Shown here: positions 1 to 50,313 of the stretch, in pieces
How positions within the stretch are numbered: the stretch's first letter is position 1
Layout: every line of letters starts with the position of its first letter
Origin: a virus
Taxonomy: Duplodnaviria; Caudoviricetes
Direction: 5' to 3' (one strand)
Length of the DNA: 50,313 nt
Virus record (IMG/VR): IMGVR_UViG_3300037424_001491
Location: 1-50,313 of that record
The notes under the pieces: generated by a model
Seen by the model: the letters and a program-made list of their open reading frames with translations, nothing else
Told to the model about the DNA's origin: nothing
The model's database searches: none
Translations under genes and position numbers: made by a program

Positions 1-2
1 AC

Positions 3-239
3 GTGGCCCACCTCATCGGCGTGGAGGCCGCTGTCCGGCTCGCCGAAGAGATGGGCGGCGCTCACCTCTACATCCCCCAGGCGGATAGCGCCCTTGCCGC
101 TGCCCGCCGCGCGTGGATCCTCGCGAATCGTCACCTCGCCCCTCGCGAACTCTCCCGCTCCACTGGCTACTCCGAACGTCAGGTATACCGGATATTGGAG
201 GAAAAGGAAGAGGACGAGCGGCAGGGGGGCTTGTTTTAG
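3..239 (+). CDS. mor: Mor/C-family transcription activator of the outer Mu-like prophage (5' truncated by window)
   Basis: IGVEAAVRLAEEMGGAHLYIP...TGYSERQVYRIL; paralogous to 19709-20011 (LGTETAIRLAERFGGVHLYI...TGLSERQVYRL). Confidence 0.85.
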   Translation: MAHLIGVEAAVRLAEEMGGAHLYIPQADSALAAARRAWILANRHLAPRELSRSTGYSERQVYRILEEKEEDERQGGLF

Positions 240-277
240 GGGGGTGGGATTGTTAGAATAATTGCCGCACCCTTTTT

Positions 278-307
278 TCAACATGACATATAATGATTAT
301 CAACATG
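278..307 (+). promoter_or_regulatory. Putative island promoter: TATAAT flanked by TCAACATG direct repeats
   Basis: TATAAT 289-294; TCAACATG at 278-285 and 300-307; no good -35. Confidence 0.4.
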
Positions 308-318
308 GGGGGTTTTGA

Positions 319-633
319 TTGACTGAGACTGTTCTGAAAGGTTTCATAAAGCAGGGGATTGAACCTCAAGTTATTGTAGAGGAGGCAATTCCTAGTAAGG
401 GCAAGCCCGCCCAGAAAAGCCTTGGATCTACCACGGTCTTTATTGTTAATATATGTCTTTGGGAGAAAACCTCTACCATTGAGGCATCGAGGGGTGGCCC
501 GCGTGAATGGAGAGACTTCAATAAACTAGTAAAATGGCTGAAGTCTTTAGGGATTCATGACTACAAGGTAAGACTCTTCGCTCCCGAGGATCTTATTAAT
601 CAAACCCTAGCCCTCTCAAATACTGGGGAATAG
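319..633 (+). CDS. Small hypothetical protein, possibly a DNA-binding regulator of the operon
   Basis: 104 aa ORF ending 1 bp before sspB; RGGPREWRDFNKLVKWLKSLGI segment. Confidence 0.55.
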   Translation: MTETVLKGFIKQGIEPQVIVEEAIPSKGKPAQKSLGSTTVFIVNICLWEKTSTIEASRGGPREWRDFNKLVKWLKSLGIHDYKVRLFAPEDLINQTLALSNTGE

Positions 634-634
634 C

Positions 635-1576
635 ATGACAACTATAGAAGCCAAAAGAAATAGTCAAATAATCCACCCTATATTTGCCAGGCACGAAACC
701 TTTCATCCCCGATTTGGGTGGTTAAAGAAGGGGTTTGATAAAGCATCAGAGCAGCCTGATCTTTTTACGGATGATATGGCCCCATCTATTCTTGGCGTTG
801 GGAAAAATATGGTTAAAGCCATCAAGTACTGGTGCATTGCGTATAAAGTACTTGAAGAAGTCCAAGAAAGAGGCAAGGGGAGAATCCTTGTCCCTACCGC
901 TTTTGGCAATAGGTTATTGAATAACGACGGGTGGGATCCGTACCTTGAAGACCCTGCGTCACTTTGGCTTTTGCATTGGAGCCTACTCTCACTTCCAAAC
1001 TATGCTACAACATGGCACTACACTTTTAATGTTTTTAACCGCCCCAGCTTTATGGTGGAAGATATCCAACATGGGATATTTGAGTATGCAAAAAGAGAAT
1101 TTCCCAACAGCCGCATAACAGCTTCTTCTGTGGCTAGAGATGTGAGCTGTCTTCTGAGAATGTATGTCGAAGACTCATCTAGGCAGCTGACTGAGGACTC
1201 GATTGATAGCCCATTTACGGATCTTGGGCTTGTTAAGCAATATGGAGACAGGAGACATTTTGCCATGAGTATTGGGCCTAAGATTGGGCTAACTCATGAA
1301 ATCATTGCGGCCTCTTGCCTAGACTTTGCTGCCACAGCTGAAGAGGGGGCAAAAACAATATCAATAGCTCGCCTTACATATGAGCAGAATAGTCCAGGCC
1401 AGTGCTTTAAGCTTACAGAGGGCATAATTAGTGAAGCAATTGAGAGCGTTGCCATAGCCGTTGAGGATATTGAGATGTCCAAAACTGCTGGCCTTGTGCA
1501 GATGGCCTTCAGTCGAGACCCTTACTCCATCATCAATGATGTGCTAAACGGATATTACAAAAGGATCCATAACTAA
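635..1576 (+). CDS. sspB: DUF4007 family protein, SspB-like
   Basis: FARHETFHPRFGWLKKG, LGVGKNMVKAIKYW and WDPYLEDPASLWLLHW motifs; followed by ATPase and PAPS reductase genes. Confidence 0.85.
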   Translation: MTTIEAKRNSQIIHPIFARHETFHPRFGWLKKGFDKASEQPDLFTDDMAPSILGVGKNMVKAIKYWCIAYKVLEEVQERGKGRILVPTAFGNRLLNNDGWDPYLEDPASLWLLHWSLLSLPNYATTWHYTFNVFNRPSFMVEDIQHGIFEYAKREFPNSRITASSVARDVSCLLRMYVEDSSRQLTEDSIDSPFTDLGLVKQYGDRRHFAMSIGPKIGLTHEIIAASCLDFAATAEEGAKTISIARLTYEQNSPGQCFKLTEGIISEAIESVAIAVEDIEMSKTAGLVQMAFSRDPYSIINDVLNGYYKRIHN

Positions 1577-1577
1577 G

Positions 1578-4500
1578 ATGCCCATCTTCGATCAGATAAA
1601 AATCAAGAGAAGATATACAAGATCGGTAAATCTTGAAAGAGATCTTGAGGTAGCCGATAGTGTCAATGGTTACATTATCACGCCGAAGATTCAAAAAGTT
1701 ATTGACCGCTTTGTTGAAGCTCTTACTACACCCGATGCGACAAGAGCCTGGACTATAACTGGCGTCTACGGCACAGGGAAATCCGCATTCGCCCATTTCC
1801 TTTCGGCCCTGTGTTCTTCTAGGGACGATGAAATACGGAAAAATGCAGTCAAGATTTTTAATGCTTCCGGTGGCAGCAGTCGTAAGCTCTCATTGAACCT
1901 ACACGATAAGGGCCTAATAAAGGCAGTAATAACAGCACAAAGAGAGCCGATTGCACATTCGTTGATACGTGGACTTAAGTATGGCGCGGATAGGTACTGG
2001 GCTAGTGCCCCTGGCCCCAAAAGCGAAGTGCGTTCAAGATTGGATAAGCTCTATGTTGATCTATCTGCCGGAAGAGTTATCGAAAACGCCCAAGTATTAA
2101 GTCTGATAAAGGGCTTGGCGTCTAGCTCAAGGGCTGGGATGATCATTGTTATAGATGAACTCGGGAAGAACCTGGAGTATTCCGCACAACACCAATCTTC
2201 AAGCGATTTATACTTGCTTCAGCAGATCGCTGAACTGCCTGCCGGGGCGAAGAAGCCGAAAGTCTTTTTCCTTGGATTGCTCCACCAAGCTTTTTATGAA
2301 TACTCCCATGGGCTTGCTACAACTCAAAGAAATGAATGGATAAAGATTCAAGGCAGGTTTGAAGATATACCGCTTTCAGAATCCACGTCTAGACTTGTGC
2401 ATCTGATTGCAAATGCGATTGACTATGACGCAGCCACTCCAGAGGTAAAAAGGGATCTAGTGAAGTGGGGGGCTACATGGAGGAAGGAGTTAGAGAAGCT
2501 TGAACTTGCAAAGTCCTCTTTAGCCGAATTGCCAGAGCTTTATCCATGTCACCCAATCACAGCCTTAACTCTCCCTACACTTTGCAACAAGTTTTCACAG
2601 AACGATAGGACTCTTTTTACATTTCTTGCCAGCGATGAGCCACATTCATTTAAGAGCTTTTTAAAGTCCACTGAGCTTTCTCTTGAAATGCCCACCTTAA
2701 AGCCCCACCAACTTTACGACTACTTTATTGAGACCGCAGGGATTAATATGGCCTCGCGCTCCCATATGCAAAGGTGGTTAGAGGTGCAAGGGCGCATTGA
2801 CGAGGCAAGCGGCTTGGATGAAGATTCAATCGTTGCCCTTAAGACTATCGGAATACTGAATCTTGTTTCGGGGGCCGCGCCGATAAAAGCGTCATATAAG
2901 ATTCTTAATCTTGCGCTTGTTGATAGTCCATCATCCAAGGCTTATGGGCAATGGGATAACATCATAGAGGGTCTTATTAGTAAAGGGCTTGTCACCTATC
3001 GACGTTTTAATGACGAATATCGTCTTTGGGAAGGAAGCGATTTCGATATTGAAGATGCGGTTTCTGAAGAAAAACAGAAGATTCACGATACCCTCTCTGA
3101 AATTCTTTCTTCCGTGTCCCCGTTAAAGCCAGTCATTGCAAGGAGGCATAGTTATAAAACGGGTGGCATAAGATATTTTGAGAGAGCTTACTCGGAATCC
3201 ATTCCTAACCCCTTGCGATGCAAGTCACCCGATGCTGATGGGATTATTCTATACATCACAGGCGCATTACCAGAAAAGTCAGAAATCCAATCATATACTA
3301 CAGATGGGCGACCCGCTGTGATTATCTGTGCATCAGGGCTTGAATCTTTACGTGTTGCGAGCCGTGAGTATAAAGCCCTATTGAGCATTAGCGAGAATAG
3401 AAGCGAGCTGCAATCAGATGGGGTCGCACGTAAAGAGGTGCGGCAGCGCCTCTTTGTGGCAGAGAAGATTCTGAATGATACATTGAGTATAGCTTTTGAT
3501 TATTCCGGCGAGGCTAAGTGTTGGGTTCTTGGCAAGCAAATAAAGCTATCAGGGACACCTGATTTCAACTCCATGCTGTCTAATATTTGCGATCAGGTTT
3601 ATAGCAAGGGACTTGTCTTATGGAACGAACTAATCAATAGACGTGAATTATCCTCTCAAGGGGCAAAAGCAAGGCGAGAGCTTATTGAAGCCATGCTAAG
3701 CAATGATCACCTTGAGAGACTCGGTATAGTTGGCAATGGGCCTGAGTACAGCATGTATGAATCAGTTCTCAGAAGAACAGGTATACATGCCAAGAGAGAG
3801 ACGGCCTGGTGCATCGACAAGCCCGATAGTGCCTCTGGCATCATGGATGTATGGTCAACAATTGAGGACTTCTGCGTAAACTCTACCGAAACTGCGAGAA
3901 GCTTAGATGGGCTATACGAATTACTTAAATGCCCCCCTTATGGCGTAAAGCCGGGCATTATCCCTGTCCTGCTGCTTGCTGTTATTCAATATCATTCCGA
4001 TTACTTAAGTGTTTACATCGAGGGCTCTTATATCCCAGTTCTCGGGCCAGAGCATTTCGAGCTCCTCGTGAAGAAGCCTGAACTATTCGCAGTGAAATAC
4101 TTCCAGATATCTGGCCTTAAAAGGCAATTGTTCGAGGAGCTGACGGAAATTTTCTCTGCTACGAAGATATCTCCAAAGGGTTTAAGAAACGCTACCCTCT
4201 TAGGGATAGTTAACCCTCTTGTTAAGTTCGTTCAAAAACTTTCAAAGTATAGCCTTCAGGCTGATACTGTCAGCGATGAGGCCAAAGCCGTCAGGAAGGC
4301 ATTGATCGAAGCAAAGGATCCCGATGACCTTCTATTCCGAGCGCTGCCCCAAGCTTGTGGATTTCCTTTTATTGATGCTCATGCCTCTTCAGACAGCAAG
4401 CTAATCGTTTCCTTCAAGAAGAGTCTTATCCAAACCTTGCAGGAGCTTCAGCTCTCATATGATCGTGTTCTTTCATACGGGCAGGTGCTTTTGTCTAATG

Positions 4501-5039
4501 CTTTTTCAGCCCAGCGTGACTTGCAAGGGGTCAGAGAGTACATGAGAGCGATTGCCGGGCGCGTCAACGCAAATACACAGGTTGTCGAACTGAACCTGAA
4601 GCGATTTATCCAGGCGATTATTGAAACAAATTCAAGTGATAAAGCTTGGCTTGAGTCTGTGCTAATGGTAATTGCCGACAAACCAGTTGAGTCATGGACG
4701 GATACGGACAAATTAACCTTTGAAGTAAAGCTGGGAGACCTTATTAAGCGCTTTAAAAACGTAGAGGCGATCATTGATCTCTCTCCTGTGGACAAGAAGG
4801 GCATTGACGCTCAGAAACTCACCATCACTCATCAGGATGGAAGAGAGTTTAGTGAAGTGCTCTGGCTTGAGGAAAAAGAAAAAGCAGAGGTCGCCTCCAT
4901 CATATCAAAGATAAAGCCATATCTCACGGGGAATGATAAGATCAATAAAGCAATCCTGAGTGCCATTATTGAGGAGATCATTCCTAAAGATATATCAGAG
5001 CAGTCCGAATCTAAGAACAAGAAGAAGCATCATGGCTAA
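1578..5039 (+). CDS. sspC: Large P-loop ATPase, SspC-like (BrxC-related)
   Basis: RSVNLERD, Walker A GVYGTGKS, Walker B IVIDELGK, EWIKIQGRF, YPCHP, QNDRTLFTFL, PPYGVK. Confidence 0.85.
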   Translation: MPIFDQIKIKRRYTRSVNLERDLEVADSVNGYIITPKIQKVIDRFVEALTTPDATRAWTITGVYGTGKSAFAHFLSALCSSRDDEIRKNAVKIFNASGGSSRKLSLNLHDKGLIKAVITAQREPIAHSLIRGLKYGADRYWASAPGPKSEVRSRLDKLYVDLSAGRVIENAQVLSLIKGLASSSRAGMIIVIDELGKNLEYSAQHQSSSDLYLLQQIAELPAGAKKPKVFFLGLLHQAFYEYSHGLATTQRNEWIKIQGRFEDIPLSESTSRLVHLIANAIDYDAATPEVKRDLVKWGATWRKELEKLELAKSSLAELPELYPCHPITALTLPTLCNKFSQNDRTLFTFLASDEPHSFKSFLKSTELSLEMPTLKPHQLYDYFIETAGINMASRSHMQRWLEVQGRIDEASGLDEDSIVALKTIGILNLVSGAAPIKASYKILNLALVDSPSSKAYGQWDNIIEGLISKGLVTYRRFNDEYRLWEGSDFDIEDAVSEEKQKIHDTLSEILSSVSPLKPVIARRHSYKTGGIRYFERAYSESIPNPLRCKSPDADGIILYITGALPEKSEIQSYTTDGRPAVIICASGLESLRVASREYKALLSISENRSELQSDGVARKEVRQRLFVAEKILNDTLSIAFDYSGEAKCWVLGKQIKLSGTPDFNSMLSNICDQVYSKGLVLWNELINRRELSSQGAKARRELIEAMLSNDHLERLGIVGNGPEYSMYESVLRRTGIHAKRETAWCIDKPDSASGIMDVWSTIEDFCVNSTETARSLDGLYELLKCPPYGVKPGIIPVLLLAVIQYHSDYLSVYIEGSYIPVLGPEHFELLVKKPELFAVKYFQISGLKRQLFEELTEIFSATKISPKGLRNATLLGIVNPLVKFVQKLSKYSLQADTVSDEAKAVRKALIEAKDPDDLLFRALPQACGFPFIDAHASSDSKLIVSFKKSLIQTLQELQLSYDRVLSYGQVLLSNAFSAQRDLQGVREYMRAIAGRVNANTQVVELNLKRFIQAIIETNSSDKAWLESVLMVIADKPVESWTDTDKLTFEVKLGDLIKRFKNVEAIIDLSPVDKKGIDAQKLTITHQDGREFSEVLWLEEKEKAEVASIISKIKPYLTGNDKINKAILSAIIEEIIPKDISEQSESKNKKKHHG

Positions 5040-5841
5040 GAAGGTAAGGCATATTTTAGGGCTTTCGGGTGGCAAGGATAGTGCGGCCCTTGCGGTCTAC
5101 CTTCACAATAGAGTCCCTGACATTGAGTATTTCTTCTGTGATACGGGCAAAAACTGCGAGCTACCAGAGACCTATGAGTTTCTAGATAGGCTGAAAGCTC
5201 GCCTTGGCATAAAGATTACTTACCTGAGTGCAGAAAGAGGTTTTGATCATTGGCTGAAAGTCTACAATGGCTTCTTGCCCTCTGCCGTGGCTCGATGGTG
5301 CACAAAACAGCTCAAGATCATCCCACTTGAGAAATTCGTTGGCGATGATGAGGCCATAAGCTACATCGCCATTAGAGCCGATGAGGACAGGGATGGCTAT
5401 GTTTCTTCTAAAGAAAACATAAACCCCGTTTTCCCATTCAAAGATGATGGGCTCGTTAAGGATGATGTGTATCGCCTCCTGGAAGAGAGCGGGATCGGCA
5501 TGCCGAAGTATTATGAATGGCGGTCACGCTCTGGATGTTACTTCTGCTTCTTCCAGAGGAAAATTGAATGGATCGGACTACATGACCACCACCCAGATCT
5601 ATTCAAAAAGGCTCAAGCATATGAGACTGAACATTCCGATGGCCGCAAATTCACGTGGAACGATAATGAGACACTGCAAGAGCTTATTGGAAGAAGAGAT
5701 TCAATAGAAGCTGAACACCATGCGGCTGTAGACAGACTAAAGAGTAAGAATCTGATCAAAGCAAACTCTCCCCTTGTGCGGACTCTAGGTGCCCTGGATG
5801 ATGAAGAAGACTTTAACCCGTGCGCTGTCTGCCACTTATAG
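5032..5841 (+). CDS. sspD: PAPS-reductase family protein, SspD-like
   Basis: PP-loop SGGKDS, RWCT, RSGCYFCFFQR, C-terminal CAVC; ATG 5032 overlaps the sspC end. Confidence 0.85.
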   Translation: MAKKVRHILGLSGGKDSAALAVYLHNRVPDIEYFFCDTGKNCELPETYEFLDRLKARLGIKITYLSAERGFDHWLKVYNGFLPSAVARWCTKQLKIIPLEKFVGDDEAISYIAIRADEDRDGYVSSKENINPVFPFKDDGLVKDDVYRLLEESGIGMPKYYEWRSRSGCYFCFFQRKIEWIGLHDHHPDLFKKAQAYETEHSDGRKFTWNDNETLQELIGRRDSIEAEHHAAVDRLKSKNLIKANSPLVRTLGALDDEEDFNPCAVCHL

Positions 5842-5883
5842 TGTCTCGATTGCACTTAAACCTAGTATTGCTTGCAGGCTTTT

Positions 5884-5892
5884 TGGTATAAT
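5884..5892 (+). promoter_or_regulatory. Extended -10 promoter for the GIY-YIG/DGQHR/GHKL operon
   Basis: TGGTATAAT in the intergenic gap; GAGG RBS before ATG 5986. Confidence 0.5.
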
Positions 5893-5985
5893 CCTAAATA
5901 TATCAGGATGGTGATTGTTGTACTGCCACGTCTAGGCTAACAGTCGCGTACGTATCTCAGGCCATTAACGCGAGGTTGATTGATC

Positions 5986-6198
5986 ATGGCTGTGGATTTG
6001 ATTGATATAGAGGCGATTGATCAGGCAAAATCCCACATGTCTTCCTTTATGCTATGGCCTGAAAAATGGAATGCCTTTAATGTAGATACAAGCAATTACA
6101 CATGGCATGAATTCAGATTCAAAAAGACATCACTTGCTAGGGTTCCAGACCAGATGGGTGTTTATACCTTCGTGATTAAGCCAAACATTGCAAAACAC
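5986..6198 (+). pseudogene. GIY-YIG nuclease, N-terminal fragment (interrupted by prophage)
   Basis: Ends ...GVYTFVIKPNIAKH and joins in frame to PAYAYLMYVGQT at 41726. Confidence 0.85.
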
Positions 6199-6239
6199 TA
6201 TGGGGGAACACGACAGGTAAGTGCCTGAAAACACGACAA
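6199..6239 (+). repeat. Left terminal inverted repeat of the inner prophage
   Basis: 26/41 ungapped matches to the reverse complement of 41682-41722; CRCGAC at offsets 11-16 and 34-39 at both ends. Confidence 0.8.
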
Positions 6240-6293
6240 ATGGGGCTCGGGATTCTTTACACTTACTTTACAGTTACCTAACAAGAACAAATT

Positions 6294-6313
6294 TATCAAA
6301 CGGTCGTTGATCC
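6294..6313 (+). repeat. Subterminal dyad (ATCAA-N7-TTGAT), left copy
   Basis: TATCAAACGGTCGTTGATCC is 18/20 identical to the reverse complement of 41637-41656. Confidence 0.75.
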
Positions 6314-6683
6314 GTTACCGTCAAAGCTCAATACCCTCCTCTAACCACGAGCCAGTATATCAGAGTAGACGCTTCCTCTCGCCGCCCGCCTCGGATCCGC
6401 CGTACACAGTCGGGCGGCGCGCCCCCTATAATCATCGCAAGTGGCTGTGGGGCCACCGCAGTACGAGTCGCCGCTCGCCGTCGCGCGGGCCTGCCGGGTA
6501 GACGTGCCATTGGGCGCGTCGGATACGCGGACTGACCAGTCCGCAGCATGTGTCAATACGGCAAAGGTTGAAGGCAAAGGTGGTCGCAATCTGCGACCGG
6601 TTCCCGACCGAGCTTCCCTCTCCCTCCCTGCCGCCTCGTGTGTCTGTGCAGGAAGAGTCGTCGCGCGGGCCTGACTGGATGGG

Positions 6684-6712
6684 TTGAGTCCCCGCCACTT
6701 TCGTGTTACAAT
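6684..6712 (+). promoter_or_regulatory. Sigma70-like promoter of the lipoprotein moron
   Basis: TTGAGT-17 bp-TACAAT with extended TG. Confidence 0.65.
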
Positions 6713-6740
6713 GCGGCATCACGCCGACTGGAGGGATGGA

Positions 6741-7394
6741 ATGAAGAGGTTGATCTTAATTGCCGTGCTACTGGTTATGCTGGCTGCGTGTGGTCCGCCG
6801 AAGATGATAACACCGACGATGGAGTCATTACAAATCAAAACTGGAGTGACTCAAACTGTAACTGTTGGGAGCCCACTGTACGTAAAGGGGCACGTGAATA
6901 AGCTGCCAGCGGTACACGCGCTGGAGGATTTCACCCATGAAACCATAGGGGCGACGTATAATATACAGGTGGGCGCGACCTACCCGTGCAGGTTTACTGA
7001 TACAAATGACGACCTCTTGTGTGAAGTAATGAAGGGCGCCGTCTACCCTCACTGTGTTGTTGTGGACAGCGCTGGCACAGCCCTCGGATTTAAAAACTGT
7101 TGGGCTGGCGCTTCGCTCAGGTTGCCTGAACCGCGCAAGCTTTTTGAGATAGACTCTGCGATCGTGGATTTTGGCTCTTCAACATCCGAACTTCTCTATA
7201 ATGGCCGCTCGGGCAGTACGATCAAGTTCTCGTATCGTGAGTTTTTCGATAACATGGCCCGGCCAGCCTTTACGCAGGACTTGGTCTATGACCTTGACGA
7301 GTCTTCCGAGATCGCGTTTAAGGCCATGCGCATTAAGGTGCTCAGCGCCACGAATTCAACCATCACCTATACCATCCTCGACGGCAGCCATTAA
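6741..7394 (+). CDS. Lipoprotein (moron; possible superinfection exclusion)
   Basis: Signal peptide MKRLILIAVLLVMLAAC with lipobox; own promoter and terminal hairpin. Confidence 0.75.
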   Translation: MKRLILIAVLLVMLAACGPPKMITPTMESLQIKTGVTQTVTVGSPLYVKGHVNKLPAVHALEDFTHETIGATYNIQVGATYPCRFTDTNDDLLCEVMKGAVYPHCVVVDSAGTALGFKNCWAGASLRLPEPRKLFEIDSAIVDFGSSTSELLYNGRSGSTIKFSYREFFDNMARPAFTQDLVYDLDESSEIAFKAMRIKVLSATNSTITYTILDGSH

Positions 7395-7404
7395 AGCCAG
7401 CGCA

Positions 7405-7441
7405 CACTGGCGTGGGGTGGCATCTCCGCCCCACGCCAGTG
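7405..7441. terminator. Hairpin between the convergent lipoprotein and repressor genes
   Basis: CACTGGCGTGGGGTGG-CATCT-CCGCCCCACGCCAGTG, 16-bp stem with one G-T. Confidence 0.6.
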
Positions 7442-7442
7442 C

Positions 7443-8060
7443 TTAAATCCTTACCCTCCGCCAGACGCCCACCACCTTACCCATGATCCGGTAGTGATCG
7501 TTCGGTCTAAACGCCGGGAACTCCGTGTTGTCGCTCACGAGCCACGGCTCTCCGTCCTTTTCCCTATAGCGCTTGAGCATGGTCTCTCCCCACTCGTCGT
7601 TCACCACGACCACGTCGCCGCTCCTCACGTCCTCCCGAGGCTTCAATAGAACGTAATCGCCGTCCTTAACCGTCGGGCTCATACTCTCTCCCCTGACCAC
7701 CAAGGCGTAGCTCCCGGGCGGGGCATCCGGGAGGCTCACGTAATCCACGATGAGGTCTTGCGGCACCTGGTCGGGGAAGCCCGCTGGCACGCGCCCGAGC
7801 ACTGGCACGCTCACCACCGGCACTGCGGACGGGATGGGCGGGGCCGTATGCATCTCACCCTTACCTGTCAGTATCCAATCAATGGATGTATGCACAATCG
7901 TGGCAATGCGCTGTAGGCTTTGGGCTCCGGGCTCTCGCTCTCCTGAGAGGTAGCTTTGTAGTGTCCTATAGGGAATTCCGCATGTTGCAGCGAAGTCTTT
8001 AACATTAAGGCCCGTTTCCTTTATTGCGCTCGCAAGGCGTGAAGATACACTATCGTGCAT
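7443..8060 (-). CDS. CI/LexA-like repressor (XRE HTH + S24 peptidase)
   Basis: N-terminal HTH, VPAG cleavage site, VRGESMSP catalytic Ser, MLKR catalytic Lys. Confidence 0.92.
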   Translation of the reverse strand: MHDSVSSRLASAIKETGLNVKDFAATCGIPYRTLQSYLSGEREPGAQSLQRIATIVHTSIDWILTGKGEMHTAPPIPSAVPVVSVPVLGRVPAGFPDQVPQDLIVDYVSLPDAPPGSYALVVRGESMSPTVKDGDYVLLKPREDVRSGDVVVVNDEWGETMLKRYREKDGEPWLVSDNTEFPAFRPNDHYRIMGKVVGVWRRVRI

Positions 8061-8097
8061 TTTTCGCTTGGCTCCTGTGCACGATTGTGTGTATCAT
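8045..8097. promoter_or_regulatory. Repressor operators and early promoter
   Basis: Related 16-bp dyads ATACACTATCGTGCAT (8045-8060), GTGCACGATTGTGTGT (8077-8092) and ATGCACAATCGTGGCA (7890-7905); TTGGCT-18 bp-TATCAT. Confidence 0.6.
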
Positions 8098-8107
8098 CCC
8101 TCAATAA

Positions 8108-8614
8108 CACCCGCTAACCGAGGAGGGAAAAAAGAGATGGGGCCAGTAGGGCAGGCGATAGAGGATATAGCGAGCCACAAGACGGACATTGTGGGGATAG
8201 GGATCGCGCTGTGGCTCATCCTTGTGATCCTTTCAGCTGTTTTTGGAGTAGAAGAAGAAGATAAAGAGTCTCCCTCCGCTCCTTCCGGTTGTCCTCGATC
8301 ATCGCATTTGCCCTGTCCATCATGCCGTGAATGTCTTGAGCGGAGAGGTGAAGCGCCTCCGCAGCCTTTTCGGTTGAGTGGGAGAGCAGGATCATCCATC
8401 CCATCGGGAGCGCAACCAGCTGGGCAGCTGCCAACAGGCACCAGAACTCCCACTCATGGAGCAGGGGGCGGCGCGCGGTGATCTCCGCCATGAACCAGAG
8501 GTCCGCGACCGTGATGGCCGCGGAGGCCCAGAGCCCGGACTTCGGGAGCGCCCTTAACTCAAACACGGTGAGCCCCCGTGGCACCCGCTAACCAAGGAGG
8601 CAAAAAAGAGATGG
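8108..8614 (+). repeat. 33-bp direct repeat containing RBS and ATG (8108-8140, 8582-8614)
   Basis: CACCCGCTAACCRAGGAGGSAAAAAAGAGATGG, 31/33 identical. Confidence 0.85.
8137..8481 (+). CDS. Hypothetical membrane protein (coding strand uncertain; overlaps a minus-strand ORF)
   Basis: Strong RBS and ATG from the repeat; hydrophobic stretch IVGIGIALWLILVILSAVFG. Confidence 0.35.
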   Translation: MGPVGQAIEDIASHKTDIVGIGIALWLILVILSAVFGVEEEDKESPSAPSGCPRSSHLPCPSCRECLERRGEAPPQPFRLSGRAGSSIPSGAQPAGQLPTGTRTPTHGAGGGAR

Positions 8615-8853
8615 ACTGCCCGCTCCGCGCACCGGCGTACCGTGAACTGATAGGCGTGATTGGTATCGAGGCGACCGTGAAGCTCGCGCGCGCGTATGGT
8701 GGCGCTAGCCTGTACCTCCCTCGCGTCCCGGAGGGCGCGCTTGAGCGCGGCAGCCTCGGGCTCACGCCGGAGGAGCGGGCTGACCTGCTCGACCGCATCA
8801 ACGCGGGCACGGTCGATTTCCCCCCCGCCTCGGCGTCCGAGTTGATGCGCTGA
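8611..8853 (+). CDS. Mor-like small protein lacking the C-terminal HTH
   Basis: IGIEATVKLARAYGGASLYLP matches the N-terminal part of both Mor proteins in the window. Confidence 0.6.
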   Translation: MDCPLRAPAYRELIGVIGIEATVKLARAYGGASLYLPRVPEGALERGSLGLTPEERADLLDRINAGTVDFPPASASELMR

Positions 8854-8861
8854 TACGACAC

Positions 8862-9071
8862 ATGACAGACAGGCAGCGTATACGGATCATACTCGCCACG
8901 GCCGACCTGACCGTGGCGGAGCTGGCGCGCCGGATCGGGCGCTCGCGCACCTGGACGACGCTCGTATTATACGGCCACCGCCCGAGCCCGCCCGCGCGCC
9001 GGGCCATCGCCCGCGCCCTCGGGATGCGCATCGCGGAACTCTGGCCCACATCCAAAAAGGAGGCAGCGTAA
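8862..9071 (+). CDS. Ner/Cro-like HTH protein
   Basis: LTVAELARRIGRSRTW...AIARALGMRIAELWP; divergent from the repressor. Confidence 0.8.
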   Translation: MTDRQRIRIILATADLTVAELARRIGRSRTWTTLVLYGHRPSPPARRAIARALGMRIAELWPTSKKEAA

Positions 9072-9281
9072 ATGATTACCCTCGTAACACGCCGTGTAGA
9101 CGTGGACGGGACGGTGAGCGTAAAAGGTCTCACGTTCAGGGTTCCTCCCGCTCTGGCCGGGCGCACGATAAAGGTGGACGTAGCGAACCTGCTGTATTTC
9201 CTGCCGCATGAAATACAGCGGAGAACGCACGGCTCAAAGCGTCCACTTCCCGAATTAACCCATGGATGCATCGGGGGCTGA
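9072..9281 (+). CDS. Small protein resembling the transposase C-terminal beta domain
   Basis: RRVDVDGTVSVKGLTFRV vs RKVDVAGWFEYQGKAYEV in the transposase; AAGGAGG RBS. Confidence 0.5.
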   Translation: MITLVTRRVDVDGTVSVKGLTFRVPPALAGRTIKVDVANLLYFLPHEIQRRTHGSKRPLPELTHGCIGG

Positions 9282-9522
9282 AGTGCGGATCCTCGCACTC
9301 GGGTTGATAGAGATCGTGACCATGGCAGAACCACGCGCTGGGGCAGGCGCTCCAGCGGTGGAAGGCGGCGTCTGATATGTCCAGCATGACCCTGCCGTCC
9401 TCTTCCATCAGAAGCTCGCGCTCCGGGGCCATGGCCGCGCCGCACTCGGGGCAGCGGTGCTTCCTGACGGCATCGCCGAATCGCATGGCCCCGCTGCAAT
9501 GCAGGCAGATGAACTTATTCAC
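9136..9522 (-). CDS. Zinc-ribbon hypothetical protein
   Basis: AAGGAGG RBS before GTG; CLHC...CPEC. Confidence 0.45.
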   Translation of the reverse strand: MNKFICLHCSGAMRFGDAVRKHRCPECGAAMAPERELLMEEDGRVMLDISDAAFHRWSACPSAWFCHGHDLYQPECEDPHFSPRCIHGLIREVDALSRAFSAVFHAAGNTAGSLRPPLSCARPEREEP

Positions 9523-9976
9523 CAGCGGCCTCCTTCCAGACGCGGTCTGGATCTGGCCGGATAACCCCAACGGAAAGGTGGCGGAAATGGAAGGCGCACT
9601 CCGTATCCGGCTGTTCAAACTGGGGGCGGCCCTGAGGGGCATCCCATCCGACGTTGTTGATCTCCACATCGCCCTCGACGGTGCCCATGGCGGCCCCCGT
9701 GAATACGGGCTTCTTGAGTCGGTTAACCGTTGGGTGCTCCGGCATCGTGTCCACCCTTCGCTTATTCATAAATATCCGCGCAGATCTCGGCGAGGCTCTC
9801 AACCCTGGCCGGATGAGTATATAGAGGATACCGTAGATCAACTGGAGCGGCATTTACAAGGGAGTCCAGCAACGGAAAGGTGGCGTAAATGGAGGCAATA
9901 GTTCGCGATATCCAAAAGAACACCGGAGGCAAGGCTTCAAGGAAATGGATCAAGGAAACCATGAGGCTGTTGGGTT

Positions 9977-10534
9977 TCATGCCTTTGACTCCTTCGCGTA
10001 AATCGGCCACTGAAGCGCCTGCGGTGATGGGGATACCCCTATCGGGGAAAAAATATCCCATTGGAACTCGTGAATCCTCCATGAGGCGCAAACGTGATTA
10101 AGGCAGACAAAAAACTCCTTAAGGTGCTTAACGAGTGCTGGACGCGTCTTGCACTTTGGACAGACATGGCTCCCGGGCTCCTTCGCGAGCTTTGCAAATC
10201 TCCGAAACGGGATGGAGTATGGCTTGCCGCAGTGCCCGCATGCCAACGTGAGGCTGTTGATGGTGTGGATAGGGAGATTGTCCAACTTGTAAGTATCATA
10301 ACCGGTTACGCCATTCCCCGATTGCCTTATAAGGTCATGCACAGCGACGAGGCGGGGGTAGAACCGGAAAAATCTTTCAATGTCCCCTTTGCGGCTAGAC
10401 TTACTATTAGAGGTTATGCCGCATTTTATGCATTCTATCGCGCCCGCTTTACGGACAAGGTTGAATCTGTCCTTGGGTATATAGAAATGCGCAAGACACT
10501 TTCTGCAGATGAATACGGCATCCTGAATAAACAC
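9977..10534 (-). CDS. Double zinc-ribbon accessory protein
   Basis: Four CxxC pairs in two repeated units; AGGAGG RBS; promoter TTTACG-17 bp-TAGAAT at 10593-10565. Confidence 0.7.
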   Translation of the reverse strand: MFIQDAVFICRKCLAHFYIPKDRFNLVRKAGAIECIKCGITSNSKSSRKGDIERFFRFYPRLVAVHDLIRQSGNGVTGYDTYKLDNLPIHTINSLTLACGHCGKPYSIPFRRFAKLAKEPGSHVCPKCKTRPALVKHLKEFFVCLNHVCASWRIHEFQWDIFSPIGVSPSPQALQWPIYAKESKA

Positions 10535-10592
10535 TCCGGCCTCCTCCTCTCTGAACCTGCCCTGATTCTAACATTTCCGGCCCGGTGCGTAA

Positions 10593-11060
10593 ATGTCTAA
10601 GGTTCGAGGCAGAATTGGCAAAGGCCAGTTGAGCATCTTCGAGTTCGTGGAGCGCGTGGCGCGCGATCAGGCCGGGGCCTCCGCCCCCGTGTCCACCCTC
10701 GGCAAATCGAGCATAGACGCGGCCGTGCGCTCGATCGTCTCCGAGGGGCTCAAGCGCTCGCCCCTCTCGCGCGAGCTTGTGGCCGGGCGGATGTCCGAGA
10801 TCCTCGGCGTGTCTATATCCAAGGCGCAGCTGGACGCGTGGTCCGCCGAAAGCAAGGAGAATCACAGGTTTCCCGTTGTCTACGTCCACGCCTTCTGCCT
10901 CGCGGCGGGCGATTACGCGCTCATGCGTTACATGGCCGAGATGTGCGGAGGCTACTTCGTGCAGGGCGAGGAGAGCGTGGACTTTGCCATCGGGCGGGCC
11001 ACGGAAGAGGTCAAGCGCCTCCAGAAGTCCATCAGGAATCTGAGGGCGCTTAAACGATGA
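10593..11060 (+). CDS. Phage regulatory (CII-like) protein
   Basis: SRELVAGRMSEILGVSISKAQLDAWSAESK HTH-like segment; early operon position. Confidence 0.6.
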   Translation: MSKVRGRIGKGQLSIFEFVERVARDQAGASAPVSTLGKSSIDAAVRSIVSEGLKRSPLSRELVAGRMSEILGVSISKAQLDAWSAESKENHRFPVVYVHAFCLAAGDYALMRYMAEMCGGYFVQGEESVDFAIGRATEEVKRLQKSIRNLRALKR

Positions 11061-11182
11061 TTGCCGTGCGCGGTGTATACGGGCGGGCCTCCCTCGCGCC
11101 CAACGGGCGGGGTTCGGAGGGCGCGATGCCCTCCACCCCAACCGTGCCGCGTCGGACATGAAAACGGATTGAAAGGAGACGG

Positions 11183-11530
11183 ATGGGCACCGAACGTTCA
11201 TACGCGAGCGAACCGCAGCAGGCATTAATGAAGGTGGTGGAGTACATGGCGGAGGACGCCCTGACCCCGAAGACGCGCAAGGAGCTTGCCGAGGCCCTCG
11301 GGATCACGCCGGACGCCGCGTGGCGCACGCTCTGGAACCTCCGCGAGGCCGGGTGGGTCGAAGAGGCGTCCGGAGGATACCGCCTCGCCCCGCGCATCGT
11401 GCAGATCTCGGACAGCTTCCGCCTTGCGGTGGCCGATACGCTCGGGAGGTATATGCCTGCCCCAGCGCGGCAGCACCGCCCGACCACCAAAGAGATTTGG
11501 GCCGCCGCATTCCCGGAGGACATGAAGTGA
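11183..11530 (+). CDS. Winged-helix DNA-binding protein
   Basis: KELAEALGITPDAAWRTLWNLREAGWVEE. Confidence 0.7.
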   Translation: MGTERSYASEPQQALMKVVEYMAEDALTPKTRKELAEALGITPDAAWRTLWNLREAGWVEEASGGYRLAPRIVQISDSFRLAVADTLGRYMPAPARQHRPTTKEIWAAAFPEDMK

Positions 11531-11626
11531 TCCAGAGACCGTGGAGGGAGCTTTGGAGCCGCCTTGAGGCGGAGGGATACTATCTAAACGCTTGGACGAA
11601 TATCGCAATAACGGAGGAGAGAAGAG

Positions 11627-12454
11627 ATGGCGCGCAAGAAGAAGAGTGAGGAGCTGACGGAGCGGGAGATCGAGGCGCGGGCAGCGCTCGCGGCCCGCGA
11701 CACAGCCGTGATGCAGAAGGAATGGGCGCTCGCGCCCTACAACTTAGGTAAGCTGTACGACCTCGGCCTCCGTGTGCAGCAGGCAAAATGGCTGTTAAAA
11801 CAGGAGGTTGGGATCCGTTTCGCCCTCGGGTGCATCCTGATGGAGATCAAGGAGCACGAGAATTTGCAAACATTTGCAAAAATCCTCGGCGAGGAGTTCG
11901 GGGGGATGGCCCAGCGCACGGCCTACAATTACATGCTCTTCGCGAAGAAGTGCGTTGACCTCCCGAAGCTCAAGTCATTCGCCGAGGACAACTGGTCCAA
12001 GGCGCTCGTGCTCATGCACTCGTGCACCGAGGACGAGCTGAAGGAGCTTGAGGACAAGGGCCTCGATGGTCGGGTGCTCGACGACATGGACGGCATGAGC
12101 GTGCGGCAGCTGAAGGCCGCGCTCCGGAAGCACAAGCACGAGACGGACAAGATCGTCCGGGCCGAGACCCACGCGCTCAAGGTGGAGAAGGATGCCCTTA
12201 TAAAGGAGAACGAGCAGCTCCGGGCCTTCTCGCCCGAGTCCAAGGATATGGACTGGTCCATGGAGCAGACGAAAGAGATCGAGGCCGCGCTCAACGGGTT
12301 CGACGTGCTGCTCAGGCGCTTCGCCTTTGACGAGCGGATACTCGGCCACCCGGAGCTTCAGGCGCTGGTGGAGGGCGTGCACCGCCGCATGGAGGCCCGC
12401 CTGAAACACTTCATCTCGGACTGGGACGCACGGGTCACGGGCGAGGACGAGTAG
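11627..12454 (+). CDS. Mu-like early protein (DUF3102-like)
   Basis: GMAQRTAYNYM HTH-like and LDDMDGMSVRQLK segments; directly upstream of the transposase. Confidence 0.6.
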   Translation: MARKKKSEELTEREIEARAALAARDTAVMQKEWALAPYNLGKLYDLGLRVQQAKWLLKQEVGIRFALGCILMEIKEHENLQTFAKILGEEFGGMAQRTAYNYMLFAKKCVDLPKLKSFAEDNWSKALVLMHSCTEDELKELEDKGLDGRVLDDMDGMSVRQLKAALRKHKHETDKIVRAETHALKVEKDALIKENEQLRAFSPESKDMDWSMEQTKEIEAALNGFDVLLRRFAFDERILGHPELQALVEGVHRRMEARLKHFISDWDARVTGEDE

Positions 12455-12455
12455 G

Positions 12456-14048
12456 GTGTCTATCTCCCCCGGGCTCATGGAGCAGATCCGCGCGGAGGTG
12501 AATGCCGCCCCGCGCGGGCAGAAGGCGGTGGTGGTAGCGCGGTGGGCCGAGGTCCTGAAGGTGGATCGCGCGACCGTCTACACGCTCCTCCGCGTGCCTG
12601 GGGGCCGGACGCGCAAGGCCGGGGCAAAGAGTCGGGAGCTCGTGGCGTGGGCCACGGTGGCGGCGGTGTACAAGAAGTCCCCGCCTCCGGGCGCTGGCGA
12701 GATCAGCACGGATCAGGCCGTGCGCCTCGCGGTGCAAAACGGCGACCTCCCGGCCGGGGCGCTCGAGGTGCCCGTGGCCACGATCAATCGCACTATCCGT
12801 GCCCTCGGGCTCGCGCCGCAGGCCAGGCGGCGCAACCGCATACAGGCGGGGTACCCCAACCGCCGCCACCACTTCGACGCCTCGTCGAGCAAGTTCCTCT
12901 ACGTGGCCCGCGACCTCGGGGGCGGCGACTACCTGCTCAAGCTCCACCGCCCGGGGCAGATGGGATACAAGAACAAGCCCATCCCCGTGGAGCGCCTCCG
13001 CCCGTGGGTCTACGGCGTAACGGACGATTACTCGGGCCGCCTGATCGTCCGCTATACCGTGGCCCACGGCGAGAGCCTCGTGGACTCGCTCTCGTTCCTC
13101 GCCCACGCGTGGGAGCGGATGGGCCTGCCCGAGGATCTCCTTGCGGATCAGGGCATCCTGAAGAAGGGCTTTGCGTCGGCGGATCTCATTGCCCGGCTCG
13201 ACGTGGGGCTGCCCGAGTCGCTCCCTTACGCCAAGGAGGCGCACGGCAAGATCGAGCGCCCGTGGCGCACGCTCTGGCAGCGCCTCGAAAAGCCCATGTT
13301 CGCCGGAGACTGGAAAAAGTTCGAGCTGAAGCTCAGCGAGCTGCACGTCATGACCGAGAACTACCTCGCGGAATACAACGCCATGCCCCACAGGTTCGAG
13401 CGTGAGATCTCGCGCATGGACGCGTGGGAGAAGATCAACTGGCGCGGCGGGCTCGTGGCGCTCCCGGAGGACGCCCTTGCCACGGTGGCCCGGCGCAAGA
13501 AGCGCAAGGTGGACGTGGCCGGGTGGTTCGAGTATCAGGGCAAGGCATACGAGGTCGCGGGCCTCCATAACGCGTGGGTCTATGTGTACGAGGGCGTCTT
13601 CGGCGACCGCCTCGCGGTGCAGGACATCAAGACCGGAACACGCTACAACGCGAGCGCCCCCCGCATCCTCGACGTGGACGAGTTCCGCGCCCACCCCGAG
13701 ACCCCGCACGATCGCGCGGTCAAGGAGGCCGCCACCCTCGACGTGCCGCGCGCGGCCATGCTCTACCAGTCAGCGCCCGAGGCGCGCGCGGAGAGCGCGG
13801 CCCTGAAAGCGCCCGCGCGCGTAAAAGCGGTGCGCGAGATCGAGGATCCGCTCGATGCGTCCGTCCACCCCACGGTCGAGGAAGCGTACCGCGAGTTCGC
13901 GGGCATCGTCGGGGCGTTCATCCCGGAGGACATGAGAGAGGAGGTGATGGCCGAGATCGAATCGAACGGACGCGACAGGGAATTCGTGCGCATGTTCGCC
14001 CTGGACGTGCGCGCGGCGATGGAACAGCAGGTGGCGGTGAACGGATAA
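12456..14048 (+). CDS. DDE transposase (MuA analogue)
   Basis: N-terminal HTH; HHFDAS, LADQG and AHGKIERPW catalytic motifs. Confidence 0.9.
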   Translation: MSISPGLMEQIRAEVNAAPRGQKAVVVARWAEVLKVDRATVYTLLRVPGGRTRKAGAKSRELVAWATVAAVYKKSPPPGAGEISTDQAVRLAVQNGDLPAGALEVPVATINRTIRALGLAPQARRRNRIQAGYPNRRHHFDASSSKFLYVARDLGGGDYLLKLHRPGQMGYKNKPIPVERLRPWVYGVTDDYSGRLIVRYTVAHGESLVDSLSFLAHAWERMGLPEDLLADQGILKKGFASADLIARLDVGLPESLPYAKEAHGKIERPWRTLWQRLEKPMFAGDWKKFELKLSELHVMTENYLAEYNAMPHRFEREISRMDAWEKINWRGGLVALPEDALATVARRKKRKVDVAGWFEYQGKAYEVAGLHNAWVYVYEGVFGDRLAVQDIKTGTRYNASAPRILDVDEFRAHPETPHDRAVKEAATLDVPRAAMLYQSAPEARAESAALKAPARVKAVREIEDPLDASVHPTVEEAYREFAGIVGAFIPEDMREEVMAEIESNGRDREFVRMFALDVRAAMEQQVAVNG

Positions 14049-14071
14049 ACATCAACATACGGAGGATCGCG

Positions 14072-15067
14072 GTGAATATATCGAGGCTTGAAGTACTCGC
14101 GGAATACGGTTACGGCAAAGACCCCTTTAACGGGGTGATGGTCGAGACGGGCGACAGCGCGAAGCTCAGGCGCGTGCTCGGCATGGCGGTCAAATCGCAG
14201 GCCATGGTCGCGGTGGTGGCCCGGTGGGGCTTTGGCAAGACCACTGCTCTGAAGATGGCGCTTGAGGACGTGAACGCGCACATCGTGCACCTCCACACCC
14301 CGGACAAGGAGCGCGTGGTCGTCTCGGACATCGAGAAGGGCATCATCCTCTCGCTCTCGAACGAGTCGTGCAAACGCACGAAGGAGCTGCGCGCGATCCA
14401 GATCAGGCGGATCCTCGGCGAGGCCGCGCGCGAGCGGCCCGTGGTGCTCGTGATCGAAGAAGCCCACCGGATGCACCCCTCCACGCTCCGGGCCTTAAAG
14501 ACCTTCCGCGAGCTTGAGTGGATGGGCCGCTCGCCCCTCTTTACCACCGTGCTCGTGGGCCAGACCAACCCCCTGAACAAGCGGCACGTGGACGAGGTGC
14601 GGCTCCGCTCCTCCGTGGTGCAGATGCGCGGAATCGCCCCGTCCGAGGCGGCTGAGTATATCCACCACACCGTGGGGCGTCACTTCGACACGGACGCGGT
14701 GGAGGCGTTCTCGGCCCTGCCCGAGGCGCGGAACTTCCTTGAGATGCAGGAGGCGCTGGTGGCCCTTATGGAGCGGGCGCTCACCGAGGGTCGGAAGCGG
14801 GTTACGGGCATGGACGTGTTCGAGGTCTACGGCGGGGGGCTCAAGGAGCTGATCAAGGCCACGGGTAGGACCCTCACCGAGATCGCGGCGGAGGCTGGCG
14901 TGCCGCGCGTGGCCGCGAGCATGGTGGTCAACAACAAGCCCGGCTCGCTCACGCAGGAGACGGTAACCGCGCACCGCGAGGCCCTCGGCGCGGTGCTCAG
15001 GAAATACCAGGGCAACAAGGGCAAGAGCCAGCCGAAGCTCAAGGCGGTGATCGGGGGCGGGGAATGA
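14072..15067 (+). CDS. ExeA-like AAA+ transposition ATPase (MuB analogue)
   Basis: GGAGG RBS plus GTG; Walker A ARWGFGKTT, Walker B LVIEEAH; C-terminal HTH. Confidence 0.88.
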   Translation: MNISRLEVLAEYGYGKDPFNGVMVETGDSAKLRRVLGMAVKSQAMVAVVARWGFGKTTALKMALEDVNAHIVHLHTPDKERVVVSDIEKGIILSLSNESCKRTKELRAIQIRRILGEAARERPVVLVIEEAHRMHPSTLRALKTFRELEWMGRSPLFTTVLVGQTNPLNKRHVDEVRLRSSVVQMRGIAPSEAAEYIHHTVGRHFDTDAVEAFSALPEARNFLEMQEALVALMERALTEGRKRVTGMDVFEVYGGGLKELIKATGRTLTEIAAEAGVPRVAASMVVNNKPGSLTQETVTAHREALGAVLRKYQGNKGKSQPKLKAVIGGGE

Positions 15068-15261
15068 ACGCGCCCCACGTCTGCCCGGTCACGCTCGCGC
15101 AGTGCGACGAGGCCATGCGCCCCACGTGCAGCCAGCCGCTCCGGTGCGGGATTACGCAGGAGCGCGCGGCCTATATGCACTCATGCCCGCTGCGCATGTA
15201 TACCCCCCACCCGAGCATGTTGCGCGCGGCGCTGTACGCGGAGGTGGCTAATGTCGGATAA
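15064..15261 (+). CDS. Hypothetical Cys-rich protein
   Basis: ATGA overlap with the upstream gene; RBS. Confidence 0.55.
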   Translation: MNAPHVCPVTLAQCDEAMRPTCSQPLRCGITQERAAYMHSCPLRMYTPHPSMLRAALYAEVANVG

Positions 15262-15811
15262 CGCCATCATCTGCGCCGGATGCGCCCGGCCCGTGGGCAC
15301 GGGTGGAGTGATCCTCGTCACGGCCTCGCCTCTCCCGCTCGCGTCCGCCGGGAGGCCCGTGCGCGCGAGCGTCCTCAAGGCCATGGCGCTCTCCCGCACC
15401 GAGATATCCGAGGCGCGGCAGAACGTCTACTGCGGCAAGGCCTGCGCCCTCGCCCGGCTCGACGCGGAGCTTGACGCGATACTCGGCATCGCCCGCGCGC
15501 CACACCTCGCCGCCGGATGCACGCCGTCTGCGGGGCGCGTCCGGTATATCCCCTGCGCATACGCGCCGGGCGGCTGCCCGTGCGCCTACCGCCGCAGGAT
15601 GAGGTGGGAGGGCGCGGACTGCATGGAGGTGCTCACCTGCGGCGAGACGCATACGCCCGTGGCCGAGCTTGCCGAATGCCCCCTCACCGCCGGATGCACC
15701 CCGTCTGCGGCGTCCCGCATCGCTTGCGGTAGCGATGCTACAGCGCCGCGCGCGGAACATCCACATACGGAGCACCCCGACGCCGAGGACGGACAGGAAG
15801 GGGGCGAGTAA
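15251..15811 (+). CDS. Hypothetical Cys-rich protein containing palindromic element copies
   Basis: GGAGG RBS; duplicated AGCTPSA peptide encoded by the repeat. Confidence 0.55.
   Translation: MSDNAIICAGCARPVGTGGVILVTASPLPLASAGRPVRASVLKAMALSRTEISEARQNVYCGKACALARLDAELDAILGIARAPHLAAGCTPSAGRVRYIPCAYAPGGCPCAYRRRMRWEGADCMEVLTCGETHTPVAELAECPLTAGCTPSAASRIACGSDATAPRAEHPHTEHPDAEDGQEGGE
15682..15788 (-). repeat. Diverged copy of the ~105-bp palindromic element (partial copy at 15505-15544)
   Basis: CCGGATGCACCCC...GTAGCGATGCTAC...GCACCCCG aligns with the reverse complement of the 17252 and 46371 copies. Confidence 0.65.
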
Positions 15812-16029
15812 TGGGGGAGAGGATTACGGCAATCGGTCACGTTAGCGTTGAGCTTGAGTTCGATGTTTTACTCCAACGCGGCTACGACGAAGACGCCATA
15901 AAGCGCGTGGTGTTTGACTACCTAAATAGCTGTGGTCTTGATGGCGCGTTAGAGGCGGTAAATGCTGAGGTTGATTCGATGCACATTTGCACCGGAGGAG
16001 TTGAGCTATCAGTTGAGGAGCAGCCATGA
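15811..16029 (+). CDS. Hypothetical protein
   Basis: Translationally coupled ORF in the early operon. Confidence 0.5.
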   Translation: MGERITAIGHVSVELEFDVLLQRGYDEDAIKRVVFDYLNSCGLDGALEAVNAEVDSMHICTGGVELSVEEQP

Positions 16030-16286
16030 CTGACCGCGCGTGGATCATAGCCGGGGCCGTGGCCGTGCTCATGTTCGGCGCGGGCCTCATGTGCGGGCAC
16101 AGGGTGGCCACGGCGCACGCGCGCCATGCGCGGGCCGATGCATCCGCGTGCGTGGCCACGCTCCACCGCGCGGGCGCGTCCATGGCCCGCATGACCGCAA
16201 GCGTGCGCGAGGTCAACTCCCAGGTGCGCGCCCTCACCGGGCGCAACGTAATCACGATCAACGGTGTGGAGCTGGAGGTTAGATAG
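16026..16286 (+). CDS. Hypothetical membrane protein
   Basis: N-terminal hydrophobic helix; ATGA overlap. Confidence 0.55.
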   Translation: MTDRAWIIAGAVAVLMFGAGLMCGHRVATAHARHARADASACVATLHRAGASMARMTASVREVNSQVRALTGRNVITINGVELEVR

Positions 16287-16789
16287 TGATGGATCAGATC
16301 GTCAAACAGGTCGCACGGGCGCGCAGGCGGCTCGCGGTGGTCGCGACCAATTTCAACACGGCCATGGAGCGCACGCGCGAGCGCTACACGCACAAACTCA
16401 CGCGCCTCGCCACGGACGTGGCCCGCGCCGAGGCCGAGCTTGCCGAGGCCATCGAGGCCGCGCCCGAACAGTTCGCGCGCCCCAAGACCCGCACGCGCTA
16501 CGGCATCAAGTTCGGCCTCCGCAAAGAGAAAGGCCGCATCGAGATCCCCGACGAGGCGGCCACGCTCAGGCTCATCGAGCGCCACTGCCCCGAGCGCGTG
16601 GACGACCTGATAGTGACCACGCGCCGGGTGAGCAAGGACGCACTCGCGCGCTGCGATGCCGCGCTCCTCAAGCGTCTCGGCGTCCGCGTCACCGCCGACA
16701 CGGACGCACCCGTAATCAAGGCCGAGGATACCGAGGCCGACAAAATCATCCGCGCGGCCATGAAGGCCGTGAACACACAGGAGGTATAG
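16286..16789 (+). CDS. gam: Gam-like host-nuclease inhibitor
   Basis: FARPKTRTRYGIKFGLRKEKG...VSKDAL...LKRLGV. Confidence 0.8.
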   Translation: MMDQIVKQVARARRRLAVVATNFNTAMERTRERYTHKLTRLATDVARAEAELAEAIEAAPEQFARPKTRTRYGIKFGLRKEKGRIEIPDEAATLRLIERHCPERVDDLIVTTRRVSKDALARCDAALLKRLGVRVTADTDAPVIKAEDTEADKIIRAAMKAVNTQEV

Positions 16790-16792
16790 GCA

Positions 16793-17083
16793 ATGGAGGC
16801 GATACACTTCGACCAGGCAACAGACATTCTTGGTGCCCCCCAGGGCAAAGAGGGCGAGATCGGCGGTATGCCCATCTACCGCCATCCCGATGGACTCATC
16901 GTCTCATGTTGGAAGTTAAGCGAGGAAGAGCTTGAGGAGGTTAAACGCACGGGCATTGTGTGGCTCTGGGTCATGGGGCCGGACACGTATCCGCTCGCCA
17001 TGGATGGGATATCCCCGTGGGGACGTAAACCCGACGAAGCCGCCGCGCCCGCCGCGCCCGGAGCGGCGGGGGAGGAGGCATAG
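16793..17083 (+). CDS. Conserved phage hypothetical protein
   Basis: VSCWKLSEEELEEVKRTGIVWLWVMG; RBS. Confidence 0.65.
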   Translation: MEAIHFDQATDILGAPQGKEGEIGGMPIYRHPDGLIVSCWKLSEEELEEVKRTGIVWLWVMGPDTYPLAMDGISPWGRKPDEAAAPAAPGAAGEEA

Positions 17084-17086
17084 CCC

Positions 17087-17215
17087 ATGTTCAAGCTCAA
17101 GAAAGGCGATACGGTTAACGACGTGCTCTGCTTTGCGTGCGCAAACGCGGAGGGCTGCCCCGGCCCGTGCGAGGTCTACCTGTTCACGGGCGAGCGCTGC
17201 GAGGACTGGCAATGA
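17087..17215 (+). CDS. 42-aa Cys-rich protein (not in the ORF track)
   Basis: GGAGG RBS; MFKLKKGDTVNDVLCFACANAEGCPGPC...; ATGA overlap with the next ORF. Confidence 0.55.
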   Translation: MFKLKKGDTVNDVLCFACANAEGCPGPCEVYLFTGERCEDWQ

Positions 17216-17529
17216 ATACAAACAATGGGAATCTCACATTATCCGCTCAAAGGGTCGTTGCCGGGGTGCCGCAGATGCGAGAGGACTGCGAGCGCAGTCG
17301 TAGCAGCGCTACTTCAAGCGAGCATGACCGAGCAGATGCGGTGCATCCGGCACGACCCCAAAAGAGGGGTCTCGAAGGGGGACATGGTTCCCCTTCGGAG
17401 TGCGAGTACTTCATCCCGGACGAGACGGTGGAAGTGGGCGGGCGCGAGTTCCATGGCTGCGGGTACGACGCGAGCCCCGGAAACTGCCCCTTTAACGGCG
17501 ACCTCGCTTGCTGCGGCGAGCGGGAGTAA
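17212..17529 (+). CDS. Hypothetical protein carrying an in-frame palindromic element
   Basis: ATG 17212; element-derived peptide followed by a Cys-rich C-terminus. Confidence 0.5.
   Translation: MNTNNGNLTLSAQRVVAGVPQMREDCERSRSSATSSEHDRADAVHPARPQKRGLEGGHGSPSECEYFIPDETVEVGGREFHGCGYDASPGNCPFNGDLACCGERE
17252..17397 (+). repeat. Palindromic element plus CGAAGGGG hairpin
   Basis: Near-identical core to 46371-46515; closing stem GGGTCGTTGCCGG/CCGGCACGACCC. Confidence 0.8.
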
Positions 17530-17539
17530 GGGGCTGCCC

Positions 17540-17878
17540 ATGTTTGACGCCATGACAGACGCGGAGCGGGCCGTGCTCGGATGCATCGAGCCGGGGCGCG
17601 GCAGGGCTGTCCCGGTAAACGTTATCGCCCTGCTGACGAACCTCCCGGAGCGCCGCGTGCGGCGGATCGTGCGCGGGCTGATAGACGAGCACGGTGTCTG
17701 CATCGGGAGCTCAACCGCGCCGCCCGCCGGGTACTTCCTCATAAACAACCCAGAGGAGATCGAGGCAGCGTATCGCCGCCTCCGCCATCGCGGCATCTCC
17801 ATACTCGCCCGTGCGGCCCGGCTCCGCGATATCTCGGTCGTGGACGTGTTCGGCCAGGGCGAGCTGGTGCCCCGATGA
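17540..17878 (+). CDS. HTH domain protein
   Basis: LPERRVRRIVRGLIDEHGVCIGSS...GYFL. Confidence 0.7.
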   Translation: MFDAMTDAERAVLGCIEPGRGRAVPVNVIALLTNLPERRVRRIVRGLIDEHGVCIGSSTAPPAGYFLINNPEEIEAAYRRLRHRGISILARAARLRDISVVDVFGQGELVPR

Positions 17879-18039
17879 CATGGAAGCCATGCCCCGCAAT
17901 CAAACAGACAGCGGCGGAGCGCCGCGCGTGGTGTCGGCGTTGCCTGCTCACCCCCGGCATGGCCGCGCTCTGCGAGGTCTCCACGGCCTGCCCGCCGGAC
18001 AAGGGGAGAAACAGAACGGATATGGAGGCACCCGAATGA
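17875..18039 (+). CDS. Small Cys-rich hypothetical protein
   Basis: ATGA overlaps at both ends. Confidence 0.45.
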   Translation: MTWKPCPAIKQTAAERRAWCRRCLLTPGMAALCEVSTACPPDKGRNRTDMEAPE

Positions 18040-18812
18040 TCGCGCCCCCCAAGGCCTGCCCGCGCTGCAAGAGCCCCCGCACGCGCGAGATCGACCACCG
18101 CGAGAGGATCGAGGTGGTCTCTTGCCATACCTGCGGGTATATCGAGTACCCCGGGGTTGATGGCAACGCCCTTTGCCCGGGGTGCGGCAGGGGCTTCCGC
18201 AAGCGTGGTCGTGCCACTATGTGCGCGGACTGTCACGCGACCGCACGGCTCAAGCCGCGCGAGCTACGGCAGTGCGCCGGGTGCGGCAAGGATTACGTCC
18301 CCCGGCGGACAGACCAGCGGTATTGCTCCGCGCGGTGCAATGCTCGGGCCGCGTACCACCGCACGCGGACACAAAAATATTGCCAGCTTTGCGGCGATCC
18401 GATCGAGAAGTACGGGTCGAAGTACTGCTCGGCGGAGTGCCGCGAGACCAGATGGCTGGCGGAGAACAAGGACAGGATAGCGGCCAACGCCCGGAGGTAT
18501 TACGAGGCGCACAGGGATGAGCACAACGCCCGGAGCCTTGAGCGATATAGGAACAACACGCAAAAGCGGAAGGCGCAGGATCGCGCGTGGCGGCAACGGA
18601 ACCCCGAAAAGCGCAAGGCGTATAAGCAGGCGTATTACCAGCGGCACCGCGAGAGGATGCGCGAGCAGGAGCGCGAGCGCGCCCGTCGCAAGTCCGCGTC
18701 CGTCGTCCGCGTCTGCGCGGGCTGCGGGACCGAATATCCGCCGAGGCGCGGACGCACCAGATATTGCGTCGCATGTTCGGCGCAGCGCAAGGCAACAGGG
18801 GCCGCGCAATGA
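18036..18812 (+). CDS. Multi zinc-finger basic protein
   Basis: Many CxxC and YCSxxC motifs; GGAGG RBS. Confidence 0.7.
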   Translation: MIAPPKACPRCKSPRTREIDHRERIEVVSCHTCGYIEYPGVDGNALCPGCGRGFRKRGRATMCADCHATARLKPRELRQCAGCGKDYVPRRTDQRYCSARCNARAAYHRTRTQKYCQLCGDPIEKYGSKYCSAECRETRWLAENKDRIAANARRYYEAHRDEHNARSLERYRNNTQKRKAQDRAWRQRNPEKRKAYKQAYYQRHRERMREQERERARRKSASVVRVCAGCGTEYPPRRGRTRYCVACSAQRKATGAAQ

Positions 18813-19126
18813 CTACTCCACGCACCTACACATGCCGCCGCTGCGGCGTGACCACCACGGAGTGGGGGCCGCACTGGGTCTGGACGCGGCGCGGCCCGCT
18901 CTGCTCGGCGGACTGCGGCAAGGCCTCGACCACGGACGAGATCATGGCCACACTCGGGCGGATAAAGGTGGTCGAGACGTTCGAGGAGAATGGCGCGACC
19001 GTGGTCACGGCGGAGCGCAAGAAGCTCGAATCCTTCTGCCGCGCCTACGGCATACCCCGGAGCTGGATGTACCTCACCTCCGGCCAGTGGCGCGTGACCC
19101 TCTTCGGGAAGCGTGCCAATGTCTAG
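18809..19126 (+). CDS. Zinc-finger hypothetical protein
   Basis: CRRC...CSADC; ATGA overlap. Confidence 0.55.
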   Translation: MTTPRTYTCRRCGVTTTEWGPHWVWTRRGPLCSADCGKASTTDEIMATLGRIKVVETFEENGATVVTAERKKLESFCRAYGIPRSWMYLTSGQWRVTLFGKRANV

Positions 19127-19712
19127 GATCATGCCGAATCAGATCAAGCGCGTCAAGATCGCCCAGAAGGAGATGGGCCTCACGGACGCGGCCTACCGTG
19201 CAACCCTCCGGCAGCTCTATGGCGTGGACTCGTGCACGGCCCTCACGCCCACACAGGCGGACGGGTTGCTCGCGCACTTCAAAGTCAAGGGGTGGAAGCC
19301 GACGTATCCGGAGCAGAAGCGCCGCTGGAACCCGAAGCCCGACCGCACGCTCCAAAACCCCGCCCGGCGGAAGGATCCTCCGGGCTCCACGCCCGGCCTG
19401 ATCACGAAGGCACAGGGCGAGAAGATCCGCGCCCTCGCAATGGTCATCACATGGCGGGTGCGCGACGGGTTGAACCGCATCTGCATGAAGATGATCGGGC
19501 GCGAGTTCCCCGTAACGGCTGAGGAGGCGTATACCATGATCGAGTGCCTGAAGAAGATGCGGGACAACGAGATCCGCGAGCGCTTCCACGGCGGCATGAG
19601 CTGGCGCGAGATCAGGCTAAAGTATAATCTAGTCTCGGGCGTGACCGAAGATGAACACACCCGGATCTGGGAGTACATCCAGACCCCCCCGAAGCGGAGG
19701 GCGAAGCGGTGA
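19119..19712 (+). CDS. gemA: GemA/DUF1018 family protein
   Basis: IKRVKIAQKEMGLTDAAYRATL...GVDSCTALT...IECLKKM; upstream of mor. Confidence 0.8.
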   Translation: MSRIMPNQIKRVKIAQKEMGLTDAAYRATLRQLYGVDSCTALTPTQADGLLAHFKVKGWKPTYPEQKRRWNPKPDRTLQNPARRKDPPGSTPGLITKAQGEKIRALAMVITWRVRDGLNRICMKMIGREFPVTAEEAYTMIECLKKMRDNEIRERFHGGMSWREIRLKYNLVSGVTEDEHTRIWEYIQTPPKRRAKR

Positions 19713-20011
19713 GTAGCTGGCGCGAGAAGGTTCGCCCCGACGACCTGCCCGGCGACCTCGCCCTCGTGGCGCAGGAGCTCGGCACCGAGACAGCTATCCG
19801 CCTGGCCGAGCGGTTCGGCGGGGTGCACCTCTACATCGTGCAGGCCGGGTCGGTGCTCTATGCAGCCAAGGCCCGTTGGGTGCTCGACCATCCCGAGATT
19901 CCCCCGCGCGACGCAGCGCTGGCCACCGGGCTCTCCGAGCGTCAGGTCTACCGCCTCCGCGCGGGCGCGGGCGTCGAGGATAAAGGCCCCTCGCTCCCCT
20001 TCTCCGGCTAA
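19709..20011 (+). CDS. mor: Mor/C-family late transcription activator
   Basis: FGGVHLYI...ATGLSERQVYRL. Confidence 0.85.
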   Translation: MSSWREKVRPDDLPGDLALVAQELGTETAIRLAERFGGVHLYIVQAGSVLYAAKARWVLDHPEIPPRDAALATGLSERQVYRLRAGAGVEDKGPSLPFSG

Positions 20012-20019
20012 CCAACCTT

Positions 20020-20077
20020 TTGTGACTCAGTCACAAGACTTCCCCATCCTATATCCATAAACTTCAGTTTATGGATA
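20020..20077 (+). promoter_or_regulatory. Putative Mor-dependent late promoter
   Basis: Dyad TTGTGAC-TCA-GTCACAA; -10 TAAACT within an 11-bp inverted repeat; conserved at 46129-46183. Confidence 0.7.
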
Positions 20078-20376
20078 CCTCAAACAGCGCCCGCGATCAG
20101 GGGAAGAGGACTTCACCGCCAGGAGCCGCCGAGGCGAACGGGGCTCGTCCCGGCGGCTCCGCCTCCACCGCCCATCAAGACCTTAACAACTTCGACCGCT
20201 GGAGCCTCGACCGCATAGAGGCCAAGGCCGTCTGCATTGTTCCTTGCACTGCCCCTTCCGTAAAGAGGGGTTCCGAAGGGGGACACGGTTCCCCTTCGCG
20301 GCGTAAGTGCATCCCCCTTCGTGCCGACTCCATCTGCCTCCAGTGCTACGACGCTGCCAGGGAGGCCCGCTCATGA
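20071..20376 (+). CDS. First late-operon ORF, Cys-containing hypothetical
   Basis: Homologous to 46177-46593 with frame conserved; ATGA overlap with the amidase. Confidence 0.55.
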   Translation: MDTSNSARDQGKRTSPPGAAEANGARPGGSASTAHQDLNNFDRWSLDRIEAKAVCIVPCTAPSVKRGSEGGHGSPSRRKCIPLRADSICLQCYDAAREARS

Positions 20377-20858
20377 GCGCGATCAAATCCATTGTGCTCC
20401 ATTGCTCGGACTCCACACACGGCTGCGCGCGGGAGATCCGCCGCTGGCATAGGGAGCGCGGGTGGAGCGATATCGGCTACCACTTCGTGATCGAGAACGG
20501 CACGCCCGTGCAAGGGCTCACCATCGAGGCGCTTGACGGCTCCATCGAGTGCGGGCGCACTTTGGACGGCTCCCCGGATCTTACCGGCGACGAGATCGGC
20601 GCGCACGCCCTCGGGCACAATGCGGACTCAATCGGCGTCTGCCTGATAGGCCGGGACGCATTCACCGACGCCCAGCGGCGCGCGCTCCTCGGGTTGCTTA
20701 TGGATCTCTGCACGCTCTACAAGATCGACCCGGACAGCGTGATCGGCCACTACGAGACAGAGAGCGGGCGGGCGCAGGGCAAGACATGCCCGAACTTCGA
20801 CGTGCCCGCGTTCCGCGAGGTCTTGAAGCACGAGATGTTCACGGAGGGCAAAGGATGA
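20373..20858 (+). CDS. Endolysin, N-acetylmuramoyl-L-alanine amidase (T7 lysozyme-like)
   Basis: IVLHCS, GWSDIGYHFVI, GAHALGHN, SIGVCLIG, GH...KTCPNFDV. Confidence 0.92.
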   Translation: MSAIKSIVLHCSDSTHGCAREIRRWHRERGWSDIGYHFVIENGTPVQGLTIEALDGSIECGRTLDGSPDLTGDEIGAHALGHNADSIGVCLIGRDAFTDAQRRALLGLLMDLCTLYKIDPDSVIGHYETESGRAQGKTCPNFDVPAFREVLKHEMFTEGKG

Positions 20859-21337
20859 GCTTCATGACAGACATCTTCGCGGGCTCGCTCGGCTCCACGG
20901 TGGAGGCCATAGGCTCCACGGTCAAGAAGTTCGTGACCACGGACAACGACCGCATGGCCATGCAAACAGAGCTGGAGGAGATCCTCCAGCGCCGCGACTC
21001 GGAGGTGGAGCAGACCATACGCACGGAGCTTGCGGCCAAGGAGCGCGTGCTCGTGGCCGAGCTACAGCAGGGCGACACATACACCAAGCGCGCCCGGCCC
21101 TCGGTGGTCTACTATGGGCTCGCGGCCATTACCGTGGATCTGGTCTTCCGCATCGGGATGGTCTTACGAGGCACCCCAATCTCCGAGGTACCGTCCACTT
21201 TTATCCCCACGGAGTTCTGGTACGCATGGGGCGGCATCGCCTCCACCTGGGTGATCGGGCGCTCGGCGGAGAAGCGCGGGGCGCGTAACAAGGTGACGGA
21301 CTTCATCACGGGCGCTGGTTCGAGGCTGATCGATTGA
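20855..21337 (+). CDS. Holin (3TM/GTA-like)
   Basis: KRARP motif, hydrophobic helices, GRSAEK; follows the endolysin. Confidence 0.8.
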   Translation: MSFMTDIFAGSLGSTVEAIGSTVKKFVTTDNDRMAMQTELEEILQRRDSEVEQTIRTELAAKERVLVAELQQGDTYTKRARPSVVYYGLAAITVDLVFRIGMVLRGTPISEVPSTFIPTEFWYAWGGIASTWVIGRSAEKRGARNKVTDFITGAGSRLID

Positions 21338-21684
21338 ACGTGCAGTTGGATCCCCTCTACGCCGCGCTCATAAACGCGGGCGTGGGCGGGTTCATCGCGG
21401 TGCTCATCCTCGTGGGGCTCTACTACATCGTGCGGAGCCTCGGGAGCCGGTTCGTGGACAGTCAGGTCCGGCAGGCCGAGGCCCTCGGCGCTCAGGCGCA
21501 GGCCCTGGCGAGCCTGAGTACCTCGGTGCAGAGGTTCACGGTACGCGACAACACGGAACATCGCGAGATGCTCGTACTCCTGAGGCTGATCGCACAACAC
21601 CAGGAATCACTGGAAGAGGTAAAACGTGAACACGAGCACCGCAAAAAATCGGCGCATCAGAATTGCCCTGTTAGAACTACTTAA
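21334..21684 (+). CDS. Membrane protein in the lysis region
   Basis: N-terminal TM helix then coiled coil; conserved at 47551. Confidence 0.7.
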   Translation: MNVQLDPLYAALINAGVGGFIAVLILVGLYYIVRSLGSRFVDSQVRQAEALGAQAQALASLSTSVQRFTVRDNTEHREMLVLLRLIAQHQESLEEVKREHEHRKKSAHQNCPVRTT

Positions 21685-21934
21685 AGTCCACTACGTGGAG
21701 TCACCCGGCACTGCCGACCTGAAGCTCCTGCGATTCGCGCTCGACAGCCTCGGGTATCCCCTCATGGAGGGCATGCTCACGGCCCATCTCCGGTACCTCG
21801 AAGAGAAGGGGTACGTGGAGCTGACCCGGCGGAAGGGCTACGGGTTCGACATCGCGTTCGCCTCCCTCACCGCTGCGGGGTGGGATCTACTCGACGGGCT
21901 CACGCACGACCGTGGCGTGGACGGGGAGTTGTAA
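21626..21934 (+). CDS. Mu gp26-like winged-helix protein
   Basis: RIALLELL...HLRYLEEKGYV...LTAAGWD; position before the terminase. Confidence 0.7.
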   Translation: MNTSTAKNRRIRIALLELLKVHYVESPGTADLKLLRFALDSLGYPLMEGMLTAHLRYLEEKGYVELTRRKGYGFDIAFASLTAAGWDLLDGLTHDRGVDGEL

Positions 21935-21937
21935 TCC

Positions 21938-22396
21938 ATGCCCAAGGGCAAGGGCATACGCCGGAACGTGGATCTGGCCTTCGACGTCTACTGCGAGACG
22001 GGCGGGGACGTGGCTGCCACGATCCGCGAGCTTGCGTCGCGCCACGGCCTGACCGTCTCGCGCCCCACGTTCTACGACTGGGCGAAGGCCCACAGCTTCG
22101 ACGCCCGCCGCGTGGGGGTGGACGCCAGGAGGCAGGCTGACCGCGAGGCCCTCCTGACCGCGCGTGCGCGCATGGTGCGGGGGCTCCTCGACCGCATGGA
22201 GCAGTACGAGGCGTACATGGCCTCTCAGGGCGGCAAGCCCGACCACATGGCCCAGTTCGCCTACAACGGGATCGTCGGGCAGCTCCGCCTCCTCGTGCGC
22301 AAGTTCGAGTACGAGGACGTGGAGGAGACCGCCCCGGCCGAGGATGTGAAGGTGAAGGCACGGGACATATTGAAGGAGATCTATGGAATCGAGTAG
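21938..22396 (+). CDS. Putative terminase small subunit
   Basis: HTH (VSRPTFYDWAK); directly upstream of TerL. Confidence 0.65.
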   Translation: MPKGKGIRRNVDLAFDVYCETGGDVAATIRELASRHGLTVSRPTFYDWAKAHSFDARRVGVDARRQADREALLTARARMVRGLLDRMEQYEAYMASQGGKPDHMAQFAYNGIVGQLRLLVRKFEYEDVEETAPAEDVKVKARDILKEIYGIE

Positions 22397-23672
22397 GCCG
22401 GTGCTCATGCCGTATCAGCGCCGCTGGATCGCGGACCGCTCAACGCGCAAGGTCTGGGTCGCGTCGCGCCAGATCGGCAAGTCCTTCGCCCTCTCCCTCG
22501 ATGCGGTCTCCGAGGCCCTCGCCAGCAGGTGCGACAACCTCGTACTCTCGCGCTCGCAGCGGCAGAGCCGGGAGATGATGCGCAAGGTCAAGGATCACCT
22601 CCGCGTCTTCGGCGCGCTCAGCGCGGGCGCTCTGGACGCACTCGACGACCGCGCGGAGGACGTCACGCTCCCCGGCGGCTCGCGGATCATCAGCCTCCCG
22701 GCGAGCCCGGACACGGTGCGCGGGTTCTCGGGCAACGTGTTTCTCGACGAGTTCGCGTTCCACTCGGACGACCGCGAGATATACAAAGCCGTCTATCCGT
22801 ACACTACGCGCGGCTACAAGATACGCATATGCTCCACGCCCAACGGCCTCGGCAATATGTTCGCCGATATCGTGACGCGGCCCGATACCCCGTTCTCCGT
22901 GCACTCCACCACCATCCACGAAGCCAGGGCCGAGGGCTTTGAGGTGGACATCGATGATCTGAGGCGCGGCATCCCGCACCCGGACGACTGGGCGCAGGAG
23001 TACGAGTGCCGGTTCGTGGACGAGGCCACGGCGCTGCTCACGTATGACCTGATCCAGTCGGCAGAGGACGCGCTTGCGACAGAGGACGTGGCCGCATGGA
23101 CGGGGAGCGCGGATCGCGGCGACCTGTACCTCGGGGTGGATATCGGCCGCCACCGCGACCTGACCGCGTTCTGGCTGCTGGAGCTGGTCGGCGACGTGAT
23201 GTGGACGCGCGCTGCCATGGTTATGCACCGCGCCCCCTTCGCGCTCCAGCGCGAACGCCTGTACGGCCTGATGGACGTGTACGGTATCCGGCGCGCGTGC
23301 ATTGACGCCACGGGCCTCGGGATGCAGCTCGCGGAGGAGGCGCGCGTGCGCTACGGCTCGCGCGTGGAGCAGGTGACGTTCACCGGAGCGGTAAAGGAAG
23401 ACCTCGCGATCACGATGATGCGCCGCTTTCAGGACAGGCTCGTCCGCGTGCCCGCGTCCACGGCAGTGCGCGAAGACCTGCACTCGGTACAGAAGGTGAC
23501 CACGGCGGCGGGCAACGTGCGGTATGACGCCCAGCGATCGGACGCCGGTCACGCCGACCGGTTCTGGGCTCTGGCCCTCGCGGTGCAGGCCGCTGGCACG
23601 ATGCGTGGCCCGATCGAATACGAGCAGGTGGCGGCCCGCACGGGGTTTAACCGCGCGAAGGGGTGCTGGTAA
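22383..23672 (+). CDS. Terminase large subunit (Mu gp28-like)
   Basis: SRQIGKS, VFLDEFAF, STPNG, GVDIG, IDATGLG, HADRFWALALA. Confidence 0.93.
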   Translation: MESSRPVLMPYQRRWIADRSTRKVWVASRQIGKSFALSLDAVSEALASRCDNLVLSRSQRQSREMMRKVKDHLRVFGALSAGALDALDDRAEDVTLPGGSRIISLPASPDTVRGFSGNVFLDEFAFHSDDREIYKAVYPYTTRGYKIRICSTPNGLGNMFADIVTRPDTPFSVHSTTIHEARAEGFEVDIDDLRRGIPHPDDWAQEYECRFVDEATALLTYDLIQSAEDALATEDVAAWTGSADRGDLYLGVDIGRHRDLTAFWLLELVGDVMWTRAAMVMHRAPFALQRERLYGLMDVYGIRRACIDATGLGMQLAEEARVRYGSRVEQVTFTGAVKEDLAITMMRRFQDRLVRVPASTAVREDLHSVQKVTTAAGNVRYDAQRSDAGHADRFWALALAVQAAGTMRGPIEYEQVAARTGFNRAKGCW

Positions 23673-23883
23673 TGGCTGGCCGCGTGCATCTGCCCGCCTC
23701 GAAAACACGCCTTATTCCGCCCGGCGGCCCGGCTCCGGCCCATAGAGGGGGCCGGATTCCGGCCGCGCGCCGCTCCGTGGCGCTACGGCGCGGTATAACA
23801 CGCAAAATCGATACCCAAACGGTGCCGCGCGACGCCCGTGGCCCTCAACCCGTATCGGGACCGCTCGAAAGGGGTGCGTATTA

Positions 23884-25554
23884 ATGAGGCTTCTGGATCA
23901 ATACGGCAGGGAAATCGGCAAGAACCGCCCGATCCTCGACGAGGTGGGGGGCGTCGCGGGCATCCGGGACAGGTACTCCACCTACCCGAGCCAGGGGCTC
24001 ACGCCCGAGCGGCTCACCCGGATATTCAAACAGGCCGATATGGGCGACGTGTTGAGCCAGGCGGACCTGTACGAAGAGATGGAAGAGAAGGACGCCCAGC
24101 TCGGCGCGGTGCTCCAGACCCGGAAGCTCGCGGTGGCCGGGCTCTCCCGCGAGGTGGTGGCCGCGAGCGACTCGGCCGAGGACCGGGAGATCGCGGACTT
24201 CGTGCGCGAGGCCCTCGACTGGATCCGGAACCTCGACGACGCGCTCGTGGCCATGCTCGACGCGACCGGTAAGGGGTACTCCGTGTCCGAGATCATATGG
24301 GAGGTGGACGAAGGCAGGGTCTGGTGCTCGGACATCCGCTGGCTCCACCCGAGGCGATTCACGTTTAACTCGCCCCACGGCGTGACCGGCGCCCCGAAGT
24401 TCCTGACCGAAGCGGAACCCGCATACGGCGAAGACCTCCTGCCGAACAAGTTCATCTACCACCGCGCTGGCGGTCGTGCGGGCTCGGCCGTGCGTGCGGG
24501 CGTGCTCAGGCCGTGTGCGTGGATGTACCTCTTCAAGAACTACACGCTCAAGGACTGGATCATATTCAACGAGCGGTTCGCGATGCCCATGCGGATCGGG
24601 AAGTACACGCCCGGCGCGGGCGAGCAGGAGCGTAAGGTTCTGCGCGAGGCGGTATTCAACCTCGGCTCGGACGCGGCGGCCGTGATCTCCGAGTCCACGA
24701 TGATCGAGCTGCTTGAGGGCCAGAAGTCCGGCAGTTTTGCTGCATACGAGAAGCTCGTGGCCTACTGCAACGCGGCCATGAGCAAGGCGGTGCTCGGCCA
24801 TAGCGCGAGCGCGGACTCCACGGCAGGCCGCCTCGGCTCGGAGAACGACGCGCGCGACATCCGCCGCGACATCCTCGAGGCCGACGCCCTCGGGCTCTCT
24901 ACCACGGTCCGGCTCCAGCTGATCCGGCCGCTCGTCGCGTTCAACTTCGGCCCGGACAAGGCCCTGCCCATGCTCCGCTTCGCGCTCGACGAGAGCGAGG
25001 ATCTCGAGAAGGCCGCGGTCGCCATAGGCGCGCTCGCCGGGGCGGGCCTCAGGATCCCGGCTTCGCACGTCTATCAGCGCTTCGGCATCCCCGCGCCCGC
25101 CGAGGGCGAGGAGGTGCTCGAGCGCCTGAGCGCGCCCATGCCCTTCAAGCGCGGAGACCTCCCCCCCGTACTACGAGCCGGGCACGATATCGCCGCGCAC
25201 CGCGCCACGCTCGAAGCGCTCCAGCGCGGCGGCCACGTCCCCGACGAGTTACGTGCAGCCCTGCTCACCCCGCCGGGCTGTACCTGCGGGTGCGGTGGCA
25301 CGAGCCTTGCCGCCATGAAGGGCGGACAAAAGGACGGCGTGGACGAGCTCACCGGGCGGCTCCTGGCCGAAGCCCCCGACCCGGCCATGGCGCGGGTCGA
25401 GAAGCTGCTCGCAGAGTCGCCCACGCTCGAGGCGTTCCGCGACGGGCTGCTGGATGCCTTTAAGGATATGGACGTCACGGAGCTGGCAAACGTGATGCAG
25501 CGGGCCTTTGTGGCGGCCGAATTGGCGGGGAGGTACCGTGGCACCCACGGCTAG
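23884..25554 (+). CDS. Portal protein (Mu gp29/DUF935)
   Basis: YEEMEEKDAQL, GKGYSVSEIIW, ERFAMPMRIGKY, MSKAVLG. Confidence 0.92.
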   Translation: MRLLDQYGREIGKNRPILDEVGGVAGIRDRYSTYPSQGLTPERLTRIFKQADMGDVLSQADLYEEMEEKDAQLGAVLQTRKLAVAGLSREVVAASDSAEDREIADFVREALDWIRNLDDALVAMLDATGKGYSVSEIIWEVDEGRVWCSDIRWLHPRRFTFNSPHGVTGAPKFLTEAEPAYGEDLLPNKFIYHRAGGRAGSAVRAGVLRPCAWMYLFKNYTLKDWIIFNERFAMPMRIGKYTPGAGEQERKVLREAVFNLGSDAAAVISESTMIELLEGQKSGSFAAYEKLVAYCNAAMSKAVLGHSASADSTAGRLGSENDARDIRRDILEADALGLSTTVRLQLIRPLVAFNFGPDKALPMLRFALDESEDLEKAAVAIGALAGAGLRIPASHVYQRFGIPAPAEGEEVLERLSAPMPFKRGDLPPVLRAGHDIAAHRATLEALQRGGHVPDELRAALLTPPGCTCGCGGTSLAAMKGGQKDGVDELTGRLLAEAPDPAMARVEKLLAESPTLEAFRDGLLDAFKDMDVTELANVMQRAFVAAELAGRYRGTHG

Positions 25555-26773
25555 CCCGGAAAGCCTGCCCTTCGACGAGGCGATCGCGTACTTCCGCGAC
25601 AAGGTGAACCTGCCCACGGAGGGGTGGACGGATCTCATGGGCGGGATGCACTCGCGCGCCTTCGTCGTGGCCGGGGCACAGAAGTCCGAGCTGCTGGCCG
25701 ATCTGCGCGGGGCCGTGGATCAGGCGCTGGCCGAGGGCACGACCCTCGCGGACTTCCGGCGGGAGTTCAAACAGATCGTGGCGCGCCACGGGTGGAGCCA
25801 CAAGGGTGAGCCCGGCTGGCGCACGGCCACGATCTTCGAGACGAACCTCCGCACGGCCCACGCGGCAGGGCGCTACAAGGAGATGACGGATCCGGCCGTG
25901 CTCGCGGCCCGACCGTACTGGCGGTATATCGGCGGGCTCTCGGTGAACCCACGGCAGGAGCACATGGAGTGGTCCGGGACGATCCTTCCGGCGGACGACC
26001 CGTGGTGGAGCAAGCACTATCCACCGAACGGATGGGGATGCAAGTGTATGGTGACGAGCGTATCGGAGGGGGAGATGGAGCGCGACGGCCTGCGCCTGAG
26101 CCCGGCCCCCGGGAACGGGACGGTGGAGTGGACGGATCCGCAGACCGGCGAGGTCAGGGACGTGCCGAAGGGCGTGGATCCCGGCTGGGACTATAACCCC
26201 GGCGAGGCCGCCTGGGGACGGCGGCTCTCGGATGACGCCATGGCCGCGTGGCGGAAGCAGGGGGCTGCGGCGTTCGAGAGCCTCACGCCCGAGACCTGGG
26301 AGAATTACGGGCTGGAGCCCCGCCTCGAGCCTCTGGCCTCGGGTGCGCGGCCTGACCATTCCATACCGCAGACGCGCGAGGGGGTGCGGACGTACATGCG
26401 GCGGCTCATAGGCGGGGACGAGAAGGTCTACACCTTCGCCGACCGCGACCACCCCGGGTTCCGCCACGACGTGCTCGTGAACGCCGACTCGGTGGCCGGG
26501 CATGTGGATCCGGATCGTGCCGCGTTTCTGCCTGTCCTCGGGGAGACCATCGAGAGCCCGCAGGAGGTCTGGGCCGCGTTCGAGCGCCACAGGGGCACGG
26601 GCCGGGTGATCCTCCGCCAGCGGTTCATCCGTGCGGCTGGCAGCGGCGAGACGGGGATGCTCGCGGTGGCGCAGGCACGGGGCGGCGTGATGGAGGCTTG
26701 GACGGTCATCCCGACGGGTGACTGGAGTTATCTCAACAAGCAGCGATCCGGGAGGCTCGTATGGAAGCGGTAG
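25538..26773 (+). CDS. MuF (gp30) minor head protein with a C-terminal PBECR2-like nuclease domain
   Basis: AFVVAGA, IFETNLRTAHAAGR, PPNGWGCKC, DPGWDYNPG; C-terminal extension ...TIESPQEVW...YLNKQRSGRLVWKR. Confidence 0.8.
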   Translation: MAPTASPESLPFDEAIAYFRDKVNLPTEGWTDLMGGMHSRAFVVAGAQKSELLADLRGAVDQALAEGTTLADFRREFKQIVARHGWSHKGEPGWRTATIFETNLRTAHAAGRYKEMTDPAVLAARPYWRYIGGLSVNPRQEHMEWSGTILPADDPWWSKHYPPNGWGCKCMVTSVSEGEMERDGLRLSPAPGNGTVEWTDPQTGEVRDVPKGVDPGWDYNPGEAAWGRRLSDDAMAAWRKQGAAAFESLTPETWENYGLEPRLEPLASGARPDHSIPQTREGVRTYMRRLIGGDEKVYTFADRDHPGFRHDVLVNADSVAGHVDPDRAAFLPVLGETIESPQEVWAAFERHRGTGRVILRQRFIRAAGSGETGMLAVAQARGGVMEAWTVIPTGDWSYLNKQRSGRLVWKR

Positions 26774-26775
26774 TA

Positions 26776-26856
26776 GGAATGGGGCCCTCACTCCCCCCAC
26801 AGCGGGGCGGGCGGATGGTGGCGTCTATCGGGGCTGCGGCCCAGGCGGCACCTTCC
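26776..26856 (-). ncRNA. Candidate cloverleaf small RNA, antisense, directly behind the MuF-PBECR gene
   Basis: Minus-strand promoter TTGACG-17 bp-CATAAT (26891-26863); GGAAGGUGCC...GGCCCCAUUCC closing stem with three internal hairpins. Confidence 0.5.
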
Positions 26857-26891
26857 AATCACATTATGCCACGCCCGGGGGGAGGCGTCAA

Positions 26892-27404
26892 GTGAGCGGC
26901 GCGGCACTGGTATATCGCATCGAGGCCGGTTCGGCCCATGAGTTCTTCGCATGGGTCAAGGGGCGGCTCACGGACATGACCCCGGTCATGCGGGTCGCGG
27001 GCGAGATCCTCCGCACGAGCGCGGTGCGGAACTTCGAGGAAGGCGGGCGGCCCGATAAATGGGAGCCCCACGCCATGGCCACGGTGCTCGGCGGTATCAG
27101 GAAGAAGGACTTCACGAAGCGCGGGAAGCTTCGCGGCGGGGCCGGGCGGCGCTTGCGGCGGGGCAGGGTGCTCGTGCGCTCGGGCAGGCTCATGGGCTCG
27201 ATCAGCTGGCAGGCCACGCGCGAGAGCGCCACGGTCGGCACGAACGTGGTCTACGCCGCGATCCACCAGTTCGGCGGAGAGGCCGGGCGCAAGGGCCACC
27301 GGGTGACTATCCCCGCCCGCCCGTTTCTGCTCGTGCAGGACGAGGATCACGCCGAGATCAGGCGCTCGGCCATAGAACATATCCTTCATGGAGGCAAGGC
27401 ATGA
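26892..27404 (+). CDS. Virion morphogenesis protein (Mu gpG-like)
   Basis: LVRSGRLMGSI, VGTNVVYAAIHQFGG, IPARPFL. Confidence 0.88.
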   Translation: MSGAALVYRIEAGSAHEFFAWVKGRLTDMTPVMRVAGEILRTSAVRNFEEGGRPDKWEPHAMATVLGGIRKKDFTKRGKLRGGAGRRLRRGRVLVRSGRLMGSISWQATRESATVGTNVVYAAIHQFGGEAGRKGHRVTIPARPFLLVQDEDHAEIRRSAIEHILHGGKA

Positions 27405-28717
27405 AACTGAGTTTCGACCAGCTGCGCGACAGGATTTACGCGGCGCTCAACCCCCAGGGCGATAATCGCCCGGTGCGGTGGGTGCGCGAACTCTACGACG
27501 ACCGCGCGATCGTGCAGGAGGAGAAGAGCTACGATCTCTTCAGCATCCCTTACACCGTGGACGAGGCAGGGGTGGTGACCCTCGGCGATCCGACGCGGGT
27601 GGAGGTGGAGTACGTGCGCGCCGAACGGACCGTGGAGCTTGCGTTCAAGGATGGCTCGGGCGTACCGACGGAGATACAGGTGATCCCCTTTGGCCGTCAC
27701 GAGACGGACAAGGGCGTCTTCGTGCTCGACGAGGAGGGCGCGGCCTCGGTGCTCGCGGCCTTCGAGGCCAAGGTAAACGACATGGTGATCGACTACGAGC
27801 ACGCGACGCTCTACGGCGGCGAGGCCCCTGCCGCCGGGTGGATCAAGCGGCTCGTGAACAAGGGAAGCGAGGGCATCTGGGCCGTGGTGGAGTGGACCGG
27901 ACGTGCCCGGCGGTATCTCGAGAACAGGGAGTACCGCTACCTCTCGCCCGTGTTCCTGAAGACGCTGGAGGGGGGCCGCGTGGTGCGGCTCCTGCACGCC
28001 GGGCTCACGAACCTGCCAGCCATAGACGGGATGGTGCCGGTGGTGAATAAATCAGACCAACTCAAACCGAAGAAGGAGGTATCACGCATGAAACTGCTGC
28101 AGACGATCTGCAAGCTCCTCGGCCTGCCCGAGGGGACAACGGAGGAACAGGCCACGGAGGCGGTCGGGGCCATGAAGGCGCGCACGGACGCGCTCGCACC
28201 GGCCATGGAGGCCCTCGCGCTGAAGGAGGGATCCACGGCGGACGACGTGAGGGGCGCGCTCGCGCTCCGGGCCGTGGCGCACAGGGACGTGCTCGGCGCG
28301 CTCGGCCTCAAGCCGGAGGCGACGCTCAGCGAGGTGGTCGGGACGGTCACGGCCATGAAGCAGGGCGCGGATCAGGGCGTGGACCTCGCCGGGCGCGTCA
28401 AGGATCTCGAGGGCAAGCTCCGCGCGGGCGAGGCGGCCGAGGCCGTGGCCGCTGCCATGAAGGCCGGGAAGATCAGCGCGGCCCAGCGCGACTGGGCCAC
28501 GGAGTACGCGACCAACGATCCCAAGGGGTTCGCGGTCTTCGCCGCGAAGGCCCCGCAGGCCGTCCCGGTGGGGAGCGGAGGCATGGGTGGCGCGTCGCAG
28601 GGTGGCGGCATGAAGGTGGGCGCGGCGCAGCTCACGGCCGAGGATCTCATGGTCTGCAAGCAGATGCAGATCAAGCCCGAGGACTACGCCGCCTCTCTCA
28701 CCGCGACGGGCGAATAA
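27401..28717 (+). CDS. Prohead protease (Mu gpI) with scaffold; probable internal scaffold start at 28088
   Basis: VIDYEHAT, APAAGWI, VEWT, EYRYLSPVF, GLTNLPA; AAGGAGGT RBS before an in-frame ATG at 28088. Confidence 0.88.
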   Translation: MKLSFDQLRDRIYAALNPQGDNRPVRWVRELYDDRAIVQEEKSYDLFSIPYTVDEAGVVTLGDPTRVEVEYVRAERTVELAFKDGSGVPTEIQVIPFGRHETDKGVFVLDEEGAASVLAAFEAKVNDMVIDYEHATLYGGEAPAAGWIKRLVNKGSEGIWAVVEWTGRARRYLENREYRYLSPVFLKTLEGGRVVRLLHAGLTNLPAIDGMVPVVNKSDQLKPKKEVSRMKLLQTICKLLGLPEGTTEEQATEAVGAMKARTDALAPAMEALALKEGSTADDVRGALALRAVAHRDVLGALGLKPEATLSEVVGTVTAMKQGADQGVDLAGRVKDLEGKLRAGEAAEAVAAAMKAGKISAAQRDWATEYATNDPKGFAVFAAKAPQAVPVGSGGMGGASQGGGMKVGAAQLTAEDLMVCKQMQIKPEDYAASLTATGE

Positions 28718-28748
28718 CCAACAACGAGACATCAGGAGGTATATCGAC

Positions 28749-29156
28749 ATGGCAGCTCTCACGAAGGACCGCAGCACCCCCCGCAGGGACGGGGATACGA
28801 TCAACGTGCCCGTGGCGGCATCCGCAAGTATCTTCGCCGGGGCGCTCGTGGCCGTGAACGCGACGGGGTACGCCACGCCCGGGGCCACCGCCACGACGCT
28901 CCGTGGCATCGGGCGGGCCGAGGCCGCGGCGGACAACTCCGCCGGGGCCGACGGGGCGATCAGCGTGGATGTGCGCACGGGCGCTTTCCGGTTCGGCAAC
29001 AGCGCGGCGGCCGACGAGATCACCCGCGCCCAGATCGGCGCGAACTGCTACATCGTGGACGACCAGACCGTGGCCAAGACGGACGGCACCGGGACGCGGA
29101 GCGTCGCGGGCACGGTCTTCGACGTGGACTCGGACGGCGTCTGGGTCAAGTTCTAA
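28749..29156 (+). CDS. Head decoration/cement protein
   Basis: Small Ala/Gly-rich ORF between protease and capsid; CYIVDDQTV. Confidence 0.7.
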   Translation: MAALTKDRSTPRRDGDTINVPVAASASIFAGALVAVNATGYATPGATATTLRGIGRAEAAADNSAGADGAISVDVRTGAFRFGNSAAADEITRAQIGANCYIVDDQTVAKTDGTGTRSVAGTVFDVDSDGVWVKF

Positions 29157-29194
29157 CCCAATAACCAATTATCAGCAAGGAGGATATACAGGCA

Positions 29195-30070
29195 ATGATT
29201 ATCAACCAGGCATCGCTTCAGGCGATCTACCAAAGCTTCAGCATGGTCTTTCAGTCCGCGTTCGATGCGGTGAAGCCCATGTACACGGCCGTGGCCATGG
29301 TCGTGCCGTCCTCGGTGCGCGAGAACACCTATGCGTGGCTCGGGGCCTTCCCGAAGATGCGCGAGTGGGTGGGCGAGCGCATCGTCAAGAACCTCTCGCT
29401 CCACAAGTACTCCATCGCGAACAAGGACTGGGAGTTGACCGTGGAGGTTGACCGCAACGACATCGAGGACGACGCCATCGGCGTCTATAACCCCATCGTG
29501 CAGGAGCTTGGCCGCTCGGCGGGCGTGCATCCCGACGAGCTCGTCTTCAGCGTGCTGGCATCGGGCTTCGCCACGGCCTGCTTTGATGGGCAGTACTTCT
29601 TCGACACGGATCACCCCGTGGGCTCCGGCGTCGTGAGCAACACGGGCGGCGGCGCGGGCGCGGCGTGGTTCCTGCTCGACACATCCAAAGCCATGAAGCC
29701 GCTGATCTTCCAGTCCCGCCGCGAGGTAGGCTTTATCTCCAAGGATCGCCCGGAAGACGAGAACGTCTTCATGCGCAAGAAGTACCTCTACGGCGTGGAT
29801 CGGCGCGACAACGCGGGCTTCGGCCTCTGGCAGCTCGCCTGGGGCTCCAAGCAGACGCTGGACGCCGCAGCCTATGCCGCAGCCCGCGCCGCGATGATGA
29901 GCTTTAAGGACGAGGCGGGCAAGCCCCTCGGCGTGACGCCGACCCTGCTTGTGGTGCCGCCCACGCTTGAGAGCGCTGCGCGCGCGATCCTCATGAACGA
30001 GCGCGACGCGGGCGGGGCCACGAACCCGTGGTGGAAGACGGCCGAGCTGCTCGTGGTGCCGTGGCTGTAA
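29195..30070 (+). CDS. Major capsid protein (Mu gpT-like)
   Basis: YAWLGAFPKMREWVGER, DIEDD, CFDGQYFFDTDHPV, GFGLWQLA. Confidence 0.93.
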   Translation: MIINQASLQAIYQSFSMVFQSAFDAVKPMYTAVAMVVPSSVRENTYAWLGAFPKMREWVGERIVKNLSLHKYSIANKDWELTVEVDRNDIEDDAIGVYNPIVQELGRSAGVHPDELVFSVLASGFATACFDGQYFFDTDHPVGSGVVSNTGGGAGAAWFLLDTSKAMKPLIFQSRREVGFISKDRPEDENVFMRKKYLYGVDRRDNAGFGLWQLAWGSKQTLDAAAYAAARAAMMSFKDEAGKPLGVTPTLLVVPPTLESAARAILMNERDAGGATNPWWKTAELLVVPWL

Positions 30071-30137
30071 TCACCCGTGAGGGGGTGCACGCGCACCCCC
30101 TCCGTTAACCCTCAACCGGAAAGGAGGCTCATACACG

Positions 30138-30641
30138 ATGAGTCCGGCAGACAACACAGCAAGCACCACCGCAACCCATAAGCTCCGGGTCTCGGTGATA
30201 CACAAGGGTAAGGGCCCGGCCCGCTGTTTCTGGCGCGGCGGGGTCTACGTGACCGCAGAGGAGCAGGACGTGGAGGTCACGGACGAGGAGGCCGGGCTCC
30301 TGCGCGCCGACACGCTCGTGCGCGTGAGGGCTCTGCCCGCATCGGCGAACGTGACCGTAACCTCGGAGAAGGCAAAGGCCGCGCTCCGCGAGGCCGGGAG
30401 GCAGAGGCTCGTGGATCTCCCGCCCGACGGGGCCGACCGCGTGCAGCTCATCACGTGGGCGATCAACACCATCGACCCGTCCGCCGAGGGCGCATGGACC
30501 ACGGACGGACGTCCGCAGGTGGACGAGGTCAACGCGGCGCTTGAGAAGGTCGAGACGCTCCCCGAAGAGCGCATCACGGCCAGGGAGCGCGATGCTGTCT
30601 GGGGCGCGATGGGCCACGAGCAGGCCGGGGCCGGAGAGTAA
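30138..30641 (+). CDS. Mu gp35-like protein
   Basis: FWRGG and WTTDGRPQV motifs; position after the capsid gene. Confidence 0.6.
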   Translation: MSPADNTASTTATHKLRVSVIHKGKGPARCFWRGGVYVTAEEQDVEVTDEEAGLLRADTLVRVRALPASANVTVTSEKAKAALREAGRQRLVDLPPDGADRVQLITWAINTIDPSAEGAWTTDGRPQVDEVNAALEKVETLPEERITARERDAVWGAMGHEQAGAGE

Positions 30642-30644
30642 TCC

Positions 30645-31079
30645 ATGCCCTACTGCACTCAGACGGAGATCGAGAAGCTTATCCCGCGCGCACTGCTCGT
30701 CGAGCTGACCGACGACGAGAACCTCGGGGGCGTGAACCTCGACCGCCTGGACGAGGCCATCTCGCAGGCGGACGCGGAGATCGACGCGTACATATCGCGG
30801 CGCTACAGCGTGCCGGTCGAGCCGGTGCCCGCGCTCCTGCGGAAGCTCTCGGGAGACATGGCCGTCTACCACCTCTACTCCCGCACGGTTCAGAGCATGC
30901 CCGAGGTCAGGCGCGAGCGGTACACGGACGCGGTCAGGCGGCTTGAGGCCATCGCCCGGGGTATCGCCGGGCTCGGTATTGCCGAAGAGCCCGCGCCCGC
31001 GGCCCAGCAGTCCGGGGCCGAGACCAACGTGACGAGCGGCAGCCAGGTCTTCACTCGCGGCTCGATGGAGGGGTACTAG
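30645..31079 (+). CDS. Head-tail adaptor (Mu gp36/DUF1320)
   Basis: ADAEIDAYISRRYSVP, RYTDAVRRLEAIARG. Confidence 0.88.
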   Translation: MPYCTQTEIEKLIPRALLVELTDDENLGGVNLDRLDEAISQADAEIDAYISRRYSVPVEPVPALLRKLSGDMAVYHLYSRTVQSMPEVRRERYTDAVRRLEAIARGIAGLGIAEEPAPAAQQSGAETNVTSGSQVFTRGSMEGY

Positions 31080-31083
31080 GATC

Positions 31084-31863
31084 ATGGCGATCGAGGCCAC
31101 CCGGCTCGACACCATCCTCACCCCCGCGCTTCTAAGCGCCCCGCGCGCCTATTACCGCATGGAGGAGCCCGCGTGGGACGGGCTCGGCGGAGACGTGAAG
31201 GACTCCTCGGGCAACGCGCGCCACGCATCGAGCGCGGGCGGCGCGACCACCGTGGACACGGGCAAACTCGGGCGATGCGGGAATTTCGTCGAGGCACTGA
31301 ACCAGTACGTGAGCTTCCCGCTCTCCGTGTTCAACCAGGACGCGGGCACATGGGCGTGCTGGGTGAAGATGGATCCGGCCACCTCGGACGTGAGGCTCTT
31401 CAACTCCCTCGCCTCGGGCGGGGCTTACTCGTACTTCAGGACGTTTCTCTCGGGCGGGGTGAACCTCGTCTGGGTCGTTGGCAACGGCACCATCAACATA
31501 AGCTTAACCCTCGGGGCTTTCACCCTCGGCGCGTGGCATCTGGTCATAGGCACGTGGGAGTACCGCCCCGGCACGAACGACACGGTCATCAAGGGCTACA
31601 TAGACGGCGTGTCTGGCAACACGCAATATCTGCCGGGCAAGGTCTTTGTCCCGGACACATCGCTCACGACCATGGTATGGGCGTCGTCCAAGACCACCGG
31701 GCTCCTCGACGAGTTCGGCATCTGGGGCCGCGCTCTCTCCGCCGACGAACGCGCCGCGCTCTACAACGCCGGGGCCGGGCGGATCGTCCCCGCGCAGACG
31801 TTCAACCTTGATCGCCTTGATGCGACCATTAACAGCGACCAACTGGAGGTGACTCTGCTATGA
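31084..31863 (+). CDS. LamG/ConA-like domain virion protein
   Basis: AYYRMEE, TWACWVK, WHLVIGTW, GYIDG, GLLDEFGIWGRALS. Confidence 0.8.
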   Translation: MAIEATRLDTILTPALLSAPRAYYRMEEPAWDGLGGDVKDSSGNARHASSAGGATTVDTGKLGRCGNFVEALNQYVSFPLSVFNQDAGTWACWVKMDPATSDVRLFNSLASGGAYSYFRTFLSGGVNLVWVVGNGTINISLTLGAFTLGAWHLVIGTWEYRPGTNDTVIKGYIDGVSGNTQYLPGKVFVPDTSLTTMVWASSKTTGLLDEFGIWGRALSADERAALYNAGAGRIVPAQTFNLDRLDATINSDQLEVTLL

Positions 31864-32195
31864 GCCTGTCCGCACTGACACTGATCAAGGGCGAGACCGC
31901 CCCGCTCAGGTTTCAGCTCACCGAGGCGGGCGCGCCCAAGGACATCACGGGCATGAGCTTCACCCTCGGCGTCAAGCTCCACCCCGAGGACGCGGCCTAT
32001 GCCATCGGCCCGCTTGAGGGCTCCATCGAGGACGCTGCCAGCGGGATCGTCTCCGTGCCGAACCCGGCAGCCTCGGCAGCCTCGGCGGTCTCGGGCGTGT
32101 ACGAGCTCGTGATGTTCGACGGCGTGGGCGGGCGCGCCACGATCACCCCCCCGCTCGGAATCCAGATCCGCGTGGCCGAGAATATCGTGGACTAG
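31860..32195 (+). CDS. BppU-N-like beta-sandwich protein
   Basis: KGETAPLRFQL...DITG...GIVS...GVYEL pattern. Confidence 0.5.
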   Translation: MSLSALTLIKGETAPLRFQLTEAGAPKDITGMSFTLGVKLHPEDAAYAIGPLEGSIEDAASGIVSVPNPAASAASAVSGVYELVMFDGVGGRATITPPLGIQIRVAENIVD

Positions 32196-32199
32196 AAAT

Positions 32200-32619
32200 A
32201 TGGTCACGACCAGGGATATCGAGGACGCGCTTATCGGCCTGCTTGAGGCCAGCGGGGTGTTCGAGCAGGTCGGCTCGGCGGTGGAGGCCGAGGTGCCCGA
32301 GGCCAAGCGCTACCCCTCGGCCTTCGTCTACTTCGGCGGCGACCGCGACAGCACCACGGGGGCACGCCCGGCCCCGGAGATGGAGTGGGGCGTGCTGGTC
32401 TTCGGGCGGAACCTGCGCAGCCCTGCCGAGGCCGCGCGGAGCATGTACGCCGTGCTCGACGCGGCCCGCGACGCGGTCAACGGCAAGCGGGGCGGTCTCG
32501 CGGACATCGAGCCCTTCCGGGTGGTCTCCCGCGCGATCATGGACTACAAGGGCGGCGTGGTCGTCTACGAGTTTACCGTACACACGGGCCAGCAGCTGCC
32601 CTTAATCACGATGGAATAG
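32200..32619 (+). CDS. Tail terminator (Mu gp37-like)
   Basis: IEDALI, YPSAFVYFGG, YAVLDAARDAVNG. Confidence 0.7.
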   Translation: MVTTRDIEDALIGLLEASGVFEQVGSAVEAEVPEAKRYPSAFVYFGGDRDSTTGARPAPEMEWGVLVFGRNLRSPAEAARSMYAVLDAARDAVNGKRGGLADIEPFRVVSRAIMDYKGGVVVYEFTVHTGQQLPLITME

Positions 32620-32633
32620 AGGAGGATGAATCC

Positions 32634-32768
32634 ATGGCGAAGGATCAGAAGGTAAAGGAGCCGCCCCCGGCGAGCGTGAAGGAAACAGTGCGCGAGGGCG
32701 GCCTCCGGGTGGACGGAGCCCCGGAGATAAAACAGCAGGAGGAGGTGCCGGATGGAACTGGCAAGTAG
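32634..32768 (+). CDS. Small hypothetical protein before the tail tube
   Basis: GAGGAGG RBS; overlaps the tail tube start. Confidence 0.45.
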   Translation: MAKDQKVKEPPPASVKETVREGGLRVDGAPEIKQQEEVPDGTGK

Positions 32769-33696
32769 GGGCGTAATTCTCGTGAAGAAGGAGGCGACAT
32801 ACGGGACGGATCCCGCGCCCACGGAGGTGAACGCGGTGGTGGCCACGGGCATATCGTGGAAGGCGCAGGGCGAGAAGGTCGCGCGCAACGCGGCCGGGCC
32901 GTCCATGTCGCCCTGGGCGCACAGGATCGGCGTGCGCAGCGCGGAGATATCCTTCGACGTGGATCTGCGCGGCTTCGGCTCGGCGTACAGCGCGGTGAAC
33001 CTCCCGGAGACGGACGCCCTCCTCAGAGCCTGCGGCCTCGCGCCCACGGTGGTCACCACGCCGGGGGCCGAGAAGGTCACGTACAACCCCGCCAGCACCG
33101 CGCACGAGTCGTGCGCCATCTGGTTCTATGACGGCGGGGTGCTGTACAAGCTCGCCGGGTGCAGGGGCGACGTGGAGTTCGGGCTGGAGGTGGGTAAGGC
33201 AGGCTCGGCCAAGTTCAGCATGAGCGCGCTGTTCGCCAAGCCCGCGACCGCCGTGCTCGTCACGCCCACCTGGCTCAACCCCACGGTGCAGCCCCCGGTT
33301 TTCCTCTCGGGCGCGTTCACTCTCGGCGCGTATGCGGCCGTGGTCTCGAAGCTCGGGCTCAAGATGGGCAACACCATCGGGAAGCGCATGTCGGCCAACG
33401 AGGCCACGGGCGTCAAGGAGATACTCATCACGGGCCGCGCGCCCTCGGGGAGCGTGGATCCGGAGATGGAGCTGATCGCCGCGAAGGACTTCTTCACCGA
33501 GTGGCTCGCCGGGACTCCCCAGGCCGTGCTGGCCACGCTCGGGGACACGCAGTATAACCGCGTGAAGTTCTCCGCGCCCAAGGCGCAGTACGATTCCGTG
33601 GCCCTCGCGGATCGCGACGGAGTCCGCACGCTCGACCTGCCCTTCGAGTGCAAGCGCACCTCGGGCGACGACGAGATACAAATAACCTTTGACTAG
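32752..33696 (+). CDS. Major tail tube protein
   Basis: KKEATYGTDP, LLRACG, ITGRAPSGSVDPE, DEIQITFD; no sheath gene present. Confidence 0.82.
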   Translation: MELASRGVILVKKEATYGTDPAPTEVNAVVATGISWKAQGEKVARNAAGPSMSPWAHRIGVRSAEISFDVDLRGFGSAYSAVNLPETDALLRACGLAPTVVTTPGAEKVTYNPASTAHESCAIWFYDGGVLYKLAGCRGDVEFGLEVGKAGSAKFSMSALFAKPATAVLVTPTWLNPTVQPPVFLSGAFTLGAYAAVVSKLGLKMGNTIGKRMSANEATGVKEILITGRAPSGSVDPEMELIAAKDFFTEWLAGTPQAVLATLGDTQYNRVKFSAPKAQYDSVALADRDGVRTLDLPFECKRTSGDDEIQITFD

Positions 33697-33709
33697 GAGG
33701 CAACACACG

Positions 33710-34201
33710 ATGAGGATACTGAGCCCCACGCACCAGAACGAGCTGGCCATCGACGACGCAGTGAGCGGCGGCGAGGTGGTCCTGTATTACCGCACGCCCA
33801 CGCCGCGCGAACGCGCCGGGTTCCTTGCCATGACCATCCTGCGCAAGGGCAAGAAGGTCAAGCTCAACGCATATGCCGCGCGCGAGGAGTACGGCCTTGA
33901 GATCCTGACCGGGTTCCGCGAGGGCGACTACGGCGTGCCCGGCGCGTCCGGAGAGCCCGAGCCCGTCTCGTCCGACCCGGCCTCGCCCCACTACCGCACG
34001 GACTGGAAGGCCCTGATCCGCGATCTCGCGGGCGACCACATCCAGACGCTCGCCTACGTGGTTTTCGAGGGCGCGCGCGCATCCGTGGATATGGAGATGG
34101 ACGGCGAGGACGACGGGGACGGCGGCGGCCATGCGGGAGAGGACGTCCACGCTCCCGCCGTGGACGGCGGAGGCCACGAGACCGGCCCTTTGGGGAGCTA
34201 G
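33710..34201 (+). CDS. Tail assembly chaperone G
   Basis: Between tube and TMP; acidic C-terminus ending at a slippery site. Confidence 0.75.
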   Translation: MRILSPTHQNELAIDDAVSGGEVVLYYRTPTPRERAGFLAMTILRKGKKVKLNAYAAREEYGLEILTGFREGDYGVPGASGEPEPVSSDPASPHYRTDWKALIRDLAGDHIQTLAYVVFEGARASVDMEMDGEDDGDGGGHAGEDVHAPAVDGGGHETGPLGS

Positions 34202-34482
34202 ACGTCCGTGCCGAACTCGACCTATTCCTCGACCAGTGCAACGACGCCCGCAGGGCGCGTTGCACCAGCCGGAGCGGCCCGCTGCTCGATGCGGTCTGCC
34301 ACGGCTGCCCGCGCAGGGGCTACAGGCCGGGCGAGTACCTCTCGCTCCTCTGGTGGATATACCGGCTCCAGGTGGCCGGGTTCGACTGGAACGGCCTCCT
34401 GGAGATCGAGCAGTGGGAGGACCTCGCGGTGATCGTGGAGGAGATGGAGCTGAGAAAGCTGAGGCTGATCCATGGCAGGTAA
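34186..34482 (+). CDS. -1 frameshift extension (GT-type chaperone); slippery C CCT TTG at 34186-34192
   Basis: The -1 frame is open to TAA 34482 (ELDVRAELDLFLDQC...WEDLAVIVEEMELRKLRLIHGR) with no own start. Confidence 0.8.
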   Translation, partial: PFGELDVRAELDLFLDQCNDARRARCTSRSGPLLDAVCHGCPRRGYRPGEYLSLLWWIYRLQVAGFDWNGLLEIEQWEDLAVIVEEMELRKLRLIHGR

Positions 34483-36712
34483 CAGGAACAGGGTGACGCT
34501 CGTGATCGACGCCGACGGCCGCGCGGCCATCGAGGCCGTGGATAGCGTCGACCGGAAGGTCGCGGACTCGGGCGAAAAGGCCGCGCGGCAGAGCGCGGGG
34601 TTCGCCGAGCGGATCAAGGGCCAGTGGCTCGGGGTGAGCGCGGCGGTGTACTCGGCGTACAGAACAGCGGTGACTGCCTTCGACTTAGGCGAGGCAGCGG
34701 CCAATTACCAACAGTCGCGCCAGGCGTTCAGGGGTATGGTGCGCGCCATGGGCCGCGACGCGGAGCAGGAATTCGCGCGCATCAAGGCTGCCTCGGCAGG
34801 GCTCATCCCTGACAACACCCTCGTGGAGGCCACGAACCGGGCCATGTCCCTCGGCATCCCGATCCAGCACCTCGGCGCGCTCATAGAGATCTCGCGCGCA
34901 AAGGCGCGGGACATGGGCATCAGCATGACGTATGCATTCGACAGCCTGGTTACGGGTATCGGGCGCGCCAGCCCGCTCATGATCGACAATCTCGGGATCT
35001 CGCTCAAGATCGGCGAGGCCAACGCGGCTTACGCCAGGAGCATCCATAAGACCGTGGATCAGCTCACGGAACAGGACAGGAAGATGGCCGTGTTGAACGC
35101 CACCATCGAGGCTGGCACGGAAGCGCTTGGCCGCCATAATCTGGAGATCCTGACCCAGGCCGAGAAGTATCAGGCATTCAAGGTGCAAGGGCAAAATATC
35201 CTGCTCTTCCTCGGCGACATCGTGAACAGGGCCTTTGCCCTCGTGGCTGGCTCGGCCAAGTGGCTCGCCGCCGGGCTCTTCGGCCTGCTCGACTTCCTCG
35301 GGCGCGGGTTCGAGGCAGTGGCGTCCATCGCCCTGTTCGCCCTTGGCGGGATTATCAAAGGCTTCGACTTCCTCTCGGCGGGCGCGTTGATCGCGAGCGA
35401 TTACGTGGGGCGGTTCTTCGACGCCACCGAGGCCATGGCCTATTCCACCGGGGCCGCCGTGCTCGATTTTTTTAGCTCGTGGCTCACGGGCGCGGGGCTG
35501 CTCGCCAAAGCCTCGGACAAAGTCGGGCTCACGGATAATATCTCCGGCAGGTTCACCGCGTGGGCGGAGACCGTCAGCGGCTGGCAGGCCAAGATGACTG
35601 CGGGTGCGGAGCGCCACGCGGAGTCCGCATACAAGCCCGGCGCGGCCTATGCCGCCGGGATGGAGCTACTTAAGAAGCCCGGCGGAGAAGCCGCCGTGGT
35701 GCTTGAGCAAATGTCCATGAAGCTCGGGGAATCAGCCGAGCAGACCGGGCGGTTCTGGGAGTACGCCATGGACATGGCAGGCGAGGCAGCGGACAATTTA
35801 TCGCTGGTGATCGGCAGCCAGAGCGAGACCACGGAACGGCACGTGCGCGCTGTGTCCACTGTGGTGATGGCCGAGCTTGACGAGGTCAGAGACAAAGCTC
35901 TCGGCACCATGGACGCGATTGAGGACGCCCTGAAGCTGGCGGAGTCCCGGATGCAGGCGTATATGGATCGCATCAATGAGGTTAAGGGCCTGCTGAACGA
36001 GACCAACTCGCTCATGGGCGGTGACCTCGGGCGGGGGATGTCCATGATGACCGAAGGCATGCTCGACTTCGGCGGCGTCGCGAACAGTCAGATGCTGTTC
36101 GACCAGCAAATTGAGGCCCTCAAGAGGTTCCACGAGGAAGAAGTGGAAGCGGAGGCGGCCAAGGGGGCGAAAATGGCCGACCTGCAACAGAAACAAGCGG
36201 ATTTCGAGATGCAGTTGGACGGGATGATGATGCAGCGCAAGATGCAGATGTACGCGGCCACGGCCAACATGGCCTTCGGCGCGCTGTTCTCTATTATGGC
36301 TGTGACGAAGTCCTCCCAGAAATCCATGTTCTACGCTCAACAGGCATACGCCCTGACTATGGCTGGTATAAACATAGCTCAGGGTGTAACTGCCGCCCTA
36401 GCTGCGGGCCCGGGCTTCGCGTGGATGATACCGGTTATTAAGGGTATAGGCGCGGCGCAGATAGCGGCGATTGCGGCGGCCACACTCATGGGGCCGCCTT
36501 CGGTGCCGAGCGCGTCCATGGCTGGCTCCGGCCCCGGCTCCACGTCCACCACGCCCGGCGGGATCGCCGCTGCGGAACCAGCGCCCGCGCGCGAGCCGAA
36601 TATCGTGGTGAACGTGTACCCGCAGAACGTCTTCGGGCAATCGACCGACGACGTGGCGCGCGACATCTACACGAGCGTCGAGAAGCTCCGCAAGGACGGG
36701 CTCACCGCATGA
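34472..36712 (+). CDS. Tail tape measure protein
   Basis: 746-aa Ala-rich helical protein; GIGRASPLMIDNLGI. Confidence 0.88.
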   Translation: MAGNRNRVTLVIDADGRAAIEAVDSVDRKVADSGEKAARQSAGFAERIKGQWLGVSAAVYSAYRTAVTAFDLGEAAANYQQSRQAFRGMVRAMGRDAEQEFARIKAASAGLIPDNTLVEATNRAMSLGIPIQHLGALIEISRAKARDMGISMTYAFDSLVTGIGRASPLMIDNLGISLKIGEANAAYARSIHKTVDQLTEQDRKMAVLNATIEAGTEALGRHNLEILTQAEKYQAFKVQGQNILLFLGDIVNRAFALVAGSAKWLAAGLFGLLDFLGRGFEAVASIALFALGGIIKGFDFLSAGALIASDYVGRFFDATEAMAYSTGAAVLDFFSSWLTGAGLLAKASDKVGLTDNISGRFTAWAETVSGWQAKMTAGAERHAESAYKPGAAYAAGMELLKKPGGEAAVVLEQMSMKLGESAEQTGRFWEYAMDMAGEAADNLSLVIGSQSETTERHVRAVSTVVMAELDEVRDKALGTMDAIEDALKLAESRMQAYMDRINEVKGLLNETNSLMGGDLGRGMSMMTEGMLDFGGVANSQMLFDQQIEALKRFHEEEVEAEAAKGAKMADLQQKQADFEMQLDGMMMQRKMQMYAATANMAFGALFSIMAVTKSSQKSMFYAQQAYALTMAGINIAQGVTAALAAGPGFAWMIPVIKGIGAAQIAAIAAATLMGPPSVPSASMAGSGPGSTSTTPGGIAAAEPAPAREPNIVVNVYPQNVFGQSTDDVARDIYTSVEKLRKDGLTA

Positions 36713-37965
36713 GCGACCTGACCATACTCGGGCACGATAGCCGCCTTCTGGACGGCACGCCCACGGCCACGGACACGGATCCGGATCCGGACGCCGGGTA
36801 TAACGTACTGAACCTCTCGGACCTTATGGGCGACACCTGGTGGCAGGGTAACGGCCCCGGCACCAAGTACATCACCGCTCCGTGCAACAGGGTTCAGAAC
36901 CCTTCCTTCGAGAGCGATTTTACGAACTGGAGGCAGAACTCAGCGGTGATCGAGACCTCCGTGGTCTACTCGGGCTCGAAGTGCGCGAAGCTCGTGGCCT
37001 CGGGCGGTAATGTCACCGGGGCCGTCTCCGACGCCTTTACCCTCGACGGCACGGTGGTGAGCCGCGTCCAGGTGCGTAACAGTATCACGGGTTACGCGAG
37101 CGGCAAATACCGCATCCGCCTGATCTGCCTCGATGCGGCCGGGGTCACGCTCAGCACCCTCGTGCTGTACGATTACACGGCGGATATGGGCTGGACGCTG
37201 CTCACGAAGTCGGTCGGCCCGGCTGGCTCCGGCGCGGACGTCACGCTCCCTCAGGGTACCGTCGCCGCGAAGGTCTATACGAACTGGTACGATGCGGTCG
37301 CGGCGGTGGGCACGGCGTACACGGACGCATGGGCCGTATACCCGAACGCTGCCACGTCGGGCCTCGGCATCCGCAGGCATAACCTCGGCTCTGCCGTGGC
37401 CTCCGTAAGCGTGGAGTACTCCGAGACCGGGCTCTGGGCCGGGGAAGAGGTCGAGGCGCTAGCGCCCTTCACCCCGGCGGACGACCGGCCCGTGCTCAAG
37501 ACGTTCGCCTCCGCCACCGCGCCCTACTGGCGGGTCGGGATCGTCACGGCCTCGGTCGCCGCGAGGATGTCTATTCTGATACTCGGCGAGCCGCTCACCT
37601 GCCCGTATCCGCCCGAGGCTCCCTTCGCTGTCTACGACGAGGAGACCACTTCCGACGACCCGTGGAGCCCGGGAGGCGAACCCCTCCGGGTGGACGTGGA
37701 GGGCCACCGGCGACACCTCGCGGCCAGCGTGGTGTCGCTCGACAGCGCGTGGGTCATGGGCACATTCCGCCCCTGGTGGAGGCGGCACGCCCGGCATATG
37801 AGGCCGTTCCTGATCGCCCCCGACCTCGACCTCCTGCCGAAGGTTATATTCTGGATGCGCAGGAAGAAGGGCTCGAAGCTCGAGACCCCGCAGCGCCTAT
37901 GGGGCGTGGTGGACCGCATCACCCTCGACCTGGCCGGGCCTGACGACGACCCGGAGGCCGGATAG
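36709..37965 (+). CDS. Distal tail-like protein with an inserted carbohydrate-binding module
   Basis: Follows TMP; internal VQNPSFESDFTNW...YSGSKCAKL CBM-like block. Confidence 0.55.
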   Translation: MSDLTILGHDSRLLDGTPTATDTDPDPDAGYNVLNLSDLMGDTWWQGNGPGTKYITAPCNRVQNPSFESDFTNWRQNSAVIETSVVYSGSKCAKLVASGGNVTGAVSDAFTLDGTVVSRVQVRNSITGYASGKYRIRLICLDAAGVTLSTLVLYDYTADMGWTLLTKSVGPAGSGADVTLPQGTVAAKVYTNWYDAVAAVGTAYTDAWAVYPNAATSGLGIRRHNLGSAVASVSVEYSETGLWAGEEVEALAPFTPADDRPVLKTFASATAPYWRVGIVTASVAARMSILILGEPLTCPYPPEAPFAVYDEETTSDDPWSPGGEPLRVDVEGHRRHLAASVVSLDSAWVMGTFRPWWRRHARHMRPFLIAPDLDLLPKVIFWMRRKKGSKLETPQRLWGVVDRITLDLAGPDDDPEAG

Positions 37966-37966
37966 T

Positions 37967-39700
37967 ATGCCGACCTTCGACGGGCACAGGGCCGAGGCCT
38001 CGCGCGAGCACAAGTGGATGGCCACCCTCGTGCTGGACGCCTGCACGCTCACCTTCGGGACAGGCGCATGCACGGCCACGGGGCCGAAGTGCTACAACAC
38101 GTATGACACCTGCCGCGACCGCGCGAACTATGCCCCGGAGCCCAAACGGTACCGCTACACCACGCACGAGACACCCTTCCACGGACCGCGCCAGCTGGTC
38201 AGGGAAGTCAGGCTCGGCCCGACCGCGATCCACAAGGACAAGACCCAGACCGGGAGGGCGTATATCACGTGCAACAACGCGCTCACGCGCGATACCGTGC
38301 TCGACAAGTACATCGCCACCCGCCCGGATCCTCTCGTGGAAGCCCCCGAGTTCACCAAGCTGAAGGCGCGCCACCGCGACAGTTACGAGGGCCGTCCGGT
38401 GGAGATCCGCGAGGGCTTCGACGACCTGGCCGAGGCGGACTGGCGGCTCGCCTTCGTCGGGCAGATCGAGAAGTTCATCACCAAGGGCTCCACGGCCAGC
38501 ATAGAGGCCCCCGGCCTCGGCCGCGACCTCTCCAAGGTCAAGCCGGTGGCCGAGATCTCCGTGACCACCATCACCGAGATCTCGGCTTCGTCGGATTACG
38601 TCCCCCTGTCAAGCATCGAGGAGATTCCCGTGCCCGGAGTGGGCGAGACGCTCCATTTAGCCATCGACGAGAAGGAGATCGTCGGATACACTGGGGTGGA
38701 CACCGAGGCCTACCGCGTCACGGGGGTGACGCGCGGCCTGTACGGCACAGCGGCAGTGGCCCACGCCCGTGACGTCAAGGTCGGCCTTGCCCGCGTGTAC
38801 GACGGGCATCCCTTCGACATCATCAAGGATCAGATACTGCTCGGCGATGCCGGATATCCCTCCGCGCTCATCGACACGGCCAGCTTCGCGAAGTGGCGCG
38901 ATTTCCCCGACACGCCCGTGGACTTTCAGGCAGTCATTACAGACACGGACGTGGACCTTCAGACCCTTATTTTCGAGATCGTGGATCTGCTGGAGGCGCG
39001 GTTCTGGGAGAATGAGGACGGGCAGCTCACCATCAGGCGGAACGTACATAACGAGCCGGGCAAGGTCTACGAGCACTTCACGGACGCGGCGGCGTCCACC
39101 GTGCCGGTCGTGACGCGCGACCTCGACGAGCGCCACACGTCCACCTGGATACTCTGGAACCGGGGCGTATTCGACGACCACGACGAGGCCCGCTCGTACT
39201 CGCGCGTGGCCACCTCGCCAGACGTGGGCCTTGAGGGAGAGCACGCCCTCGGCAGGAAGATCCCCTACGTGATCAGAAACCGCTGGCACAGGCGGGGGAT
39301 GGCCACGGACAAGGCCCTGAACAACTTCAACCGCAACGCGGCCATCCGGAAGACCTGGCGCTTGAAGCTCGGCCCGCACACCTACGAGGCCGAGTACGGG
39401 CTCGAAAAGTCGCACGTGCGCGTGGGCGATTACGTCTGGCTCAGCACCTCGCACATCCTGAACGCGGACACGAGCCCTTACGACCGCGAGGCCTTCGAGG
39501 TGGTCTACCGCGAGCGCCTCCGTAGCGGCCGCATCAGGTTCAAGTTCAGGGAGTGCCTGCGCTCGGGCGTGGCGTACATTGCGCCGAACGATACGCCCAA
39601 ATGGTCGGACGCGTCGGTGCAGCAGCGCAGGTGGTACGGGTTCATATTCAGCGACGACCTGCTCGACCCCGACCCCGACCGGCACACGGTCATGTACTAG
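37967..39700 (+). CDS. Tail tip/hub protein
   Basis: CTATGPKCYNTYDTC Cys cluster; RGLYGTAAVAH; position. Confidence 0.65.
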   Translation: MPTFDGHRAEASREHKWMATLVLDACTLTFGTGACTATGPKCYNTYDTCRDRANYAPEPKRYRYTTHETPFHGPRQLVREVRLGPTAIHKDKTQTGRAYITCNNALTRDTVLDKYIATRPDPLVEAPEFTKLKARHRDSYEGRPVEIREGFDDLAEADWRLAFVGQIEKFITKGSTASIEAPGLGRDLSKVKPVAEISVTTITEISASSDYVPLSSIEEIPVPGVGETLHLAIDEKEIVGYTGVDTEAYRVTGVTRGLYGTAAVAHARDVKVGLARVYDGHPFDIIKDQILLGDAGYPSALIDTASFAKWRDFPDTPVDFQAVITDTDVDLQTLIFEIVDLLEARFWENEDGQLTIRRNVHNEPGKVYEHFTDAAASTVPVVTRDLDERHTSTWILWNRGVFDDHDEARSYSRVATSPDVGLEGEHALGRKIPYVIRNRWHRRGMATDKALNNFNRNAAIRKTWRLKLGPHTYEAEYGLEKSHVRVGDYVWLSTSHILNADTSPYDREAFEVVYRERLRSGRIRFKFRECLRSGVAYIAPNDTPKWSDASVQQRRWYGFIFSDDLLDPDPDRHTVMY

Positions 39701-39712
39701 GAGGAGGACACA

Positions 39713-40717
39713 ATGCCGCCATTCGATGCCATTTTGCAGTCCGAGATCGATGTCGAAGACCCCGTAACCCAGGGGCTCTGCCAGAAGATCAAGGATAACT
39801 TCGACGCCCACGAGTCGGCCATCGGCACGATCGTGGGGGGCAACCTCCCGAACCCGTGGTTCGAGGTGGACGACGGGGGCACGCCCCCGATGCCCTTGAA
39901 CTGGGACGTGTCGACCCTCAGCGGCGGCACGGTGGTGCTCGACGGGGATACCGCGTTCAAGGGGAGCCACGCCCTGAAATTCACGCATCCGGGCGGGGCA
40001 GATAACGGCGGTGGCACGGCGAATAGCGACCTCGCCCCTATCTGCCCGGAGGCTCCCGCCGCCTTGTTCGTGGGGTTCTCCGCCACGAACGCAAGCGTGC
40101 GCGTGACGTTCAGCGTGGACTATTACGATAAGGACAAGGTCTTTATCGACGGCTCCACGGAAATCCTGTACAACAAGGTATCGGTAGTGCCCATGCCAAA
40201 GACCGTCGTTGCCGTACCGCTGACGCCCCCAGCCACCGCACGATACGTGAGCGCGACATGCGTCATGGGCGACACGGACACGGATCCCGGCTCGGCAACG
40301 ACCATCGTGCTCGGGCTCTGCGACCTGGTCACCGGCCCGGTAGTGAGGCTTTATACGCCCGGGGCGGTCACGCTTATCGGTAATGATTCAGCTCGGGTGG
40401 TTAATTCAACGACTCCGGCGGAAGGCCGGGTAGGCGTTGTGAAACGGTTCGGGGTAGTCACGCTAAGCTGGACGATCACGGGCAGTGCAAATAACCGCTT
40501 TTATTATTCGCGGGCGTATATCAATGGCTCACCTGCTGCGGCCCAGTATTCGTTCTTCGACGCGGGCACGCAGGATTACTCGGAGGATCTGGTGGTGCGG
40601 CCGGGGGACAGGGTCTCGGTCTACGTCTGGGATACGTATGGCACGGCGAGCGCCCTGAGTATCTTGAATTTCAGGATAAAGACCGCCGACATATTGACCG
40701 AGAAGATGTTGGTCTAG
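39713..40717 (+). CDS. Putative receptor-binding/tail fibre protein
   Basis: Last tail gene; CBM-like NPWFE...GSHALKF; AT-richer variable C-terminus. Confidence 0.6.
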   Translation: MPPFDAILQSEIDVEDPVTQGLCQKIKDNFDAHESAIGTIVGGNLPNPWFEVDDGGTPPMPLNWDVSTLSGGTVVLDGDTAFKGSHALKFTHPGGADNGGGTANSDLAPICPEAPAALFVGFSATNASVRVTFSVDYYDKDKVFIDGSTEILYNKVSVVPMPKTVVAVPLTPPATARYVSATCVMGDTDTDPGSATTIVLGLCDLVTGPVVRLYTPGAVTLIGNDSARVVNSTTPAEGRVGVVKRFGVVTLSWTITGSANNRFYYSRAYINGSPAAAQYSFFDAGTQDYSEDLVVRPGDRVSVYVWDTYGTASALSILNFRIKTADILTEKMLV

Positions 40718-40730
40718 TAGTAAAGCCAGA

Positions 40731-40805
40731 GGAGCGCGGGCGCGCCGCTGCAACGGCGCACCGACCCATGATCAACCATGGATCACCCGAAACGGGCCAC
40801 GCTCC
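40731..40805 (-). ncRNA. Candidate 75-nt tRNA-like antisense RNA in the MTase leader
   Basis: GGAGCGUG/CGCGCUCC, CCCG-UUU-CGGG, UGAUC-CAUGGUU-GAUCA, GGUGCGCCG-UUGCAG-CGGCGCGCC; G-U pairs only on the minus strand; TGCTACACT extended -10 at 40840-40832. Confidence 0.6.
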
Positions 40806-40856
40806 CCGTGCGCCGTCGACGACGCGGGGATAGTGTAGCACGCTGGGGGGTATCAC

Positions 40857-41654
40857 ATGAAGAGTTTTCTGGCGTATCTGGGAGGCAAGTCCAAGCTTGC
40901 CGGGACGATCGTACCCATGATTCCGCAGCACCGCTGTTACTGCGAGGTCTTCGCCGGGGCCGCGTGGGTGCTCTTCCGTAAGGAGCCCTCGAAGGTCGAG
41001 ATCATCAACGACATCAACTTCGATCTCATCAACCTTTACCGCGTCGTGAAGCATCACCTGGAGGAGTTCGTCCGGTACTTCAAGTGGGCACTCGTCTCCC
41101 GCGATGAGTTCGAGCGCCTGAAAGGGGAGTCCCCGGAGACCCTGACGGACATCCAGCGGGCCGCCCGTTTCTACTACCTCCTGAAGGGTGGGTTCGGGGC
41201 AAAGGTCACGAGCCCGGCTTTCGGCATCTCCCCAACCCAGCCCTCGCGCCTGAACCTCCTGCGTATCGAGGAGGATCTCTCGGCAGCCCACCTCCGGCTC
41301 TCGCGGGTCTATATCGAGAACCTACCTTATGCTGAACTCATCCGCCGCCACGACCGGCCCGAGACCTTCTTCTATGTCGACCCGCCGTACTACGGCCATG
41401 AGAACGACTACGGCAAGGGAGTATTCGGGCGGGAGGACTTCACCACCCTGCGCGACACGCTTGCCGGGGTACAGGGCAGGTTCCTTATGTCCATCAACGA
41501 CGCAGGGGTTATTCGGAAGCTGTTTGCGGATTTCCATATTCAGGAGGCTGCCACTACCTATACGGCCGCTGGAGCCCACAAAGCCAAGCGCGTCAAGGAA
41601 CTGCTGATCTCCAATTACAAGGTAGGGAAGCGGGGTGGATCAACGGCTGTTTGA
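40857..41654 (+). CDS. DNA adenine methyltransferase (D12/Dam-like) at the mom position
   Basis: YLGGKSKLA, EVFAGAAWV, IINDIN, YVDPPYY. Confidence 0.92.
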   Translation: MKSFLAYLGGKSKLAGTIVPMIPQHRCYCEVFAGAAWVLFRKEPSKVEIINDINFDLINLYRVVKHHLEEFVRYFKWALVSRDEFERLKGESPETLTDIQRAARFYYLLKGGFGAKVTSPAFGISPTQPSRLNLLRIEEDLSAAHLRLSRVYIENLPYAELIRRHDRPETFFYVDPPYYGHENDYGKGVFGREDFTTLRDTLAGVQGRFLMSINDAGVIRKLFADFHIQEAATTYTAAGAHKAKRVKELLISNYKVGKRGGSTAV

Positions 41655-41722
41655 TATAATCAAATCCGACCGGCTACCGTATTGTCGCGTTTCCAAGCGC
41701 AGTTAAGTCGCGCGCCGCTATA
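41637..41722 (-). repeat. Right end: subterminal dyad (41637-41656) and terminal IR (41682-41722)
   Basis: Reverse complement TATAGCGGCGCGCGAC...GGAAACGCGACAA mirrors the left end. Confidence 0.8.
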
Positions 41723-41725
41723 CAC

Positions 41726-42013
41726 CCTGCGTATGCATATTTAATGTACGTTGGACAAACAACTCGTCAAAATCTAAGAAAACGCTTTGCCCAGTATCTA
41801 GAAGAGCAAGCAGGAACAAAGAAAAGTCCGCGACCAAAAGTCCAATATATCCTTAGAAAATATGCAGATAATATTTACTTCATTTGCATGCCACTAGATG
41901 CTCAGTTGGATCCTACTACTGTTGAAAATGAACTCCTTAAAGCGATGAAGCCACCCATGAACGATAGATTCCCAGCTGAGGTTAGCAGGGTGTATAGAGG
42001 TATCTTACCGTGA
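41726..42013 (+). pseudogene. GIY-YIG nuclease, C-terminal fragment
   Basis: YVGQT, LRKRF, VENELL and PPMND motifs; GTGA overlap with the DGQHR gene. Confidence 0.85.
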
Positions 42014-43308
42014 CAAAAGCATCCACCGATATAATATGGCTACCGTCCCTAAGGGCTCAGATGGGGGATTGGATTTATTACATTTCATACATGAAATTGA
42101 GTGACATAGCCCAACGGGTTAGGTATGCGGAGGAAATTCATACGAGCAAGACCCTGAACGATCTACTCCAGAGGACGCTAACCTCTCGCTCACAGAAAAT
42201 TGCGGATTACCTCGTTAAGCAAGAGCAACGTTTCTTTAACACATTGATCATTGGGGTTTATGACGGATCGCCCAGTTGGTATGCATTGTCAGTAAACAAG
42301 AACCAGCGCTTTGACCCATCTGACATTCCCGAAGATCTTGAGGGGGCTATCGGATATTTATCTCTCACGGGCAGGGAAAAGCTATTTGCCATCGATGGGC
42401 AGCATAGAGTGGCCGGCATTCATAGGGCCATCAAGCGCAATGCTTCAATTGGCGATGATGAGGTCTCCGTGATATTCCTCTCTGCCAAAAAAGATCCCGA
42501 AAGCATGAAACGTACAAGGCGATTGTTTAGCACTTTAAACCGTTACGCAAAAGCCGTTTCAAAGCGGGATATTATTGCCTTAGACGAAGACGATACTGTA
42601 GCCATTATAATAAGACAATTGCTTGATGAGTATCCTCTATTTTATGACGAGAGGATTAATACTCGCGTGATTGGCAAAAGCATCCCCTCCAATGATAAAG
42701 CAAGCATCACGACTCTAGTCGCTTTATATGATGCGGTAAATATTTACTTGCCTGATTCAAATGACTCTAAATGGAAGGCCTTCCTTAGTGTAAGACCTAA
42801 CGAAAATATTATTCATGAATATTATCAAAAGACTGTTGAACTTTTAGACTGCCTACAAAGACATTTTCCTGAACTACGCCATGTCTCAAAAGATCATACT
42901 CAAACAATAAAATACCGGCATTCAGAGGGTGGGCATCTGCTCTTTAGGCCTGTCGGCTTATTGATGATTGCGCATGTCATAAAACTCTGCGTGCAACATG
43001 GGTTCACGTTAAATGAAGCTGTGAGGAGAATTTCTAAAGTAAATTTAGATTTATCTGCAAACCCTTGGGCTGGCTTGTTGTGGGAGTCAATTAAAAAACG
43101 AATGATCACACGTAAGGAAAATCAACAAGTCGCAATAGTTCTTCTCTTTTACATAATTGGGGGGGACTTGGCTCATATTCGTACAAATCCCACTAAGCTG
43201 CTAGAGCAATACGGTAGCGCAATAAACTGGGACGAGGAAGACTTGGGGAGCCTTAAATTACCAAGAAGGTTGCGATTTAGGCAACAAGGGAGGGGCGAAA
43301 ATGGATGA
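42010..43308 (+). CDS. DGQHR-domain (DndB/ParB-like) protein
   Basis: LQRTL, RFFNTLI, LFAIDGQHRVAGI, RRLFSTLNRYAKAVS. Confidence 0.85.
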   Translation: MTKASTDIIWLPSLRAQMGDWIYYISYMKLSDIAQRVRYAEEIHTSKTLNDLLQRTLTSRSQKIADYLVKQEQRFFNTLIIGVYDGSPSWYALSVNKNQRFDPSDIPEDLEGAIGYLSLTGREKLFAIDGQHRVAGIHRAIKRNASIGDDEVSVIFLSAKKDPESMKRTRRLFSTLNRYAKAVSKRDIIALDEDDTVAIIIRQLLDEYPLFYDERINTRVIGKSIPSNDKASITTLVALYDAVNIYLPDSNDSKWKAFLSVRPNENIIHEYYQKTVELLDCLQRHFPELRHVSKDHTQTIKYRHSEGGHLLFRPVGLLMIAHVIKLCVQHGFTLNEAVRRISKVNLDLSANPWAGLLWESIKKRMITRKENQQVAIVLLFYIIGGDLAHIRTNPTKLLEQYGSAINWDEEDLGSLKLPRRLRFRQQGRGENG

Positions 43309-43609
43309 GAAGATCGGAGAGGCTGTGAAACGTCTCATTGAAGAACAATTTTATTACGTTCAATACCCTAAGGCCCAGGAAACTTCCATATGGGTGGATA
43401 GAGATGGCAGGGTCACCCTTATTGATAAGCTTGACTCCGATCACCTAGAGAGATGCATACATTTAGTCGAGAGGGATATACTTAATTTCAAGAAAACATG
43501 GAAATCAGATATGCGCTACGCTGAACTTGAAGAAATCATAATAACAAGGGCAGAGGCATTGCTTTCCACAATGAAATCTGAATTCCGCAGTAGAGCTGAT
43601 AACATTTAG
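43301..43609 (+). CDS. Hypothetical protein
   Basis: Overlapping co-oriented 102-aa ORF with a GGAGG RBS. Confidence 0.6.
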   Translation: MDEKIGEAVKRLIEEQFYYVQYPKAQETSIWVDRDGRVTLIDKLDSDHLERCIHLVERDILNFKKTWKSDMRYAELEEIIITRAEALLSTMKSEFRSRADNI

Positions 43610-43619
43610 GGGTGCATGT

Positions 43620-46061
43620 ATGGATGGCCTCTTTAGACAGCTTTACAATGCCCCAACTGAAGATGCTGTTAACAGTGTCCTCCAATCCAATCCTATTTTT
43701 CACGATCCTGCCAATTGGCAACCTTACGGAGATACCGAAAGCAATTTCAGCGTAATCGAAAACCAGCAGGCTAATCCTGTAGCTGCCCTTGTCGAAAAGC
43801 TTACCAATTCAATTGACGCGCTCCTTATGAAGAAGTGCCTTGAAGCAGGGATTGACCCAAGATCACACGACGCTCCCCGGACTATGGACGCAGCAGTGCG
43901 CATGTTCTATAACTACGAGAACTTCGATGTTTCAGAGTATAGACGGCAGGTAGCTGAGGACATACAGATTCTGGCTGACCCCAATAGCCCCAAAATGAAC
44001 ACCTCCCTCATCATTTATGACAATGGAGAGGGTCAGCACCCTCAGGCCTTCCCTGGCACTTTCTTGTCGCTACTGCGTGGCAACAAAAACGAGATTAAAT
44101 TCGTTCAAGGCAAATACAATATGGGCGGAGCTGGTGCTGTAGTCTATTGCGGCGAAAATAGATATCAGCTTGTCGCATCAAAGCGCTTTGACAATTCAGG
44201 CAACTTCGGTTTTACCTTGGTCAGAATCCACCCTTTGACAGCGGAAGAAGCTGACACGAAGAAAAACACCTATTACGAATACTTTTGTCCAGAGGGTAGG
44301 ATTCCAGAGTTCCCTATAGATGAGCTTGAATTGAATCTCTTTAATCGGAAATTTCGGACGGGATCTCTCATTAAGCTGTATTCCTATGATCTGCCCCCAG
44401 GCAGTAAGTCCGTTATTTCAAGAGACCTAAATCAGAGCGTTAATGAATATCTTCATAACCCCGCCCTGCCCATTTACATCATTGACCGTAAGGAAAGATA
44501 CCCGAAGGATACGGGTCTTGAGCGCATTATGTTTGGGCTTTCCAATAGGCTACAAGACCAAAAAAACAAGTATGTGGATCGTCAGATATCACTCGTGATC
44601 AATGGGAATAAAGAAGTGGGGGATATCAAGATTTACGCGACTCTTTTTAAGGTCAAGAGCGAAGAAAAGTCAGTCAAGGAATTCAAACAGACAATCCAGA
44701 ACGAATTCTGCAAAAACAATATGAGCGTCGCCTTTAGCCTCAACGGGCAAGTCCATGGCTTCTATACTTCCGAGTTCATCACAAGAGCGTTGAAATGGAA
44801 GCTATTTAAGGACTATCTCCTCATACATGTTGACTGCACACACCTCTCGCTCCATTACAGGAACAACCTTTTTATGGCATCCAGAGATCGCCTTAAGAAC
44901 GGGAAAGAGGCTGATCACATCAGGCGGCTGCTTGCTGATCACATAAGGAAAAGTGAATTAAGCGACATCTACAAGCAAAGGAAAGACTCGTTCTCCGCAG
45001 ACACCAGTGATGCAAATGATCTACTGAAGTCCTTTTCCAAGGGTTTGCCGTTAAATCCTGAAATGCTGAAGTTACTGAAGCAAACCTTTAAACTTGAGGA
45101 GCCCGACAACTCCAAAAAGGAAAAGGATACTAAGCAAAATAAGTCAAAGAAGCCTCCCCCTGATAAGGAACCGTTCGTTTCCAAGAGATATCCATCTGTG
45201 TTTAATATTAACGGAAAGCCTAACAATGAAGGAAAGGTCATGAAAGGCATCCCCATGCCTGGCGATAAAACCATAATGTTCAGCACTGATGTGGAGGATG
45301 AATACTTTGATCGCATTAAAGACAGGGGTGACCTGAAGCTCTTTGTCCTCAACCGTGGGACTAATGATGCAGGAGGAGGAACCGCCCCAGGTGCACCAAG
45401 GGAGATTGAGGATTTTTTCCAGGTCGTCAAATCCAATCCGCATGAGGGAACCATTAGGGTTAATCTGCAGCCAAGGGGTACGCTTCAAGTGGGGGAAGAA
45501 ATCGAGATCAGGGCGGATCTTAGTTCGGTTGAGACACCTGATGAGCCCTTGCAAGCGGTTTTTTACGTGAAAATAGAACAAATGCAGGTTAAGGATCCTA
45601 AGCCCGAAGAGCCTGAAGTTCCTCAGATAGGCTTGCCCGAAATGATCCTGGTCTATAAAGATGACAAAGAAGGCGTCACTACATGGAGCACTCTGGAAGA
45701 GCACGGCATATCCATGGATGATTACGAGATCATGGCTACGATTGCCAATGACAAAGATGAACTTGAGAAGATATTCATTAATATGGACAGCAGCCTAATC
45801 AAGTCATATAAATCAAAGCTTGATGGCGATGAAGCCTTACGTGTTGCCGATAATAAATATGCCTCTCAAGTCTATTTCCATACGCTATTCCTGTACTCAA
45901 TCCTTAAGCAAAAAAACTATGGCTTTTCAGTTGATGGTGATAATAATACCGACAAACCCGTTGAGATTGAAGACGTTTTGCGTGACCTGTTTAGGTCTAG
46001 CTATGGTGAGTTTCTCTTGCGGTTCGGCGGGACAGAGGAACTTATTGCCGCTATAGATTAG
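43620..46061 (+). CDS. GHKL (MORC/HSP90-like) ATPase domain protein
   Basis: LVEKLTNSIDA (N box), YDNGEG (G1), QGKYNMGGAG (G2); long uncharacterised C-terminus. Confidence 0.75.
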   Translation: MDGLFRQLYNAPTEDAVNSVLQSNPIFHDPANWQPYGDTESNFSVIENQQANPVAALVEKLTNSIDALLMKKCLEAGIDPRSHDAPRTMDAAVRMFYNYENFDVSEYRRQVAEDIQILADPNSPKMNTSLIIYDNGEGQHPQAFPGTFLSLLRGNKNEIKFVQGKYNMGGAGAVVYCGENRYQLVASKRFDNSGNFGFTLVRIHPLTAEEADTKKNTYYEYFCPEGRIPEFPIDELELNLFNRKFRTGSLIKLYSYDLPPGSKSVISRDLNQSVNEYLHNPALPIYIIDRKERYPKDTGLERIMFGLSNRLQDQKNKYVDRQISLVINGNKEVGDIKIYATLFKVKSEEKSVKEFKQTIQNEFCKNNMSVAFSLNGQVHGFYTSEFITRALKWKLFKDYLLIHVDCTHLSLHYRNNLFMASRDRLKNGKEADHIRRLLADHIRKSELSDIYKQRKDSFSADTSDANDLLKSFSKGLPLNPEMLKLLKQTFKLEEPDNSKKEKDTKQNKSKKPPPDKEPFVSKRYPSVFNINGKPNNEGKVMKGIPMPGDKTIMFSTDVEDEYFDRIKDRGDLKLFVLNRGTNDAGGGTAPGAPREIEDFFQVVKSNPHEGTIRVNLQPRGTLQVGEEIEIRADLSSVETPDEPLQAVFYVKIEQMQVKDPKPEEPEVPQIGLPEMILVYKDDKEGVTTWSTLEEHGISMDDYEIMATIANDKDELEKIFINMDSSLIKSYKSKLDGDEALRVADNKYASQVYFHTLFLYSILKQKNYGFSVDGDNNTDKPVEIEDVLRDLFRSSYGEFLLRFGGTEELIAAID

Positions 46062-46128
46062 ACTTGGTTCCTGGCTCTCCAGCTTTTCCTGTTCCATAAT
46101 AAAGCGATTTAGCTGCGCTCCCCCCCCC

Positions 46129-46183
46129 TGACAATGTCACAAGACTGAACCGCCCCCTATCCATAGACTTAGGTCTATGGATA
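46129..46183 (+). promoter_or_regulatory. Late promoter of the outer prophage
   Basis: TGAC-AAT-GTCACAAGACT; TATCCATAGAC-TTAG-GTCTATGGATA; homologous to 20020-20077. Confidence 0.7.
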
Positions 46184-46593
46184 CCGCGAACCGCAGACGA
46201 AACCAAAAGCATTCACCGCCAGGAGCTGCCGGGGCGAACGGGGCTCGTCCCGGCGGCTCCGCCTCCAATCCCCATCAAGACCTTAACAACTTCGACCGCT
46301 GGAGCCTCGACCGCATAGAGGCTGGTGCCGTCTGCATTGTTCCTTGCACTGCCCCTTCCATGTCACCGGAGCCGCTGCCGGGGGGCCGCAGATGCGAGAG
46401 GACTGCGAGCGAAGACGTAGCAACGCTACTTCGAGCGAGCATGACCGAGCAGGTGGGGTGCATCCGGCAGCGGCGGAAAAAGAGGGGTCTCGAAGGGGAA
46501 CATGGTTCCCCTTCGCAGCAGAAGTGCATCCCCCTTCGTGGAGACTCCATCTGTCTCCAGTGCTATGACGCTGCCAGGGAGGCCCGCTCATGA
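46177..46593 (+). CDS. First late ORF of the outer prophage, 37 aa longer because of an in-frame element
   Basis: Homologue of 20071-20376 (138 vs 101 aa). Confidence 0.55.
   Translation: MDTANRRRNQKHSPPGAAGANGARPGGSASNPHQDLNNFDRWSLDRIEAGAVCIVPCTAPSMSPEPLPGGRRCERTASEDVATLLRASMTEQVGCIRQRRKKRGLEGEHGSPSQQKCIPLRGDSICLQCYDAAREARS
46371..46515 (+). repeat. Palindromic element plus CGAAGGGG hairpin
   Basis: Closing stem GCCGCTGCCGG/CCGGCAGCGGC; central GTAGCAACGCTAC; CGAAGGGGAAC-ATG-GTTCCCCTTCG. Confidence 0.8.
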
Positions 46594-47075
46594 GCGCGAT
46601 CAAATCCATTGTGCTCCATTGCTCGGACTCCACACACGGCTGCGCGCGGGAGATCCGCCGCTGGCATAGGGAGCGCGGGTGGAGCGATATCGGATACCAC
46701 TTCGTGATCGAGAACGGCACGCCCGTGCAAGGGCTCACCATCGAAGCGCTGGACGGCTCAATCGAATGCGGGCGCATCCTGGACGGCTCCCCGGATCTTA
46801 TCGGAGACGAGATCGGCGCGCACGCCCTCGGACACAATGCGGACTCAATTGGCGTCTGCCTGATAGGCCGGGACGCATTCACCGACGCCCAGTGGCGCGC
46901 GCTCCTCGGCCTGCTTATGGATCTCTGCACCATCTACCACATCGACCCGGACAACGTGATCGGGCATTACGAGACAGAGAGCGGGCGGGCGCAGGGGAAG
47001 ATATGCCCGAACTTCGACGTGCCCGCGTTCCGCGAGGTTCTCAAGCACGAGATGTACTCGGGAGGCAAGGCATGA
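46590..47075 (+). CDS. Endolysin amidase (outer prophage)
   Basis: Nearly identical to 20373-20858. Confidence 0.92.
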   Translation: MSAIKSIVLHCSDSTHGCAREIRRWHRERGWSDIGYHFVIENGTPVQGLTIEALDGSIECGRILDGSPDLIGDEIGAHALGHNADSIGVCLIGRDAFTDAQWRALLGLLMDLCTIYHIDPDNVIGHYETESGRAQGKICPNFDVPAFREVLKHEMYSGGKA

Positions 47076-47554
47076 GCCTGATCGCAGACATCTTCGCGGG
47101 GTCGCTCGGCTCCACTGTGGAGGCCATAGGCTCCACGGTCAAGAAGTTCGTGACCACGGACAAAGACCGCATGGCTATGCAAACAGAGCTGGAGGAGATC
47201 CTCCAGCGCCGCGACTCGGAGGTGGAGCAGACCATACGCACGGAGCTTGCGGCCAAGGAGCGTGTACTCGTGGCCGAGCTTCAGCAGGGCGATACCTTCA
47301 CCAAGCGCGCCCGGCCCTCGGTGGTCTACTTCGGGCTCGCGGCCATTACCGTGGATCTGGTCTTCCGCATCGGGATGGTCTTACGGGGCGTCCCGGTCTC
47401 CGAGATGCCGTCCACCTTTATTCCCACGGAGTTCTGGTACGCATGGGGCGGCATCGTCTCCACCTGGGTGATCGGGCGCTCGGCAGAGAAGCGCGGGGCG
47501 CGTAACAAGGTTACGGACTTCATCACGGGCGCTGGTTCGAGGTTGATCGATTGA
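47072..47554 (+). CDS. Holin (outer prophage)
   Basis: Nearly identical to 20855-21337. Confidence 0.8.
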   Translation: MSLIADIFAGSLGSTVEAIGSTVKKFVTTDKDRMAMQTELEEILQRRDSEVEQTIRTELAAKERVLVAELQQGDTFTKRARPSVVYFGLAAITVDLVFRIGMVLRGVPVSEMPSTFIPTEFWYAWGGIVSTWVIGRSAEKRGARNKVTDFITGAGSRLID

Positions 47555-47892
47555 GCGTGCAGCTGAATCCTCTTTACGCGGCGCTCATGAACGCGGGGGT
47601 GGGTGGGTTTATAGCGGTGCTCATCCTCGTGGGGCTCTACTACATCGTGCGGAGCCTCGGGAGCCGGTTCGTGGACAGTCAGGCCCGGCAGGCCGAGGCC
47701 CTCGGCGCGCAGGCGCAGGCCATGGCGAGCCTGAGTACTTCGGTGCAGAGGTTCATGGAACGCGACAACACGGAACATCGCGAGATGCTCGTATTACTGC
47801 GGCTGATCGCACAACACCAGCAAGAGCTGGACGAGGTAAAGCGTGAACACGAACACCGCAAGAAATCGGCGCATCCGCACTGCCCTGCTTGA
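47551..47892 (+). CDS. Membrane protein (outer prophage)
   Basis: Nearly identical to 21334-21684. Confidence 0.7.
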   Translation: MSVQLNPLYAALMNAGVGGFIAVLILVGLYYIVRSLGSRFVDSQARQAEALGAQAQAMASLSTSVQRFMERDNTEHREMLVLLRLIAQHQQELDEVKREHEHRKKSAHPHCPA

Positions 47893-48142
47893 GCTCCTCA
47901 AGACCGAGTACCCGGGGGCGCTTGACCTCAAGGCTCTCCGGTTCGCGCTCGACAGCCTCGGGTATCCCATGATGGAGGGCACGCTCACGGCCCACCTCAG
48001 GTATCTCGAAGAGAAAGGCTACGCGGAGCTGACCCGGCGGAAAGGCTTCGGGTTCGACATCGCGTTTGCCTCCCTCACTGCTGCGGGGTGGGATCTCCTC
48101 GACGGGCTCACCCATGACAAGGGCGTGGACGAGGAGCTGTAG
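47843..48142 (+). CDS. Mu gp26-like protein (outer prophage)
   Basis: Close homologue of 21626-21934. Confidence 0.7.
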   Translation: MNTNTARNRRIRTALLELLKTEYPGALDLKALRFALDSLGYPMMEGTLTAHLRYLEEKGYAELTRRKGFGFDIAFASLTAAGWDLLDGLTHDKGVDEEL

Positions 48143-48145
48143 GCC

Positions 48146-48615
48146 ATGGCCAACAAGGGAATCGGCACAGTGCATAACAAGGACCTCGCCTTCCGCGTCT
48201 ACCGCGAGATGGGGGCCAGAATCTCGGGGCAGTGGCTGATGAGGTCAACAAGCGCTACGGCTTCAGGCTCACGCGCCAGACCCTCGCCTCGTGGCGCGAC
48301 ACGGGCGACTGGGACGGTCGCATCCGCCGGGCAGACGCCCGCTGCCTTGCCATCGAGTCCACGGGCGTCTCCTATGACCAATACATGTTCAACGCGCTCC
48401 TGCGCCGCCTTGAGGCTTACGAGCGCTACTTCGACACACTCCCCGACTCTCAGGTGGACAACAATGCCCAGTGGGCCATGAACGACGTGGTCAAGAAGCT
48501 CGAAGCCCTCCTCAAGACCGTCCATATAAAGGAGATCGCCGAGGCGGCTCCGGGCGAGGAGCGCGAGCGGCTCGTGAGCCGGATACTCCGGGAGACCTAT
48601 GGGATCGAGCGCTAG
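48146..48615 (+). pseudogene. Terminase small subunit, frameshifted at G-run 48211-48215
   Basis: MANKG...DLAFRVYREMG continues in another frame as GQNLGAVADEV...ILRETYGIE, matching the inner TerS. Confidence 0.7.
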
Positions 48616-49953
48616 CCCGGTGCTTTTGCCCTACCAGCAGCGGTTCGTCAATGACCGCTCCCCGCTCAAGGTCTGGCTCGCCTCCCGCCAGATCGGCAAG
48701 TCCTTTGCCGTCTCCCTTGAGGCCGTGGACGAGGCACTTGCCGTGCGGTCAGACAATCTCATCGCTCACGCTCCGAGCGCCAGAGCAAGAGCGTGATAGG
48801 CAAGGTCAAGGCACACCTCCGCGTCTTAAACGCGCTCGCTGACGACGCCGTGGTCGAGGACAAGGCCCTCAAATCCACCGAGATCACGCTCCCCAATGGC
48901 TCGCTGATCGTGGGCCTCCCGGCAAGCCCGGACACGGTGCGCGGGTTCTCGGGCAATGTCTTCCTCGACGAGTTCGCGTTCCACCGCGACAGCGCCGAGA
49001 TCTGGAAGGCTCTCTACCCCACGGTCACGCGGGGCCACAAGGTGCGCATCACATCCACTCCCAACGGGCTCCAGAACATGTTCTACCGCCTCTGGGTCAA
49101 CGGGGAGGCGGGCTTCTCCCGCCACCTCACGGACATACACCAGGCAAAGGCCGACGGGCTCAAGATGGGTATCCAGCAGCTCCGGGCCGGTATCGCAAAC
49201 CCCGACGCATGGGCTCAGGAGTTCGAGTGCGAGTTCCTCGACGAGGCCACGGCATGGCTCCCCTTCGACCTCATCGCTGGGTGCGAAGACCAGCGCACTT
49301 CCACGGAGTTCAACGCGGACGATCATGCCCGCGAGAGCCAGCTCTACCTCGGGATGGACATCGCCCGCACCGGGCACTTGAGCGTGATCTGGGTCATTGA
49401 GAAGGTCGGCCCGCTCTACTGGACGCGCGCAATACGCACACTCCACGGGATCTCGTTCACCGAGCAGGAACGGGTGCTCGACGGGTTCATGGCGCACCCG
49501 GCCCTCCGCCGGGCGTGCATAGACGCCACGGGCATAGGCGCGCAGTTTGCCGAGCGCGCCCGCGAGCGTTTCGGTTCCCGGGTCGAGCCGGTGGTGTTCA
49601 CCCCTGCGGTCAAGGAAGACCTCGCCGTGACCGTCCGCCGGACATTTGAAGACAGGCAACTCAAGGTGCCAGCCGATAAGGCCGTGCGCGAGGATCTCCA
49701 CTCGGTCAAGCGGGTCGTGACCGTTGCCGGGCACTCGCGCTTCGATGCCGAGAGCACGGCTGAGGGCCACGCCGACCGCTTCTGGGCGCTCGGGCTCGCG
49801 CTCCACGGCGCTGCCCGCCCCAACGAGCCGGTCAGCTACGAGCAGATCATGGCCCGGCTCGGCAGATTCGGCAGCGGCACCGGAGAGGACGACCCCCACA
49901 GTTCACTCAGGCGTCCAAAGGAGCAGGGATCGGGAGGGCAGCGCACATGGTAA
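48599..49953 (+). pseudogene. Terminase large subunit, frameshifted near 48764
   Basis: The SRQIGKS part and the SRSERQS...LDEFAF...HADRFWAL part are in different frames; one base is missing after DNLI. Confidence 0.8.
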
Positions 49954-50084
49954 TCCGGTCTTTTCAAAAGAGGCCCGATTCGGGCAGGCGACCCTGTTCG
50001 CGCCTACAGAGGGGGCCTGTTTCCGGTTCCGGGGCGCTCCGGCGCGCTCATGGGCGTTATAACGCGAAAGCGAGGGCATAAACG

Positions 50085-50313
50085 GTGAGCCTTTTAGACC
50101 GCTATGGCCGTCCGGCCCGCAAAGACCGCCCCATCGAGGAGAAAATCGAACTCGGCGGCTCTCTCGCGCTCCGGCAGGCATGGAGTTCCTACCCCTCGGT
50201 CGGGCTCACCCCCGAGGGACTGGCCGAGATCCACCGCGAGGCGGACGCGGGCCATATCGCCCGGCAGGCCGAGATGTACGAGGAGATGGAGGAGAAGGAC
50301 GCGCAGGTGGGCG
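50085..50313 (+). CDS. Portal protein of the outer prophage (3' truncated by window)
   Basis: MSLLDRYGR...YPSVGLTPE...MYEEMEEKDAQVG aligns with the inner portal N-terminus. Confidence 0.85.
   Translation, partial: MSLLDRYGRPARKDRPIEEKIELGGSLALRQAWSSYPSVGLTPEGLAEIHREADAGHIARQAEMYEEMEEKDAQVG

Follow-up and report, generated by a model that had tools for sequence, protein, structure and literature searches.

How does a complete Mu-like phage come to lie inside a gene of a defence cassette that is itself bordered by genes of another Mu-like phage? The question is raised by the virus record IMGVR_UViG_3300037424_001491, one whole metagenomic contig of 50,313 bp (hereafter "the window", i.e. the entire stretch of DNA that was analyzed), which comes from a sediment metagenome rich in variants of related phages. 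We consider it likely that the complete inner phage sits in the nuclease gene of a defence cassette, and that this cassette lies inside a second, related Mu-like phage; this outer phage is apparently broken. The nested arrangement is neat, yet it is produced by known mechanisms. All elements named in the initial annotation of this sequence were found where it had placed them (Table 1), and its central claim, that the window holds two distinct but related Mu-like genomes, of which the inner one is complete and embedded in low-GC defence cargo, is borne out. In a composition scan the GC content is 44-46% at positions 1001-6000, 43-44% at 42001-46000 and 57-70% in between, and these steps coincide with the proposed borders.

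Table 1. Features of the nested locus, in order along the window
Feature	Position	Strand	Remarks
Outer mor, 3' 78 codons	3..239	+	PF08765, 34.7 bits (cut-off 24.9); 5' end cut by contig edge
Cargo left border	240..318	.	GC falls just past the mor stop codon (sequence reading, composition)
104-aa protein, first cassette gene	319..633	+	L122 has a homologue, 51% identical, in the equivalent position
SspB (DUF4007)	635..1576	+	PADLOC SspB, E 1.4e-109; PF13182, E 1e-92
SspC (P-loop protein, BrxC-like)	1578..5039	+	PADLOC SspC, 1260 bits
SspD (PAPS-reductase-like)	5047..5841	+	PADLOC SspD, E 6.3e-111, from ORF residue 30; PF01507
GIY-YIG gene, N-terminal half, 71 codons	5986..6198	+	Aligns to residues 1-71 of intact P0002, P0003
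Inner Mu-like transposable phage	6199..41722	+	35,524 bp; scanned genes all intact; same orientation as outer phage
Inner left end	6199..6330	+	Terminal repeat TATGGGGGAACACGAC; two AACACGACA sites; 23-nt block in common with right end
Inner repressor	7443..8060	-	HTH + S24 peptidase, CI/LexA type; PF00717, E 1.9e-20; PF01381
Inner transposase	12456..14048	+	phrog_310 transposase, E 3.6e-27
Inner MuB-like AAA+ transposition protein	14072..15067	+	phrog_296, E 1.3e-15; AAA_22
Inner Gam	16286..16789	+	PF07352
Inner GemA	19113..19712	+	PF06252
Inner mor	19709..20011	+	phrog_836 "late transcriptional activator", E 3.2e-7
Inner late promoter region and lysis block	20030..22002	+	Homologous to 46136-48213 (blastn); amidase PF01510
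Inner terminase large subunit, intact	22383..23672	+	PF03237, PF17289
Inner Mu-type portal	23884..25554	+	PF06074, E 7e-102
Inner MuF-like protein, protease, major head, tail, tape-measure and fibre genes	25508..40717	+	
Inner Dam-like N6-adenine methyltransferase	40857..41654	+	Last gene, reads outward; PF02086; phrog_56
Inner right end	41590..41722	-	Aligns with left end as inverted repeat
GIY-YIG gene, C-terminal half, 96 codons	41723..42013	+	First codon CAC repeats last codon of N-terminal half
DGQHR / DndB-like protein	42010..43308	+	TIGR03187, E 7e-30; PF14072
102-aa ORF	43301..43609	+	Absent from related cassettes L121, L122
813-aa putative GHKL-type ATPase-like protein (lead only)	43620..46061	+	Atlas neighbours with HATPase_c_3; weak Topo VI-B match, E 0.0026
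Outer late promoter region and lysis block	46129..48213	+	Amidase at 46590-47075
Outer terminase large subunit	48608..49953	+	Frame disrupted near 48763-48773
Outer portal, N-terminal 74 codons	50091..50313	+	Cut by contig end

Two related Mu-like phages

The inner element is a Mu-like siphophage of 35.5 kb, in which a DDE-type phage transposase (without a Pfam match) is adjoined by a MuB-like AAA+ ATPase, and in which the Mu-type regulatory and head genes (Mor, Gam, GemA, Mu portal, MuF, protease and major head) were all found. The proposed adjacency of its mor gene to a late promoter is confirmed by blastn, as homology to the outer late promoter begins 19 nt past the end of mor. The phage collection contained no close relative of this phage; the best IMG/VR match of its terminase is 57% identical, and matches to its transposase, 35-50% identical, occur in 3 of 301 genomes, all from one phylum.

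The second mor gene postulated at the left edge of the window is likewise real: read in frame 3, its product shares 52% identity with the inner Mor across 64 aa (E 8e-22), while blastn finds no nucleotide similarity between the two genes. Approximately 21 codons are missing from it, judging from the full-length relatives P0134 and P0135 of 99-100 aa. The predicted second late set also stands, with 46136-46359 aligning to 20030-20259 at 84% and 46479-48213 to 20262-22002 at 90% nucleotide identity. Farther downstream the similarity falls to 68% at the nucleotide and 54% at the amino acid level for the terminases, and to 55% (amino acids) for the portal N-terminus. Seven inner late proteins are colinear on the outer late region (tblastn), so that the order of Mor followed by a late operon is seen in the outer phage as well. 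The cargo was correctly described as interrupting the outer phage between mor and the late promoter: the cassette sits exactly between the outer mor stop codon and the late promoter/lysis/terminase/portal set (46129-50313). In the two distant relatives with a detectable mor (L001 and L013), mor and terminase are 1.3 and 2.2 kb apart.

As far as the record reaches, a complete prophage is thus flanked on both sides by parts of one other prophage, the latter being truncated by the contig edges, within mor on the left and within the portal gene on the right. An outer transposase, repressor or pair of ends is absent from the record, and Mor-based scans of IMG/VR and JGI contigs returned nothing. 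The packaging function of the outer phage is encoded in two frames, with residues 3-54 of the terminase large subunit in one and residues 56-421 in another (tblastn), so that the break falls between the Walker-A segment and the remainder. An error of assembly is conceivable as the cause of this frameshift; a Logan contig is identical at the site and no indel variant is listed there, and an intact 422-aa relative, P0005, is 86% identical. The term "resident prophage" used in the initial annotation is too strong for an outer part that amounts to 0.24 kb plus 4.2 kb and carries a frameshifted terminase.

The defence cassette and the insertion site

The cassette comprises 10.4 kb of 44% GC and encodes, in this order, the 104-aa protein, SspB, SspC, SspD, the GIY-YIG protein, the DGQHR/DndB-like protein, the 102-aa protein and the GHKL-like ATPase. 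From its sequence it appears to be a horizontally acquired phosphorothioation defence of the SspBCD type, with all three of SspB, SspC and SspD present. Among the genes downstream of SspD only DndB has a PADLOC match, the 104-aa protein has no family match, and no SspA/IscS cysteine desulfurase was detected among the scanned cargo ORFs. A consensus scan of 240-318 gave no sigma-70 promoter. The SspD reading frame is open from 4960. An intact copy of the cassette occurs in L122, on the chromosome of a low-GC bacterium, in an island with a dinB-like gene on one side and ftsZ-ftsA-ftsQ-ddl-murB on the other; in L121 and L122 homologues of the 813-aa protein, 72-81% identical, come after DGQHR.

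The claim that the inner phage disrupted a gene of the defence island is upheld by the GIY-YIG gene, a conserved member of the cassette. Its two halves are colinear, end to end, with the intact homologues P0002 (163 aa) and P0003 (160 aa), with an overlap of a single His; these homologues match the UvrC N-terminus (E 1.7e-4) and PF01541 (26.1 bits). Both halves are joined in four of eight related loci (L122, L123, L124 and L126), and SspD lies directly upstream of the GIY-YIG gene in three of the eight. Interruption of a gene is as expected for the non-specific insertion of Mu-like phages.

The junctions 6198/6199 and 41722/41723 proved to be the start points of an imperfect terminal inverted repeat, of which 11 of the first 16 positions match when read by eye. 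The two ends align inward from 6199 and 41722, and share subterminal AAC(A/G)CGACA sites as well as the 23-nt block, although the 9-mer motif exceeds the chance level only slightly (4 matches where 1.28 are expected; 4 reached in 7 of 100 shuffles). The perfect target duplication is CAC (or ACAC), whereas a duplication of 5 bp, the length typical of Mu, requires one mismatch. Removal of the duplicated CAC leaves precisely the empty-site sequence that had been predicted. A second copy of the inner phage, which could fix its ends, was not found.

We propose the following history. The inner transposase and MuB-like ATPase would have carried out an ordinary integration after infection, with the small GIY-YIG gene as the target, in a cassette that had itself entered the short stretch separating mor from the Mor-dependent late promoter. 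The outer phage would have conferred no target immunity, either because its ends were not recognized by the incoming transposase or because they were some 20 kb or more away. As assembled, the outer phage would be a defective prophage: the frame of its terminase is disrupted, the cargo alone enlarges a Mu-sized genome by ~29%, and the nested composite greatly exceeds a single headful. The insertion would have left the modification half (SspBCD) intact, destroyed the nuclease gene and severed the downstream DGQHR and ATPase genes from their upstream promoter.

Assembly support and alternative readings

Both insertion junctions are present in Logan contigs, i.e. in a second assembly. The right one lies on a 4,923-bp contig from run X1, which spans 41234-46156 with 0 differences and thus starts in the inner phage, takes in the entire right half of the cassette and reaches 28 nt into the late-promoter homology. 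The left one lies on a 14,995-bp contig with the exact 104-aa protein, the inner repressor, the transposase and MuB; its start therefore falls between positions 73 and 266 of the window, and it very probably includes mor 3' sequence, and probably the mor-cargo border at 240-318. Run X1 may be the source sample of the window itself, in which case it provides a second assembler rather than second data. In run X2, from another study, pieces of the inner phage, the cargo and the outer phage occur with 0 differences at similarly low depth, with no cover at 41699-42520. The connection from the cassette to the outer terminase passes through a 1.9-kb stretch common to many phage variants of the sample; at 46220-48274 the summed depth is 60-150 with many variant joints, and the link from cargo to terminase and portal therefore depends on the path taken by one assembler.

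It could thus be argued that the contig is a metagenome assembly chimera, in which the inner phage did enter the cassette, but the latter was wrongly joined to the mor fragment, the late region or both, via sequence shared among the many related Mu-like phages of the sample. The many lysis-block variants, with joints and loose ends at 46322-48151, are consistent with such an error, as are the end of the Logan contigs at 46156, a 92% identical variant of the outer Mor that begins at the same residue on a 948-bp contig, and the unequal depths (26.3 for the inner phage, 17.9 for the cargo and 25-29 for the outer late region, terminase and portal). However, the two Logan contigs reach late-promoter homology on one side and very probably mor on the other, and the cassette of 44% GC lies between flanks of 61-66% GC that rebuild a contiguous mor-promoter spacer, unlike a random misjoin. 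Moreover, the two mor genes show no resemblance at the nucleotide level, so that a repeat shared with the inner phage cannot explain the join. We regard a chimera as highly improbable.

The nesting accepted, the outer element might still be an intact, inducible and heteroimmune resident prophage, whose defence island has just been damaged by a superinfecting relative. Heteroimmunity, proposed in the initial annotation, would entail repressor-operator sets and transposase-end specificities that differ between the two phages. Apart from the terminase, the outer late genes show no sign of damage, with proteins 83-93% identical to those of the inner phage, the intact terminase of P0005 indicates that the outer lineage is, or recently was, active, and the very fact that the inner phage lysogenised suggests that the resident had not repressed it. 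On the other hand, the terminase frameshift recurs identically in the Logan contig, and the outer repressor and ends are not within the record. Headful packaging limits the size of Mu-type genomes, for which a cargo of 10.4 kb is very large. The accessory ORFs of Pseudomonas Mu-like phages have 34-100 codons (PMC4378225). An intact resident is therefore, in our opinion, unlikely, and we retain the reading of the locus as a transposition, by chance or under selection, into a relative that was probably defective.

As regards selection, transposable phages insert almost at random, and chance is thus the simpler reading. It is conceivable, albeit doubtful, that the GIY-YIG/DGQHR/ATPase half of the cassette restricts unmodified DNA, and that stable lysogens arose only where the nuclease gene had been knocked out, by the incoming phage or by later transposition. 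The gene that was struck is a conserved component of nuclease type, situated between the modification genes, which are untouched, and the DGQHR/ATPase genes, and there is a precedent in the Mu-like phage DMS3, whose transposition removed the CRISPR-Cas locus in evolving lysogens (PMC11406979). The argument for selection nonetheless derives from a single observation, and the roles of the four downstream genes are predicted, with a PADLOC match for DndB alone.

Relation to known systems

The inner phage resembles the transposable phages of the Mu, D3112 and B3 type (saltoviruses) in its leftward repressor, transposase, MuB-like ATPase, Gam, GemA and Mor, in its lysis genes, terminase, Mu-type portal, MuF, protease, major head and siphovirus tail genes, as well as in its DNA-modification gene at the right end, its imperfect terminal inverted repeats and its insertion within a gene. 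It differs from them in an exact duplication of 3-4 bp instead of 5 bp, and no close relative of it turned up in the searches.

Prophages within prophages in E. coli are reportedly lambdoid phages that use integrases at attachment sites, unlike the present case, in which the inner phage entered cargo DNA by transposition and only part of the outer one is seen. What the two cases share is a prophage that has integrated into another, related one, as described for E. coli strains in PMC8112680. With respect to immunity, the initial annotation had set the nesting against the cis target immunity of Mu. Cis-immunity and genome immunity of Mu are indeed treated in PMC2837660 and PMC7350765, but the paradox is weaker than was implied, since phage Ab30 inserts into its own copies, 0.4% of its transpositions, rare events during lytic replication, having such targets (PMC5977238). 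Both here and in Ab30 a Mu-type genome is the target of Mu-type transposition. Unlike those rare self-insertions, the nested copy predominates in the sample, and two different phages are involved (Mor 52%, terminase 54% identical); target immunity may simply not apply between them. The DMS3 case likewise features a Mu-like phage that inactivates a defence locus by transposition, but there it was the CRISPR-Cas of the P. aeruginosa host itself that was deleted, under self-targeting in the laboratory, whereas here a single gene of a phage-borne phosphorothioation cassette was split, and selection is a candidate reading.

Finally, the strong matches to SspB, SspC and SspD relate the cassette to the SspABCD-SspE and SspBCD-SspFGH defences (PMC8092258). 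According to that paper, V. anguillarum has a cluster without sspA as well, its role being filled by iscS, and 83.9% of sspBCD clusters have no known partner. The predicted partners here (GIY-YIG, DGQHR/DndB-like, 102-aa and GHKL-like ATPase) appear to differ from SspE and SspFGH as depicted in the same source; and, unlike the Ssp systems described there, the present cluster resides in a phage genome.

Composition of the record and the two Mu-like genomes

The record, all of which makes up the window, is a single 50,313-bp contig filed as a virus, and the public runs that contain it are sediment metagenomes. Its GC profile resolves into five blocks (see table), and Rfam and tRNA scans found neither RNA families nor tRNAs in the window. 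The third block is a complete Mu-like transposable siphophage, the inner phage, among whose scanned genes no broken one was seen. Its ends form an imperfect inverted repeat that begins exactly at 6199 and 41722, and both share AAC(A/G)CGACA sites and a 23-nt block.

Features of the window
Feature	Position	Region	Basis or remark
Block 1	contig start		short, high GC
Block 2	to ~6200		44-46% GC
Block 3	to ~41700		57-70% GC
Block 4	to ~46100		43-44% GC
Block 5	to contig end		61-66% GC
Mor	3-239, frame 3	outer phage	PF08765, 34.7 bits
104-aa protein	319-633	cargo	first gene of low-GC cargo
SspB		cargo	PADLOC E 1.4e-109
SspC		cargo	PADLOC 1260 bits
SspD		cargo	PADLOC E 6.3e-111
Split GIY-YIG gene	5986-6198, 41723-42013	cargo	after SspD
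DGQHR/DndB-like protein		cargo	TIGR03187, E 7e-30
102-aa ORF	43301-43609	cargo	between DGQHR and ATPase genes
813-aa protein		last in cargo	nearest Atlas clusters carry HATPase_c_3 (lead only)
Inner phage	6199-41722		35,524 bp
236-aa ORF	6684-7394	inner left arm	weak lipoprotein-signal match
Repressor	leftward	inner early region	HTH + S24
Transposase		inner early region	phrog_310, E 3.6e-27
MuB-like AAA+ protein	14072-15067	inner early region	phrog_296
333-aa protein	17811-18812	inner early region	phrog_1271 (HNH endonuclease, weak), E 3.3e-8
Gam, GemA, Mor-type activator		inner early region
Amidase, terminase large subunit		inner late region
Portal, Mu-type		inner late region	PF06074, E 7e-102
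MuF-like protein	25508-26773	inner late region	PBECR2 (PF18810), E 2.4e-19
Head protease, major head protein		inner late region
Tail, tape-measure, fibre genes		inner late region
Dam-like methylase		inner late region
Hairpin copies	17256-17397, 20275-20298, 46370-46515		24-nt perfect hairpin

Near-identity searches of the phage collection gave no match for the inner phage or the outer late region, and the exact inner left-end pattern had no match in IMG/VR. A search with the inner transposase, confined to the phylum of genome G001, found relatives in 3 of 301 genomes; two genomes of this phylum carry prophages with transposases 48-50% identical (contig C22 of G170, ~80950-113700, and contig C56 of G112), one of which has a Dam-like methylase 62% identical at the corresponding right-end position. 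These relatives give a weak hint at the host range of the inner lineage. When ends and duplication length were sought for the prophage in G170, a clear inverted repeat was not found. Some peculiarities of the inner phage may be recorded here: the nuclease-type PBECR2 domain at the C-terminus of the MuF-like head protein is a toxin-like extension of a virion protein; the left arm (6199-8060, 53-57% GC) lies below the remainder of the inner phage in GC, and its 236-aa ORF is possibly a lysogenic-conversion gene; the 333-aa early protein also shows zinc-ribbon hints.

The initial annotation described a second mor and a second homologous late set, from 46129 on, bracketing the whole window, and the comparison of the two genomes bears this out. 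The outer Mor is 52% identical to the inner one and is about 21 N-terminal residues shorter than its relatives of 99-100 aa. From 46136 onward the window matches the inner phage from 20030, i.e. 19 nt past the inner mor stop, at first with 84% identity, then with 90% along 1.7 kb of lysis genes and far lower beyond them (at the amino acid level 31% for a small terminase-like gene, 54% for the terminase and 55% for the portal). Since the flanks formed by mor and the late promoter are colinear with the inner phage, the cassette together with the inner phage replaces only the short stretch between mor and promoter in a second, related Mu-like genome of like orientation. The distance from mor to the terminase is 1.3 and 2.2 kb in L001 and L013, two distant relatives (among 120 loci) whose mor can be recognised, 2.4 kb in the inner phage, and 12.8 kb in the outer one after subtraction of the inner phage.

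The large terminase subunit of the outer phage lies in two frames, with residues 3-54 (including the RQIGKS segment) in one and 56-421 in the other, whereas an intact 422-aa relative (86% identical) reads through the break without interruption. In run X1, a public metagenome, a contig of the Logan assembly is identical to the window over the break (48049-48954), and no indel variant is listed. Moreover, the 10.4-kb cargo amounts to an increase of ~29% on a 35.5-kb Mu-type genome, an addition that Mu headful packaging would not tolerate. On account of the terminase break and the cargo size, the outer element is in our reading a prophage that is defective or, at the least, damaged. Its close kin were sought with three queries: the terminase yielded 40 loci in IMG/VR, none close (best 57% identical); the amidase, among the best 80 of 245 matches in genome contigs, had a top match 53% identical in a Nitrospirota MAG, at a locus without Mu-like neighbours; and Mor, in alignment scans, had 111 pattern matches in IMG/VR plus a further 598 in JGI contigs, of which not one was confirmed.

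Both genomes also contain a perfect hairpin, GAAGGGGRACAYGGTTCCCCTTCG, in three copies where chance predicts none. Ahead of two of the copies stands an element of ~105 nt, 90% identical between them, which folds into a long hairpin (z -4.67). Compared with the late leader of the inner phage, the outer copy is an insertion of 119 nt, and it makes the first late ORF longer. The element, which has no Rfam match, could represent either a regulatory RNA or a mobile element of the small palindromic sort.

The defence cassette and its split GIY-YIG gene

The two half-genes of the cargo directly flank the ends of the inner phage. A search with the right half retrieved P0002 (163 aa, 67% identical) and P0003 (160 aa), both intact, and in the joint alignment residues 1-71 of these proteins pair with the left half and the remainder with the right half, with one His (codon CAC) present on both sides. 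The intact relatives contain the GIY-YIG domain (E 1.7e-4 to the UvrC N-terminus; 26.1 bits to PF01541 for the homologue in the chromosomal locus L122). The halves are thus colinear with intact GIY-YIG relatives and make up one gene split by the inner phage, which agrees with the initial proposal that the invader disabled a gene of the defence island. The perfect duplication at the insertion is CAC, or ACAC if the last A of the phage is counted, and a 5-bp version needs one mismatch; Mu usually duplicates 5 bp, in contrast to the 3-4 bp perfectly duplicated here.

Scanning JGI contigs with the DGQHR protein yielded eight loci related to the cassette. Among them, L122 has the order of the window (the 104-aa gene, SspB, SspC, SspD, an unsplit GIY-YIG protein of 159 aa, DGQHR and, of the 813-aa gene, its first half) at 37-81% identity. 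This locus is chromosomal, with 41% GC, flanked by a dinB-like polymerase gene and by ftsZ-ftsA-ftsQ-ddl-murB. Homologues of both GIY-YIG halves are adjacent in four of the eight loci (L122, L123, L124 and L126), SspD lies directly upstream in three, and the ATPase follows 3' of DGQHR in two (L121 and L122). No homologue was seen in L125, L127 and L128, and L121 has just 169 nt of upstream sequence. The recurrence of these genes in L122 and related loci identifies the cassette as a mobile defence island from low-GC bacteria, with the split gene as a regular component. The 102-aa ORF has no counterpart in L121 and L122, whose DGQHR and ATPase genes abut. In L122 (11302-12820) the ATPase homologue is broken into ORFs of 97 and 429 aa and lacks the C-terminal half, so that this cassette is damaged too, in another gene than that of the window.

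Four pattern matches to SspC in IMG/VR included none that could be confirmed. A repeat search at the cargo borders gave just short repeats at chance level, a G-run/C-run pair spotted there by eye being at most a candidate terminal repeat, and a promoter scan of 240-318 found no consensus promoter. According to PMC8092258, 83.9% of sspBCD clusters are without a known partner, and the partner genes of our cassette appear to differ from SspE and SspFGH as that paper describes them. No description of a GIY-YIG/DGQHR partner set for Ssp was found in open-access text. A conserved, uncharacterised partner module of SspBCD is indicated, consisting of a GIY-YIG nuclease, a DGQHR protein and a GHKL-like ATPase.

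Assembly support for the nested arrangement

Both junctions, 6198/6199 and 41722/41723, were compared with Logan contigs. On the right side, a 4,923-bp contig from X1 (depth 17.9) agrees with the window at every position of 41234-46156, bridging the junction and extending 28 nt into the late-promoter homology. On the left side, the exact products of the 104-aa gene and of the inner repressor, transposase and MuB genes each occur on a Logan contig of 14,995 bp, from which the exact product of 15064-15261 is absent; if this is one contig, its gene content places its start between window positions 73 and 266, so that it crosses the left junction and very probably takes in the stop codon of mor as well. 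Both junctions are therefore bridged, the left one on this proviso, in an assembly made with a different assembler, perhaps from the same reads as the window, and to that extent the misassembly raised by the initial annotation is answered. In X2, a run from another study, pieces of the inner phage, cargo and outer phage recur with no differences at 3.6-5.7x, and 41699-42520 is without cover; at the junctions X2, X3 and X4 offer no cover or small shares, the uncovered parts being uninformative. The differences in depth between inner phage, cargo and outer phage in X1 derive from contigs and are a weak hint.

The lysis block demands more caution. In X1, 46220-48274 has a summed depth of 60-150 with numerous variant joints and loose ends, which indicates that a swarm of related phages with this block in common is present in the sample; consequently, the link of the cassette to the terminase and portal (48049-50313, depth 25-29) rests on the path taken by the assembler of the window. 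In four metagenomes from sediment or soil (X1-X4) the same block is several-fold deeper than the adjoining sequence and rich in variant joints, and it looks like a module that a swarm of Mu-like relatives has in common. A 948-bp contig that carries a 92% variant of the outer Mor starts at the same residue, which suggests an assembly-graph branch point at the window start.

Target immunity and comparison with known systems

What is seen are the transposition genes and ends of the inner phage and an insertion that splits a gene with a short duplication; integration would have been the work of the inner transposase, with capture of the target in the MuB manner. In Mu, according to PMC2837660 and PMC7350765, the DNA near its ends and its entire genome are shielded from self-insertion, and this shielding is leaky, Ab30 having placed 0.4% of its transpositions in its own copies (PMC5977238). 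Protection also requires the transposase to recognise the ends of the resident, and may fail between relatives whose Mor and terminase are 52% and 54% identical. Given leaky protection and its dependence on end recognition, the nesting needs no special explanation. The heteroimmunity postulated for the two phages is a plausible conjecture. The nested arrangement is real and instructive and its mechanism ordinary, with the outer phage partly seen, in a metagenomic contig.

After the insertion SspBCD would stay intact, the nuclease gene would be destroyed, and 35.5 kb of phage DNA would probably cut the DGQHR and ATPase genes off from transcription arriving from upstream. The two lysis blocks, 90% identical, in direct orientation and 26 kb apart, form a potential substrate for recombination, which could yield hybrid phages. 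It is tempting, yet in our opinion improbable, to regard the cassette as an Ssp system of a third kind, borne by a phage, in which the GIY-YIG nuclease, DGQHR and GHKL ATPase constitute the restriction half, residing at a mor/late-promoter cargo site and excluding rivals, with the inner phage as a rival that survived by knocking out the nuclease; if this were true, a phage-versus-phage defence would have been settled by insertional knockout, not by a chance hit.

Users should be cautioned that a record filed as one virus is a composite of two phages and a bacterial defence island. In open-access text we found neither a Mu-like phage reported inside another Mu-like phage nor a transposable phage reported to carry an Ssp cassette. 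The accessory ORFs of Pseudomonas Mu-like phages, according to PMC4378225, have 34-100 codons, and are tiny beside a whole eight-gene phosphorothioation cassette from a low-GC donor borne by a Mu-type genome. Prophages within prophages are described for E. coli (PMC8112680), and the present case adds a natural example of a transposable phage inside a related one, in which Mu-type self-avoidance does not protect relatives. The disruption of the defence gene resembles that reported in PMC11406979 for the Mu-like phage DMS3, which inactivates a CRISPR defence locus by transposition.

Follow-up and report, generated by a model that had tools for sequence, protein, structure and literature searches.

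Which genes serve as partners of sspBCD in a phage-borne phosphorothioation (PT) locus that carries no recognisable SspE? To our knowledge, few partner modules of PT-based defence have been described (SspE, SspFGH, DndFGH, PbeABCD and DndI). PT-sensing defence by SspABCD-SspE is attributed to Xiong et al. (2020). A survey of 2,678 sspBCD loci is reported to have found neither sspE nor sspFGH in 83.9% of them, and further partners were proposed (PMC8092258). The DNA analysed here (the window) is the 50,313-nucleotide viral record IMGVR_UViG_3300037424_001491, in which the original prediction placed sspBCD-like genes followed, once an inner prophage is removed, by four co-oriented genes that may form a new effector module. 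The cassette appears to be an Ssp defence variant that has not been described so far and that we rate as new, with its nuclease gene broken in this copy.

The cassette is ~10.4 kb long, has a per-gene GC content of 41–46%, and is inserted in a Mu-like prophage of ~60–70% GC (phage genes 59–72%), with the late-activator gene of this outer phage on one side and its lysis genes on the other (Table 1). The GC fraction is 0.44–0.49 in positions 1–6000 and 0.43–0.44 in 42001–46000, where the two cassette halves lie, against 0.57–0.70 in 7001–41000 and 0.61–0.66 after 46001, in the phage parts. Its limits are exact. The outer activator aligns to inner-phage 19779–19845 at 72% and the cassette begins just past its stop codon, while position 46136 matches inner-phage 20030, from where the outer phage genes are collinear with those of the inner phage at 68–94% nucleotide identity. 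This composition and placement point to a foreign origin, and we consider it fairly likely that the cassette is a phage-borne Ssp phosphorothioation defence locus gained by horizontal transfer, in which sspBCD is followed by two separable partner modules. The gene order is orf104-sspB-sspC-sspD-GIY-YIG-DGQHR-orf102-GHKL, and an uninterrupted syntenic version (sspB-C-D-GIY-YIG-DGQHR-GHKL) is present in the related locus L087; the metagenome locus L095 repeats this order and also carries a homologue of orf104, its DNA being 38–45% GC.

Table 1. Features of the window (positions in nucleotides; empty cells, nothing reported).
Feature	Position	Strand	Basis or remark
Outer late transcriptional activator (Mor/C-like), C-terminal part	3..239	+	phrog_836 2.7e-15
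orf104, cassette leader gene	319..633	+	41-44% GC
sspB (DUF4007)	635..1576	+	PADLOC SspB 1.4e-109; Pfam DUF4007 1e-92
sspC (BrxC-like P-loop ATPase)	1578..5039	+	PADLOC SspC E=0, 1260 bits; Walker A GVYGTGKS at residue 62
sspD (PAPS-reductase/PP-loop), probable start	5032..5841	+	PADLOC SspD 6.3e-111, residues 30-292; SGGKDS motif
Extended -10-like motif TGGTATAAT	5884..5892	+	upstream of GIY-YIG gene
GIY-YIG gene, N-terminal fragment (GVY motif)	5986..6198	+	alignment to intact homologues; tblastn matches to DGQHR neighbours
Left ACAC duplication copy, insertion site	6195..6198		read from sequence
Inner Mu-like, probably transposable prophage, ~35.5 kb	6199..41721	+	PHROGs; GC 0.57-0.70
Inner repressor, CI-like	7443-8060	-	PHROGs
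Inner transposase, MuA-type	12456-14048		phrog_310
Inner gam	16286-16789		phrog_491
Inner amidase	20307-20858		PHROGs
Inner terL	22383-23672		PHROGs
Inner portal	23884-25554		PHROGs
Inner major head	29195-30070		PHROGs
Inner tape measure	34472-36712		PHROGs
Inner Dam methylase	40857-41654		PHROGs
Right ACAC duplication copy, insertion site	41722..41725		read from sequence
GIY-YIG gene, C-terminal fragment (YVG, R, E, N motifs)	41726..42013	+	alignment to intact homologues
DGQHR-domain (DndB/ParB-like) protein, 432 aa	42010..43308	+	DGQHR at residue 129
orf102, small orphan ORF	43301..43609	+	outside conserved system
GHKL+S5 ATPase, 813 aa (MORC/Hsp90/MutL-like)	43620..46061	+	Ig-like sandwich ~residues 523-656, then C-terminal domain
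Outer Mu-like prophage resumed	46136..50313	+	late-promoter-like region; amidase 46590-47075; terminase 48793-49953

The predicted identity of the sspBCD-like genes is borne out by PADLOC and Pfam matches. The SspB, SspC and SspD profiles are matched nearly end to end and the three genes together form an SspBCD module, the modification core shared with SspABCD-SspE; the ORF containing sspD (4960–5841) also matches Pfam PAPS_reduct at 3.1e-09, and its start is probably the ATG at 5032. The cassette differs from SspABCD in having no sspA, and no Aminotran_5 match indicative of a cysteine desulfurase (SspA/IscS) was found among the cassette ORFs of this contig. IscS is described as able to stand in for SspA as sulfur donor (PMC8092258), and a desulfurase gene adjoins in 16 of the 49 related genome loci with full flanks. 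The other predicted absences were also confirmed, with no GmrSD/DUF262, SspE, PglZ or BrxL match among 13 cassette and flanking ORFs. Specifically, no cassette ORF matches GmrSD_N, GmrSD_C or PADLOC SspE, and the same library detects a true SspE in the related locus L079.

The inner prophage of the original prediction is real, with PHROGs phage genes, including a Mu F-like phrog_220, across 6.4–41.7 kb; its portal is less than 40% identical to those of Mu-like phages, and blastn with its left 8 kb gave no match in phage records. Related to the outer phage, it splits the GIY-YIG gene, the first of the four predicted genes, at a codon boundary. The two gene fragments abut exactly on intact homologues of 159–178 aa, the split falling between the GIY and YIG motifs, and the N-terminal ORF reads on into the prophage end as far as 6228. 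By eye, the prophage ends carry paired CGAC-containing repeats with equal spacing and inverted orientation, and in place of a clean 5-bp target duplication there are two copies of ACAC (4 bp), which read ACACT and ACACC, with one mismatch, when the next base is included. Alternatively, the nested layout could have arisen during assembly, as a chimera joining two related Mu-like phages, with no real insertion into the cassette. The record consists of one metagenome-type contig of 50 kb, the two phages have the 68–94% identical stretches in common, and the sole contig that clearly bridges the left junction (bridging being counted from 31 nt) is from run X1, possibly the source of this DNA. However, both junctions lie in unique low-GC cassette DNA outside the shared phage sequence, and the GIY-YIG fragments fit together to the residue; the inverted ends with their paired repeats and the ACAC duplication also count against a chimera. 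An identical 410-nt contig from a second study's run (X2) moreover spans 5799–6208, reaching 10 nt into the prophage end, which is below the bridging threshold. We therefore regard a chimera as very improbable. The uninterrupted cassette is in no contig of the read sets X1, X2 and X3, which yielded no joint either, the X3 matches being short fragments.

On this reading, the inner Mu-like phage transposed into the GIY-YIG gene of the cassette, which would inactivate the nuclease-containing module and cut the downstream genes off from the cassette promoters. Because the nuclease gene is disrupted, the four-gene set as it stands is probably not fully functional. The window would then show, in nature, one transposable phage carrying a defence cassette as a moron and a second one knocking it out.

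The GIY-YIG gene and the DGQHR gene behave as a pair. Among 22 GIY-YIG homologues Y58, Y77, G79 and R88 are invariant and E134 is nearly so, Pfam GIY_YIG_2 matches 15 of the 22 and PF01541 five, and the family profile matches the UvrC GIY-YIG domain (1yd6) at an E value of 7.8e-4 with the motifs aligned, all as in GIY-YIG nucleases. The DGQHR protein belongs to the DGQHR/DndB family, matching Pfam DndB at 9.2e-33 (114.1 bits, cut-off 29.1) and TIGR03187 at 104.7 bits (cut-off 58.85); a PDB profile search with it returned nothing meaningful. GIY-YIG is never found without DGQHR (25/25 loci with a GIY-YIG match, 19/19 genome and 6/6 metagenome), and the stop and start codons of the two genes overlap, making them a translationally coupled pair. 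We counted the pair in 42 of 159 loci; the remaining 117 GHKL loci, many of them short, have no DGQHR match. It also lies beside sspCD in a locus with no GHKL gene (L081) and beside a dndC/dndD-like cluster (L082). A predicted complex of the DGQHR and GIY-YIG proteins of another locus (L030) reached a score of 0.26, where the mark is 0.32.

In SspE (PMC8092258 and PMC13251355) a ParB/DndB-like domain and a nuclease are joined in one protein, a logic that the pair follows; a reappraisal from the Aravind lab regards sspE as equivalent to DndB (PMC10853773). The cassette differs in having no DUF262/DGQQR or DUF1524/HNH protein, in placing the sensor-like part and the nuclease on two genes, in the GIY-YIG type of the nuclease, and in an extra GHKL ATPase that is not described for SspE systems. 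By this analogy we infer that the pair may be a split, two-gene counterpart of SspE. The predicted division of sensor and nuclease between two genes fits the pair.

Alternatively, the DGQHR protein might regulate transcription of the ssp operon in the way of DndB, with GIY-YIG and GHKL as unrelated neighbours in a defence island. The protein does share the DGQHR motif, the Pfam family and nearby PT modification genes with DndB of dndBCDE, which is described as a regulator of PT modification and not an effector (PMC4507180), and the neighbourhoods are very variable and resemble defence islands. However, it reaches only 62 bits against the DndB equivalog model TIGR03233 (cut-off 328) and so is not DndB proper, it lies downstream of the modification genes, and it is always coupled to a GIY-YIG gene, which it overlaps. 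The GHKL gene, in turn, is linked to ssp genes in 64 of 64 full-flank loci from many phyla, beyond chance co-location in islands. We think this alternative decidedly unlikely, and retain the pair as a candidate sensor and nuclease.

The tight packing of the four genes is as predicted, with overlaps of 4 nt between GIY-YIG and DGQHR and 8 nt between DGQHR and orf102, and the GHKL gene following orf102 after 10 nt. They also match no system described in PADLOC 2.0. They are not one conserved module, however, as orf102 is an orphan, and the GHKL gene and the GIY-YIG/DGQHR pair each occur without the other. A search of 5.8 billion proteins recovered orf102 itself alone, and tblastn found no match in 161 related loci, so that of the expected recurrence beside sspBCD only that of GHKL, GIY-YIG and DGQHR held; in the closest relatives the DGQHR and GHKL genes are 20–120 nt apart. 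The leader gene orf104 has a 51%-identical homologue at the same position in L095 and none found in the other 160 loci, and shows only weak KorA/phrog_4595 similarity. The extended -10 proposed for the four genes is present in the sspD/GIY-YIG spacer, but is weakly above chance: the window has two matches to the motif (the other at 41652–41660) against 0.36 expected, and two were reached in 8 of 100 shuffles. Scans of the cassette for generic promoters and terminators did not exceed shuffle expectation.

The last gene of the cassette encodes a protein with the N box (E..N..D), G1 (DxGxG) and glycine-rich G2 motifs and the S5 fold of GHKL ATPases. Its predicted structure has a Bergerat-type fold like those of GRP94, MORC3 and MutL; the model was made from a 121-row alignment and is good, and one from a 16-row alignment (pLDDT 53) was discarded. 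No nuclease domain is recognisable in the protein with its C-terminal ~150 residues taken together with the rest. PDB searches with two GHKL profiles (A1 and A2) gave nothing meaningful, and an ESM Atlas search returned unnamed or HATPase clusters only. The family has more than 4,035 homologues (1,730 clusters at 50% identity), and a relative is encoded in 483 of 498 candidate stretches from one-genome-per-species contigs; a scan of viral contigs gave two distant relatives only (36% and 26%), with no ssp gene in the DNA examined. PbeD, described as a 152-aa DndE cognate, was considered and rejected as an identity, as were SspF and SspH, since the protein has no Walker A motif and a Bergerat rather than an FtsK-type fold.

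This ~815-aa family is linked to sspBCD with few exceptions. In 49/49 genome and 15/15 metagenome loci with full 10-kb flanks, two or more ssp genes are no further than 10 kb from the GHKL gene, as measured for relatives of at least 47% identity, and the linkage spans many phyla. Of the best 80 genome loci, 68 have ssp genes (SspC in 67, SspD in 67 and SspB in 61); an ssp gene is lacking in some shorter-flank loci (12/31 genome and 26/64 metagenome), for which short contigs may be the reason. With ORFs in related loci called by a crude longest-ORF script, the GHKL gene directly adjoins a same-strand ssp gene in 8 of the 49 full-flank genome loci, and in 9 of the 49 no further neighbour recurs. 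Conversely, of 401 Bacteroidota genomes sampled, 18 gave an SspB match, and four of these 18 have the GHKL gene; two of the four are seed genomes, leaving an unbiased 2/16. As GHKL is found almost only beside sspBCD, we infer that it probably depends on Ssp, and not the reverse. Because it is beside sspBCD wherever the flank suffices, and most sspBCD loci lack it, we read it as a putative Ssp-dependent component of the rank of SspE or SspFGH. The family is unnamed and looks like an undescribed partner of SspBCD defence. Our literature searches turned up no report that connects Ssp with a GHKL protein, and the available text of PMC10853773 has no occurrence of GHKL, MORC or Hsp90; supplements (for example Table S2 of PMC8092258) and subscription journals may hold a mention.

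Gene identities, folds, the architecture of the insertion and the genomic linkage are read from the sequences. How the protein might act is suggested by linkage and fold, from which PT dependence, defence activity (with the PT sensing, restriction or abortive infection of the original prediction), the roles below and any physical contacts would follow. Like MutL and MORC, it may dimerise and use ATP to act as a DNA clamp or matchmaker, which would read the PT state set by SspBCD and then license damage to unmodified DNA, or block its replication, with the SspB/SspC machinery or any nuclease-type neighbour present as its partner. The coupled GIY-YIG nuclease and DGQHR protein would be a second module. 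The GHKL gene co-occurs with bona fide SspE in 4 of the 49 full-flank loci (PADLOC SspE 2e-260 in L079), and elsewhere with PbeA/PbeC-like genes, DUF262+kinase or DUF262+SIR2. We offer, as a tentative possibility, that a widespread class of Ssp defence, so far undescribed, has the ATPase as its core reader. The protein would be an ATP-gated clamp, sensing PT status on DNA and licensing interchangeable effector cassettes (GIY-YIG+DGQHR, SspE, DUF262+kinase, DUF262+SIR2 and PbeA/C-like). If true, it would cover part of the ~84% of sspBCD loci that lack a known restriction partner.

Co-occurrence with SspE and PbeA/PbeC-like genes also means that GHKL could be an accessory rather than an effector, serving the modification machinery, for instance by helping SspB/SspC to load onto DNA or to be recycled, or by setting how dense PT is, and taking no part in restriction or sensing. 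Such a role would account for the strict linkage to sspBCD, the lack of a nuclease domain and the company of effectors that are themselves independent, and GHKL+S5 modules of MutL and topoisomerases act as engines, not nucleases (PMC2292703). It is difficult to reconcile with the absence of the gene from 14 of the 18 SspB-positive Bacteroidota genomes and from L081, where SspC and SspD are 49–67% identical to those of a GHKL-bearing locus, and with the report that DNA modification in E. coli by the known SspBCD systems proceeds in its absence (PMC8092258). We consider the accessory role unlikely, and keep the GHKL family, tied to sspBCD across many phyla, as a concrete and testable candidate for a missing partner, and likewise the GIY-YIG+DGQHR pair.

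Among known systems, SspABCD-SspFGH resembles the cassette in having a multi-gene partner module downstream of sspBCD. SspFGH is said to damage non-PT DNA and to be able to coexist with SspE, and SspF is described with a Walker A motif and SspH with an FtsK/SpoIIIE-like C-terminus (PMC8092258). A Walker A motif is absent from all four genes here, the ATPase being GHKL; they have no PADLOC match, and they are set apart from SspFGH by these published motif descriptions. The prokaryotic MORC and paraMORC proteins of restriction-modification operons are, by description, also GHKL+S5 proteins of conflict systems with family-specific C-terminal extensions, and are proposed to loop or clamp DNA between recognition and cleavage sites (Iyer, Abhiman and Aravind 2008, PMC2292703). 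They differ in their linked genes, which encode SF2 helicases, methylases, and Vsr or RE-fold nucleases; PMC2292703 contains no Dnd, ParB or PAPS, and its single 'sulfur' is part of a species name. A PT-reading role of the GHKL family would link MORC-type ATPases to the reading of a DNA backbone modification. In eukaryotes, MORC-type ATPases are chromatin silencers.

The sspB, sspC, and sspD genes of the cassette are identified unambiguously by Pfam and PADLOC, and are followed by a GIY-YIG gene, a gene coding for a 432-aa DGQHR protein, a 102-aa ORF (orf102), and an 813-aa ORF coding for the GHKL protein, all on the plus strand and with boundaries that either overlap or are 10 nt apart. These identities and coordinates confirm the original prediction of phage-borne sspBCD genes with four tightly packed, co-oriented genes behind them. 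The window, a single virus-type record of 50,313 bp, is of low GC content at 1-6000 (0.44-0.49) and 42001-46000 (0.43-0.44), and of high GC content at 7001-41000 (0.57-0.70) and beyond 46001 (0.61-0.66); PHROGs annotation reveals two related Mu-like transposable phages, an outer phage that carries the cassette and an inner phage whose insertion site is the GIY-YIG gene. The inner and outer phages align collinearly, offset by about 26.2 kb, at 68-94% nucleotide identity, and the inner-phage counterpart of outer position 46136 is 20030, just past the inner phage's activator gene. Together with the GC contrast this shows that the low-GC DNA is a 10.4-kb moron-type insertion that separates the outer phage's activator gene from its late region. 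No close phage relative was found in the phage collection at the DNA level, and the portal is less than 40% identical to Mu-like phage portals.

A GC-rich hairpin (GAAGGGGnACAnGGTTCCCCTTC) is present inside a repeated 50-150-nt stretch, which may be a terminator or regulatory element of both phages. The final inner-prophage gene codes for a Dam-type N6-adenine methyltransferase (Pfam MethyltransfD12, 1.9e-29; PADLOC MTase_II, 4.1e-76), and a second TGnTATAAT motif, TGATATAAT, at its 3' end and near the right end of the prophage could read outward.

Coordinates of the two Mu-like phages, the insertion junctions, and associated features
Feature	Position	Content
Outer phage, left piece	3-239	late activator, C-terminal end alone
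Defence cassette with nested prophage	240-46135
GIY-YIG, N-terminal fragment	5986-6198
ACAC, left flank	6195-6198	next base T
Inner phage (~6.2-41.7 kb)	6199-41721	CI-like repressor, Ner-like regulator, MuA-type transposase, Gam, amidase, terminase, portal, Mu F-like protein, protease, major head protein, tape measure, terminal Dam methylase (PHROGs)
Hairpin-bearing repeat	17256-17412, 20262-20313	inner phage
Dam-type methyltransferase	40857-41654	last inner-prophage gene
TGnTATAAT motif	41652-41660
ACAC, right flank	41722-41725	next base C
GIY-YIG, C-terminal fragment	41726-42013
GHKL gene (+)	43620-46061
Outer phage, right piece	from 46136 on	lysis and terminase genes
Hairpin-bearing repeat	46373-46530	outer phage

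The N-terminal GIY-YIG fragment stops four residues past a conserved Pro-x-Ile-Ala and the C-terminal fragment starts exactly where intact homologues (159-178 aa) continue, with no residues lost or gained when the two are joined. ACAC is present at both flanks of the element, and with the next base included the copies read ACACT and ACACC, such that a Mu-type 5-bp duplication would have one mismatch. The element ends each contain two CGAC-containing repeats, read by eye, with the same spacing and in inverted orientation. An assembly chimera could be proposed instead of a real insertion; a contig from sequencing run X1, possibly the source of the window's DNA, covers 3000-9500 with zero differences, and run X2 from a second study yields identical short contigs over both cassette and prophage DNA, one of which extends 10 nt past the insertion junction, a length that does not qualify as bridging. 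We consider the nested insertion to be real and a chimera unlikely. The nuclease gene is therefore disrupted in the window, and 35.5 kb of prophage separates the cassette promoters from the downstream genes. That a Mu-like prophage within a defence cassette borne by a related Mu-like prophage has hit the nuclease gene could be chance or a footprint of selection, in which a superinfecting phage survives by disabling the resident's defence.

The closest relatives of the whole cassette are two metagenome loci (L087 and L095) with the unbroken order sspB-C-D-GIY-YIG-DGQHR-GHKL, protein identities of 47-81%, and a DGQHR-GHKL gap of 20-120 nt. L095 also encodes a homologue of orf104, the first cassette ORF, in DNA of 38-45% GC without clear phage genes. 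These loci support a low-GC donor and the earlier reconstruction of the cassette with the inner prophage removed. In L095, the closest of the syntenic cassettes, the GHKL gene is broken (9992-11510 of that locus): its two ORFs, 97 and 429 aa long, match residues 1-408 only. Isolates in which sspBCD, GIY-YIG, DGQHR, and GHKL occur together include Dysgonomonas hofstadii DSM 104969 (L006) and Longimonas halophila KCTC 42399 (L052). No homologue of orf102 was found in any search, including one of 5.8 billion proteins.

The chief novelty is an Ssp-bound GHKL family, followed by the GIY-YIG+DGQHR pair. A weak TopoVI-B similarity is the only match of the GHKL protein in Pfam, NCBIfam, PADLOC, and PHROGs, with PADLOC itself giving none. 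There are more than 4035 homologues (1730 clusters at 50% identity), named "hypothetical" or "HATPase" in their sources. The structure model has a pLDDT of 90.8 (121-sequence alignment); D134, G136, and G138 do not vary among the 121 sequences, E59, N63, and D66 are almost invariant, and the protein showed no nuclease motif or domain. Identity with PbeD was considered and rejected, PbeD being a 152-aa DndE cognate. Prokaryotic MORC/paraMORC ATPases occur in restriction-modification operons, and the text of the 2008 paper describing them draws no link to DNA phosphorothioation (PT) systems (PMC2292703). No earlier report of an Ssp-GHKL partner was found in open-access full text and bioRxiv.

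Scanning a single genome for each species yielded 483 GHKL relatives, and the best 80 loci, from many phyla, were compared with the window proteins by tblastn. SspC and SspD each match in 67 loci, SspB in 61, DGQHR in 30, and the C- and N-terminal parts of GIY-YIG in 17 and 14; orf102 and orf104 have no matches in these 80. Every one of the 49 genome loci with full 10-kb flanks has two or more ssp genes, and all three occur in 42; the 31 shorter loci include 19 with at least one and 12 with none. In the 79 best metagenome loci, two or more ssp genes are present in 15 of 15 with full flanks, and the shorter ones (n=64) have at least one in 38 and none in 26. In 8 of the 49 full-flank genome loci the GHKL gene is the direct, same-strand neighbour of an ssp gene, in 28 it shares the strand of the nearest ssp gene (median distance 2066 nt), and in nine it has no other recurring neighbour besides ssp. 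Conversely, SspB is present in 18 of 401 sampled Bacteroidota genomes, only four of which have the GHKL gene – two being seed genomes of this search – and the SspB loci without it have other neighbours instead. Such a distribution suggests that the dependence runs one way, as would be expected if the component requires PT modification and does not itself make it.

The GIY-YIG/URI nuclease assignment of the small partner is supported by motif conservation, a UvrC domain profile match (E 7.8e-4), and Pfam matches in homologues; the DGQHR protein scores above the Pfam DndB and TIGR03187 cut-offs and below the DndB equivalog cut-off. GIY-YIG is always accompanied by DGQHR (19/19 genome and 6/6 metagenome loci), the stop and start coordinates of the two genes overlap, and the pair is found on either side of the GHKL gene. 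L081 has it directly 3' of sspD with no GHKL gene, and in L082 (G093:C1:60000-79900) it ends a dndC/dndD-like cluster; the pair is thus not restricted to Ssp-type systems, and these arrangements mark it as a PT-associated module in its own right. In SspE a ParB-like NTPase is joined to a nuclease, and an Aravind-lab analysis equates sspE with DndB (PMC10853773), from which we infer that the pair may be a split SspE analogue. A complex prediction for DGQHR and GIY-YIG proteins from one genome locus (L030) scored 0.26 against a mark of 0.32. SspFGH, as described in PMC8092258, has a Walker A protein and an FtsK-like protein, whereas none of the four cassette genes has a Walker A motif. The proposal that the four genes form one effector module is therefore sustained in its recurrence beside sspBCD and its lack of an SspFGH-type Walker A, but not in its unity, as the pair is independent of GHKL and orf102 is an orphan.

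Clustering of crude ORF calls, followed by Pfam and PADLOC, shows that the surroundings of sspBCD+GHKL vary, with a cysteine desulfurase at 19 loci, a DUF262-only (NsnA-like) protein at 18, frequently accompanied by a protein kinase (12 loci) or SIR2 (4), true SspE at four, and DGQHR fusion proteins at four; PbeA/PbeC-like genes and other HATPase_c_3 proteins also occur. Such variation is what exchangeable effectors around a constant core would give, but defence islands also look this way. The DUF262-only protein (~370 aa; PADLOC NsnA-like, 1.6e-27) lies 3' of sspD in Bacteroidota/Ignavibacteria-type loci with a ~300-aa protein kinase or SIR2 (L013, L014, L025, L029, L039, L042, L044, L053, L056, L075, and others), an arrangement that resembles a further split SspE-like sensor whose effector is not a nuclease. 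PbeA and PbeC have so far been described together with Dnd systems. PbeA-like (1.3e-193) and PbeC-like genes, often with an extra ~790-aa protein that has two HATPase domains and no PADLOC match, directly adjoin sspBCD in L015 (13366-17896), L173, and L174.

Follow-up and report, generated by a model that had tools for sequence, protein, structure and literature searches.

Small open reading frames (ORFs) are a usual companion of MuF toxin genes. Among the polymorphic MuF toxins treated in the sections of Jamet et al. 2017 (PMC5576092) that are drawn on here, a small ORF lies directly after the toxin gene in 89.4% of 191 cases, in line with the premise of an earlier note on the present DNA that protein immunity genes usually follow MuF toxins. 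MuF-PBECR proteins were described by Iyer et al. 2017 (PMC5512222) as predicted effectors that are packaged in the virion and injected, with an active site consisting of His and Thr/Ser. The targets suggested for PBECR2 in that account were mRNA or crRNA, not lethal ones, the MuF C-terminal domain of Mu and D108 was called inactive, and in the sections that deal with these proteins no immunity or partner RNA is named for MuF-PBECR (PMC5512222). Literature searches returned no paper that reports an RNA gene beside MuF-PBECR.

Toxins controlled by RNA are known from other systems. Type I pairs with convergent, 3'-overlapping antisense RNAs include bsrG/SR4 and txpA/RatA of B. subtilis and RNA I/RNA II of E. 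faecalis par; such pairs are often prophage-borne and their pairing is started by loop-loop contacts. In type III systems the ToxI RNA, a tandem repeat encoded ahead of the toxin and in the same orientation, is processed by the toxin. Kissing loops are found in the antisense copy-control RNAs, ColE1 RNA I/RNA II and R1 CopA/CopT. In phage phi29, which is without a TerL-type motor, the loops of the pRNA pair between molecules to form a ring on the portal. The BECR RNases include tRNases.

The locus compared here with these systems is part of a window of 50,313 nucleotides of viral DNA, the whole stretch that was analysed. Its MuF gene (25538-26773, plus strand; 411 aa, GTG start) comes after the Portal_Mu gene (23884-25554, Pfam) and belongs to PHROG 220, "minor head protein and DNA pilot"; the phage also encodes a large terminase (Pfam). 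Pfam profile searches placed Phage_Mu_F (PF04233) at residues 56-172 (52.5 bits, cutoff 29.6) and PBECR2 (PF18810) at residues 311-410 (26468-26770, plus strand; 70.2 bits, curated cutoff 27.1). The nuclease-like C-terminal extension that the earlier note saw on MuF is thus a PBECR2 match. The predicted catalytic residues, both on the plus strand, are His322 (26501-26503), directly N-terminal of the start of the Pfam match, and Thr389 (26702-26704). The His and the Thr are invariant across 10 aligned domains and both are present in the window copy. In domain family and architecture the protein is the same as the effectors in the cited sections of Iyer et al. (PMC5512222), and the candidate RNA gene described below is an addition here.

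The AF2 model of the PBECR2 domain has a pLDDT of 85.6. Foldseek found no match to it in the PDB at E of 0.001 or below. In VIA-align the top match was a CDI toxin (Z 5.0), and the top 20, all with Z below 6, included colicin D (Z 4.2), CdiA-CT, BrnT, RelE and colicin E5. These structural neighbours are weak (Z 5.0 at most) yet enriched in BECR RNase toxins.

The MuF stop codon (TAG, 26771-26773) is followed by a spacer of 118 bp (26774-26891) and then by the GTG start, at 26892, of gene G, a Mu G-like virion morphogenesis or tail completion gene (26892-27404, plus strand; Pfam Phage_tail_S, 89.3 bits; PHROG 26) with the Shine-Dalgarno sequence (SD) GGGGGGAGG. Spacers of 77-162 bp were found in 43 of 81 PBECR2-positive relatives. 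The earlier note had described the gap as free of ORFs, which holds for conserved ORFs but not for the window copy: a 44-aa ORF (26761-26895, plus strand), judged non-coding, spans the gap with its TGA overlapping the GTG of G, and the open frame of G itself (from 26718) also crosses it. The 44-aa ORF had no PHROG match, the gaps of the Shewanella type have stops in all three plus frames, and none of the frames stays consistently open over the element, each being open in 36-39 of 68 sequences. By these comparisons the gap is without a conserved protein ORF in the relatives, and the element within it is judged not to be protein-coding.

The conserved sequence features predict that the gap contains a minus-strand gene for a structured RNA of about 80 nt with two hairpins. 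The covariance-model match extends over 26778-26860 on the minus strand (95.9 bits with model R1, 86.5 bits with model R2) and is the sole R1 or R2 match in the window. A -35 hexamer, TTGACG (26886-26891, minus strand), abuts the GTG start of G and is separated by a 17-nt spacer from a -10 hexamer, CATAAT (26863-26868, minus strand), with TG upstream of it. The two match a sigma-70-type consensus at 10 of 12 positions, and the transcript probably starts near 26856, judging from the -10. Hairpin B (26813-26856, minus strand) consists of a lower stem, a 3' bulge GAU, an apical GGG/CCC stem and a 7-nt loop, CCGCAGC (26839-26833); its lower stem has 11 of 14 positions paired in the window copy, with three mismatches. 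Hairpin A' (26784-26812, minus strand) reads GCCC-G-CCCC, then a 7-nt loop, GCUGUGG (26803-26797), then GGGG-AGUGA-GGGC. The loop of A' is complementary to that of B in the window copy, forming seven pairs, one of them G-U. The window copy lacks a U-tract behind hairpin A', and with it a defined 3' end. Five or more U residues occur within 8 nt past hairpin A' in 23 of 68 relatives, and in Rhizobium phage RR1-B a GC hairpin followed by UUUUACUUUUU makes a clear minus-strand terminator.

In the window alone these features are weak. The single-sequence fold of the 83-nt element has a z of +0.67, with 153 of 200 shuffles folding equally well, and 5 kb of the window has one promoter-like site against 0.5 expected, so that the single copy is not above chance. 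The comparative data turn this weak observation into a strong one, and the element very probably represents a real minus-strand sRNA gene.

Two sets of loci were searched. The first, the window plus 184 loci, was searched with R2 at E up to 5 and gave 41 matches, 41 of 41 on the minus strand and 40 in PBECR2-positive loci. The second, 80 loci fetched with the PBECR2 domain alone, gave 50 matches in 48 loci, again all on the minus strand (50 of 50) and all directly after the end of the domain. At least 68 distinct element sequences were found, and the element lies directly 3' of the PBECR2 stop in phage and metagenome loci whose MuF proteins are only 36-58% identical. It is mostly a single unit and rarely two; the second copy, in tandem in some loci, has different loops. 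Match rates are lower bounds, since R2 missed variants that were found by eye or by a structure detector (the Shewanella type in L001, L013 and L014, and also L002, L044, L110, L015 and RR1-B). R1, built from five sequences, was too narrow and gave 21 matches; one further R1-stage search added nothing. R2 had no matches in the genomes G001 and G002, the phage record W01 or 151 genomes of the class of G002, where an empty result is uninformative. The sequencing runs that contain the window sequence are two DNA-type sediment metagenomes, with no RNA run listed.

The structure is preserved by compensatory change. Paired cells made up 91.7% and 92.3% in two alignments vs 65.3% and 67.0% in shuffles, a level that none of 500 shuffles reached, and 34-49% in slid controls. 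In both alignments 27 of 28 pairs have changed on both sides; the count is 10 of 10 for the lower stem of hairpin B and, for its apical stem, 3 of 3 in alignment A8 and 2 of 3 in A10. In the loop-loop helix, which is outside the models, pairing reaches 92.4% and 95.5%, and both partners have changed in 6 of 7 and 7 of 7 of its pairs; RNAalifold chose this helix unaided. Across the family the loops are 6-7 nt and mutually complementary, with loop pairs that vary widely from locus to locus. G-U pairs outnumber A-C (48 vs 28, p 0.03), a modest excess counted on an alignment fitted to the minus-strand model.

Both promoter hexamers are kept in relatives, with 16-18-nt spacing and at a fixed distance from the structure. 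Promoter scores of at least 8, 9 and 10 of 12 were reached in 25, 17 and 9 of the 37 unique matches of the first set, as compared with 5.1%, 1.0% and 0.1% of random 60-nt windows and with 3, 0 and 0 in the plus-side control. For 33 further unique matches the same thresholds were reached in 30, 24 and 11. The 54 sites scoring 8 of 12 or better give TTGAC(T/A) as the consensus of the -35 (T 52, T 50, G 51, A 42, C 39); in 51 of them the -10 ends 0-5 nt ahead of the point where the model begins. None of 11 G starts of PBECR2-negative loci had a promoter-like sequence.

Part of what the earlier note read from the DNA survives in this comparison. Its minus-strand TTGACG-17-CATAAT promoter is present and, while not above chance alone, is conserved in position and sequence in relatives. 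The promoter-driven RNA gene it proposed agrees with 91 of 91 minus-strand matches, with heavy covariation, a fixed-distance promoter and no conserved ORF; the covariation analysis that it had suggested downstream of PBECR2 homologues found the conserved structure. Of its four-way junction of about 81 nt, the length stands at about 80 nt and the fold is replaced by two hairpins with complementary loops.

The RNA is probably, by a moderate margin of confidence, functionally tied to PBECR2. MuF genes without PBECR2 gave one weak R2 match only (L045, 21 bits), and short MuF genes without the domain run straight into gene G. The structure detector, at a score of 19 or more, was positive in 46 of 86 unique PBECR2-positive loci vs 10 of 68 PBECR2-negative loci (Fisher p 6e-7), and four PBECR2-negative matches that were inspected lie inside the coding sequence of G. 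Another, looser detector failed to discriminate and was set aside. In a tree test with 10 independent pairs, 8.2 changed in the same direction and 0.0 in the opposite one (median p 0.008). The link weakens under stricter calls: with model matches only, 3.6 pairs were in the same direction vs 0 in the other (p 0.125), and with spacer length as a proxy, which is noisy because GC-rich ORFs over-extend, p was 0.25. In about 12 of 86 PBECR2-positive loci there is too little space for the RNA. In favour of the link, F and G overlap in Mu and D108, the phages whose MuF C-terminal domain was called inactive (PMC5512222). The catalytic His is kept in 34 of 34 unique first-set loci with a model match, and 0 of 24 loci without the His have one. 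A tree test of the His against the RNA had three independent pairs only, too few. By eye, a promoter, a terminator and a pair of hairpins whose loops are complementary can still be made out in three loci without the His (L170, L175 and L081). All PBECR2 loci found (80 of 80) carry the domain fused to MuF, so that "with PBECR2" is inseparable from "with this MuF subtype".

A mechanism can be proposed from these features. Host RNA polymerase with sigma-70 would transcribe an RNA of about 80 nt from the minus strand, using the promoter whose -35 adjoins the start codon of G. The RNA would be antisense to the intercistronic region between MuF and G as far as the stop codon of MuF. Its long 5' hairpin would be B and its 3' hairpin A', which may double as a terminator in many relatives. 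The complementary loops could pair within one molecule, as kissing loops, or between molecules. We infer both the transcription of the RNA and its timing: its promoter faces the late operon, late transcription should pass over the RNA gene, and the RNA would therefore probably be made while the late genes are silent, in the lysogen or in early infection. The gene appears to be gained and lost along with the PBECR2 domain of MuF. It may encode a dedicated partner that restrains the PBECR2 RNase, an RNA antitoxin or immunity factor, acting either by a type III-like route, in which the folded RNA would bind the PBECR2 domain, or by a type I-like route, through base pairing with the MuF message at its 3' end. 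Taken as a whole, the best explanation, which falls a little short of an even chance, is a structured minus-strand sRNA that is most likely an RNA partner or antitoxin of PBECR2. The neutralising of the RNase by the RNA, which assumes that PBECR2 is toxic, is itself proposed tentatively. The mutually complementary loops count against it, since loops that pair with each other are badly positioned for recognition by a protein or for the initiation of antisense pairing.

The likeness to described systems is partial in each case. As in the MuF toxins of the cited sections of Jamet et al. (PMC5576092), a MuF N-terminal module is combined with a variable C-terminal effector, there in temperate phages, and an extra genetic element follows the gene only if the effector domain is present; there the element is a small ORF, whereas here there is no conserved ORF but a conserved candidate RNA gene on the opposite strand. 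The predicted RNA resembles type I antitoxins in its small size and antisense orientation, in having a promoter of its own of the constitutive type, and in being convergent with the toxin gene and overlapping the gene's 3' end or terminator. It is unlike them in that the candidate toxin, in place of a small membrane peptide, is one domain of a virion protein of 411 aa, the overlap involves an intercistronic region and follows from position, and its own two loops are mutually complementary; the locus thus falls outside the type I definition. With type III (ToxIN) it would share the neutralisation of an endoribonuclease by a structured protein-binding RNA and a link to phages. It differs in being a single unit (rarely two), downstream and on the opposite strand with its own promoter, beside a BECR-type domain and not ToxN, which places it outside that definition as well. 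Copy-control RNAs have similar short hairpins, 6-7-nt loops and GC-rich closing stems, with loops that diverge fast while complementarity is kept, but their complementary loop is on the target RNA and here both loops are on one RNA. Like the phi29 pRNA, this is a phage RNA with two covarying complementary loops, encoded beside head and portal genes. Unlike in phi29, a large terminase is present, and pairing within or between molecules looks alike from sequence; the window searches gave no Rfam pRNA match. By analogy with pRNA, between-molecule loop pairing could build an RNA multimer that cages its cognate PBECR2 and serves as an immunity factor against the injected RNase, an unlikely version of the proposal.

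The strongest competitor to an RNA partner of PBECR2, in itself unlikely, is a cis-antisense regulator of the late operon that is unrelated to RNase toxicity. Pairing with the late message between MuF and G would bring about RNase III processing or a change in the stability or translation of F or G; alternatively, the convergent promoter would act by transcriptional interference. The RNA is fully complementary to this region, by construction, its promoter points toward the late operon from the G start, and the element ends at the MuF stop. Such a regulator leaves unexplained why the element occurs nearly exclusively with PBECR2-bearing MuFs, the weak L045 match excepted, while the others join G directly, and why loop-loop complementarity was kept through many compensatory changes. 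The PBECR2 link is equally unexplained if the product is a trans-acting prophage RNA directed at host messages or superinfecting phages, in lysogenic conversion or exclusion. An own sigma-70 promoter within an otherwise late operon and a compact, stable-looking RNA would suit such a role, but the very variable loops are complementary to each other and not to a conserved target. A search for a second target of the loops found 115 extra complementary sites in the loci with no consistent position; a small bump 100-200 nt upstream comes from Leu-Arg codons and GC-rich repeats. A trans-acting role is rated improbable.

The functional strand could instead be the plus strand, with a late-message structure that masks the SD of G or marks a processing site and a minus-strand promoter that is only incidental to the AT-rich sequence ahead of the SD. 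On its plus strand the gap does fold better than expected (z -2.43, 2 of 200 shuffles equally good), in a fold that pairs CUCCCCCC with the SD, whereas the minus strand of the 118-nt gap has a z of -0.35; hairpins form on both strands. The conserved hexamers with their spacing and fixed distance to the structure, the element-free G starts that are never promoter-like, the excess of G-U over A-C and the minus-strand U-runs after A' all point the other way, and leave this reading less probable still. Two remaining identities have hardly any chance of being right. The idea of the earlier note, a decoy for a tRNase folded as a tRNA-like cloverleaf, would suit a BECR family that includes tRNases. 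It would also suit the presence of the tRNases colicin D and CdiA-CT in the list of weak structural neighbours, and hairpins with 7-nt loops. The analysis does not support this identity: ARAGORN found no tRNA genes in the window or in nine related loci, Rfam 15 gave no gathering-score matches in the window (chance-level rows only around the gap) and none at E up to 1 in the nine loci, single-sequence folds are unremarkable, and the comparative fold has two hairpins, not four arms. Least probable of all is a small immunity protein encoded by the 44-aa ORF. The ORF exists, its stop overlaps the G start and small ORFs often follow MuF toxins in the cited sections of PMC5576092, but it is without a PHROG match, all plus frames are interrupted in the gaps of the Shewanella type, no frame is consistently open in relatives, and the substitutions in the stems are compensatory.

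The element is absent from Rfam 15 and represents a candidate phage sRNA family. Head proteins of the MuF-PBECR type are widespread in Mu-like phages and, by prediction, enter the cell together with the DNA. A conserved candidate RNA gene that comes and goes with the domain offers a testable handle on how the producer or lysogen copes with the RNase. The element is also a ready marker of this MuF subtype in metagenomes. Even if it were only a regulator of the late operon, it would be a new phage sRNA family in which covariation is unusually clear and extends to a loop-loop helix. Were the RNA to neutralise the RNase, it would be the RNA counterpart of the immunity proteins of polymorphic toxins and a new layout of RNA antitoxin: downstream, on the opposite strand, a single kissing-loop unit. 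Should it do so as a multimer, lysogens would be protected from the RNase of their own and kin phages, and tandem copies with different loops would widen that protection.

The genome in the window (50,313 bases, an IMG/VR virus record) is rated complete by CheckV and encodes a Mu-type transposase and a transposition ATPase. Its Mu-like late operon, on the plus strand, includes the large terminase (22383-23672), Portal_Mu (23884-25554), MuF (25538-26773), the Phage_tail_S or Mu G gene (26892-27404; GTG start, strong Shine-Dalgarno sequence), the Mu I protease and the major head protein gpT. MuF consists of a Phage_Mu_F region (residues 56-172) and, as the earlier note had suspected from a nuclease-like C-terminal extension, a PBECR2 domain (residues 311-410), which matches its profile at 70.2 bits against a cutoff of 27.1. 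The MuF stop codon is separated from the GTG of G by 118 bp. Upstream of the terminase, at 20549-21337 on the plus strand, lies the gene for a gene-transfer-agent holin (GTA_holin_3TM, 56.5 bits). At the left end, three plus-strand genes (635-5841) encode a DUF4007 protein (310.8 bits), a 1153-aa protein with a faint EcoEI_R_C match, and a PAPS_reduct protein; we take this trio to resemble a DNA phosphorothioate-type modification or defence module, of the phage or its flank. Inside gene G, Rfam lists a low-scoring row for RT-15 RNA (27237-27399, minus strand; 21.9 bits where the gathering score is 82, E 0.012), most likely due to chance.

The promoter that had been read in the 118-bp gap (26774-26891) is present in the sequence: TTGACG and CATAAT, 17 nt apart, on the minus strand at 26891-26863. 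Taken by itself, however, the window provides weak evidence for an RNA gene here. One promoter-like site was found in 5 kb where 0.5 was expected, and shuffled sequences fold as well as the gap's minus strand does (z -0.35; the 83-nt element by itself, z +0.67). On the plus strand (fold z -2.43), CUCCCCCC at the start of the gap can pair with GGGGGGAGG, the Shine-Dalgarno sequence of G, a predicted pairing that could mask this site in the late message.

The comparison with relatives was more informative. The best MuF relative found in scans of genome, viral and metagenome contigs is 58% identical, and close relatives were absent from them. The queries, namely the window protein and an alignment of six MuF-PBECR2 proteins, retrieved 184 loci, and loci whose proteins are only about 40-58% identical share an element after the MuF stop, with a constant length of 79-84 nt on the minus strand in the aligned relatives. 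A covariance model, R1, was built from five sequences and a second, R2, from 19 of its matches. R2 found 41 matches (E up to 5) in the window and the 184 loci, all on the minus strand and most of them ending within about 6 nt of the MuF stop. Forty lie in PBECR2-positive loci; the exception, locus L045, is weak at 21 bits. A second sample of 80 loci, fetched with the PBECR2 domain alone, yielded 50 matches in 48 loci, all on the minus strand and directly 3' of the domain end. In the whole window the only match to the element models is the copy in the gap.

A few loci differ in the position or number of copies. The element lies 93 nt from the MuF stop in L036 and 483 nt from it in L109 and L215, and in L202 it lies about 180 nt past the end of the PBECR2 match; in the last three something else has been inserted between MuF and the RNA gene. 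A second copy on the same strand, with other loop sequences, is found in L036 (2739-2816), L193 and L194 (2409-2486) and L078 (1783-1862), either in tandem or up to about 1 kb from the first. In L015 the MuF-PBECR2 frame (2504-3730) is broken into ORFs of 165 and 239 aa, and a promoter-like site and two hairpins are kept downstream.

A protein-coding origin of this conservation was considered and rejected. Shewanella-type gaps have stops in all three plus frames, and of 68 distinct elements only 36-39 are open in a given plus frame, and 36-44 in a given minus frame. The gap had been described as lacking an ORF; strictly, a 44-aa plus-strand ORF and the open frame of G cross it, though neither behaves as a conserved protein gene, and the 44-aa ORF has no PHROG match.

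Comparative analysis points instead to a two-hairpin RNA with kissing loops. In the window copy, the 5' hairpin B (26856-26813, minus strand) carries the loop CCGCAGC on an apical GGG/CCC stem; it also has a GAU bulge and a lower stem in which 11 of 14 positions are paired. The 3' hairpin A' (26812-26784, minus strand), with one linker base given between the two, reads GCCC-G-CCCC, loop GCUGUGG, GGGG-AGUGA-GGGC. Complementarity between the two 7-nt loops amounts to seven pairs, one of them G-U, and the helix between them was the one long-range helix that RNAalifold found unaided. The earlier proposal of a cloverleaf or four-way junction did not survive this comparison, and a tRNA search of the window found none.

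Pairs were counted on the model matches, 35 sequences from the first set and 50 matches (44 distinct) from the PBECR2-only sample. Paired cells amount to 91.7% and 92.3%, respectively, compared with 65.3% and 67.0% in shuffles, none of 500 reaching the observed value in either set, and 38-49% and 34-48% in slid controls. The check for covariation downstream of PBECR2 homologues that had been suggested revealed a conserved structure, with 27 of 28 pairs changed on both sides in each of the two alignments. The alignments were fitted to the nested helices, which biases the counts in favor of these. The loop-loop helix, scored as a pseudoknot and absent from both models, is outside that bias; it is paired in 92.4% and 95.5% of cells, and six of seven and seven of seven of its pairs, respectively, have changed on both sides. 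The loop pairs vary widely among loci with complementarity kept. The best-conserved block of primary sequence, GGGAG(U/C)GAGGGCCC, is on the 3' side of the element (26784-26796, minus strand in the window); within it, Shine-Dalgarno-like GGAG and GAGG fall in part inside hairpin A's internal loop (that of A').

The promoter is conserved with the element. Scored as matches out of 12 to sigma-70-like hexamers, sites with at least 8, 9 and 10 matches precede 25, 17 and 9 of 37 unique first-set elements, versus 5.1%, 1.0% and 0.1% of 3000 random 60-nt windows and 3, 0 and 0 of 37 same-size windows on the other side of the element. Thirty-three further unique matches gave 30, 24 and 11. In 51 of 54 sites the -10 ends within 0-5 nt of the model start, and both hexamers show the expected consensus. 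The -35 in most cases lies immediately next to the G start codon; where the element is missing, 0 of 11 G starts are promoter-like. G-U pairs exceed A-C pairs (48 vs 28, p 0.03), a modest excess in an alignment fitted to the minus strand. Several relatives have minus-strand U-runs after hairpin A', which the window's own copy lacks. In the cultured Rhizobium phage RR1-B (NC_021557), the unannotated 103-bp MuF-G gap has on its minus strand TGGACT, a 17-nt spacer and TATATT, followed by a first hairpin and then a GC-rich terminator hairpin and UUUUACUUUUU, the loops of the two hairpins being complementary.

The association with PBECR2 was measured using a domain HMM, by which 97 of 178 MuF proteins are positive; removal of near-duplicates left 86 positive and 68 negative loci. 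A detector that scores the two-hairpin fold with complementary loops was calibrated at a score of at least 19, where it recovers 43 of 77 true windows; calls at that score amount to 4.8% among 231 shuffles and 5.1% among 612 coding controls. At this score it called 46 of the 86 positive and 10 of the 68 negative loci (Fisher p 6e-7), and four of the negative "hits" that were inspected all lie within the G coding sequence. Spacers of 77-162 bp occur in 43 of 81 PBECR2-positive loci. After short MuFs (about 260 aa) G begins 1-17 nt downstream, and the spacer is under 70 bp in 30 of 42. Another 24 loci, e.g. L003, L005, L018 and L019, have long MuFs (about 390-490 aa) with other, Pfam-less C-terminal domains in place of PBECR2; their spacers of 100-400 bp show no R2 match and are possible sites of other cargo or immunity genes.

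Ten independent pairs differing in PBECR2 were available on a FastTree built from the N-terminal part of MuF (147 rows). With the RNA called by a model match or a detector score of at least 19, 8.2 pairs differ the same way and 0.0 the other way (median sign-test p 0.008). The values are 5.1 and 0.1 (p 0.06) with a model match or a detector score of at least 21, 3.6 and 0 (p 0.125) with model matches only, and 2.9 and 0 (p 0.25) with the spacer as proxy in six independent pairs. These ways of calling the RNA agree in direction, but the strength of the result varies with the one chosen. Since each of the 80 loci fetched with the PBECR2 domain alone is a MuF fusion, the effect of the domain is inseparable from that of this MuF subtype.

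An AlphaFold2 model of residues 282-411 has a pLDDT of 85.6. Foldseek against the PDB gave nothing at E 0.001 or better, and an exhaustive structural scan gave weak matches only (best Z 5.0). BECR-type RNase toxins (CDI toxins, colicin D, BrnT, RelE, colicin E5) account for many of the 20 best, consistent with the Pfam name though not proof of it. His322 and Thr389, invariant in ten aligned PBECR2 domains, fit the active-site pattern as set out in part of Iyer et al. 2017 (PMC5512222). The predicted catalytic His is kept in 62 of the 86 positive loci; it is present in 34 of 34 loci with a model match, and 0 of 24 loci without it have a match. A spacer or match is present in 55 and absent in 2 His loci, versus 13 and 10 in loci without His. 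For this link the tree offers only three independent pairs, and the models favor the clade of the window. By eye, moreover, a promoter and two hairpins with complementary loops, together with a terminator, are present in three loci without His. A link of the RNA to catalysis is suggestive only. In Mu and D108, whose MuF C-terminal domain is called inactive in a passage of the same paper, F and G overlap with zero gap.

The element is thus conserved and structured, has a defined strand and a conserved promoter, and co-occurs with PBECR2. Late transcription would run over the promoter, so host polymerase would make the RNA while the late genes are silent. The transcript would be antisense through the MuF-G junction and would serve the predicted RNase domain, PBECR2. 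The favored role is that of a neutralizer, a putative antitoxin or immunity RNA for this domain, because the RNA gene comes and goes with the domain and because other MuF effector domains precede small immunity ORFs (89.4% of 191, in a section of Jamet et al. 2017, PMC5576092). The main rival is an antisense RNA that only regulates the late operon. The compact conserved fold is more in keeping with protein binding than with plain antisense action. Against a neutralizer count the B and A' loops, which are occupied with each other, the absence of the RNA from some PBECR2-positive loci, and its retention in some loci without His.

The element matched no Rfam 15 family, and a full-text literature search of main texts found no paper describing an RNA gene beside MuF-PBECR. 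On the comparative evidence it is best classified as a new phage antisense sRNA family, and it is possibly a new layout of RNA antitoxin.
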